Notes: generated by a model from the sequence alone, not told the origin. A stretch of DNA of 64,000 nucleotides from Raja brachyura (GCA_963514005.1 OY740797.1:25048001-25112000); one strand, 5' to 3'; counted from the first letter of the stretch, positions 1 to 64,000 are shown. Numbers and translations are program-made.

Positions 1-166
1 CCTCATATGAAAGTCCTGACATCCCAGGAATCAGTCTGGTGAATCTTCTCTGCACTCCCTCTATGGCAATATCCCCCTTACCTAATCTGCCACCATTCAG
101 ATAATAGTCTACCCTCATGTTTTGCCACCAAAGTGGATAACCTCACATTTATCCACATTGTACTGC
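1..166 (-). mobile_element. CR1 LINE RT fragment
   Basis: [15 protein letters not shown]. Near-identical to the other CR1 copies in the window. Confidence 0.8.
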
Positions 167-169
167 ACT

Positions 170-427
170 GAGACATCTCCCTCCGTAACGCCCTGGTCAA
201 TTCGTCGCTTCCCATCCAAACCACCCCCTCCCCCGGTACTCTCCCTTGCAACCGCAGGAAATGCTACACTTGTTGCTTTACCCCACCCCCCCCCCCCCCC
301 CCCCCACCCCCCGCTCAATTCCATCTAGGGACCATAGCAGTCTTTCCAGGTGAGGCAGATGTTCACATGCACGTCCTCCAACCTCATCTATTGCATCCGC
401 TGTCTCAGGTGTCAACTGCTTTACATA
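170..427 (+). mobile_element. Penelope-like element fragment (GIY-YIG, 5' part)
   Basis: Translates FQVRQMFTCTSSNLIYCIRCLRCQLLYI. Interrupted by a CR1. Confidence 0.7.
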
Positions 428-2878
428 GAAATATAGAAACATAGTGTGAAAAATGTATTTCTCATCTCGGTCTTAAAGGATTTCCCCATTATCCTTAAGC
501 TGTGACCCCTTGTCCTGGACTTCCCCAAAAACGGGAACAATCTAGCCTGTCCAACCCCATATAAATTTGGTAAGTTTCTATAAGATCCCCTTTCAATCTC
601 CTAAATTCTAGAGAGTATAAACCGAGTCTATACAGTCTTTCTTCATAAGACAGTCTGGTGAACCTTCTCTGCACTCCCTCTATGGCAATAATGTCCTTCC
701 TCAGATTTGGAGACCAAAACTGTACGCAATACTCCAGGTGTGGTCTCACCAAGACCCTGTACAACTGAAGTAGAACCTCCCTGCTCCTATACTCAAATCC
801 TTTTGCTATGAAAGCTAACATACCATTCGCTTTCTTCACTGCCTGCTGCACCTGCATGCCTACTTTCAATGGCTGCTGTACCATGACACCCAGGTCCCGC
901 TGCATCTCCCCTTTTCCTAATCGGCCGCCATTTAGATAATAGTCTGCTTTCCTATTTTTGCCACCAAAGTGGATAACCTCACATTCATCGACATTATACT
1001 GCATCTGCCAAACATTTGCCCACTCACCCAGCCTATCCAAGTCACCTTGCAGTGCATCCTCCTCACAGCAACACTGCCCCCCAGCTTAGTGTCATCCGCA
1101 AACTTGGAGATATTGCCTTCGATTCCCTCATCCAGATCATTCATATATATTGTAAATAGCTGGGGTCCCAGCACTGAGCCTTGCGGTACCCCACAAGTCA
1201 CTGCCTGCCATTGTGAAAAGGACCCGTTTACTCATACTCTTTGCTTCCTGTTTGCCAGCCAGTTCTCTATCCACATCAATACTGAATCCCCAGTGCCGTA
1301 TGCTTTGTTTGTATACTAATCTCTTATGTGGGACCTTGCCGAAAGCCTTCTGGAAGTCCAGATACACCACATCCACTGGTTCTCCCTTATCCACGCTACT
1401 AGTTACATCCTCGAAAAATTCCACAAGATTCGTCAGACATGATTTACCTTTCGTAAATCCATGCTGACTTTGTCCAATGATTTCACCACTTTCCAAATGT
1501 GCTGCTATCCCATCTTTAATAACTGACTCTAGCAGTTTCCCCACTGCCAATGTTAGACTAACTCGTCTGTAATTCCCCGTTTTCTCTCTCCCCCCCTTCT
1601 TAAAAAGAGGGATAACGTTTGCTGCCCGCCAATCCTCAGGAACTACTCCAGAATCTAAAGAGTTTTGAAAGATTATCACTAATGCATCCACTATTTACGG
1701 AGCTACTTCCTTAAGTACTCTGGGATGCAGCCTATCTGACCCTGGGGATTTATCGGCCTTTAATCCATTCAATTTACCCAACACCACTTCCCGACTAAAC
1801 TGGATTTCACTCAAATTTCTCCTTTGACCCGCGATCCCCTGCTATTTCCGGCAGATTATTTATGTCTTCCTTGGTGACGATGGAACCAAAGTAGTTATTC
1901 AACTGGTCCGCCATATCCTTGTTCCCCATGATCAACTCACCTGTTTCTGACTGCAAGGGACCTACATTTGATTTAACTAAACTCTTTCTCTTCACGGATC
2001 TATAAACACTTTTGCAGTCAGTTTTTATGTTCCCTGACAGTTTTCTTTCATAATCTATTTTTCCTTTCCTAAATAAGCCCTTTGTATATCCACCGTCAAC
2101 CCTTTTAGAATTAATTGGTAGTCAATCTTGGCCAATTCACGTCTCATACCCTCAAAGTTACCTTTCCTTAAGTTCAGAACCATTGTTTCTGAATTAACAA
2201 TGTCACTATCCATTCTAATGAAGAACTCAACCATATTATGGTCACTCTTGCCCAAGGGGGCACGTACAACAAGACTGCTAACTGCCCCTTCCTCATTACT
2301 CAAAACCCAGACTAAAATAGCCCGTTCTCTCGTTGGTTCCTCTACATGTTAATTTACATAACTATCCCGCATACATTCCAAAAAATCCTCTTCCTCAGCA
2401 CCCCTGGCAATTTGATTCACCCAATCTTTATGTAGATTGAAGTCACCCATTATAACTGTTTTGCCTTTGTCGCGTGCATTTCTAATTTCCTGTTTGATAC
2501 CATCCCCAACTTCACTACTACTGTTAGGTGGCCTGTACACAACACCCACCAGCGTTTTCCGCCCCTTAGTGTTTCGCAGCTCTATCCATACCGATTCTAC
2601 GTCCTCCAAGCTAATGTCCTTCCTTTCCATTGCGTTAATCTCCTATCTAACCAGCAACGCTATCCCACCTCATTTTCCTTTTTCTCTATCCCTCCTGAAT
2701 ATTGAATATCCCTGGATGTTCAGCTCCCAACCTTGGTCACCCTGAAGCCATGTCTCCGTGATCCTAACTATATCATAATCATTAATAGCTAACTGCACGT
2801 TCAACTCATCCACTTTATTACGAATACTCCTTGCATTGAGACACAACCTTCAGGCTTGTTTTTACAACGCGCTTACCA
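428..2878 (-). mobile_element. CR1 (HER1-type) LINE, APE endonuclease + RT, frameshifted
   Basis: [55 protein letters not shown]; tail repeat tttctatg. Confidence 0.95.
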
Positions 2879-3310
2879 CTTATACATCGGTGAGACCAAT
2901 CGCAGGCTTGGCGATCGTTTCGCCCACCATCTCCATTCAGTTCGCATTAACCAACCTGATCAACACGGCAACTCCCCCTCCCATTCCGAATCCAACATTT
3001 CTTTCCTAGTCCTCCTCCATGGCTAGAGTGAGTCACACTGCAAATTGGAGGAGCAGCATCTCATATTTCGTTTGGGTGGTTTACACCCCAGCGGTATGAA
3101 CAATGACTTCTCCAATTTCAGGTAGTCCTTGCTTTCTCCCTCCTTCCCCTCACCTTCCCAGCTCTCCCACAGCCTACTGTATGCGCCTCTTCCTTTGTTC
3201 TTCCCGCCCCCCCTACCCCCACATCAGTCTGAAGAAGATCTCGACCCAAAAAGTCAGCTATTCCTTCGCTCCGTAGATGCTGCCTCACCCGTTGAGTTTC
3301 TACTACGATT
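2879..3310 (+). mobile_element. Penelope-like element 3' part (GIY-YIG continuation and terminal repeat)
   Basis: YIGETNRRLGDRFAHHL...EEQHLIFRLG...PSGMN, then a degenerate CTGAAGA..GACCC terminal motif. Confidence 0.75.
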
Positions 3311-3451
3311 TATGTTGTTGATATCCGAAAATACAACCGAAATTAAGCTAATCCTGAACATTATGAGGTCGTCGACCAGTATTGAAAAAATAGTTATGCC
3401 CGTGTAGTTGTTTTCCGGATCACAAATACATTTTCTGTTTTACATTTGCAG

Positions 3452-3757
3452 TTCCACCAGCTCAGCTCAGAATCTCCAAACTGCCTGATCAAAACTCAAC
3501 CACATTGAATATCTTGTGTAAAACAGAAGAATTTTACCCGGAGTCATTTAACCTCACTTGGTTCCGAAATGGCATTGAGATTTTCGAGGACATAGATACA
3601 ATGGTAAAACTGACAATGAATGGATTATATGAAGTTTCCAGTCATTTAAAGGAAACAAGGACACTCCAGGGCGGGGCGGTCTATACTTGCCAAGTGGCGC
3701 ACCTCACTCTTCCCACTCCACTGACTACAACATATCATGTTCCGGATTCCAAAACAG
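3452..3757 (+). CDS. Gene 1 exon: Ig C1-set domain of a V-C1-TM-ITIM (SIRP-like) receptor; leader and V exons not found, presumably upstream of the window
   Basis: tttgcag| acceptor and G|gtaacg donor, phase 1-1. Translates VPPAQLRISK...LCKTEEFYPESFNLTWFRNG...NGLYEVSSHL...YTCQVAHLTL, with the C1-set motifs C-x4-FYP, W and YxCxVxH. Confidence 0.9.
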
Positions 3758-3867
3758 GTAACGTAGAAAACATTAGAATGTTGGATGGTAGCGGATTCAG
3801 ATAGTCGCGTTTGGAAAGCGAAGCGGCTTCGATGGAGACGATGATTGCTAAGTTGCAAAAGTATTAT

Positions 3868-4187
3868 CATAGAATCATAGAAAATAGGTGCAGGAGTAGG
3901 CCATTCGACCCTTCGAGCCTGCGCCGCCATTCAATATGATCATGGCTGATCATCCAACTCAGTGTGCTGTACCTGTCTTCGCCCCATACCCCCTCATCCC
4001 TTTAGCCACAAGGGCCACATCTAACTCCATCATAAATATAGCCAATGAATTGGCCTCAACTACCTTCTGTGGCAGAGAAGTTGCAAAAGTATTATCATAG
4101 AATCATAGAAAATAGGTGCAGGAGTAGGCCATTCAGCCCTACGAGCCTGCGCCGCCATTCAATATGGTCATGGCTGATCATCCAACT
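3868..4187 (-). mobile_element. Two tandem CR1 3'-end fragments
   Basis: Two copies of catagaatcatagaaaataggtgcaggagtaggccattc, matching the CR1 3' UTR elsewhere in the window. Confidence 0.85.
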
Positions 4188-4344
4188 ATTGTAATTCCAT
4201 CTTGCTTACTGCCTTAATTCTATTGTTAAAACTAACAGCGTGGATTTCAGATTGGACTAAATTGTAGTTGGAGCAGATAAAGCCCTTAACCGATTTGCTT
4301 ATTCATTTTAGAATATTAAGTAAATTTAAGTACAATACGTTTCA

Positions 4345-4560
4345 GGAGAGATGGGCACGTGCAATGTTTATCATGCGCTTTGTGGGAGACCAGCAATAAG
4401 TCTAATGTCGCTCGCGGCCATTCCTTCAGGAAATGCATTAAACATCAGTTCCTGACTGACGTTCTTCCGCATCTGGTATTTAGGATGGATTCGCTGTGCA
4501 GCATCCGCGGTGCTTCCGACGCTATGGATAGCTTGTTTCATCGTGTGGCCAATATTGATC
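4345..4560 (+). mobile_element. Degraded CR1 ORF1-like fragment
   Basis: QCLSCALWE...RKCIKHQFLTD, a CxxC..KC pattern resembling the CR1 ORF1 N-terminus. Confidence 0.4.
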
Positions 4561-6829
4561 GCTTTCGCAAAAAGACGCTTGGTGCCCAATGGCCAATTAG
4601 TAGCACAATCGGGAAGTGTGGATGTGCATTGACTTTGGATATCAAAGTTTAAGGAGCAAGTCCCCTGAAGTTGTTTAATCGAGAGTTCTTCCAGTACCAC
4701 TTGCGAATGAATATAGGAATAGGAGGATAGATCGGAACAATACTTGGCTGAATATATAGTTGAAAAGGGAGATCTTAAGGGAGATTTGAAGTGCTTTGCC
4801 AGTGGTGGTGTTGGAGGTACATGGAAGTACAGGCAATAGAGGCATATGGGTCATGTACAGGGAGATGTGTTCGGTTTGACGGCATCTTTAGCACAAATAT
4901 TGCGGCCCGAAGTGCCCGTTCCCGTGCTGTACTATTGTATACTCTGTGCTCTATAGAATAACAATCGCGTTGATGATGAACTGCAAATGTATTAGTCCTA
5001 TTATCAAATGTGTTATCGGGTGTTTGCGTCACAGATGTAGGCAAATCGGAATGATTTAAGATTAATATTATGTTAGTAGAGTGAGATTTCAAGTAGAGCA
5101 ATTCGAACATTTTTAGTGATAAAGACAAATTGTGCCCAGAAAGACATTCTGTGCTAGAATGTATGTAATCCAACTGTGATGGTGCTGCGCAGAAACGTAG
5201 GGTAATTTAAAGTAATTATATGGTCCAGTGGTTGGGAACAACATTTTCGATAGCGTCCATTAATTTAGGTTTCAGGTTAGTCATGGATCGAGATTACAAT
5301 CGTCTGGAAATTAAGATTGTGAATAGGGAAGGTGGCAAATTTATCGTACTATATGACCTGTCAAATTGAAACTGTATTTACGGTTAGGCCTACAGGGCTG
5401 AATCCTGTACATATCAAACACCGATAGTTGATGACCAACGTGTTCATTTAAGGGAGGAGGGAAATGGCAACGCCCAGGGTTATCAGACTGTTTGATGAAG
5501 TAAAGATAAAGGGGAAAAGCAAGCACATGAAATCAGGCGGGGCAGTTTTTTTACATTTCGTTGATCTATTATTCTTTATTATGTTATCTAAGATAATTAT
5601 GTTTACAGACCTATTACTTTGCTGCAACTAAGAATTGGCGCGTTCTTTTCGGTACATATGGCAATTCAGCATGCTTGGCGCTTACTCTCTTGACCCTTGT
5701 TGAAGAATAATTGCTCCGTTAGAATTCAGGATCGCACAGCTCCTTCGATGAGGGAGATCAACATCAATGCATGCTGCATTCAACAATACTTTTTATACTT
5801 TGAGATTGAGGTCTGCCTACTGAATGGGACTTAAAATTCAGTGTCACTGATCTCTCAGGCAATCAACGCTCATCTTTTAGTTGTCAGACGCCTCCGTATA
5901 TGCATTTGGCCCATAACGTATAACATATCTTTACCCCTTGATAGTCTGAAGAAGAACAAGGAGTTTCATTGACATGTTTTATTTAAAGAATGTTGACTTC
6001 TATCACTGGTTTTGAAGGAAGTTCTTTAATTCCCATTCGTTTTACCAATTATATTATATATATTTTAATATTTGACGTTATGCTCTCCAGTGCTTTGCAC
6101 CCATAAGCCAATTCCATGTACATTATTTCCTGTCTGCGATCCCCTCCTTTTACTGCAAGGTAAATTCGTTTCAAAATTCCACCATGTCTTACCAATTCCT
6201 CATGCATTTACAGATCTGCCCATTTCCATCATCTCGATGCCAATATGCAATATGGACATGTTGTGATTGCCGTTTGAGTCGGTGATGATTTTACGCACCA
6301 GCCATTGTTCCTCCCAATGGTATAACCGCGTTTACATTGAGTTGACTCATTGAGTTCCGCATCACAGCTTCCTCGATAGTTTGTCGGTTCAGGCGGCATA
6401 TCCAGTAAAGATAATTGTGGGCGGCCTCGCACCTTATGCAATAAATCCACAAAGTGGCCTAACCTCAGCACAATCTTATCTTTGCTTTGAAAGTCCAACA
6501 GCCTCCGATGGATCCAACCGTTCGGGCTAATTTGTGATATTTATTCAATATCATTTATCAACATTTCAAAGGAAAGCTGCTAATTTCAAATAACGTATCT
6601 ATTCTTAATTAGTTATATTGTTTTCTCATGGTGCGTTTCATCCTAGTGCTGTGAATATCGCTGATTTTCTCTTCGGCTAATATAAATTTATGATTTTTTT
6701 TAAATCCAACAAATTAGTTTTATACCTTATCTTTCAATTTAACGCATCAACCTACATTTGCCACATCTCTCAGACACTTACCGTTATTTCGTTTTGATTA
6801 TAAAATGTTTTGTGGGAGGACCCAACAGC

Positions 6830-7079
6830 TCTGGAGACCCGGATTTGATCCTCACTACGGGTGCTGCCCATGGATAATTTGTACCTTATCCCTGTGACTG
6901 TGTGAGTTTTCTCTGGGTGCTCCGGTTCCTACTGCATTGCCTAGGCGTACAAATTGGGTAGGTTAATTGGCATTTGTAAATTATTCCCAGTGTGCAGGAG
7001 AGAATTGTTGTACGAGCGATTGTTGGTCGGCGTGGACCCGCGATTTTATTTAGCTGTATCTCTAAAGTAAACTAAACTG
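6830..7079 (+). mobile_element. HE1-type tRNA-derived SINE
   Basis: B-box-like ggatttgatcc, core gtgctccggtt, 3' end ctgtatctctaaa plus (taaac)n. Confidence 0.75.
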
Positions 7080-7184
7080 AATATTCGTAAAATATTTAAC
7101 TTAAATATCAGTACAATTAATCTGTCTTGTTCTGTACCTGGCCATTAATTCCAGTTATATGTTTTTCATTCTTTTATTTTACAG

Positions 7185-7292
7185 ACAATAATTCGACCTA
7201 TATTCTTATTTATGGATGCGCAACGGGTGGAATTATATTTATTCTTCTGCTTATCATTACGATGGTGTGTCGACACATCAAGAGAAGTAGAC
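7185..7292 (+). CDS. Gene 1 transmembrane exon
   Basis: ttttacag| ... C|gtgagc, phase 1-1. DNNSTYILIYGCATGGIIFILLLIITMVCRHIKRSR: hydrophobic helix followed by a basic stop-transfer segment. Confidence 0.85.
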
Positions 7293-7679
7293 GTGAGCAT
7301 CTAATCAATTTTGTTTCGTGTGTTTTAGAAATGGCCATAAGGGGTATAGGGTTTTACTCCACTTTATGGCAACGTCGTGATGGGGGGAATTATGTGCTTC
7401 ACCTATACCCTGAATCTAGCTTTCGCGTCTGTGAATTGTCCTCCTAATTACGGCGCATAATGGGACATACACCAATAATATCGATTAGAGCAGTGGTGAG
7501 TTTCTCAAACAAGTCGGTTTATTCAAGGCATTAACAGCTTATGTTGTAAAACATTCCAAGGTGTTCCAATTATTCTCAGCACCCACAGTCTTTACACTCT
7601 CAAAACGATGGTTCAATGTGGAGTTTACGTACATGAAATAATTTATAAGTGACCAATGATTTTTTGTTATTTTCATCCT

Positions 7680-9780
7680 ATGTTCACAGACTAATTTTCA
7701 ATCTTCTCTTGCCTGGCTAGTGTCTGGGTTAATTTTATTAGTATCAGTATTATTGCACTCAGCCTGATTTACAATCCACTATGTTTATCTTTACACCACC
7801 ACGCTATGCCATGCAATCTAAATACTTCCTAAAAGTCTATTCATTGCCTCACCTAGCACGACCTTTCAGTTATCTTCACACTGTTGTTCCATCTTTCAAC
7901 ATTTTGTCCTGGTGTTGAGTAAATGGACCGAGCTGCCATGGGAGGTGGTAGGGGCACGTAATATAACAACATTAAAAATACATTTGGACAGGTATATGAA
8001 AGACCAAATGCGTGCATGTGCGACCGGCGTGGTTGCGGCCTTTTGGTCGCCAGGGGCAAGTTGAGTCGAAGGTTTAGATGTTAGAGTATCCGTGTTTAGA
8101 TGTTAGAGTATAGACAAACAGCACAGAAACTGGCCGTTAGGCCCACCGACAGCGCCGACCAGCGATCCCCGCATATTAATACTACCCTACACACACTAGG
8201 GACAATTTACAATTTTACCAAGCCAATTAACCTACAAACCTGTAATCTTGGGATGTGGGAGGAAACCGGAGCTCCAGGAGAAAACCCACGCAGGTCACAG
8301 GGAAAGCCTACAAACTCAGTACAAGCAGCACCCGTAGTCGTTGTCGCTGTAAGGCAACTCAACCATTGCGCCAACGTGCGTATAGAGTCACGCAATATAT
8401 AGTTTTGTGTGGCTCTATAACTCCACGACTCTTTGTCTCTCTAACTATACTCTATGATATTAATTAATATCTTCTGGGCATGCCCAGTGATTCGCCGTTT
8501 GATGATATAGATCCAAACAGGTGCCCATTGTTTGCCCGTCAATCATTGCAGCCCGGTCTGGAGCATTGTGTACTTATATTCAAGCTGTATTTTTATGTTG
8601 GCCAGTATGCATCTGGTATAGGACTAATCTTGTATTCTTCAACTGGTGTGAGGCATGGATCATAACTCATATTATGCATGCTCCCAGAGGTACAAGGTAT
8701 ATTTGATCCACTTGACTAGCTGTAGTCAGTGATCGTAGGTTGCAATCATTTCGCATATCTTGACTCCGCTGCTTTATTGTTGAGTCGATATCCAATTGGC
8801 GACATGGTGGCTGGTTAATTATAGAAAGCCTCCTGTCGCTTTGACACTGGTTAGTTGAAATAGACACCTCACACATGCTCCCTATGTTCCTGCTGAAAAA
8901 ATATTACTCACTCTGTCTATCATTTTGTTTGTTGTCTCCTCATATGCTTTGAGTATTTTAACATCCCTAAGAAATACTTGCGCTGCTTCTTCCCCTGCGT
9001 CACATTGTGCTTTTGTCATCTTTAACTCACTTTGTCGCCACTGTGCCTTTTCCATCACCTGTTATAATTGGTCATGAAATGACGCATAGCCCAGTTGCAT
9101 ACCCTGCTCGCATTATCTATGCATTATCTATGTTGATCCCCCTTCGGGTTCTACGCATTTCTATTGCTTTCCCAATAACTGCTGCCTTAACATATGTTGA
9201 AATAATTCCTCACTAGTGCATCATTCCGAAATGTCAAAAAGCATTACCTCAATGTGACAAGAATGGAGAATCATGGTTACTTTTTCTTCCTTAATAGCCA
9301 TCACGAACTGTCACAATCCACCACCTTAATGTCCTGATCGTACAGGGTCGGGATTTCAGTAGTGGTGGTCAAAGGCGAATATGGTGAACATTTACTTAAC
9401 AACAACACATGATATTGGCTTCTCCATAATACTGTAATGGGGTCTCCGATTCTATAACAATTCATAATAAACTTCGTTGCACCTCCCTCTTTTAATCTCT
9501 AGGGCATTCCCAAGTAAATATTTTCGCTCATACACCACAATTTGTCCTATGGTTGGACTGGCTTTATCAATGCAGACATTTGCATTTCTTCTACCATTTA
9601 TAACTTTATTCATTCCTCGGTTTCGTTCCTTATTCCAAGTAGTTCGCCTGATCGTTCAATATGATCTAGTTGGAACACTCATGATTCCAGCCTGATCCAT
9701 TATAGTAACCCTCAAAGAAAAAAATAAACATATTCAGCCAACTGCCAGTAGTTTAAATTTCTCCTTTATGATTTCTACTT
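7680..9780 (-). mobile_element. Possible degraded endogenous retroviral env remnant (interrupted by LINE/SINE)
   Basis: Minus-strand pieces in env order: hydrophobic leader-like stretch (~9750), RRTRR/GI furin-like site with AGYATGL (~9150-9090), helical KILKAYEETTNKMIDRVSNIF, DLYHQTANHWACPED (~8480) and WW..IRLSAIILILI (~7750). Many stops. Confidence 0.35.
8095..8378 (-). mobile_element. HE1-type SINE
   Basis: tgggaggaaaccggagc..gagaaaacccacgcaggtcacaggga, the reverse of the SINE core. Confidence 0.8.
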
Positions 9781-10630
9781 CTTCAACTGAGTCTAATCTT
9801 TCCGCCAGGCAATGCCCCTCCTGTCCACCAGGACATGTTTCTCCTTCCACATTACAGCAATCCCTCCCCTCTCACATAATTCACACAATTTCTTAAATGG
9901 ACTCAGAAGTGATACTGCAAATTTATTTCACACATTGGAGGAGCATAATTCTGTCAGATCCTATTCCACCTGGACCATAGGATTCATTCAACTTTCCCCC
10001 AAAGCAGATATACCAAACAAGTAACAACATTTGGACCCAAACCCCATCTTGATGAGATGCAATATCTGCAATCCAATCTGTACCAGTCCTTAACGTTGGT
10101 GCATAGATGGCAAAGACTAAACTTTGTGCACATTTCAGAGTATCGTGACTTTAAAAAAAAGGCAGACACAACCACGTTGAGTAAAAAGTACTAGGAGCTG
10201 CACATTGCTCTAGTTTAGAGTTCCCCCTCACCACACATGCCGATTATATTCATGGTACGGGACATCAAGAAGCAGAGAGTAAAGCATTCAATGTAGCATC
10301 ACGTACATCTCAACTAAAGCGTTGTGCATCAGAAGGCGCCATGATTTGGAAAATAAAATGCTGCAGTGCTTCCCCAGCACAAAAACGTGGAGATTGTTTT
10401 AGCTCTGTCACGAGCGTAATCATGGCTGCCAGATATTGCTCACTCTGTGGTTTAGCGCAATATAAAGTCTAGTGTCTATTAAGATGACAGAGGAACAACA
10501 TCTGAATAAAGCAAAAGTGTGTTATTTACTGTAAATGTACTGCCAAAGTAGTGAGCGTTTATGAGAATCAGCAGCAATTGTATATATAACGCAAGTTTAA
10601 ACATCGAAGTCTCACTTTACTTTCTATTAG

Positions 10631-10668
10631 GAAATGGACGGCAGGCCTTTAATATAGCTGAAGACACG
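10631..10668 (+). CDS. Gene 1 first cytoplasmic mini-exon
   Basis: tttctattag| ... ACG|gtaagc, phase 1-0. (R)NGRQAFNIAEDT. Links the TM exon in frame to the tyrosine exon and parallels the 44-nt exon of gene 2. Confidence 0.7.
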
Positions 10669-11029
10669 GTAAGCTAAGATTTTTATGGGTTATTTTAACC
10701 TATGGCATTAACGCTCTCCACTCAAGTTCAGTAAATTGTAACTATATCGCATGAATATCGGTTGAATTTCTTTATGCATTAGAGTACCTTGGACAGCTCT
10801 GGCATTCTAGTTTTGAACTACAAATGTTTGTCAATTGCGGGTGTCTTTTAATTAACAGGAACGTTTCAGAATGAAGTGAATTCAGTTGTGTGCCACGTTT
10901 AGATACGCATTCAGTATTTGCACGTTTTTTGTGCGGTCTAAGGAATTTTCCTGAATGCCTTTTCATAATGCCTTTTCACATAATCTCTTACTATACGCAA
11001 ATTACATACCCACTTTACTTGTTGGGGGA

Positions 11030-11400
11030 GATTGTTTAAGATGGGGTTGCTTTCGTTGAGGCAAATGAGGCTGATGGGTGATTTGACCGAGGTGTGTAAA
11101 ATGATCAAAGGCATTGATGGGATAGATTTTCATTTCCCTGCAAGGGGTATTAAAAGCGAGGGGACGAACGCTTAATATGGGGAACATACAATTTAAAGGG
11201 GATTTGAGTGGTATGAGTTTTGTAGAAGGATCAGTTGAGACCTGAAAAGCAATTTATATGTATGAGAAGCTTCAGGATACCAAGGCAAATAGATGAGGAA
11301 TAAGGTGGGGAATAAGAGCAAGTGGTATTAAAGTAGAAGGCCGCAAAGATCAGCATAGCCCGGTGGGCGGGATGGCCTGATTCTGTGCGGGTACCGCGCG
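11030..11400 (+). mobile_element. Old CR1 3' fragment
   Basis: Degenerate RLRGDLxEVxK-type coding end followed by a gggcggatggcct 3' UTR. Confidence 0.5.
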
Positions 11401-11658
11401 ATTCCGGAGTCGTACACCACAGAAACAATTAGGATGAGCTCAAATCGATTAACAAGCAGGACACAAAATGTTCCAGCGTTTTAAAAGAAAAAGTGGAAGT
11501 TATTGATAAACTAGTTAAACGTGTAAAGATTTTTGGCATGCTGCCATGGCATTTTTTTACTCTTTTGAGAAATAGAAAAATTTAAGAAATTTGCATTCAC
11601 CATCTGAATTCAATTGTATATAAGGAGTAATACACATGAATAAAACATTATTTTGCAG

Positions 11659-11775
11659 CGGACGGGAAAAGAAAATGATGAATTCTGCTCATATGTAGCA
11701 TTAGATTTATCCAGGTCTAAGTCTAAGACGGTTTCAAATCTGAAAGGCACGGAGGAAAGAACCACATATGCAGAG
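11659..11775 (+). CDS. Gene 1 cytoplasmic tyrosine-motif exon
   Basis: ttttgcag| ... GAG|gtaggt, phase 0-0. RTGKENDEFCSYVALDLSRSK...EERTTYAE, homologous to gene 2 VSYAALNLS...TLYAQ. Confidence 0.85.
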
Positions 11776-11883
11776 GTAGGTTCTGGTTTTGTCGCAAGTT
11801 ATTCGGAACAGTCAACTTGTTTTCTTTTTTTTATTGGCTTCCTTCTATAAATAATGATCTCTTCATAAACATTGTATTCACAG

Positions 11884-11946
11884 ACTAAGCGAGTGAATGC
11901 TAGTCAGAAGCTGATTTATGCCTCTGTGGAGCTGCGTGGATTCTAG
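11884..11946 (+). CDS. Gene 1 terminal coding exon with ITIM
   Basis: ttcacag| TKRVNASQKLIYASVELRGF-TAG. LIYASV fits the ITIM consensus (I/V/L/S)xYxx(L/V). Confidence 0.8.
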   Translation, partial: TKRVNASQKLIYASVELRGF

Positions 11947-12120
11947 AAAACAGAAGGGGCCAAATCGAAGAAAAAATGAAGGATTAGAATGTAACGGCGT
12001 GCTTAATTTAAGACATCAACAGAAAATACGTACCCAATTATGCATTATCAACGTGGAAACGATTATGTTGTCATTTAACTATAATTGTTTGACATCAATA
12101 ATTTAGCTTATGTGTATTTG

Positions 12121-12358
12121 CACACAGAGAGTGTTAAGTCTGTGGAATTCTCTGCCTCAGAGGGCGGTGGAGGCAGGTGCTCCGGATGCTTTCAAGAGAG
12201 AGCTAGATAGGACTCTTAAAAATTGCGGAGTCAGGAGATATGGGGAGAAGGCAGGAACGGGGTACTGATTGGGGATAATCAGCCATGATCACATTGAATG
12301 GCAGTGCTGGCTCGAAGGGCCGAATGCCCTACTTCTGTACCTATTGTCTATTGTCTAC
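12121..12358 (+). mobile_element. CR1 3' end
   Basis: LWNSLPQRAVEA...KRELD, 3' UTR and (ctattgt)n tail. Confidence 0.9.
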
Positions 12359-12759
12359 TTTATTTTTTATTGCTTGCTGTTGATCTATTTCAAACAGAAA
12401 TAACTCAATGGAGACCTTTGCAATTGCAATGATAGATGCCATGATTGTCCATCGTGAGTGGAAGTCATATTTCATGAATTCGTTGAAACTAAATGTTATG
12501 TCTATTCATGGAAAATTCCCCCTAAATTATCCGTATATGAACTACGAAGATAACCATCAGCGCCTTGTGATATGTTCCTTGAAATAATGTGTAGGCTGGC
12601 ATATTAATTTACTCTACCAAATTGCACCTCAAACAATTCCGACTGGAAGGGATGTTCAATATGGAGAAGCTTAAACGTTTACATAGATACCTACAATCAA
12701 ATGCGGGAAGCGGCGATTTCCCCATCCAGTAGCCAAGTCGAATCATCATTACCTAAGTT

Positions 12760-13628
12760 CTATGAGCCGAATTAGGCCATTCACTCAATCAGGTCTACTC
12801 CGCCATTCAAACATGGCTGATGTATATTTCCATTCTCCTACCTTCGCCCGATAACACCTGAAACCCTTCAATCTGTCAATCTCCACCTTAAAAATCCCAC
12901 AATCCTTTGTGGCAATGAATGCCACAGATTCGCCATCCTCCGACTAAAGACATTCCTCCTCATCTCGTTTCTAAAGGTTACTCCTTTAATTCGGAGGCTA
13001 TAGCTGCCGATCCTCGCCTCTCCCACTACTGGAAACATCCTCTCCACGTTTAATCTATCCAGGCCTTCACTATTCCGTAAGTTTCAATGAGGTCCCACAC
13101 TCCCCACTCTCCCACTCATCCTTCCAAACTCCAGCTAATACAGACCCAGTGCCTTCACACGCTCATCGTATGTTAACACAATCACTCCTGTGATCATTCC
13201 AGTAAACCTCCTCTAGACTCTCTCCAACGCCAGCACACCTTTCCTCAGATATGGAACCCAAAACCGCTCGCAATACTCCAAATGTGGTCTGACCGATACC
13301 TTATAAAGCCTCAGCATTACATCGATGTGTTTTTTATTCTGTCCCTCTCGATATAAATACCAATGTTGTATTCACCTTCTTTACTGTCGATTCGACTTGC
13401 AAATTAACTTTTTGGGTATCCTGCACCGGCATTCCCAAGTCCCTTTCTGAATTCTCCCCCCATTTAGAAAATAGTCTATGCCTTTATTCCTACTACCAAA
13501 ATACATGTCTCCGCACTTTGCTATGCTGTATTCCACCTGCCACATCTCAGCCCACTCTCTCAACCGAACCAAGTCTTTCTGCAGAGTCCCTGCTTTATCT
13601 ACACTACCTACCCCTCCACCTATCTTCG
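12760..13628 (-). mobile_element. CR1 RT 3' part
   Basis: REWAEMWQVEYSIAKC and RPHLEYC-type motifs. Confidence 0.85.
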
Positions 13629-14099
13629 TAAGTTCCTATGTTTCAACTGTGGCGATGTGGGTCAGAATTACTGTATACCATCTAAATTCCATCATAAAAC
13701 AGAGTTTGGAATGTATGACTTGAAAATTATTGGAGATTTGGTTGATGTGGGGAATGTTTCACAGCATGTGGGGAATGTGTCATTGTTTTCTTTAACCTTT
13801 TCACTGTAGGTCCTTGCTGGTTTAAGAGTGAACCCGGCCAATTCATTCATATGAGTAATATCAGTCCAAGTCATTGGTCTTGTGACATCCATGGTACACG
13901 AGTTACCTATTGTAGTGCTAATACTTGTACTGTTGTATGCCTTGTTTATCTATATATGTAACTAAAACTCATCTTGCTATCTGCAGGTTAGCATTGTTTT
14001 TCTATTTGCGCAAAAACAGTTTTTCCCCACTTTACTCACCACTGTCCTGTGCTGTAAATTCAATAAGTTTTGTTCAGATCGATGGTATATTTAAAAGCG

Positions 14100-15065
14100 T
14101 ATTAAGGTTTAAACCCCGTAATAAACCGCGCATGCGCATTTTGGGGACAGTTCCCGTGCGCATCTTTAATTGCGTTGCAAAGGGCACCCAACGGGTCCTC
14201 AGTCGCGCCTGCGCAGTTTGGGGTCTTTCCACAATTGAGATGGCGGGGCGGTGGCGACGAAGACGACGACAGGCCACGTTGACGATCTGGGGCATGGGCG
14301 TTGAAGCTGGCGGCGGCACCCGGCTCCGGGGATGGGGAGAGGCCACGGACGATCCAGGGCCTAACTGCTGAGGCTTACGGCGGCGGTCGGCTCTGGCCGG
14401 CTCCGGGGGCGAGCTGAGGCGGCACCGAGGATCCGAGGCCAGGGCGCTGAGCCTGGCGGCGGCGGCGCTGCTGCCTCCGGGCACACAAGCAGGGAAATGA
14501 GCGGCACTCTCGAGTTCCTGGTGAGGTGAGGAGGGAGGGTGGGGGGATTGAGGGAGAGGAGGGGGAGTGAGGAGGGAAGTGCGGGAGGTGAGGACGGAAA
14601 GTGGGGGAGGACGGGGATTAGGGAGGGGAGGGGGAGTGGGGGAGGTAGGAAGCGGGGAATAGAGGGAGGGGAGGGCAGTGAAAGAGGTAAGGAGGAACAG
14701 TAGGGGGAATAGGGGAGGTGAGGAGTGGGGGAGATGGGGGGTTGACGTATAGGGGAGGGGTAGGGAGAAGTTGGGAGGGGAGATGAGTTATGGAGCGGGG
14801 AGGGAGTGACGGAGGGTGGGGGAAAGGAGAGGGAGGGAGAGGTGAGGGAGGGTTTGGGGAGGGGAGGAGGAGAGGGGGAAGGAGAGGGAGGGTGAAGAGG
14901 AGGGGAGGTGCTGGGGACGAGGGGAACTGAGCCGCGCCTGGGCAGTTGAGGGCTATGGGTGAGTGGTAGAATATTGCGTTCGGGGAACGGGTTGCGTTGG
15001 GGGAACGGGTGAGTGGTCGATTACTGCGTTGGGGAAGCAGACCCAACAGGTCTGCACTTGGTATT
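14100..15065 (+). other. CpG-rich segment + G/A-rich tract + terminal hairpin (possible non-autonomous Helitron-like element)
   Basis: GCGCATGCGC 14128-14137; CpG-dense 14200-14520; purine tract 14520-14920; short tgcgttgggggaacgggt repeats; stem-loop GCAGACC-caaca-GGTCTGC at 15037-15055. Confidence 0.4.
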
Positions 15066-16697
15066 TTACTAATTAAATGTGGATGTGAAGAACAATGGGG
15101 ACTCGGCGTTGGGGGACAGCTGTGAGTGATGGCAGGACAACAAATGGGGACCCGGTGTGGGGAGAGAGGACACTCTAGTTTGGAATCTTCTGGCCGTAGG
15201 ATGAATCTGTGTTTGTTTGTTTGTTTGTTTGTTCATTTGTTCCAGTGAATGCGCTGTGCACACGGCAGCCAGCCAACAGTCTCTTTTCTTTTTCTTTTTT
15301 TCTCACTTTTAAATTCAAACTTTGAGCGCCTTGTGTGATGTGACTGTCGGTAGACTAATTTCCCTCCGGGGATGAATAGTTTTATCGTATCGTGTTGTAT
15401 CGTATCGAATCTAACAGGTGAGCCCTGAATTACATTATCGTACATACTGAGAGATCGTGGCTAAACTGTCACTGTGTCCCAGGGGTATTTACCTAACTAG
15501 TGATCCAAGGCATCAAACGGTGGAATGTAAGGAAAGTGACAGGATATGACATATTGAGAAGTGATTTATTGGGTGGAAATGGTTAAAGGGATAGCATGCA
15601 AAATAAAGAGCAACTAAAGAACGGCTATGGAGCTACTGCGGATTTCAGATAAATGATACAGTAGTAACCTTGATTGAACATTCTGTAACAACCTTGTATA
15701 ATTACCACAGTTAGCAGACAGGTGTATGTTGATGTATTTTACTGTCAATTGTTAACCGTGTAATGTTGCTGATATGGAAAAAGAATAACAGAGCCTTGGG
15801 GGGCGCTCATTAGTTGGGACTTCGCCCAGGGACTGTGTCGCTACCAGTGCCAAGGGAAAACTGCCAGCCTTGCTTGTGGGCGGATCCGCCTGCCACTGAC
15901 TGGGTGTCCACTTCGCGTTGTTGAAGAACCAGGATGATGAAAATGAAGTACCACCAGCATTAAGAATCAGTGAACCGAACTGCGTGTTTATGTTTTGGCG
16001 AAACTATTGCATGAAACAATAATTTAGTATGACCCGGTGTAAGGAATTTGACGCAGACACGATTAGAAAGCAACAATACAGCTTTCTATAGAACTGCAAT
16101 AATTGTTCCTCGAAGTCGTGCCCATTGCATGTCCTGTGGTGACAAGGCATCCAGGCCAGTTTATGTAGGAGGCAGGAGAAAAAGAGGATTCAACGATACA
16201 ACACGTAAAAGGTAGCTATATTCATACATTCTTATATGTATAAATATATCCTATTATTATGTGGGAAGGAATAATCTTTCCATTTGTTGGGTTCGTACAC
16301 ATGTGCCCATCCTCTCTAAAGGATGTAACCTCCCGAAGTCTATCGCTATCAAGGTGTCTGAGGGGTGGAAGATTGCAACCTTCACGTGGTCCGCCCTGTT
16401 TCGACTAATGCAATCAACTGGACGCGCACAAACGGAAGATCAAATAGAACAAGTTGTCCAACAACCTTAGGCTGTGCACGCCACACGACAGAAGAAGAAG
16501 AAGAAGAAGGTGACTGAAATAGCCGAGTGGAATATTTCCCGGAATAATACAACCATCTGGTCTGTTTGTATGAATCTCAAAAGGAACGACGGTCCTCATT
16601 GGAGATAATGATATATCTGCGCAACCAAGCCGGAGTTCCAGAAATGGAAATCAGCAGCTTACGCCCTAAATAGATACTCATAGGGGTACCAACCCAA

Positions 16698-17441
16698 ATA
16701 GACAATAGACAATAGACAATAGGTGCAGGAATAGGCCATTCGGCCCTTCGAGCCAGCACCTCCATTCAATGTGATCATGGCTGATCATCCCCAACCAGTA
16801 CCCCGTTCCTGCCTTCTCCCCATATCCCCTGACTGCGCTATTTTTAAGAGCCCTATCTAGCTCTCTCTTGAAAGCATCCAGAGATCCTGCCGCCACCGCC
16901 CTCTGAGGCAGAGAATTCCACAGACTCACCGCTCTCTGTGAGAAAAAGTGTTTCCTCGTCTCCGTTCTAAATGGCTTACTCCTTATTCTTCAACTGTGGC
17001 CCCTGGTTCTGGACTCCCCCAACATAGGGAATATGATTCCTGCCTCTAGTGTGTCCAAACCCTAAACAATCTTATACGTTTCAATAAGATCCTCTCTCAT
17101 CCTTCTGAACTCCAGAGCGTACAAGCCCAGCTGCTCCATTCTCTCGGCATATGACAGTCCCGCCATCCCGGGGCCTAACCTTGTAAACCTACGCTGCACT
17201 CCCTTAATAGCAAGAATGTCCTCCCCCAAATTAGGGAACCAAAAGTGCACACAACACACAGGTGCGGTCTCATTAGGGTTCTGTACAACTGCAGAAGGAC
17301 CTCTTTGCTCCTGTATTCGATTCATCTTGTTATAAAGGCCAACATACCATTCGCTTTCTTCACTACCTGCTGTACCTGCATGCTTACTTTCAAGGACCCC
17401 TCAGATCCCGTTGTACTTCCCCTTTTCCCAACTTGACGCCA
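16698..17441 (-). mobile_element. CR1 RT 3' part with tail
   Basis: GVQRRFTRL, LGLYALEFRRMR, LWNSLPQRAV; (atagaca)n tail. Confidence 0.92.
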
Positions 17442-17464
17442 TCTACTATCGTACCCGACATTCC

Positions 17465-17600
17465 TCTTTCTGAAGAAGGGTCTCGACCGAAACGTCACCT
17501 ATTACTTTTCACCAGAGATGCTGGCTGATCCGCTGAGTTACTCCAAATATTCGTGTCTGTCTTCGGTTTTAACCAGCTTCTGCAGTTCCCCGCACAACTT
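17465..17600 (+). mobile_element. Penelope-type terminal repeat fragment with hammerhead-like core
   Basis: ctgaagaagggtctcgaccgaaacgtc at 17470-17496, then the family 3' sequence gctgagttactcc..ggttttaaccagc. Confidence 0.65.
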
Positions 17601-20373
17601 CCACTTTCTTGACTCTCACTCGGGTGAAGGAAGGCCTGACTAAGCAATTGTGGGGCACAATTGTCAGGCAACAGAGGGAAAGCGTAAAAGTGGCGAGCAT
17701 TTTGGCCCATCATTATTTCAAAATGCCTTATGGTCCATGCGATGCTACACGAAGGGAATACAGTCACGTTATGGCCTGTAACTATTCAACTGGAGACTTT
17801 TTTCAAGACACCGGATTCACCACTCGGTCGAATTCTTTACCACCTACAATGGTGCATTCTGTGTCTGCGGCCATAGGGCCAATGTCGGGTTGCCCCAGGA
17901 TTGGGCAAGCTTGCCTATCTAGCCTACGTGATGCCTTTTGTCTGCGACACTAACTCGTTACCCCTAACACACTTTCAGTGGAACACTGACCAGACGGACC
18001 ATCACGGAATCTGAAATGTTCCTTGTTACTGCAATATCTTGGTTCCGGGTGAGAAAGACCATCGAACGTGGCGACAGAGACATTAACCTCGCCTCTGCAT
18101 TAGAAAAGATTATCAATTACATTGCCAAAGCCTTCAAGAAATAAATGCGGAGATGATGGTCATCCTGATGATTGGCCTGCAGAACTGAATGGCTTTGTAT
18201 TTCTTCCAAGCAGAAATAGGAGGAACAAGTGGCGTCATAGGATCTGAAAGTTTTTAATTTAACCATGATGCAAAAGATAACATTAGCAACTTGGCTGGCC
18301 ATATCCGCAAAGACGCTGCCAAGATACAGGGCAGTAGTAAGAGGAGCACATGGTCAAGTTGGGGATGTGCAACAGGAGGGCTGGGATTAATATGGGCCTC
18401 CTTGGTGCATAGGTAATATGTCTTCGTTCCCATAGTACTGTTAATTGCTTTTGCGCTTCATAAATGTTGCTGATGATGATGGAACAAAGTATCTCCTTTT
18501 CCCCCAAAGCTCAGATCCTCGATCACCAATAGGGTTTCCGGACACATATACCCTCCAAACAGTGCCTTGTGATCACAAGTGTATTGGATAGCTGCAATAT
18601 AATTGTAAAGGATGTGCACGTGCCTCGTAAACATCGGAGAAAAGTAACAAAGTAACAAAAGTAACAAATAAAGCTTGTACTTAAATTATAAGAGAGGGAT
18701 TTTGAAAAAAGTGAATCAGAAAGGGGAAAGGGAGTAGAGGGCCGAACGGTAATGAGCCATTTTACATAGCTGCCTTGGGGGGTACTTGGAAGAACCCCAG
18801 AGCACACGATGTGTCAAACTGAAGTGCATGATTCACAGCCTTTATCGAAACATTCTGATAACGGAGGAATGTTGGGTTAATTAGTCTAAACGGACAACGC
18901 AGTAAAAAAACACTGTAGAAGATCATGTGATCTTTGTTCTGGGAACGGTCTAGTTTGACTGTTCGCAACGGCGTTTTATAAGGCTCTATGATGAAGTATA
19001 GCGTTGACTGCCTTACCCGATTCTTGCGGGTGCATTTTAAAGTGGTTTTCCACACTACATATCATTAAACACGGGTCAAAATGATTATTTCTTTGTTTGA
19101 GAATTGTTTAATTAAAATAAGTGTACGCACAAATTCTAATAACAACAAATCCTTGTGCAATTGTGCCCCACGATAATATGGCGAGCATTTTCCTTGGCAC
19201 TAAATATAAACCAACAAGTAGATTCGGAGGACTTTTTAATGGGACAATATATTCGAAAATTATTTGAATTTATATTTCTGTTTAGGAATAACATTATTAA
19301 ACAATTGAATTAGTAACAACAGAATAAAATATTGTTTTTGTTGACTCGATGGAGCATTCCAATCTCTATGGAGTCCACTGATCGTCGAAGTCCCTGCGCC
19401 CTCTACAGGGGCACCTATGCAAGAACATAACGGAAGTAGGCGAGCAGGCAATGGGATGGGCAGATATGGGCAGGTAGAACTGTAGCACTTCCACGACCTG
19501 CTTTCCAAAACAATAAATGTCTAACAATGTACTGGACATTCAACGTGGAATATGATATCCAATAATAAAACCTTGCATTGTAATTTCATAATTTAATAGA
19601 TGTTATTGATGAACCTAACGCATGTGGATGAATGGTTATCGTCCTTCATTTGATTGTAAAGAAAACATGGAAATAAATATTTAGTGCAGGAACATATTGT
19701 ATCCATTTTCTGGTATTGTTACTAACATCCATTAGATAATGTCACAACTTACTGTTTCACCGTCCTATTTTCATTATATCCTTAAGTGGCCAAAATGCGC
19801 CTGACATCCTTGCGATATTTACGTACAGATACTCGTTACGATAGATGATAAAACATCCAAATCATATTAAGAGAGTAGGATATATTCGGCGTGGATACCG
19901 TTACGTGGATTCATGTTTCACCCAAATCTACTGAATACATAGAGGCACAGAGTTTAACTGAAACCGGACATTAGCCCAACTGGTCTATGCCAACCGACCT
20001 AGTCCCAGGTGGCTGCTCCTAGACCCCATACCTCCACGTGATTCTTGTCCATGTATCTGTCCAACGGTCTTTTAAATGTCGTAACGAGTTTTTTTGTTGA
20101 TGAATCTGGTTCAACGTATTGTGGCAGACACAACCAGCGAAACGCTATTGCTAACATCTTACCACCATAAACACGATGAATGGTTTACTCATGGTGGCAG
20201 GCAATTACTACTAGCGTGCCGTTGGTATCAGTGCCGGGGCCTTATTATTTCATAATATATATAAATCTTTCTCAATCAGTTTCCCCGGCCTGCGTACACG
20301 CGCACAGAAACGCACATACAGACACACACACATCCGCCACATACTTGGTTCAGTCTGACACTGATGGAATGTG

Positions 20374-20662
20374 GGGCGGCACAGCGGCACAGTATGTTGA
20401 GCCGTTGACTCGCAGCGCCAAATACCTGGGTTCGATCCTGACTTCAGGTGGTGTCTATGTGGAGTGTGCACGCTCTCCTGGTGACTGCATGTGTTTTCTC
20501 CGGTACGCAGGATTGCAGGTTATTTGGCCACTGCAAATTGTTCCTGGTGGGGTGACATTGGACGAGAAAGTTGGATAAACATAGAAAGAGTATGAACGGA
20601 TGATCAATGCACAGCGTGGACTCAGTGAACCATAAACCTGTTTCCATGCTGTATCTCTAAAC
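20374..20662 (+). mobile_element. HE1-type SINE
   Basis: ggcggcacagcggc A-box, gggttcgatcc B-box, 3' ctgtatctctaaa. Confidence 0.8.
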
Positions 20663-21499
20663 ATTTAGAAATTATACTTCATGATGAAAATCGGGTTAGG
20701 TTAAAATTTCTCCCTTCTGTTCTACGTGAAAATCTATCGAATGCTTCATGGTTATGGGCAGATAAGCAGGCGTTATCGTTTTGATGATAGTCCCATGTAA
20801 GCCAAGGTAAACTAAGTTTCACACAAGACGATAATAATCATATGATACGGAATTAGTCTAATCTTGAGATGATATTAGAAATAAGTTATTGTATTATCTG
20901 TTTAGTTTAACTTCGCATCATGTTCGGGGCAGATATACTTGGTCAAAAGGCCCGTTCATATGCTATACTGTCCTTTGTACTTCTCAAATGCCTTGCTAAA
21001 GTCCATTTAGACGACGTCTATGGCCCTGGCACCAGCAATCTTCTTTGGTGCTTCTTCAAATTCGTCTCCCATGCACAAAGCTTACTATCTCCACTGAACG
21101 GATACCATTCCAAATACAGGTGTATCTCATCCCTCCACTTCACTCTGATTCATTTGTTCACTGTTCTCCATTCTGATTCGACGAAACAAACGCGAATCCA
21201 CCTTGGTATTTTACCAAATATACCTGTGTGTGCTTATGGGTGTCCTGTCCTCTCTTTGTTAATTTGAGCAGTCAAGTGCGGGATAAACAAAAAATATATT
21301 GCTGATAGACACAAAATGTGGAGGGTTAACTCATCGGTTCAGGCAGCATCTCTGGACAAAAGGAATATCCTTCACAAGATATTGCGCACTTTGTCACAGG
21401 AACATATGTATACAGAAGGCCGTCACACATGCCCCATCGTTGAAACTCACTGTGGCGCAACTCCTCTTCTGTGTCAGATTCCAATATCCCTCCCATCTG

Positions 21500-23770
21500 T
21501 GAGTCAGTGAAGACTATAATATCAAGTCGTCCACAGTGTCCAGATAGAGGATAAGGCTATACCGTTAAGGATACGATAAAGTCCAGTGAATAAAGTCTCC
21601 TATGAGGTGGATGGGAATTCAGGACCGCTCGCTAGTTCATGACAGAATACTTCAGTTGTCTAATAACAACTGGGAATAAATTGTCCCTGAATCTACAGAA
21701 ATTGATTTTCATACTTCTGTACATTTTGCCTGATGGAATTGGGCAATATTGTATTGAATAGGCTAATGGGACGGAAGGATGATAAATCCCCTGGGCCTGA
21801 TGGTCTGCATCCCAGGGTCCTCAGGGATGTGGTTCTAGGAATAGTGGACGCATTCGTGATCATTTTCCAATGTTCAATAGATTCAGGATCAGTTCCTGTG
21901 GATTGGAGGATAGCTAATGTTATCCCACTTTTCAAAAAAGGAGCAAGAGAGGAAACGGGGAATTACAGACCAGTTAACCTGACTTCGGTGGTGGGAGAGA
22001 TGCTGGAGTCAATTATTAAAGAGGTAATAATGGGGCATTTGGATAGCAGTAAAAGGATTAGTCCAAGTCAACATGGATTTATGAAAGGAAAATCATGCTT
22101 GACTAATCTTTTTTGGGGATGTGACAAGTAAAATGGATGAAGGGGTGCCAGTGGATGTAGTGTATCTACACTTTCAGAAAGCCTTTGATAAGGTCCCTCA
22201 CGGGAGACTGCTGACTAAAATTAGAGCACATGGTATTGGGGGTAGGGTGTTGACATGGATATAAAATTGGTTGGCAGGCCGGAAGCAAAGAGTAGGAGTG
22301 AACGGGTCCTTTTCAGAATGCCAGGCAGTGTCGAGTGGAGTGCTGCAAGGCTCGGTGTTGGGGCCGCTACTGTTTACCGTATATATTAATGATTTGGAAG
22401 AGGGAATTAGGAGCAACACTAGCAAGTTTGCGGATGACACAAAGCTGGGTGGCAGTGTGAACTGTGAAGATGATGTTAGGAGGTTGCAGGGTGACCTGGA
22501 CAGGTTAAGTGAATGGGGAGATGCGTGGCAGATGCAGTATAATATTGATAAATGTAAGGTTATCCACTTTGGCGGAAAAAACAAGAGGGCAGATTATTAT
22601 CTGAAAGTTGACTTACAGGTACAGCAGGCAGTGAAGGAAGCTAATGGAATGTTGGCCTTCATAACAAGAGGATTTCAGTATAGGAGTAAAGAGGTTCTTC
22701 TGCAGTTGTATAGGGCTCTGGTGACACCACATCTGGAGTATTGTGTACAGTTTTGGTCTCCTAATTTGAGGAAGGACATCCTTATGTTTGAGGCAGTGCA
22801 GCGTAGGTTCATGAGATTGATCCCTGGGAAGGCGGGAATGTCATATGAGGAAAGATTGAAAAGACTAGGCTTGTATTCAATGGAGTTTAGAAGGATGAGG
22901 GGGGATCTTATAGAATATATAAAATTATAAAAGGACTCGACAATCTAGATGCAGGAAAAAATGTTCACAATGTTGGGCGAGTCCAGAACCAGGGGCCACA
23001 TTTTTAGAATAAAGGGGAGGTTATTTAAGACTAAGGTAAGAAAACACGTTTTCGCCCAGAGAGTTGTGAATTTATGGAATTCCCTGCCGCAGAGGGCAGT
23101 GGAGGCCAAATCACTGGATGGATTTGAGAGAGAGTTGGATAGAGCTCTAGGGGCTAGTGGTGTCAAGGGACATGGGGAGAAGGCAGGCACGGGTTACTGA
23201 TAGGGGACTATCAGCCATGATCACAATGAATGGCGGTGCTGGCACGAAGGGCCGAATAGCCTCCCCTGCACATATTTTATATGATTCTATGTTCTATGGA
23301 AGAGGGGGCGAAGTGGATTATGCTGGTGGCATTGCCGAGGTAGAATGAGAAGTGCAGATGGAGCCAATGGAAGAGAGGTTAGTCTACGTTGTAGCCTGGG
23401 GTACGTCCGCAACTCTCTGTAATTTCTAGCGGTCTTGGGTGTAGCTGTTCCCAAACCATGCCTTGATGCGTCACGATAAAATGTTTTCAATGGCACATCT
23501 TTTGAGGTAGGGCTGTTGGGGACATGCGTAACTGCCCAAGCCTTCTAAGAAAGTAGAGGAATTGGTGTGCTTTCTTTCCAATTGTATCGACGTGGCTGGT
23601 CCAGGACAATTTGTTGGTGATATGTATTCCTAAAAACCTGGAGCTTTCAGCCATCTTTCCTTTAGCAGCAACAATGTATACCAAGGTATGTGCACCGCTT
23701 CGCTTGCCGAAGTCGATCATAACTTATTTGTCTTGCTTTCATTAAGGGAACGGTTATGCCATGATATAAG
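21500..23770 (-). mobile_element. Rex1/Babar-type LINE 3' part, split by a CR1 insertion
   Basis: MIDFGK...FLGIHITNKLSWTSHVD...KKAHQFLYFLRRL (23487-23720). The element continues on the far side of the CR1 at 21500-21738. Confidence 0.65.
21739..23296 (+). mobile_element. CR1 LINE RT (5'-truncated, internal deletion)
   Basis: KSPGPDGLHP, NYRPV, QHGF, QGSVLGP, FADDTKL, PHLEYC. Tail tatgattctatgttct; possible atggaa TSD. Confidence 0.95.
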
Positions 23771-25409
23771 AAAACGTATCTGTCCAGTGTTCCTTAGTCC
23801 TTGTAATATACGGATTTCCAAGGATTACTGGGATTCAGACATTGATTGGCAACTAGCACACAAGGATGTGACAATACTATAGTATAAGCCCTCTAATTCA
23901 GGTCAGTAATTTCAACTACTTTAGACAATTACTAATCCAGGTCATTACTTTCAACTGTGGCACCCGCCTTGCATATACAGTAGCTTGTAGCACCGTGTAC
24001 GTATAGGGTATTAGGAACCCGTATTTCTTGTCAGTGTATTTCGCAAACGATTATCTTGCCAATATCATATTCCAAATAGTAACAACTATGCTGTTTACTT
24101 CGCTGTTTTCCAAATCCTCCCGTATTTGGAGCAATTGGATTGCTTATGTGGACTGATAACCTGATAGTAATTAATCGCTGAACTCCTTTATTAGCAATCA
24201 AGCAGTTTTGCCAAACAGGTGTAGGTACAACCCCTGTGAATTCTTCATCGACATTTACATAGTTTAACCGGTATGCACGCACTCTCCCCTCCGCTTGCAT
24301 CCACTCCCCGACACTAAACTACACTAACCGTGCCTGCATCACTACCGGGACAATCAAGTTATGAAGTATTGGGTCTTGCTTGATTTCCTCCATGTTTAGC
24401 AATATTTGGCACGTATTTCGGCATTTCCAGCGAGTAGTTTCATCGGTATAGGTGTTACGGCGGTGAACGCTATTTCTGCTTGGAAAACCTGCAATAGTCG
24501 GTCCAAAGCCCACCATCTGGGCAACAAATCTCATACTATCTGTTTCACCGTGCCCGCCCACCGCCATCCTCGACGGTTATGGGTTTATACAAAACCGTTT
24601 GACCAAACCGATGTAACTCTGAGAGCTTTTCCGTGGTGGCGAAAGCAGAAACGCCGAGAACAAAACAAATGCCTCAGGAACAGCGGTGAAGAAATTTATG
24701 GTTGTTTCCAGTTCAACTCGAAGCAGTTACCCCAGCAATCTCTGTTGAAGAGCGAATACCTCCCTCTGTTAAGAACTTTAAGAATGTTTTATCTATTTCT
24801 TTGCTAAACTATAGACCAATGGATCTCCCCCTTCTCATCTGAAGTGATTTCTCAGATATTTCTGCTGAAATGACGCAAACATCCGCTATCATTGCACAAC
24901 AGTGTACCGATGTTTTTGCAGAGACTAACTGAGCAAAATGAGGAATTTTCTCTTCATCCTGTGCGAAATATCTAACTGAATTCAGTATGGAGAGCAGGGG
25001 AATTTCAAAAATCTGGATTAGTGCTTAAATGTCCTCATCATATCTTGTGTTATCTTAAGGACTCGCCGATTACTGGGGTGGAAGCGATAAGGTATGAAAA
25101 GGGCGGTGCAGTAAGGGGAGGGGAGCGGTGGTTCGTGGTCAGGGATGGTAGGGATCCGGAATTATGACGTTGATATGGCGGTATGGGACTGCGAGGGTTG
25201 GGGTTTGTAAAATGAGTGGTTTGATTGGGGAGGCGGGGAGTCAATTTAGCCCAACTAGATGCAAAACGCAGGTTTTTAGAGCTCATCTACGTTATATTTG
25301 TTTGGTGGATTGCTTTCTCTTCATTCAGTGAAATAATCCACAGCCGATTATGCCGCTGTTGACAGCAATGCAAGTAAAAGTAAGTCTCGCCACATCGACA
25401 AGAGCCGCG

Positions 25410-25440
25410 CTGCAGTCACAGAAGAAGTGACGTGCTTCAT
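25410..25440 (+). promoter_or_regulatory. Candidate gene 2 promoter element (CRE-like)
   Basis: GAAGAAGTGACGTG about 75-85 bp upstream of the ATG; motif match only. Confidence 0.25.
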
Positions 25441-25505
25441 CGTCTGACAATTCAACCTTCAGACACGTTTACTGCTCCACACGCCCTGCGATCACTTGCT
25501 GCAGA

Positions 25506-25560
25506 ATGTTGTCCAGCATTGTACTTCGCTGTTTCTCTTTTTGGGGGATAATTTTCACAG
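25506..25560 (+). CDS. Gene 2 leader (signal peptide) exon
   Basis: ATG at 25506, MLSSIVLRCFSFWGIIFT then G|gtacat (phase 1). A 162-bp intron separates it from the V exon. Confidence 0.8.
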
Positions 25561-25722
25561 GTACATGGCATCCCCATCAACCTTTTATACAGACTAAAAG
25601 CTACATCTATTCAAGGGTTCTTTAATGCATGTCTTTATTTCCATTTGCAATTAGCCCTGCTCCTGCGTTTAAACTTCTGGGGTGAAATAATCCTAATCGG
25701 GCCTGTTTTTGCTTTCCTTTAG

Positions 25723-26043
25723 GGTATGGGAAAACTGCAGACAAAATAGCTCAATTTCCTAAAGCAGTGAATGTCTCGATGGGCCAAAATGCTTCGTTTC
25801 ACTGCTCTCTTCCCTTCTCTCGTGACGGGCCCAGCGTAAGCGTACATTGGTGGAAGCAGGATGAAAATGTTTTTTTCAGCTCAGACCCTGACGGGAGAAC
25901 GGTTTCCGGCGTCGCTACTAAATTCAGTGGCTCCCTGAAAATAGTCAATGTGAGCCGACAGGATGCCGGAGTGTATTATTGTACCATCACCCGCCGGGGC
26001 ACTTTAGTTGGCAACGGGACCGGGTCGACTTTAGTTGTGTTGG
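25723..26043 (+). CDS. Gene 2 V-set domain exon with fused J-like segment
   Basis: cctttag| ... G|gtaagt. ...[20 protein letters not shown]...VHWWKQ...[36 protein letters not shown]: B-strand C, C-strand W, DxGxYYC and GxGSxLxV. Confidence 0.92.
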
Positions 26044-39612: not shown

Positions 39613-39780
39613 ACCAAGCAGAAACCAATAGCTGGTAAAGTGATTTACGGACCTCTCGCTACAACGGGAAACAAGACAGGAGAAAACAGATATCGTTGGG
39701 ATAATTACACGGACAACTCACAGCCAATAAAGCAAATGCGAGGTGCAGATGGTATATATTCGGAATGGATTCCCAAGTAG
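39613..39780 (+). CDS. Gene 2 terminal exon C, copy 2 (intact, ITIM)
   Basis: ctcgcag| TKQKPIAGKVIYGPLATTGNK...GIYSEWIPK-TAG. VIYGPL is an ITIM and aligns with gene 1 KLIYASV. Confidence 0.75.
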   Translation, partial: TKQKPIAGKVIYGPLATTGNKTGENRYRWDNYTDNSQPIKQMRGADGIYSEWIPK

Positions 39781-40179
39781 TTTCCGTGCTCAAAGTGACG
39801 TCTTATTATTTGTGTAGTTACATATCAGCTCGTCCATGATCTGACATCAAGAAAACAGCAACAGCCCTCAGGGAAATGGCGAGTTGGCCCATATTACAAG
39901 CATCAAGCACTGATTTGACGTCAAAGCTCCTAACCAACTGAACCCTTCACCTTCAACACTAGTGGTGAAATGTGTTACAACCAGTTGCCCAAGTTATGCG
40001 TCAGTAAATATTCGGTGTCCATCCGCTTGGCTACTGTGCTCTTTGAAATTGCATACGATTTGTAAAGGTAGGCACCTCGTTATTTCAACACAAAAAACAA
40101 AAAGACACATGCAAAATGTACGGTGTTTAAAGTGTTTAAATCCAAAAGTGAATTTACTCCTGCAGAGATTGTTTGGAAA

Positions 40180-40410
40180 AAGCATATAATCCTCCAACGC
40201 TTTCGCCACCTCCAACGAGAACCCACTACTGGCCGCATCTTTCCATCTCCACCACTTGCTGCTTTCCGCAGAGACCGTTCCCTCCGCAACTCCCTGGTCA
40301 TCTCGTCCCTTCCCACCCAATCCATCCCCTCCCCCTTCCCAGCTGAGTTATCCCAGCATTTTGTGTCTACCTTCGATTTAAACCAGCATCTGCAGTTCTT
40401 TCCCACACAT
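40180..40410 (+). mobile_element. Penelope-like fragment
   Basis: HIILQRFRHLQREPTTGRIFPSPPLAAFRRDRSLRNSLV. Confidence 0.75.
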
Positions 40411-41055
40411 TGTTTGGAATCTTGCTTTTGCAACATTTATGAAGCGTCCTTACAAACACCTGAATTGCCAAGATATAACAGGCCACGAAACGAGTTCTAG
40501 TAAACTAAATTAGTATGGACGTGTTCTTGATGGTCCGCATGCCACGCTGGGCCAAAACGTCTGTTTCTATGCGACTCTGTGAAATTGGCCGACTGACAAC
40601 ATCGTCATCCCCATAGGATCAATCCATGTATCGTGCAGCATGCAAATAGTGAGACGAACTCGTCTACATAGAAATAATATATCCGTATTAGTACCACCAC
40701 CCAATATCTGTCCATTTTCCCTAACTCGAGTTGTTTACATATAAATGGAATCATGTAATTCACTTAATTGGTGTATATATTGATCTTGGGTGCAGTCCAC
40801 TCTATTTTATTCAATTGTAAAGCGGGCTTACGCAGTTACCAAACTGCACAGCGTAGGTAAAAGCACTGACTTGGGAAGAGCGCAGCCAAATAATTCAAAC
40901 GCATTTATTGAACGAAATCAATAATCATCCAAAATCGCTTTATAGCCTTTGAACTCATTTCCATCGTAACGACACTTACTCTACTGGACATATGGGGCAA
41001 CGGGCCCTCACACAGAAAGATCCCATACAAATTACACTCCATTCATTGTTCCTCC

Positions 41056-41540
41056 GAGAGGGGAGAAGAGAGTGAGTGGAGGGAGAGGGAGATTGTGGAA
41101 GGGGAGAGACAGAAATAATTAGAAAGGGCAGAGGGATGGAGAGGGGAATGGAGAGAGGGGGGGTGGTGGGAGAGCGGGAGAGGGGGGAGGGGGGGAGAGA
41201 GGGGGTAGAGAGAGAAATGGTGTGAGGGAGAAGGGGAGAGAGAGGGAGGTGAGAGCGAGGGCGAGAGGGAGGGGGAGAGAGAGAGGGAGATAGAGATGGG
41301 GAGAGTGCGGTGCGAAAGAGGGGGAGAGAGAGGGAGGAGAGAAAGGGGGAGAGAGGAGGAGAGAGAGAGGGATGAGAGAGATGAGATGAGAGGGGGAGAG
41401 AGAGAAACGGGGTGAGAAGGGGGAGAGAGAGGGGTGTGAGAGGGGGTAAGAATGAGAGGGGAGAGGGAGGGGTGAGCGAGGAGCAGAGAGAGATGGAGGC
41501 TAGAGAAGGTGAGAGAGAGAGGGGGTAGGGTGAGAGATAG

Positions 41541-41580
<40 letters not shown>

Positions 41581-41581
41581 G
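41056..41581 (+). repeat. GA-rich low-complexity tract
   Basis: Direct inspection. Confidence 0.95.
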
Positions 41582-42891
41582 ATTCATGCTGCTGTAAATT
41601 GCAAATAGAAAAATATTTAAATGTTAAATTGTTTAAACTAAACTGTTCTTTACGGAGGGATAATCGTAGCCAACGGATGAAGCCAACTTCACTATTCTTC
41701 GTATCATCTTGGAATTATTTCCGGTGATAAGGGGAAGGGAGCTTTATTTTATATATTATCCAGAAAATACACATTTCGGTGTAATCACGACGCAAAAATG
41801 TTGATATTCTACTCAGAAACGTTGGGAGAACGGCAAACTATTAACCATTAACTATTAACTATTAAGACTGGGCGGAATCATTTAAACCATTCATGCAAGA
41901 ATGGGATTCCTGGATGACATGAGGGGCAAAATAAATTGAAATAGCGAATGTCACGACCCCCCACACCTTTCAGCATGCTGGTTGACATTGTGGTACAATG
42001 CGATTTTTATTTCGGGTTCCATACCCTTGATTCGGCAGTGTCCAATTATCCATAGATTTCACCTTTACGGGTTTTCAGGGACTGACTGTCCATTGCACTC
42101 TGACGTTGAAATCTCCATAGACACCGAATCATGTAATATCGTTAACAGAAATGTTCTCAACTCTGCCCTTAACAGCTATCTCTTTATCGTAAAACAATAT
42201 TTCTTGCTCTTAACCAGGGGGAAAGGCATTAGATTAGAAATACTACATTCCAGTAAATATGAAATACAGATATAATATCTATCAGGTAGAAATATGGCGA
42301 AACAAATATTGTGTGTGTTTTAGTGCTGACGTCGGGGTCGGATGGGGCTGCGCCACTGTGAATGAAAAGCAAAAAGGTCCGAGATTAATCCAATTCATCA
42401 TGACTCTGATCTATGTTCGGTTGGGGAAAATAAACATAGCTTAGTTTAGTTTAGTTTAATATTATCACTTGTGCCGGGGTACAGTGGAAATATATTTGTT
42501 GCGTGCTATCCCGTCAAAGAAAAGACTATACATGATTACCATCAAGTCGTCCACAGTGTATAATTAAAGGCTAAGAGCCTTCAGATATGAAATGGGAAGA
42601 GCTAGAGGTTTGAGATTGTGACATCGATAATATATTTATGGTATGTGTAAACTAAACGTTATGAATGTTCCGCAGGTAGGGCTGGATTTGTAAAGTTAGA
42701 AATAAAGCAAACATATCATTTTCATGGCCTTATTTCAGAGCAGCAGGAGGTAGATAAGCATATGTGTTTATGCAAGTACGGAATCAGAAAATTGGAAGTC
42801 AAGGGGTAAAGGACTAAAGCAGAGACTGGAGAAACGTTTTAGGCCAATTGAAGGACAAAGCAATTGATAATAATGTGAGCAACCTTGATTC

Positions 42892-44370
42892 AATAGACAA
42901 TAGACAATAGGTTCAGGGGTAGGCCATTCGGCCCCTCGAGCCAGCACCGCCATTCACTGATCATGGCACAATCAGTACCCCGTTTCTGCCTTCTCCCCAT
43001 TTGACTCCGCTATCTTTAAGAGCTCTATCTCGCTTGAATTCCACAGATTCACAACTCTCTGTATGAAAAAGTTTGTCATCATCTCCGTTCTAAATGGCCT
43101 ACCCCATATTCTTAAACTGTAGCCCCTGGTTCTGGACTCCATCAACATCAGGAATATGTTTCCTGCCTCCAGCGTATCCAATCCCATAATAATCTTAAAT
43201 GTTTCAACAAGAATCATCCTTCTAAATTCCAGTGTATACAAGCCCAGTCGATCCAATCTTTCAACATATGACAGTCCCGTCATCCGGGAATTAACCTCGT
43301 GAACCGACGCTGCATTCCCTCAATAGCAAGAATGTCCTTCCTCAAATTTGGAGACCAAAACTGCACACAATACTCCAGGTGTGGTCTCACTAGAGCCCTG
43401 TACAACTGCAGAAGGACCTCTTTGCTCCTATACTCAACTCCTCTTGTTATGAAGGCCAATATGCCATTAGCTTTCTTCACTGCCTGCTGTACCTGCATGC
43501 TTACTTTCAATGACTGATGAACAAGGACACCCAGAAGACGTTGTACTTCCCCTTTTTCTATCATGACACCATTCAGATAATAATCTGCCTTCCCATTCTT
43601 GCCACCAAAGTGGATAACCTCACATTTATCCACATTAAACTGCATCTGCCATGCGTCTGCCCACTCACCAACCTGTCCAAGTCACCCTGCATCCTCATAG
43701 CATCCTCCTCACAGTTCACACTGCCATCCAGCTTTGTGTCATCTGCAAATTTGCTCATGTTAGTCTTAATCCCTTCATCTAAATCATTAATGTATATTGC
43801 AAATAGCTGTGGTCCCAGCACCGAGTCTTGCGGTACCCCACTAGTCACTGCCTACCATTCTGAAAGTGGGCCGTTAATCCCCACTCTTTGTTTCCTGTCC
43901 GCCAACCAATTTTCTATCCATGTCAGTACCTTAGCTCTAATACCATGTGCCCTAATGTTGCCCACTAATCTCCTCTGCGGGGCCTTATCAAAGGTTTTCT
44001 GAAAGTCCAGGTACACTGCATCCACTGGCTCTCCCTTGTCCATTTTCCTGGTTACATCCTCAAAAAATTCCAGAAAATTAGTCAAGCATGATTTCCCCTT
44101 CGTAAATCTATGCTGACTCGGACCGATCCTGTTACTGCTATCCAAATGTGCCGCTGTTTCTTCTTTTAACATTGACTCGAGCATCTTTCCCACCACCGAT
44201 GTGAGGCTAACTGGTCTATAATTCCCTGTTTTCTCTCTCCCTCCTTTCTTAAAAAAGTGGGATAACACTTCACGGGAATTGACCCTGAATCAATAGAACA
44301 TTGGAAAATGATCACCAATGCGTCCACGATTTCTGGAGCCACTTCCTTAAGGACCATCAGGCCCAGGGGA
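42892..44370 (-). mobile_element. CR1 LINE RT
   Basis: [35 protein letters not shown]; (atagaca)n tail. Confidence 0.95.
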
Positions 44371-44379
44371 TTCGTCAAA

Positions 44380-45035
44380 GATAAAGAAGAAACAATGAAC
44401 TGCAGATGCTGGTTTAACAAGGAAGACAAAATACTGTAATAATTTAGCGGGTTATCTTAACATATCCAACCCTTTCCATTCCTGGAAAACTTGGATAGGG
44501 TGACATTTTTCGGTTCAGGGCCCTTCTTCAGACTGATGACGTTTTAGGCCGTGACGGATTCAGCGGGATTATCTCCTGCACCTCACTTCCCTTTCTTGAT
44601 CCCTCTGGCTCCACCACAGAGGGCAGACTATGGACTGACGTCTACTGCACACCTACCGACACTCACAGTTATCTGAACTACACTTCCTTTCACCCTAGCT
44701 CTTGCAAATACGATATCCCCTATTCTCAATTCCCCCAGTCAGTTCCCACGATGAGGCTTTTCAATCAAGGACATTAGAGATGTCCTCTTTCTTTCGTTAA
44801 AGTAGTTCTCCCCTTCTGTGATATACGAATCCCTGCTCCACGTCACCTCCGTGGGCCCGTAGCTCTGTTCTCTCTCCCTCACCCACAGGATGGAACACGG
44901 TGACATGAATCCTTGGTATTCATCTTTCACCCCAACAGCCTCGGCTTGCAACACATCAGCCTCTGACATTTATGGTACCTTCAAAGCAGGGACGTGCGGT
45001 CAGGGGAGGCAGATCCTCACCTATCATACTCCCAA
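44380..45035 (+). mobile_element. Degraded Penelope-like fragment(s)
   Basis: PFLD..., PTDTHSYLNYTSFHP.SCK..IPYSQF-like translation, with an inverted terminal-repeat piece at 44390-44535. Confidence 0.6.
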
Positions 45036-45756
45036 TGAAAATAGCTGTTAAGAAAAGTAAAGAAAAATAATAATAAAATAAAATAAATATACAGATCTTT
45101 CCACTGATCTGTGTTATAAATGTAATTTCTATATGAATATAATCTTTTTTTGTCGTAAAAAATGCCAAATTTGCGCAGCCTCGCTGCAAATACATGGAGC
45201 GATGAGAGTTGAGGCAGCGGCGAGCTGAGCCTCCCCATCTGATTATGCAACCCCTTAGAAACTGCTTGGAGCGCGGGCAATAAGCGTGTGCCTGTTACTA
45301 TCTCTATGTGTGTCACCAATGTAATGTTTGTAAACCCCTTCATTACATGTCCTTACCTTCCATAGTCCAGGTAACGTATTTCACATATAAAGATATTAAA
45401 TTTGTGCTCGCTGGTTTCACATAAAACTGCATTGAAAAAGTTCCAGGGGAGGCAGCGATCATATCTGCCTCACAAGGGGGCGTGTCTTGAGCCCAGTGGA
45501 GGAAGAGCGAGCGTCAATCACGTAGGCTCAGCCCACGTAACTGATGCTGCCTCACTCTCCCTCCACGTTAGCTAGCTTCAGCAGCGGAGGCACAGACCAA
45601 AGATCATGCAGCGGACAAGATACGCCACTTGGGAAGGTAGACTTTGTCTTTACATTAGAAAACTATTATATATTTTTTAAATAGATCTATATTTATCACA
45701 ATAATAAAGTAATCCATTGTTGTACTTCTGTACATTTTTGTTTAGTTCATGTAAGG

Positions 45757-45830
45757 CAGGGGTCTCCAAAATATGGCCCGCATGACACATCAGGCCCACC
45801 CCGAGATTTTTCAAGCTCAGATTCGAGTCG
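45757..45830 (+). mobile_element. hAT-Charlie-like terminal inverted repeat end
   Basis: CAGGGGTCTCCAAAatatggcccgc...caggccc. The partner TIR was not found. Confidence 0.4.
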
Positions 45831-45994
45831 GGGGTGCGGCGGCCCCGGGCTGCTCTTAGTGTTGTTACCGGTTAGATCACTCGAATTGTCAGAGCCGAGA
45901 CATCACAGGGCCGCCGTGAAGAAGCGTGCAAAGTTGCGGTGGGGGGTTCGGCGGCGGTCAGAATGGGACGGCTGCGGGTTATAACGTGCCAACG

Positions 45995-46975
45995 TTCCTC
46001 TCTCCCTTCTCTCCCCCCCCCCCCCCCCATTCCCTCTCTCCGCATTCACTCTCTCTCCCCATTCTCTCTCTCACTCCCCTCTCTCCCCCCTTTCTCTCCA
46101 CTTTCTCTCTCTCTCCCCATTCTCTCTCTCCCCATTCTCGCTCTCCTTTCTCTCTCTCCTCTCTCTCTCTCCCTTCTCTCTCTCTCCCTTCTCTCTCTCC
46201 CTTCTCCCCCCCCATTCGCTCTCTCTCTCTCTCATTCTCTCTGTCTCCACTCTCTCTCCCCATTCTCTCTCTCTCTCATTCTCTCTCCTCTCTCTCTCTC
46301 CCTATTCTCTCTGTCCCCATTCTCCCTCCTTTCTCTCTCCGTTCTCCCTTTCTCCATTCTCTCTCTCATTCTCTCTCTCCCATTCTCTCCCTCTCCCATT
46401 ATCTCTGTCCCTACTCTCTCTCTCTCTCTCTCCCATTCTCTCTCCCTCCCCATTCTCTCTCTCTCCCCCATTCTCTCTCTCTCCATTCTCTCTCTCTCCC
46501 TATTCTCTCTCCCTCTCTCTCCATTCCCTCGCTCTCTATCTCCTCTCTCTTTCTCCCTTCTCTCTCTCTCCTCCCTTCTCTCTCGCTCCTCTCTCTCTCT
46601 CCCTTCTCTCTCGCTCNNNNNNNNNNNNNNNNNNNNNNNNNNNNNNNNNNNNNNNNNNNNNNNNNNNNNNNNNNNNNNNNNNNNNNNNNNNNNNNNNNNN
46701 NNNNNNNNNNNNNNNNNNNNNNNNNNNNNNNNNNNNNNNNNNNNNNNNNNNNNNNNNNNNNNNNNNNNNNNNNNNNNNNNNNNNNNNNNNNNNNNNNNNN
46801 NNNNNNNNNNNNNNNNNNNNNNNNNNNNNNCCTTCTCTCTCTTCCTTCTCTCTCTCCCTTCTCTCTCTCCCACCCTTCTCTCTCTATCTCTCTCTCTCCC
46901 TCCTTTCTCTCTCTCTCTCCCTCCCTTCTCTTCTCTATCCCTACCTCCCAGCCACGACTCCACCCCTCTCTCTTC
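45995..46975 (+). repeat. CT-rich low-complexity tract containing an assembly gap (N 46617-46830)
   Basis: Direct inspection; 214 Ns. Confidence 0.95.
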
Positions 46976-47039
46976 TCGGGGAGACGCAGTGATCAATACA
47001 GGGAGGACCGGGCCACTGATACAAGCCAGTGCCTCCCCA

Positions 47040-48600
47040 GCCATTGACCTCACCACACGTCATTGCTTCAAAGTGATCCTACGAATCACTACTAATCAGA
47101 TCTTAACATATCCAACCGTTTCTGCTCTCTGCAGGGACCACACCCTATGAAACTCCTTGGTTGTAGCAATACAGTTAGAGATCCCTATTCCTTACCTTTC
47201 ATTCCATCAGCCCCCACATTCATCTCATCATCATCCAACATTTCCAGCACCTCCGATGTGATCCCAACAGCAGTCATATTTTCCTATCTCTACCCCACTC
47301 TGCCTTTTGCAGAGACCGCTCAATCTACAATTCCATGGTCCATTCATCGCTTCCCATCCAAACCACCTCCTCCCGCTGTCCCCAGAGGAATGGTGGGTGA
47401 AGTTTAATATAGAAATGCATGAGCATTTTGGGAGATCAACCCAAAGTAGGATCTACACAGTGAATGGCAGGGCTCCGGGGAGTGTTGCATGGCAGAAAGA
47501 TCTGGAAGTACAGGTATATCATCCCTTGAAAGTGGCGTCACAAGTAAATAGGATGGCCAAGAAGGCTTTCAGCACATTGGCCAACAAGGCTTTCAGCATT
47601 CTGACCACATCGGTCAGAATATTGAGTATAGATGTTGAGAGGTCGGGTTACAGTAGTGTAAGACATTGGTGTGGGCACATTTAGAGTAGTGTGTTCAATT
47701 TTGGTCAGTCTGGTGCACGAAAGATGTTGTTGCAATGTAAAGGGTGCAGATAAGTTTTACGAGGATGTTGCCAGATCTTCAGTTCTGAGCTATAGGGAGA
47801 AGTTGAGCAGGCTAGGATTTTATTCATTGGAGTACAGGTGAACGACCTGTGATCTTAAAGAGGTCTATAAGAGCAGCAGATAAATATATAAGGTACTTTT
47901 TCCCACAGTAGCGGAATTGACAACCAGAGGACATAGGTTTAAGGTGAAGGGGAAACCTTTTAATAACCTAAGGAGCGATGTATTTACACAAAGGGTGGTA
48001 GGTATGGGGAACAAGCTGACAGGGGAAGTAGTTGAGGCAGGTACTATCACAATGTCTAAGAAACATTTAGACATGGACAAGATAGGTTTAGATGGATAAG
48101 GACCAAACGTAGGCAAGTGAGTCTAGTGTAGATCGGGCATGTTGGTCGGCGTGGACTAGTTGGTCCAAAGGGCCTGTTTCCACGTTATATGACTAAATGA
48201 CTTTCCATCGCTCTAACAATAGCAGATGCAACACCTGTCCCTATACCATCCTTGCCTCCATCCAGGGACATGGACAGTCCTTCCAGGTGCGACAGAAGTT
48301 CAAGTGCACCTCTTCCAACCTCAGGTACAACATCCGCTGTTCCCGATGAGGCCTCCTGTACATCCACTGAAAGGTAGACTGCAACCATTTTGTCCCAGAT
48401 GCTTGCGCTCCATCGATAAGGCCTGCGGGAACTCCCAGCTGCTGACTATTTTAACTCCCCTTCCCATTCCCATACTGACCTTTCTATCCTGGGCCTCTTC
48501 CATTCCCAGTGTGAGGTCACACACAAAGTGAATGGAACAGCCCCCTTATTCCTTATAACACAACAGCAATACACTTTGAATTCTCCAATTTTAGCTAACC
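47040..48600 (+). mobile_element. Penelope-like fragments split by a CR1 (CR1 ~47385-48200, + strand)
   Basis: PLE-type sequence at 47040-47380 and 48215-48600 (FQVRQKFKCTSSNL). The CR1 gives TTRGHRFKVKG..FTQRVV. Confidence 0.7.
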
Positions 48601-48894
48601 TCAAACGACCCCGTCAAATCTTCTTACTCCCCGTAAACCCTTTTTCACCCCCTCCTCACCCCTGATCCCTGGCTGAACTTGCATCGACCCCTCCCCTCAC
48701 ATCACTCTCCAGCTACTTTCTTACACAATTCCCTACTCATCAATTCCCTTGCTTCACATTTCACAACTCCCTAATCATTTTCTCTTGCTCTATGGCCGTT
48801 GTGCAATTATCTGTCTGGTAACCCCCCCCCCCCCCCCCTCCTCCCTCCTGTGATCACCTCGGATCTGCCATACTTTCTCCTGCCACGCCACAGG

Positions 48895-49830
48895 CGACAT
48901 TGAAGCATGATTCCTAGACGAGCTCAATACGTTTTATGCACACTTTATTTTGGAATACACTGATGCGGCTTCCCGAGCCCCCATGGGCCCAATGGTATCA
49001 CAAACTCCGTCACAATGGCTGACGTCAGAAGATTCTTCAGGAGGGTGAACTCTCAGAAAGCATCTGGACCTGATGGGGTACCTGGTCATGTTCTTGCAAC
49101 CTTTAACTGGCTGAAAATGTTGTGCACATCATCAACCTCTGACCTGCTTTAAAAGGGCATCACAAATAATGGTGCCCAAGAAAAGCAAGATGACGTGCCT
49201 CAATGAGTACCGACCAGTGACAATTAACATCCGCGATGAGGAAGTTATTTGAGAGATTGATTATGCCGTATATCAACTACTTCAACAAGAACCTGGACCC
49301 ACTACAACTTGCCTTCCACCACAACAGGTCAACAGACGATACAATCTTCCTGGCTTTCTACTCTGCAATGGATCACTTGGACAATAAAAAACACACACGT
49401 TCATGGACTACAGCTTGGTGTTCAACACCAACATGCCCTCCATAATGGATACCAACCTCACGGAACTGGGTCCATGTGTATCCCTCTAAAACTGGATCCT
49501 TGACTTCCTCATCAACAGACGATAATCTGTAAATTATGGCAGAAACGCTTCCTCCACAAAATCCATCAGCACGGGAGCACCTCAAGGCCGTGCTCTACTC
49601 GCTCCATAATCATGAATGTGTAGTCCGACACAGTTCCAACTCGTTTTGCAAGTACGCCACACCACCGTTGTTGGACGAATTACCAAAGACGAGTCAGAGA
49701 ATAGAAGGGAGATCGCCCGACTCTCCAAATGGTACCAGAACAACAACCTCGCCCTCAACACCAGTAAAGCCATTGAATGATTGTTCACTTTGGACGATGA
49801 AGGTTGAGGTTCCACAAAATTATCTTCATC
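48895..49830 (+). mobile_element. Rex1/Babar-type LINE RT fragment
   Basis: KASGPDGVPG, CLNEYRPV, KLFERL, LDPLQLAF..NRSTDD, DYS..FNT. Confidence 0.75.
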
Positions 49831-50251
49831 GACGTTGGTGGAGAGAAATAAAGCCCATCTTCAACCATGATAACATTCTCTGTTAATGGAACAAACCAGC
49901 GCACATGATCTTTAGTTATGAAATGAGTTATATAGAGAGTTATATTCAGTTACATAAAAACAATGCCATGATTTTGCTTTCAAATGGGAGACTTGTTGTG
50001 CAGATCGCAGATCCCGCATTCCAATTACCTTCTCATTGTGGAGGTTGTTTCAGTCTTTTCTGATCCCAGAGGTATTTGGGTGATTTGAATATCAGACAAA
50101 TCACACCATTCCGTTCTTGTAGCTGTTTCCACATCACTTAAGTTTACCTAGGGAGCACTCTCCGCAGCCTTTGAGCGATTCCCAAATGTCTAATTATATC
50201 CATTTCCCAATAGTTTGGCTCCATGTGAAGTATTAAGTATACGTGTTAAGT

Positions 50252-50518
50252 GCGGCACGGTGGAGTGGCAGTAGAGTATCTGCTTTACAGTACCAGAGAC
50301 CAGGTCTCGGAGTTTGTACGTCCTTCCTGTGATCGCGTTGGTTTTGTCCGGGTGTACCGGTTTCCTCCCGCACTCCAAAGACCTACAGGGTTGTAGATTA
50401 ATTGGTTTCGGTACAATTGTAAATAGTCCCTAGTGTGTAGGATGCTACTGGTATACACGGGTCGGCACGGACTCGACAGGTCTGTTTCGTGCTGTATCTC
50501 TAAACTAAACTAAACTAA
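50252..50518 (+). mobile_element. HE1-type SINE
   Basis: cggcacggtgg...cggtttcctcccgcactccaaagac...ctgtatctc plus (taaac)n. Confidence 0.85.
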
Positions 50519-51479
50519 CCTATGCTGCACAGCACGCACTCGCTTCCCCTTTTTACTGACCATATATGTTATGAACAAACATGTGGATGAGAGCGAATTC
50601 CAAACATTGTTTTGTGGATGAGCATATGTAAAATCTGGGTTTTTGGCTTGCTAATGGCCTGAATAGAAATATATTCAGTTTCAAATGAAAACGTGCAGAC
50701 TTGCTGAAAGGTGATGAAATTTTATTTGCAAAACAGAAGAGATGAAGAACGGATGCTTCACTGCCATCGCAAACAAGTGTTTTTTTTTCTGACCTGAACC
50801 ATCACCGTAATGTGGTTACTGTTGCATTGAAAATTATTGCTTAATCCTTACTCGCGTATCGATGTGTACAAAGAAGCAGTTTCTCGCCTATCTTCAATAT
50901 CACGCACTTGGTGAATTACAACGTAAAGGAAACACAATCTGTGGTTTCTAATTGTAGCTGTTACAACATAAATCGTGTAATCGATTTTATAGGTCAATAG
51001 CATTGCCGCATTTAAAATGTATTCGCTCAGCCCACGGTGATAATTGTCGTTGCAAAGTCCATAAAGATGCACATAAACATTTGAACCTGTTTAATAGGTG
51101 CGTTAGGTTTGTCCGATGGAGTATGAACGCTGAAGACGTTGCTGTGATTATTTGAATGCGAGACATAACTCAACAACGCGTGTCTTAAACTTTCCGAATA
51201 TGCAGTGGCGTTTTGTTTTATCAGGTGTAAAACCAGAAACACGCGATAGCAAAAGTGGTCCACAAGAAACTGAAGATCCTGGTCCCAACCCGAAACATCC
51301 ATCCTGTTCCTTCCACCGGTGTTGCCTGAAACGCCGTCCACCAGAAGTGTGTCTCCCATTTTTCGTGCAGCAAAATTGATGTCCGTTTTTGTTTTATGTA
51401 TGTTTAACAAAATCTGTGTGTCCGTCCAAGATCATTACTGTCATCCCTATTATCCATTGGGCTTGAAATGACGGTAAAT

Positions 51480-52110
51480 TTTCCTTTCCATATCCCCTTT
51501 CCTTGCATATCCATGTGCCTAAATAAAGGTATTTTAAACACTATTGTTACACTTTATCTGGCGTCACCACCACAACAGCAGCGGTCCAGCTACCCACCGC
51601 CCACTCTGTAAAACAATTCCCCGAAACATTTCCGATAAACTTTGCCCTTCTCACATAAACCCCCCTCGTCTGGCATTTCCACCCCTTGAAATAGGTCCTC
51701 ACTTTCTACCCTATTTATGCCTCTCATAATGTAATATACTTCTATTATATCTCCCCTCAACCTTTGACAATCCAGAGAAAACAATCCAAGTTTGTCCTAC
51801 CTCTCCCTAAAGCTAATTCCATCTAACCCTGCAACATTCAGATAAAATAGACAAAGTGCTGGAGTAACTCAGCTGGTCAGTCAGCTTCTTTTCTTTAGAC
51901 TGAGTTCGGACCCGAAATGTCACCGATCCTTTCTCTCCAGAGACGTTGCTTGGCCCGCTGAGTTACTCCAGCACGTTTTGTCTATTTTAGGTTTAAATCA
52001 GCATGTGCACTTTCTTTCTAAGCATTAAGGTAGTCCTCTTCTGTACATTTTCCAATGCGTCCACATCCTTCCTGTAATAGGGTGACCATAGCTGCACACA
52101 GTATATCATA
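51480..52110 (-). mobile_element. Old CR1 fragment with an inserted, partly palindromic Penelope-type end (51840-52022)
   Basis: FSLDCQRLRGDIIEVY; inverted gctggagtaactcagc / gctgagttactccagc. Confidence 0.65.
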
Positions 52111-52261
52111 TCTCCATTCTCTCTGAGATGTGTGCACCATTTATTTTTAATTTGTGCACCATTTTATATTAGTAATTTTATATTTTATATTAGTAATTAG
52201 TAATTAACCGGTCTGTGCTGACCAGTTAAGGGGCAATAGTGACCCCTCATCCGATAGGGTC

Positions 52262-52535
52262 TTTAGTTTTAGTTTAGAGGTAAAGCGCGGAAACATGGTC
52301 TTCGCCCACCGAGTCCGCAGCCATTCCCGCACACTAACACAAACACACTAGGGATAATTTATAATTATACCAACAATTATACTACAAACTACAAACCTGG
52401 GAGGAAACCGGAGACCCCAGAGAAAACCCACGCACAGGGAGAACGTACAACCTCAGTACTGACAGCACCCATAGTCAGGATCGAACCAGGATCCCTGGCG
52501 CTGTAAGGCAGAAACACTACTGCTGCGCCACCGTT
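52262..52535 (-). mobile_element. HE1-type SINE
   Basis: Reverse A/B boxes (gcgccaccg, ggatcgaacc) and a (gttta)n tail. Confidence 0.85.
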
Positions 52536-52968
52536 CCGCTCTATTAATGTCAACCGCATAGATCAGTAGAACACTGAGTGAAATACGAACAGATCGATTT
52601 TACGTGACGGAAAACCACAAATCACAGTCATACAGCAAGAAAGCAAACCCTTCGGCCAAACTAATCCATGCGGACCGAGTTGTCCCATCTACGCTAGTCT
52701 CACCTGCCCGCGTTTGTCCTTTATCCCTCCAAACCATCCACATGTAAAAGTGTATTTTAAATGCATATAGTATCTGCCTCACTTACCCCTCAGATCACCG
52801 TACACAATCCTTCCACGGACATTAAGCCACGTTATTAAACCCTAACCGTTTCAACAAAAGAAAAATCTTCGGATATAACTTATCGATGTCTATCATGACC
52901 TTACATGCTTCTATCAGGTCAACTCTCTGGGAAAGCAAGCCAATACAATTACCCCCTTCAACCTCAAC

Positions 52969-53223
52969 GGGCGGCATAGTGCCGGTACGGGTATAGTTGC
53001 TGTCTCACATCGCCAGATATCCCAGTTCGACTACCTCCCATTTCCCAAAGTCTCGGGGGTCTGCACATTTATTGGCCTCTGTAAAAAAAAGAGCCTCGTA
53101 TGTAGGGAGTGCTTGCGTTTTGGGATTGCATAGAACGAGTGTGAACTGCTGAACGATGGTCGGCGTGGACTCGGTGGGCCAAATGGGCCTGTTTCCACCC
53201 TCCATCTGTAAAATTAAAACTAA
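52969..53223 (+). mobile_element. Degenerate HE1-type SINE
   Basis: gggcggcata..agttcga..ggtcggcgtggactcggtgggcc..taaaac. Confidence 0.6.
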
Positions 53224-53486
53224 ATATGTGTGTAGACATTATTCCAGTGGCCTTTCCAGGGTCAATCAATTTCAGTCTTCAGCGGTTACTCCCATAACAC
53301 CAGGACTGTAAATGTTACCAGGAGAATGCACACTATTCAGTTCCAAATGAAAATTCACGGAGTGGGAACCAACATTTGCCTTAAACAGCAGACCTTGGAG
53401 AAAGCGGCAGATCTTTGAAGAATATTTGTTGTCTGCTGAGAGGAAGTAACGGGGGAGCCGAGGGAGAATAAAGTGAACACCACCAA

Positions 53487-53742
53487 GACAATAGACAATA
53501 GACAATAGGTGCAGGAATAGACCATTCGGCCCTTCGAGCCAGCACCGCCATTCAATGTGATCATGGCTGATCATCCCCAATCAGTACCCCGTTCCTGCCT
53601 TCTCCCCATATCACCTGACTCCGCTATTTTTAAGAGCACTATCTAGCTCTCTCTTGAAAGCATCCAGAGAACCTGCCTCCACCGCCCTCTGAGGCAGAGA
53701 ATTCCACAGACTCACCACTCTCTGTGAGAAAAAGTGTTTCCT
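53487..53742 (-). mobile_element. CR1 3' end
   Basis: RKHFFSQRVVSLWNSLPQRAVEAG with (agacaat)n tail. Confidence 0.9.
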
Positions 53743-53904
53743 AAGACAAAAAAAAATCCTCAGCAGTGCTCTATCGAGAGCCTTTGCCGCCGAAACAACT
53801 GCCGGGGCACCTTGCTTTAGCGATTCCAAGGCAGAGGAGTCGATAACTGAATTCCCTCCATTCTGAATCAATAATGTGCAGAGATGTAAGAAAGCAGAAA
53901 ATAA

Positions 53905-56297
53905 TAGAAAAAACATAGAAAAATAGGTGCAGGAGTAGGCCATTCGGCCCTTCGAGCCTGCACCGCCATTCAATGTGATCATGGCTGATCATCCAACTGT
54001 ATCCCGTACCTGCCTTCTCTCCATACCCCCTGATCCCTTTAGCCACAAGTGCCACATCTAACGCCCTCTTAAATATAGCCAATGAACTGGCCTCAACTAT
54101 ACTCTGTGACAGAGAATTCCAGAGACTCACCACTCTCTGTGTAAAGAATGTTTTCCTCATCTCGGTCCTAAAAGAATTCCCCCTTATCCTTAGACTGTGA
54201 CCCCTTGTTCTGGACTCCCCCAACATCGGGAACAATCTTCCAGCATTTAGCTTGTCCAACCCCTTAAGAATTTTGTACGTTTCTATAAGATCCCCCCTCG
54301 ATTCCAGCGAGTACAAACCGAGTCTGTCAAATCTTTCCTCATATGAAAATCCTGACATCCCAGGAATCAGTCTGGTGAATCTTCTCTGTACCCCCTCTAT
54401 GGCAAGGATGTCTTTCCTCAGATTTGGAGACCAAAACTGTATGCAATACTCCAGGTGTGGCCTCACCAAAACCCTGTACAACTGCAGTAGAACCTCCCTG
54501 CTCCTATACTCAAATCCTTTCGCTATGAATGCTAACATACCATTTGCTTTCTTCACTGCCTGCTGCACCTGCATGCCTACTTTCAATGACTGGTGTACCA
54601 TGACACCCAAGTCTCGTTGCATCTCCCCTTTTCCTAATCTGCCACCATTCAGATAATAGTCTACCCTCATGTTTTTGCCACCAAAGTGGATAACCTCACA
54701 TTTATCCACATTATACTGCATCTGCCATCCATCTGCCCATTCACTCAGCCTATCCAAATCACCCTGCAGCCTCCAAGCATCCTCCTCACACCTAACTATA
54801 CCCCCCAGCTTGGTGTCATCTGCAAATTTGGAGATCTTGCATTGAATTCCCTCGTCCAAATCATTAATATATATTTTAATAGCTGGGGTCCCAGCACTGA
54901 GCCTTGCGGTACCCCACTAGTCACTGCCTGCCATTCTGAAAAGGACCCGTTTACTTCTACCCTTTGCCTCCTGTCTGCTAGCCAGTTCTCTAACCACATC
55001 AATGCTGAACCCCCAATACCGTGTGCTTTAAGTTTGTATACTAATCTCTTATGCGGGACCTTGTCGAAAGCCTTCTGAAAGTCTAGATATAACACATCCA
55101 GTGGTTCTCCCTTATCCACTCTACTAGTTACATCCTCGAAAAATTATATCAGATTTGTCAGACATGATTTACCTTTCGTAAATCCATGCTGACTTTGTCC
55201 AATGATTTCACCACTTTCCAAATGCGCTGCTATCCCATCTTTAATAACTGACTCTAGCAGTTTCCCCACTACCGATGTTAGACTAACTGGTCTGTAATTC
55301 CCCGCTATCTCTCTCCCTCCTTTTTTAAAAAGTGGGATTACATTAGCTACTCTCCAATCCTCAGGAACTACTCCAGAATCTAAGGAATTTTGAAAAATTA
55401 TCACTAATGCATCCACTATTTCTGTGGCTACCTCCTTGAGTGCTCTGGGATGCAGACTATCTGGCCCTGGAGATTTATCGGCCTTCAATCCGTTCAATTT
55501 ACCCAACACCACCTCCCGGCTAACCTGGATTTCACTCAGTTCCTCCATCTTATTTGACCCCCGTTCCACTGCTATTTCCGGCAGATTATTTATGTCTTCC
55601 TTAGTGAAGACAGAACCAAAGTAGTTATTCAATTGGTCTACCATGTCCTTGTTCCCCATGATCAATTCACCTGTTTCTGACTGCAAGGGACCAACACTTG
55701 TTTTAACTAGTCTCTTTCTCTTCACATATCTATAACAACTTTTGCAGTCAGTTTTTATGTTCCCTGCCAGTTTCCTTTCATAATCTATTTTCCCTTTCCT
55801 AATTAAGCCCTTTGTCCTCCTCTGCTGGATTCTGAATTTCTCCCAGTCCTCCGGTAGGCTGCTTTTTCTGGCAAATTTGTATGCCTCATCTTTTGTTTTT
55901 ATACTTTCCCTGATTTCCCTTGTTATCCATGGATGCACCACCTTCACCGATTTATTCTTTTGCCAAACTGGTATGAACAATTGTTGTACTTCATTCATGC
56001 AGTCTTTAAATACCTTCCATTGCACATCCACTGTCAACCCTTTAAGAATCACCTGCCAGTCTATCTTGACCAATTCACATCTCATACCTTCAAAGTTACC
56101 TTTGGTCAAGTTCAGAACCTTTGTTTCTGAATTAATTTTGGCACTCTCCATCCTAATGAAGAACTCAACCATATTATAGTCACTCTTGCCCAAGGGGCCA
56201 CGCACAACAAGACTGCTAACTAACCCTTCCTCATTACTCAATACCCAGTCTAGAATAGCCTGCTCTCTCGTTGGTTCCTCCACATGTTGGTTGAGAA
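53905..56297 (-). mobile_element. Relatively young CR1 LINE, 5'-truncated ORF2 with few frameshifts
   Basis: ORFs of 379, 107 and 362 aa covering the end of the endonuclease, the linker and the whole RT; 3' tail present. Confidence 0.97.
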
Positions 56298-56473
56298 AAT
56301 AATGATCCAGAGCGAGTAAGTTTAGAAATTTCGCCTCGAAGAATGGGCGACAGGAAGTTTTAAATGCCCTCTCGAACTACGAACTGGACATCTGCCTGAT
56401 CCTTCAAAATGAAGAGCAAGAGAAAAATACTGAAGGACGAAAGTAGTTTCGGCCAACTTAATCCACACGAAAT

Positions 56474-56690
56474 GTGTAGGAAGGAACTACAGAACCTGGA
56501 TTAAACCGAAGATACACATACAATGCTGGAGTAACTAAGCGGGATGGGTAGCATGTCTGGAGAAAAGGAATGGGTGGTGTTTCGGGTCGAGTCTGAAGAA
56601 GAGACTCGACCCGAAATGCCACCCATTCCTTCTCTCCAGAAATGCCACCTATCGCACTAAGTTACTCCAGCATTTTATGGCTATCTTCAC
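56474..56690. mobile_element. Palindromic Penelope-derived element
   Basis: tttcgggtcgagtct-gaagaag-agactcgacccgaaa at the centre; the arms extend ~90 bp each side with mismatches. Confidence 0.7.
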
Positions 56691-56814
56691 CTTGAAGAAT
56701 GTCGTTTCTTATTTTCCCCTCTTCGCTTGTGCCGTCTACCACAAGACCCGTCCTCCGTCACCTTTGCTACGCCTCCCCTTATATACCTTCAGCGTAAAAC
56801 ATTCAGAGAGTGTC

Positions 56815-56960
56815 CTGCTGGTGAGTCATCGACAAGCATCACACCCTTCGCGCCCAATCAGGAGGTTGGTTTATATTCAACTGACATTTCCTGCTAAGAT
56901 AAGTCACTTGGGCACAAATCCATTTTCCTCTGCAACTCACTTCCTTCAGTGGTTTAACTG
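56815..56960 (+). promoter_or_regulatory. Candidate gene 3 promoter motif cluster
   Basis: AP-1 TGAGTCA 56822-56828, CCAAT 56854-56858, Ets-type ATTTCCTG 56886-56893, GATA AGATAA 56897-56902 and PU.1/Ets-type CACTTCCT 56938-56945, all 140-260 bp upstream of the ATG. Confidence 0.4.
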
Positions 56961-57082
56961 CTGCAAGTTGGGCGCGCAACACGAGAGCACGTCGTATCAC
57001 GAACAAGACCTGACCTTTAGGAAACTGCGATTTCCAACGAAACAACGCCACAGTTCCTGGATAGACCAGATTCTGTTCTACA

Positions 57083-57128
57083 ATGTTAATCTATTTGTAC
57101 CTTTGCGCGCTGTGGGTTTTTTATGAAG
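57083..57128 (+). CDS. Gene 3 leader exon
   Basis: MLIYLYLCALWVFYE then G|gtattc (phase 1), followed by a 121-bp intron. Same layout as gene 2. Confidence 0.78.
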
Positions 57129-57249
57129 GTATTCTTCCTAATACTTCAGCGTCGCGCTGTCCTGTAGATCATCCATGTATCTACATACGATTGAATTATT
57201 TATTGTGTCTAAATTATATTTCATCGCAACATTTGTTTCTGTTTGACAG

Positions 57250-57561
57250 TGGCTCCAGCGACAATATCCCAGATCCCTAAAGCTAGCACGGTGATGATGG
57301 GAACAGATGTCACCTTCGAATGCGTTACCAGCGAGATTCCGAACAAAGCAAGTCTGACTGTAAATTGGTGGAAACTTGGTGATGAAAGACTATTACAACC
57401 AAGTTCACATGGCAGAAAACGGGTTATTCAGTTGGAAAACGATAGGAATTTGCTCAAAATCCTTGATGTCCGTGTCGCCGACTCTGGGATATACTACTGT
57501 AGTGTAGGTCAGCAACAAAATGAGATTGTGAGCGGAACCGGATCCAGGCTTCAGGTGCATG
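57250..57561 (+). CDS. Gene 3 V-set domain exon with fused J-like segment
   Basis: ttgacag| ... G|gtgaga. ISQIPKASTVMMGTDVTFEC...VNWWKL...LKILDVRVADSGIYYCSVGQQQNEIVSGTGSRLQVH. Confidence 0.92.
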
Positions 57562-58580
57562 GTGAGAGGACTGCAGTGCGGTTCATAAGTCAAAGGAGCA
57601 GAATTAGTTCATTCCGCCCATCGAATCTACTCCGATTCGGGGTCCCTGTTGAGCAAGGGCTACTCCATAAAAGTTCAATGGGCCAGGTCAACCTATCTTT
57701 AAATAATGTCAATAATAATGTCAACGGTAGTCTCTTTGTACTACTTACAACATTTGAATAAGGGAAATGTTGCTATTTCTACAACTATGTTTGTAACGTC
57801 TGTCTGCCGTTGGTTGCTTAGATTATTCAGTTAGTGAACGGCAGATGATTAGAACGCCTTTATATATATTTGTTGGTATATATATAATTGTACGATTCAC
57901 GTAGCACAATAGGAATCTGAAGGCCAATGCGTGGTGCTCGGTAGCAATGTGCGTTGTGATAATCTGGCAAATAAAGTATCCCAGAAATATATGGGAAGAT
58001 TGCTTGTATTCCTCAAGGGCAAAGGTGAAAGGGTAATGGCTCAACGAAGCAAAACCCTGGGAGGATATATCCGCATGTAAACAGTCTTGGCCATCACACC
58101 AGTGCCAGAATATATAGGACTTAGAGGAAATGATAGGCACATTTGTCGGAAAGACATCTGGATTCCGAAGCTTATATCGAGGAGATATCGCTGAAACTTT
58201 GAATTTAGAAGATAGGAGCATAACTAAGCGAGAATGATTTAATGTTACATCGAATTACTGGAGTGCGTAGAGTAGGACTAACTACCAGCGAACAGAAAAG
58301 CGGAATGAGTTGCTGTTGAAGTGCTATTCTCTGTGTAGACTTAATCAGGCTAATAACCCGGTCGAATTGGTTTGATTTGAACAATGTAACATTAAAATTA
58401 TCCAAATTATAGGCGAATTGTAGATTGTTGATTTAAAAAATTGTTGCTTACAAATAACCGTTGGATTTGCTGGGGAGCCCGTTAGTAGTCATCTGTCCAA
58501 TCTAATTGGAAGGACTAGATTCTAAACTGAACTGAAATGGTAATTCAGATAATCATTGTATTCTTTCTCGCATCCCACAG

Positions 58581-58886
58581 CTTCTCCAGAACCTGTCAGC
58601 CTTTCCCCCAAAGCGCCGAAAAACTCGTCCAATCTCGTCCTTGTGTGCAGGACAGGAGAGTTTTACCCGGAGTCTCTCATCTTCACTTGGTATAAAAATG
58701 ACACCAACATTAAGACTGGTATCAGCACAAGTAAAATCCTGAACACAAACGGAACTTATGCAGCATCCAGCAGCTTGGAAACATTGCAGCCGTCCGGGAG
58801 TGGCGCTTTGTATACCTGTCTGGTAACCCACCTCACACTTCAGAGTCCAGCTATGGCTATTTACGTTGATGCCAGTCTTAATCCGG
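58581..58886 (+). CDS. Gene 3 Ig C1-set exon
   Basis: cccacag| ... G|gtaaga. LVCRTGEFYPESLIFTWYKND...NGTYAASSSL...YTCLVTHLTL. Same 306-nt length as the gene 1 C1 exon. Confidence 0.9.
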
Positions 58887-59139
58887 GTAAGATGCTGGCG
58901 ATGTTTCATGTGCTGACAATAGAGGCCGCAATAAACAGCTTCATATTATTTTCATTCCCATTGCTATGGGCATGTCAATTTTGTAGAATATCCACCAAAG
59001 ATAGTCGTTCTGCGCCTGTTTCCAAAAATGATAAATGCCAATAAAAGCAATGACAAATGTGAATTGCGTAAAAATGTCATCATCAATTCCATGATGCCGC
59101 ACACTGTGTTGCTGGTAGAGCTTCTGCCTCCCAGTTACA

Positions 59140-59520
59140 ATCTGAAGAAGGGTCTCGACCCGAAGCGTCACCCATTACTTCTCTCCAGAAATGTTGCCTG
59201 CCCCGCGGAGTTACTCCAGCATGTTTGTGCCTACCTCCCAGCTACAGTAGCCCGGGTTGAGTCAGTCTGCATGACCAAATTAATCCACTTTGTGGAATTT
59301 GCGTTTTTCCTATAAATGCACGGGTTTGTTCCTAGAACTCCCGTGCCCTCCGTGCCCCAAAGATGTGCCCATTGGACGGTTAATTTCTCTGCAGATGTCT
59401 CCTGGTCTATAGGTTTGTATTGTAACCGGAAACAGGGGTAGTTAACGATAACATGGAGAGTGTAAACTGGGTTTGGTGGGAATGGGTGCATGGTGATGGC
59501 TCCGGACAAGATGAGCAGCA
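59140..59520 (+). mobile_element. Penelope-type terminal fragment nested in a degenerate SINE
   Basis: ctgaagaagggtctcgacccgaagcgtc at 59142-59169, with SINE-like flanks. Confidence 0.55.
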
Positions 59521-59978
59521 GGGTCAACGTCTGAACTGGTTGGCCTGAAAAAGAGAGAGGCAAATACATATAAACCAATTTCTTCCCTCAGTGAACTGAC
59601 TACGAATTTTGGTCAGGTCTTAAATCCTTTGTTACTTATTGAGAGATATGGTCAGAATGTTGTTTATATATTTTGTAAATCAAAACTTCATTACCGTTGA
59701 CTCAAAGAAATTATAAAGATAATTGCTTGTTCCCATAATGAGCTCGAGTTGTATAGTCGTTCCAGCGAAATAAATATGAATAAAGTGAAACAATATTCAT
59801 AAATGTAATATTTTAATTGGCGAAGGATAACAGTCTGCGTCCGTGAGTTTGTTGTGCATACGCGGAAAGTGCACAGCACACCACAAAAAATAGGCTTATA
59901 AAATTTGCTGCATAAGCTGCGTACAACATAAATGATAATTATTCCAAAGATGATTAATGCTAATGATTATACTCGTAG

Positions 59979-60092
59979 CCAAAGAAAAAACACATCTGTT
60001 CCTCTTGGTTTGTGGATGTGCATTGAGCGTATGCGTTTGCCTTGCCGTCACAGTTCTCAGTCGGAGAAAATGTCAATTCCGTAAACAGGAAG
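59979..60092 (+). CDS. Gene 3 transmembrane exon
   Basis: ctcgtag| ... G|gtaagg. AKEKTHLFLLVCGCALSVCVCLAVTVLSRRKCQFRKQE. Confidence 0.82.
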
Positions 60093-60151
60093 GTAAGGAA
60101 GATTCAGTGAAATTTCCTTCGGGTTCATTTAAAGAATAGAGGGAAACAGCG

Positions 60152-60427
60152 AGCGGCACGGTGGCACAGCTTTAGAGTTGCTGCTGTACAGTGCCAGAGA
60201 CCCGGGTGCGATCTTGACTACGGGTTTGTCTGTAAGGAGTTTGTACATTCTCCTCGTGACGTGCGTGCCTTTACTCCGGGAGCTCCGGTTTCCTCCCACA
60301 CTCCAAAGGCGTACAGGTTTGTAGGCTAATCGGCTTGGTATAATTGTAAAATGTCCCTGGTGTGTGTGGGATAGTGTTAGTGTGCGGGCATTTGTTTCTG
60401 CACTGTATTTCTAATTTAAACTAAACT
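60152..60427 (+). mobile_element. HE1-type SINE
   Basis: gcggcacggtggcacagc..cccgggtgcgatc..ctccggtttcctcccacactccaaagg..taaac. Confidence 0.88.
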
Positions 60428-60779
60428 GTTAGTGAAAAACGAAAGCCAACGTTATATCTGTCATAATTACTCAATTAACCGATTAGTGGATATCCACGTA
60501 TAGAGTGTTTAATATTGTTTTGTTGATTACAGTTGTTAAACTAAGTCGGGTAAAATACAAATCTTACAGATGTCATGTTTATTTTATTTTAAACCCACGA
60601 CTCCCAAGGGGTTACGGCAGTAGATATTTCGCAGTATATGTTCCCAGTCGTATTATGGCGATGATGTAATTTGAGAACGCTCTTCAAATACCTTCCCTCC
60701 ATGGATTTTACGTCACAATTGCTTCCGAGGACAGTTCGCTGCAACTGTTGTACTCTTCCTACTGAGCCCTTGCACATTG

Positions 60780-61440
60780 GATTGAAAGATTGGATTGGAT
60801 ACATATAAATGACCTGGATATAAATACAGATGGGTTGTTGAGTAGGTTTATTGACGACACCAACATTGAAGGAAATGCTGTCAGTGAGGAAATGCTGACA
60901 GTCAGATGATATAGCGGGATACGGGCAGTTGCAAAAATGGGCGAAGAAATTACAGATGGGGATTAACCAGTGCAAAATTAAAATGTTGTACTTCGGGGGT
61001 TGAATGTAACAGGGAAGGATACAGTTTATGGCAAGACACTTAACATTGATGTGCAGAGGTATCTTAGAGTCCAGCTTCATTGCTCACTGAACGTAGCAAC
61101 ACAAGTAGATAGGGTGGTAAAGAAGGCGAATAGTATGCTTACCTTCAGTATTAGCGGTGTTTAATATAAGAGTCAATACGTCATTATGAAGCTCCATGGG
61201 ACTTTGGTGATGCCGTGTTTTAGTATCTCATGTTGATGGGAAATGTTCGTAGTTACGAGTTCAAATATGGGCCCGTGTTTCGATTTCTACTATAATTGCA
61301 TGTCTTCTTCTAAACTTCAGGTAGCACTCAACTGCTTAAAAAGCTAAATTATTTCTGGGGGTGGGCGTTTAGTGGAGATGTGCGGGCAAGGTTTTTACGC
61401 AGAGAGTAGTGGGGGCCTGGGACACATTGGCAAATGTCCT
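60780..61440 (+). mobile_element. Old CR1 RT fragment
   Basis: FIDDTNI (FADDTKI-like), KC..LYFG, RYLRV, VVKKA. Confidence 0.6.
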
Positions 61441-62254
61441 GGCAACATCTTCGTAAATATCTCTGCACCCTTTCCAACGGCAATAATCCTTTAAATACTT
61501 TAAATACTTTAAATGCAATATTAATTAAATACCATATGAAGGAAATGTATGCCCATGCGAAAAGATGGACTGCCTCAAAAATCTATACAATTCTTTAGAA
61601 AGTCATCAGGAGCTTACGAACAAGACGTGATTCTGCGATTCTTTCCGCCCAATACTTGTCACGGTTATTCCAAATCTAATGTCAACAGGCTAACGCCAAA
61701 TTGGTGCAACATTACCCTGATCACGTCTTAACGCCTTTGAATACAACAAAAACAGGACAAGCATTTCCCTTCGAACATTCTTCAATATAATATTTCGTAA
61801 CGATTTTAGTATCCATTTGAGCGATTGAAATATGTGAAACAAACACGGAGACAAATGCGGTTTTCTCCAGAACGGCGAGTGGAATATTCCTTCTTCCTAG
61901 TGTTTTGCGAACCATTTGGGCGACTGTACACGGTTGTGAGCTAACTACAAAATCCATTGATTTTATAGATCATGAAGGAGGTGATTGAATATACGCCACA
62001 CCATGGCAAATGCGCAGGTTTATCAAAAGATAAGAACGAAAGGGCTGTGAATAATCTCTAGATATCCACTTGGAACAATGAACAATGAACGATGAATTCC
62101 AAATAATGTAGCAGGACAAACAAATAATTGGATGAGCTGGAGACTACATTAACCTGAACCAGACGAACTGCCATCTGTTAATAAAAACGTCAATGTGGCA
62201 ATTCTGACAACTTCAAATTAGAGCGGATTATTATTTATTGCTCATTGCACACGC

Positions 62255-62441
62255 TCGTGTGTGTGTGGCTCTGTGTGTGTGTGCTAGCTTGTGTGTGCGT
62301 GTGTGTTTCAGTGTATGTACGTGTGTGTGTGTTTGTGTGCGTCTATGTGTGTGTTTGTGCGTGTGCGTGTGAGTGCGTGCGTATGTGCGTGCTTGTGTGC
62401 CTGCGTGTGTGCGTGCGCGTATGTATACGTGCGTGTGTATA

Positions 62442-62483
<42 letters not shown>

Positions 62484-62610
62484 AGCCTGTCTGTGTGTAT
62501 GTGCGTGTGCGTGTCTGTGCGTGTGTGGGTGTATGTGCGCGCGTGTGTTTGTGTGTGTGCGTGTGTGTGTGTGCGTGTGCGTGTGCGCGTGCGTGTGCGT
62601 ATCTGTGAGC
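62255..62610 (+). repeat. (GT)n/(GC)-mixed microsatellite
   Basis: Direct inspection. Confidence 0.95.
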
Positions 62611-62894
62611 GCACGTCTGTTTAGGTGGTTTGGGTTTTCATGAGCATGGGTTTGTTAGAGTTTTATGCCAGTTTTTCTCTCTGGGTGTGAACGTGCTGAG
62701 CCTGCGCTTTTGCGCGTATTTGTTCAGTACTGCAAGTCTGGTCTGAAAGCTTGCAGCTAAATGTTATTTGACATATCATTAATTAATTATTATAATCTAG
62801 TTTAAAGGTCATCAATTTAATTAGTATTGTGGAATTATAAAACATTTCGGAACATGATGGTATACACTATTTTAAATACCAATTATTTGTTTAG

Positions 62895-62938
62895 ATTCCG
62901 AACGCATGAAAGGCAACGGACAAGAAGGAATACAGTGA
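62895..62938 (+). CDS. Gene 3 candidate cytoplasmic mini-exon ending in a stop
   Basis: ttgtttag| (D)SERMKGNGQEGIQ-TGA-TAA. Phase-1 start and size match mini-exon A of the paralogs. Confidence 0.5.
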
Positions 62939-63473
62939 TAAATTAACAAGCAATATTGAAGCTTCGCCTAAACCGTGATATTTCTGGAGTCTTCTTGTAA
63001 ACATGACGCAGAGCCATTGAAAAGCCTGAATAAAACGTTTAGCAGAATATTTCTGTAACTAAGAAGGCGAGAGTCATGTGTAGCTGAATTATCATGAGAA
63101 GAAGTGTTCCGGTATTGATTTGTTTTACCTGTTAGAGTACGCCACTGTGCAGATATGCCGAATCTGACTGCTGTTGGGACTTGCACAAGAAAGGAGTGCA
63201 CAAACATTTTTACCGGTAAATATTTTAGAAAGTGTGTTGCTGGCAGATGTTGAAATAAGAAATATTAGCTGAAGCAGAAATATGGGAATATTCGGTCCCT
63301 GCGAAGGAATATAATTCGAAATAATGACCTGTTGGGCAGATGAAACTTGACTGAGAGAATAATTTTGTCGTCCATGTGAAACACTGATGTAAAACATTAA
63401 ATGCCATGTTTCTCCCCGAAATGTTATTTGTACTGGACGTCTCGCCCATTCCTCTCTCAGATTTCAGTTACTC

Positions 63474-63530
63474 CCTGGAACACAGACGGCATCCTGGAAC
63501 ACAGACGGCATCCTGGAACACAGACGGCAT
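63474..63530 (+). repeat. 3 x 19-bp perfect tandem repeat
   Basis: cctggaacacagacggcat, three copies. Confidence 0.9.
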
Positions 63531-64000
63531 CCTAAGACACTGACAACTCCCTGGCGCACATCACCTCCTTCCATCTGAAACTCATTCAATTTAACTCGTC
63601 TGCAAAAGAAAATTCACAATTTCTCCTGTCTTCTCCGGTCATTTTACATTTAGGTTTGAGTTTATTATTGTCACAGGTACAATGAAAAACTTGGTCTTGC
63701 ATGCTATCAAAGCCTATCAGATTATCATACATAGATACAATCAGTTCAAACTCAAATACAATAGATACAGCAAAGGGGAAATAGACATAGTTTTCTCATT
63801 TCTAAGCATTGCAGCACATTAACTCCTTAGACAAAGTCCAATGTCCACAATGGGGTGTGTGGTGGTAGTGGTGAATCGTAGTGGTGTTCTTGTGCACCAC
63901 GTAGTGGTGAATCGAACGTAGCTTATGCAAAGAGCGTTCAGATGCCTGATAACGAAGGGGAAGACATTTTTCCTGAGTCAGGTGGTTTCTGCTTTGAAAC

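What the first reader, a model, noticed from the sequence alone, without database searches (positions are those of the whole stretch)
3452..62938. Tandem cluster of divergent, non-rearranging VJ-C1 antigen-receptor-like genes with ITIM tails
Seen: three same-strand paralogs share exon order and phases (L1-V1-C1-TM1-A0-B0-C). Genes 2 and 3 each have one V and one C1 domain, the ectodomain plan of a single TCR or Ig light chain, and genes 1 and 2 carry tyrosine inhibitory motifs. The paralogs are old: the gene 1 and gene 3 C1 exons are both 306 nt and align without gaps at about 38/102 identities by my manual count, and the two V domains look more divergent still. Known: C1-set domains are largely confined to antigen receptors, MHC, b2m, tapasin and SIRP, and mammalian SIRPalpha is V-C1-C1 with ITIMs. 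Inference: this is a diversified family of innate inhibitory or paired receptors of a cartilaginous fish. It may be unnamed (auto-annotation would likely say SIRP-like) and is relevant to the pre-RAG ancestor of antigen receptors.
Basis: partly seen in the sequence, partly recalled or inferred. Interest (0 to 1): 0.85.

Follow-up and report, generated by a model that had tools for sequence, protein, structure and literature searches.

The report
SIRP-like V-C1 receptor gene cluster
The window holds three old paralogs of a large, unnamed immune-receptor family of cartilaginous fish (one antibody-like V domain, one C1 domain, a membrane anchor, and usually an inhibitory tail), which databases label inconsistently and which most resembles mammalian SIRP.

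Summary
Three same-strand genes carry clean phase-1 Ig exons: a germline-joined VJ-type V-set exon (genes 2 and 3) and one C1-set exon each, then a TM exon.

Corrections:
- Gene 1's V lies outside the window.
- Gene 2 has two complete copies of its three-exon tail.
- Gene 3 has a short tail with no tyrosine motif, not an A0-B0-C tail.
- The N gap sits in an intergenic CT repeat and touches no exon.

The genes belong to a family found in sharks, rays, skates and chimaera, with dozens of paralogs per genome. NCBI names it six different ways, most often "SIRP-alpha-like". Each window gene falls in its own well-supported clade with shark orthologs.

The closest known kin are SIRP (tail motif layout, C1 closest to SIRPα d3, Atlas neighbours) and, by architecture, PRARP, whose sequences I could not obtain. 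One C1 domain instead of two fails the SIRP definition.

I found no paper describing the family. Expression and synteny could not be tested.

The scan has noted similar genes elsewhere in this genome: 31 kb and about 5 Mb upstream, and on another piece.

The parts
3452..3757 (+). gene 1, C1-set exon (306 nt, phase 1-1). Gene 1's leader and V exons are not in the window; a retroelement fills 0.1-3.0 kb.
   Evidence: AG/GT borders. Pfam C1-set E 1.5e-11. Best PDB single-domain match is SIRPα d3 at 29.4 bits.
7185..7292 (+). gene 1, TM exon (phase 1-1), with no charged residue in the membrane span
   Evidence: Paralog match to the g2 TM exon; borders.
10631..10668 (+). gene 1, candidate juxtamembrane exon A (phase 1-0). 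Predicted only.
   Evidence: Clearly the best splice-signal candidate of the right phase (score 9.0 against 6.9 for the next). No homology support.
11659..11775 (+). gene 1, cytoplasmic exon B (phase 0-0), carrying ..FCSYVALDL..(25 residues)..TTYAE
   Evidence: Aligns to shark and skate tails.
11884..11946 (+). gene 1, last exon C with canonical ITIM LIYASV and the stop codon
   Evidence: Aligns to the Heptranchias tail.
25506..25560 (+). gene 2, leader exon (phase 1). The 162-nt intron before V is the split leader typical of Ig/TCR V genes.
   Evidence: Matches the leaders of four shark and ray family members; donor site.
25723..26043 (+). gene 2, V-set exon with a germline-joined J-like G strand (..[23 protein letters not shown]) and no RSS
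   Evidence: Pfam V-set E 5.8e-12. 82-83% identical to the Leucoraja and Amblyraja orthologs. No heptamer or nonamer.
27726..28040 (+). gene 2, C1-set exon (315 nt)
   Evidence: Pfam C1-set E 2.7e-11. 87-88% identical to skate orthologs.
31794..31898 (+). gene 2, TM exon (phase 1-1)
   Evidence: 32/34 identical to Amblyraja P0174.
34507..36907 (+). gene 2, tail cassette a. Exon A is 34507-34550. Exon B is 36044-36151 (ITIM VSYAAL, then TLYAQ). Exon C is 36722-36907, where the third Tyr is lost (VIDVPL).
   Evidence: Mapped with the Amblyraja ortholog protein. Splice sites.
37658..39780 (+). gene 2, duplicated tail cassette b. Exon A' is 37658-37701. Exon B' is 39128-39235 (VPYAAL, TLYAQ). Exon C' is 39613-39780 (ITIM VIYGPL, then GIYSEW, then stop).
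   Evidence: Direct repeats with about 3.1 kb spacing, 87-95% identical. Splice sites intact.
33695..33811 (+). fragment of a third C-type tail end, upstream of cassette a
   Evidence: 90% identical over 39 aa to the C-terminus of Amblyraja P0174.
46617..46830 (.). assembly gap, intergenic, inside a CT-rich simple repeat
   Evidence: No family exon lies within 6.8 kb on either side.
57083..57128 (+). gene 3, leader exon (phase 1), followed by a 121-nt intron before V
   Evidence: MLIYLYLCALWVFYE matches the leader of Leucoraja P0211.
57250..57561 (+). gene 3, V-set exon with a J-like strand (..YYCSVGQQQNEIVSGTGSRLQVH) and no RSS
   Evidence: Pfam V-set E 7.2e-10. 84% identical to P0211. No RSS.
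58581..58886 (+). gene 3, C1-set exon (306 nt)
   Evidence: Pfam C1-set E 8.4e-13. 88% identical to P0211.
59979..60092 (+). gene 3, TM exon (phase 1-1), with no charged residue in the span
   Evidence: 28/37 identical to P0211.
62895..62938 (+). gene 3, last exon (DSERMKGNGQEGIQ then stop), giving a short tail with no tyrosine motif
   Evidence: Good acceptor, and phase 1 gives Asp as in the ortholog's ..RKQE-DH end. Inferred; no RNA evidence.

Best explanation
The window carries three members of a Chondrichthyes-wide, lineage-expanded family of non-rearranging type I membrane receptors. Each has a split leader, one V-set domain whose J-like G strand is encoded in the same exon, one C1-set domain, a TM helix and a modular tail.

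Genes 1 and 2 are inhibitory-type. Their tails carry the family's recurring unit: x-x-Y-A-x-L-(D/N)-L, about 23-25 residues, then T-x-Y-A-x-T, followed by a further [LV]-I-Y-x-x-[VL]. Once phosphorylated, this unit would recruit the tandem SH2 domains of SHP-1/SHP-2, as in SIRPα. That step is inferred.

Gene 2 has two complete alternative tail cassettes, with one or two canonical ITIMs. Gene 3 belongs to a short-tailed lineage with no tyrosine motif and no charged TM residue, comparable to SIRPγ.

The three genes are products of duplications older than the shark-batoid split. The family is most likely a distant relative of SIRP, sharing C1 and tail features, that has one C1 domain instead of two. 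It is not a SIRP in the strict sense.

Shown: exons, domains, motifs, orthologs and the tree. Inferred: expression, SHP recruitment, ligand binding by V, and kinship with SIRP.
For: Gene structure and domains:
- Exons and domains are established.
- No RSS is present.
- The predicted structure of the g3 ortholog (pLDDT 86.6) is V + C + TM helix. Foldseek's top 50 hits are all Ig light chains. The C domain superposes on MHC II α2/β2, IgNAR C, CH3 and CD1 α3 at 1.4-2.4 Å.

Family range and age:
- Orthologs are intact in Leucoraja and Amblyraja at 82-89% identity.
- The family occurs in at least 18 chondrichthyan species, including Callorhinchus, with many paralogs on one chromosome per species.
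- The three window genes fall in three separate clades with shark orthologs: support 99/94, 100/100 and 100/99 in the C1 tree, and the V tree agrees for g2 and g3.
- The recurring tail motifs appear across the family.

SIRP likeness:
- The best single-domain PDB match of the family C1 is SIRPα d3 at 47.9 bits, against UrIg2 C3 at 39 and CH3 at 33. It includes a shared VPPT start.
- g1 C1 scores 29.4 bits against SIRPα d3 and 16.9 against lambda C.
- The nearest named ESM Atlas clusters are SIRPα, at 0.96.
Against: - There is no RNA evidence for any junction.
- There is one C1 domain, not two.
- The co-linear V+C1 profile score is slightly higher to Ig light chains (about 75 bits) than to SIRPα d1-d2 (67.6).
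- The V domain shows no special likeness to SIRP d1.
- Fold comparison does not discriminate: SIRPγ, UrIg2, B7-H6, BTN and TCR all score Z 13-15.
- Paired ITIM-type tyrosines about 25 residues apart occur in many unrelated inhibitory receptors, so the tail likeness may be convergent.
- Synteny with the SIRP locus could not be examined.
- Several tail tyrosines are not canonical ITIMs once spliced (C-S-Y-V-A-L, T-x-Y-A-x-T).
Confidence: 0.7

Rival explanations
1. They are true SIRP co-orthologs: the chondrichthyan SIRP locus itself, in which the ancestral form had one C1 domain (or one was lost), and which binds a CD47-like ligand.
For: - NCBI's most frequent automatic name is SIRPα-like.
- The top Atlas neighbours are SIRPα clusters.
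- The C1 domain is closest to SIRPα d3.
- Shark and chimaera members have four to six tail tyrosines in SIRPα-like pairs.
- ITIM, short-tail and TM-Arg forms coexist in the family, like SIRP α, γ and β.
- The Amblyraja ortholog model has V-C1-C1.
Against: - The defining V-C1-C1 plan is not met in any window gene.
- The two C1 domains in Amblyraja are near-identical, so this is a recent duplication or an assembly artefact.
- V-C1 scores higher to Ig light chain than to SIRPα d1-d2.
- Neither synteny nor CD47 binding was tested.
Confidence: 0.35
2. [quoted passage not shown] 2019, J Immunol 202:1992). As I recall it, these are non-rearranging VJ-C-TM genes with ITIMs, described in bony vertebrates and said to be MHC-linked.
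For: The architecture matches what I recall of PRARP (own knowledge; the paper is not in the library). PMC10751288 lists PRARP among the VJ genes of the MHC.
Against: No PRARP sequence could be obtained, so nothing was tested. As I recall, PRARP is a linked gene pair, not a family of dozens. NCBI's pipeline does not name any member PRARP-like.
Confidence: 0.12
3. They are B7/butyrophilin-type ligands (V plus a C1-like domain), not receptors of the SIRP type.
For: Some members are auto-named NCR3LG1 (B7-H6)-like or CD276 homolog. B7-H6, PD-L2, B7-H3 and BTN are among the tied top two-domain structural matches at Z 14-15.
Against: - Pfam C1-set scores E 8e-13 against 2e-4 for CD80-like C2-set_2.
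- The V domain has a J-like GxGTxLxV strand.
- The top profile-to-PDB sequence hits are Ig, UrIg2 and SIRP, with no B7 member in the best 60.
- The tails carry serial ITIM-type motifs.
Confidence: 0.05
4. One or more of the window genes are unexpressed pseudogenes in a fast-turnover cluster.
For: - There is no transcript evidence.
- g1 lacks V in the window, and a retroelement sits just upstream of its C1 exon.
- g2's cassette-a exon C has lost its tyrosine and is frameshifted near its end relative to Amblyraja.
Against: - All exons are open, with intact splice sites.
- The canonical Cys, Trp and Y-x-C residues are kept.
- g2 and g3 have intact orthologs at 82-89% identity in two other skates, and the C1 and TM exons are more conserved than V in g2.
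Confidence: 0.1

Closest known systems
SIRP family (SIRPα/β/γ; PTPNS1/SHPS-1/CD172)
   Same: - A non-rearranging V-set domain with a J-like strand is followed by C1-set domain(s), a TM segment and a tail.
- Tail tyrosines come in pairs about 23-26 residues apart (YAxL(D/N)L ... xEYAx). The spacing in human SIRPα is from my memory.
- The family C1 is closest in sequence to SIRPα d3.
- ITIM-bearing, short-tailed and TM-Arg forms coexist.
- It is a multigene cluster.
- The same link to antigen receptor evolution has been argued for SIRP (PMC2785349).
   Different: - There is one C1 domain, not two.
- The V domain is not especially SIRP-like.
- There are dozens of paralogs, in lineages older than the shark-ray split.
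- The ligand (CD47?) is unknown.
- Synteny is untested.
UrIg and UrIg2 (elasmobranch non-rearranging VJ-C1 genes; PMC12227049)
   Same: - They occur in the same taxa.
- They have a single-exon VJ domain, a split leader and C1-set domains.
- UrIg2 is among the best PDB sequence hits.
- Both are auto-annotated as Ig light chain-like.
   Different: - UrIg has 3 C1 domains and is secreted.
- UrIg2 has 9-11 C1 domains, and the paper mentions no ITIM.
- Each is described as one gene, not a family.
- The V-C1 profile score is lower (56 bits) than to IgL or SIRPα.
PRARP (Fu et al. 2019)
   Same: A VJ-C-TM architecture with ITIMs that does not rearrange (from memory).
   Different: As I recall it was reported in bony vertebrates as a gene pair. 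No sequences were available here for a test.
Ig light chains / TCR chains
   Same: - The ectodomain plan is V-J-C1.
- They give the highest co-linear profile score (about 75 bits), and all of the Foldseek top 50 hits.
- The short leader intron is shared.
   Different: V and J are fused in the germline and there is no RSS. The family also has its own TM segment and an ITIM tail, and is a dispersed paralog family rather than a V(D)J locus.

Membership tests
SIRP | The ectodomain has one V-set plus two C1-set domains (PMC12975943, PMC2785349). | tested here: not met
   There is one C1 exon per gene, and no second C1 lies between V and TM. Most family members in other species are also V-C1.
SIRP | The cytoplasmic tail carries ITIM tyrosines that recruit SHP-1/SHP-2 (α form). 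| tested here: inconclusive
   The motif layout is present in g1 and g2 and across the family. Phosphatase binding cannot be tested here. g3 has no such tail.
SIRP | Sequence kinship is closer to SIRP than to other V-C1 proteins. | tested here: inconclusive
   The C1 domain is best to SIRPα d3 (47.9 bits). But V+C1 scores about 75 bits to IgL against 67.6 to SIRPα d1-d2. Atlas neighbours are SIRPα. No tree with SIRP was possible, because no SIRP sequences could be fetched.
SIRP | D1 binds CD47. | not testable with these tools
   No ligand data.
SIRP | Conserved synteny with the SIRP locus. | not testable with these tools
UrIg / UrIg2 | VJ is followed by three (UrIg, secreted) or nine to eleven (UrIg2) C1 domains (PMC12227049). 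| tested here: not met
   There is one C1 domain, followed by TM and a tail.
UrIg / UrIg2 | Linkage to the MHC class III region (UrIg) or to the IgH/TCRαδ complex (UrIg2). | not testable with these tools
   No flanking marker genes lie in the window.
PRARP | Orthology to the chicken, Xenopus or fish PRARP gene pair. | not testable with these tools
   The paper and its sequences are not held. The architecture agrees, but only from memory.
Rearranging antigen receptors (IgL, TCR) | Separate V and J segments flanked by RSS. | tested here: not met
   The YYC...GxGTxLxV stretch is contiguous in one exon. No heptamer or nonamer lies in or within 300 nt of the V exons.
C1-set domain proteins | The domain is C1-set rather than C2- or I-set. 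| tested here: met
   Pfam C1-set E 1e-11 to 8e-13, above the gathering score. Structural best matches are MHC II, IgNAR C, CH3 and CD1 α3.
B7 / butyrophilin | A V domain plus a CD80-type C domain, with sequence kinship to B7. | tested here: not met
   C2-set_2 scores E 2e-4 against C1-set 8e-13. No B7 member is among the best 60 profile hits. There are only tied structural matches.

The most novel reading that the evidence does not exclude
This family is the surviving, expanded descendant of the ancestral two-domain VJ-C1 membrane receptor from which both SIRP and the chains of rearranging antigen receptors derive. On this reading its chains pair through their C1 domains, forming homo- or heterodimers whose two V domains face a ligand. 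That would make it a better living model of the pre-RAG receptor than the multi-C1 UrIg genes.
Probability: 0.1. Interest if true: 0.8.

Novelty: new variant of a known kind. Interest (0 to 1): 0.45.

Why it matters
C1-set domains are almost confined to the adaptive immune system. Non-rearranging VJ-C1 genes (SIRP, PRARP, UrIg, UrIg2) are the current candidates for relatives of the gene that the RAG transposon split.

A large, old VJ-C1 family with exactly the two-domain plan proposed for that precursor exists in all cartilaginous fish lineages, yet it is hidden under six unrelated automatic names. It should be named, placed in V and C trees, and mapped relative to the MHC, its paralogons and the SIRP locus.

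In practice the exon maps here, including the duplicated tail cassette, give ready targets for RT-PCR and for correcting gene models.

If the family turns out to be plain SIRP co-orthologs, the result is a useful but ordinary extension of SIRP to the base of the jawed vertebrates.

Tried and rejected
- Paralog-by-paralog search for the small exon A failed. It was solved for g2 with the Amblyraja protein and only predicted for g1.
- No A/B/C-type tail exons were found downstream of g3's TM exon using 58 family proteins.
- RNA evidence was unavailable. No RNA run holds the stretch.
It still counted. Only local scripts read the whole window file.
- The representative search with g3's V was swamped by giant multi-Ig proteins. 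Only the short hits were usable.
- The word-indexed profile search found no bony-vertebrate member. Given that prefilter, this says nothing about absence.
- Fold searches could not rank SIRP, UrIg2, B7 and TCR.
- V-loop-focused divergence between skate orthologs gave no consistent pattern: the FG loop is variable in g3 but invariant in g2.
- MDIR and NITR were considered and dropped because, from my own knowledge, they lack C1 domains.
- The PRARP and UrIg 2023 papers could not be read.
Searches were exon by exon by reference, or used database orthologs.

Full report
**The gap**

The only run of N (46617-46830, 214 letters) lies inside a CT-rich simple repeat that continues on both sides. The nearest family exons are 39780 upstream and 57083 downstream. 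No reading frame or gene model depends on continuity across the gap. What the gap hides cannot be known, and I did not try to fill it.

**What is in the sequence**

A stop-to-stop scan of both strands for Ig hallmarks finds exactly five Ig exons, all on the + strand. A tblastn of 58 family proteins against the whole window finds no others.

All five have AG/GT borders and are phase 1-1:

| Gene | Exon | Coordinates | Length |
|---|---|---|---|
| g1 | C1 | 3452-3757 | 306 nt |
| g2 | V | 25723-26043 | 321 nt |
| g2 | C1 | 27726-28040 | 315 nt |
| g3 | V | 57250-57561 | 312 nt |
| g3 | C1 | 58581-58886 | 306 nt |

- Pfam calls the V exons V-set (E 5.8e-12 and 7.2e-10). It calls the others C1-set (E 1.5e-11, 2.7e-11, 8.4e-13). 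All are above the curated cut-offs.
- Both V exons run from the YYC motif through a 9-10 residue loop into a J-like strand ([19 protein letters not shown]) within the same exon. No RSS heptamer or nonamer lies in or near them. They need no rearrangement.
The g1 and g3 C1 domains share 38 of 101 residues with no gap. g1/g2 share 38/101, g2/g3 35/101, and the two V domains 33/103.

**Gene models**

TM exons were found by paralog comparison at 7185-7292, 31794-31898 and 59979-60092. All are phase 1-1.

*Gene 2* is complete.
- The leader is 25506-25560. It matches the leaders of four family members.
- The Amblyraja radiata ortholog protein P0174 let me place the tail exons: A at 34507-34550, B at 36044-36151 and C at 36722-36907.
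- The whole A-B-C cassette is tandemly duplicated. The repeat spacing is about 3.1 kb and the copies are 87-95% identical. The second copy has intact splice sites: 37658-37701, 39128-39235 and 39613-39780.
- A fragment of a third C-type end lies at 33695-33811.
- Cassette a encodes VSYAAL (a canonical ITIM) and TLYAQ-T. Its C exon has lost the third tyrosine.
- Cassette b encodes VPYAAL, TLYAQ-T, VIYGPL (a canonical ITIM) and GIYSEW.

*Gene 1* has C1, TM, exon B (11659-11775: CSYVAL, then TTYAE 25 residues later) and exon C (11884-11946: LIYASV, then stop).
- Exon A is predicted from splice signals alone, at 10631-10668.
- The leader and V exons are not in the window. A retroelement occupies most of the 3.4 kb upstream.

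- Its Leucoraja ortholog P0211 (84% identical in V, 88% in C1) ends two residues after the TM exon.
- In the window, the TM exon (phase 1) fits a 44-nt last exon at 62895-62938 that starts with the same Asp.
- The leader is 57083-57128.
- Gene 3 therefore has a short tail with no tyrosine motif. None of the three TM segments has a charged residue.

No junction is backed by RNA.

**What family this is**

The g2 C1 exon finds a 319-aa Leucoraja protein at 87% identity, plus shark proteins at 50-62%. The HMMER scan with g3's V and the profile search with an 18-member alignment return only chondrichthyan proteins among the short hits.

- These come from at least 18 species of sharks, rays, skates and the chimaera Callorhinchus. 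There are typically many paralogs on one chromosome per species.
- NCBI's automatic names for them are inconsistent. They include SIRPα-like ([quoted passage not shown]), SIRPβ1-like, Ig lambda-1 light chain-like, NCR3 ligand 1-like, tapasin-related-like, CD276 homolog and H-2 class II β-like.
- Most members are V-C1-TM proteins of 260-410 aa.
- Their tails repeat one unit up to three times: YAxL(D/N)L, about 23 residues, TVYAQT. Other members have short tails, some with Arg or Glu in the TM segment.

In maximum-likelihood trees of the C1 domain (65 rows) and the V domain (59 rows), each window gene sits in its own starred clade with shark sequences:

| Window gene | Groups with | Support |
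|---|---|---|
| g1 | Mustelus, Heterodontus, Heptranchias | 99/94 |
| g2 | skates, then rays, then five sharks | 100/100 |
| g3 | Leucoraja, then Heterodontus and Mustelus | 100/99 |

The duplications therefore predate the shark-batoid split. I left out no rows apart from domains under 60 profile positions. The root is a midpoint, used for drawing only.

**Closest known families**

UrIg and UrIg2 are published elasmobranch non-rearranging VJ-C1 genes. They have three or nine to eleven C1 domains, and each is a single gene (PMC12227049).

SIRP is defined by V-C1-C1, an ITIM tail that recruits SHP-1/2, and CD47 binding (PMC12975943). Its link to antigen receptor origins was argued in 2009 (PMC2785349).

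Per-domain scores of the family profile against solved chains:

| Match | Bits |
|---|---|
| V+C1 vs Ig κ/λ light chains | about 75 |
| V+C1 vs SIRPα d1-d2 | 67.6 |
| V+C1 vs UrIg2 V-C1 | 56 |
| V+C1 vs VH-CH1 | 45 |
| C1 alone vs SIRPα d3 (includes the shared VPPT start) | 47.9 |
| C1 alone vs UrIg2 C3 | 39 |
| C1 alone vs IgG CH3 | 33 |

- g1's C1 alone scores 29.4 bits to SIRPα d3 and 16.9 to lambda C.
- The nearest named ESM Atlas clusters are SIRPα, at 0.96.
- The predicted structure of the g3 ortholog (pLDDT 86.6) matches Ig light chains throughout Foldseek's top 50. Its C domain superposes on classic C1-set domains. But SIRPγ, UrIg2, B7-H6, butyrophilins and TCR chains are all tied at Z 13-15.

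The family is therefore an old V-C1 lineage, roughly equidistant from light chains, SIRP and UrIg2 in its ectodomain. It has extra SIRP-like features in C1 and in the tail. It fails the V-C1-C1 criterion, so I do not file it as SIRP.

PRARP (Fu et al. 2019) has, from my memory, the same architecture. Neither the paper nor its sequences could be obtained.

**Dimer test**

Two copies of the g3 ortholog's ectodomain scored 0.41 against a best control of 0.13. The runs agreed in at least 82% of contacts, and partner pLDDT was 85.
- The mark was reached by 21 of 30 proteins solved as pairs of one chain and by 0 of 23 solved as single chains. Those counts are for microbes.
- On eukaryotes the mark was reached by 17 of 29 pairs and 0 of 30 single chains. 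A pass may also come from the model's memory of Ig dimers.
- The predicted contact is entirely in the C1 domain, on strands C, F and G (residues 156-163, 197-201, 209-216; strands). From my own knowledge, that is not the A-B-E-D face used by CL-CH1 or CH3-CH3.

I take this as weak support that the chains may pair, and no more.

**Likely mechanism**

The V domain binds an unknown ligand. In g1 and g2, Src-family kinases would phosphorylate the tail tyrosines. Pairs of phosphotyrosines about 25 residues apart would engage the tandem SH2 domains of SHP-1/2 and dampen activation, as in SIRPα. This rests on the motifs alone.

g2 may choose between a one-ITIM and a two-ITIM tail by using cassette a or b. 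That is inferred from intact splice sites only.

g3 would bind a ligand without signalling by itself, like SIRPγ.

**Literature and earlier notes**

Eight full-text searches found no paper describing this family. The library lacks most subscription journals, so a description may still exist.

The scan's own notes record similar genes on the same piece, 31.6 kb upstream and 4.9-5.1 Mb upstream, and on another piece.

**Verdict**

The finding is real and carefully observed. It represents an unnamed but publicly annotated family: a variant of the SIRP/PRARP kind of non-rearranging VJ-C1 receptor. Interest is moderate.

Noticed in passing
window 33695-39780: The whole three-exon cytoplasmic cassette (A-B-C) of gene 2 is tandemly duplicated, with a unit of about 3.1 kb and 87-95% identity. 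A fragment of a third C-type end lies upstream. Copy a has lost the last tyrosine, while copy b keeps an extra canonical ITIM. The scan's note s1-880978 covers this.
   Followed up: yes
protein P0174 (Amblyraja radiata ortholog of gene 2): The NCBI model has two near-identical C1 domains in tandem (V-C1-C1). This is either a very recent exon duplication that recreates the SIRP three-domain plan, or an assembly or model artefact. The window's gene 2 has a single C1 exon.
   Followed up: partly
window 12408-14333 and 14000-16000: The first 66 residues of the Leucoraja gene 2 ortholog model (P0001) map to three pieces 11-13 kb upstream of gene 2's real leader, next to a GC-rich stretch (53% GC). 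This is either an alternative upstream first exon or promoter, or a mis-joined gene model.
   Followed up: no
window 28644-28979 (gene 2, C1-TM intron): Another note (s1-881032) calls this long palindrome hammerhead-like. It gets no Rfam match at gathering score. Below that score there are only generic hairpin (miRNA-precursor) matches, on both strands, and no hammerhead family.
   Followed up: partly
window 63882-64000: An open frame running off the window end encodes ..RSGESNVAYAKSVQMPDNE.., weakly like the family's YAxL tail exon (E about 0.8). It could be a relic, an alternative tail exon of gene 3, or chance.
   Followed up: partly
window 498-2700 (-), 21706-23200 (+), 43283-44460 (-), 53774-56376 (-): Several copies of a reverse-transcriptase-bearing retroelement lie between and beside the receptor genes. 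One shark family model (P0061) has such a piece fused to its N-terminus.
   Followed up: no
window 62185-62654: A long TG/CA-rich microsatellite lies in gene 3's last intron. Part of it (62419-62456) tripped the reads tool's filter.
   Followed up: no
family proteins P0073, P0184, P0189 (rays, sawfish): In the clade next to gene 1's, batoid members have an Arg in the TM segment and short tails. The shark member (P0077) has Gly there and a four-tyrosine tail. This looks like an inhibitory-to-activating switch, as the scan's note s1-880772 suggests for the gene 31 kb upstream.
   Followed up: partly
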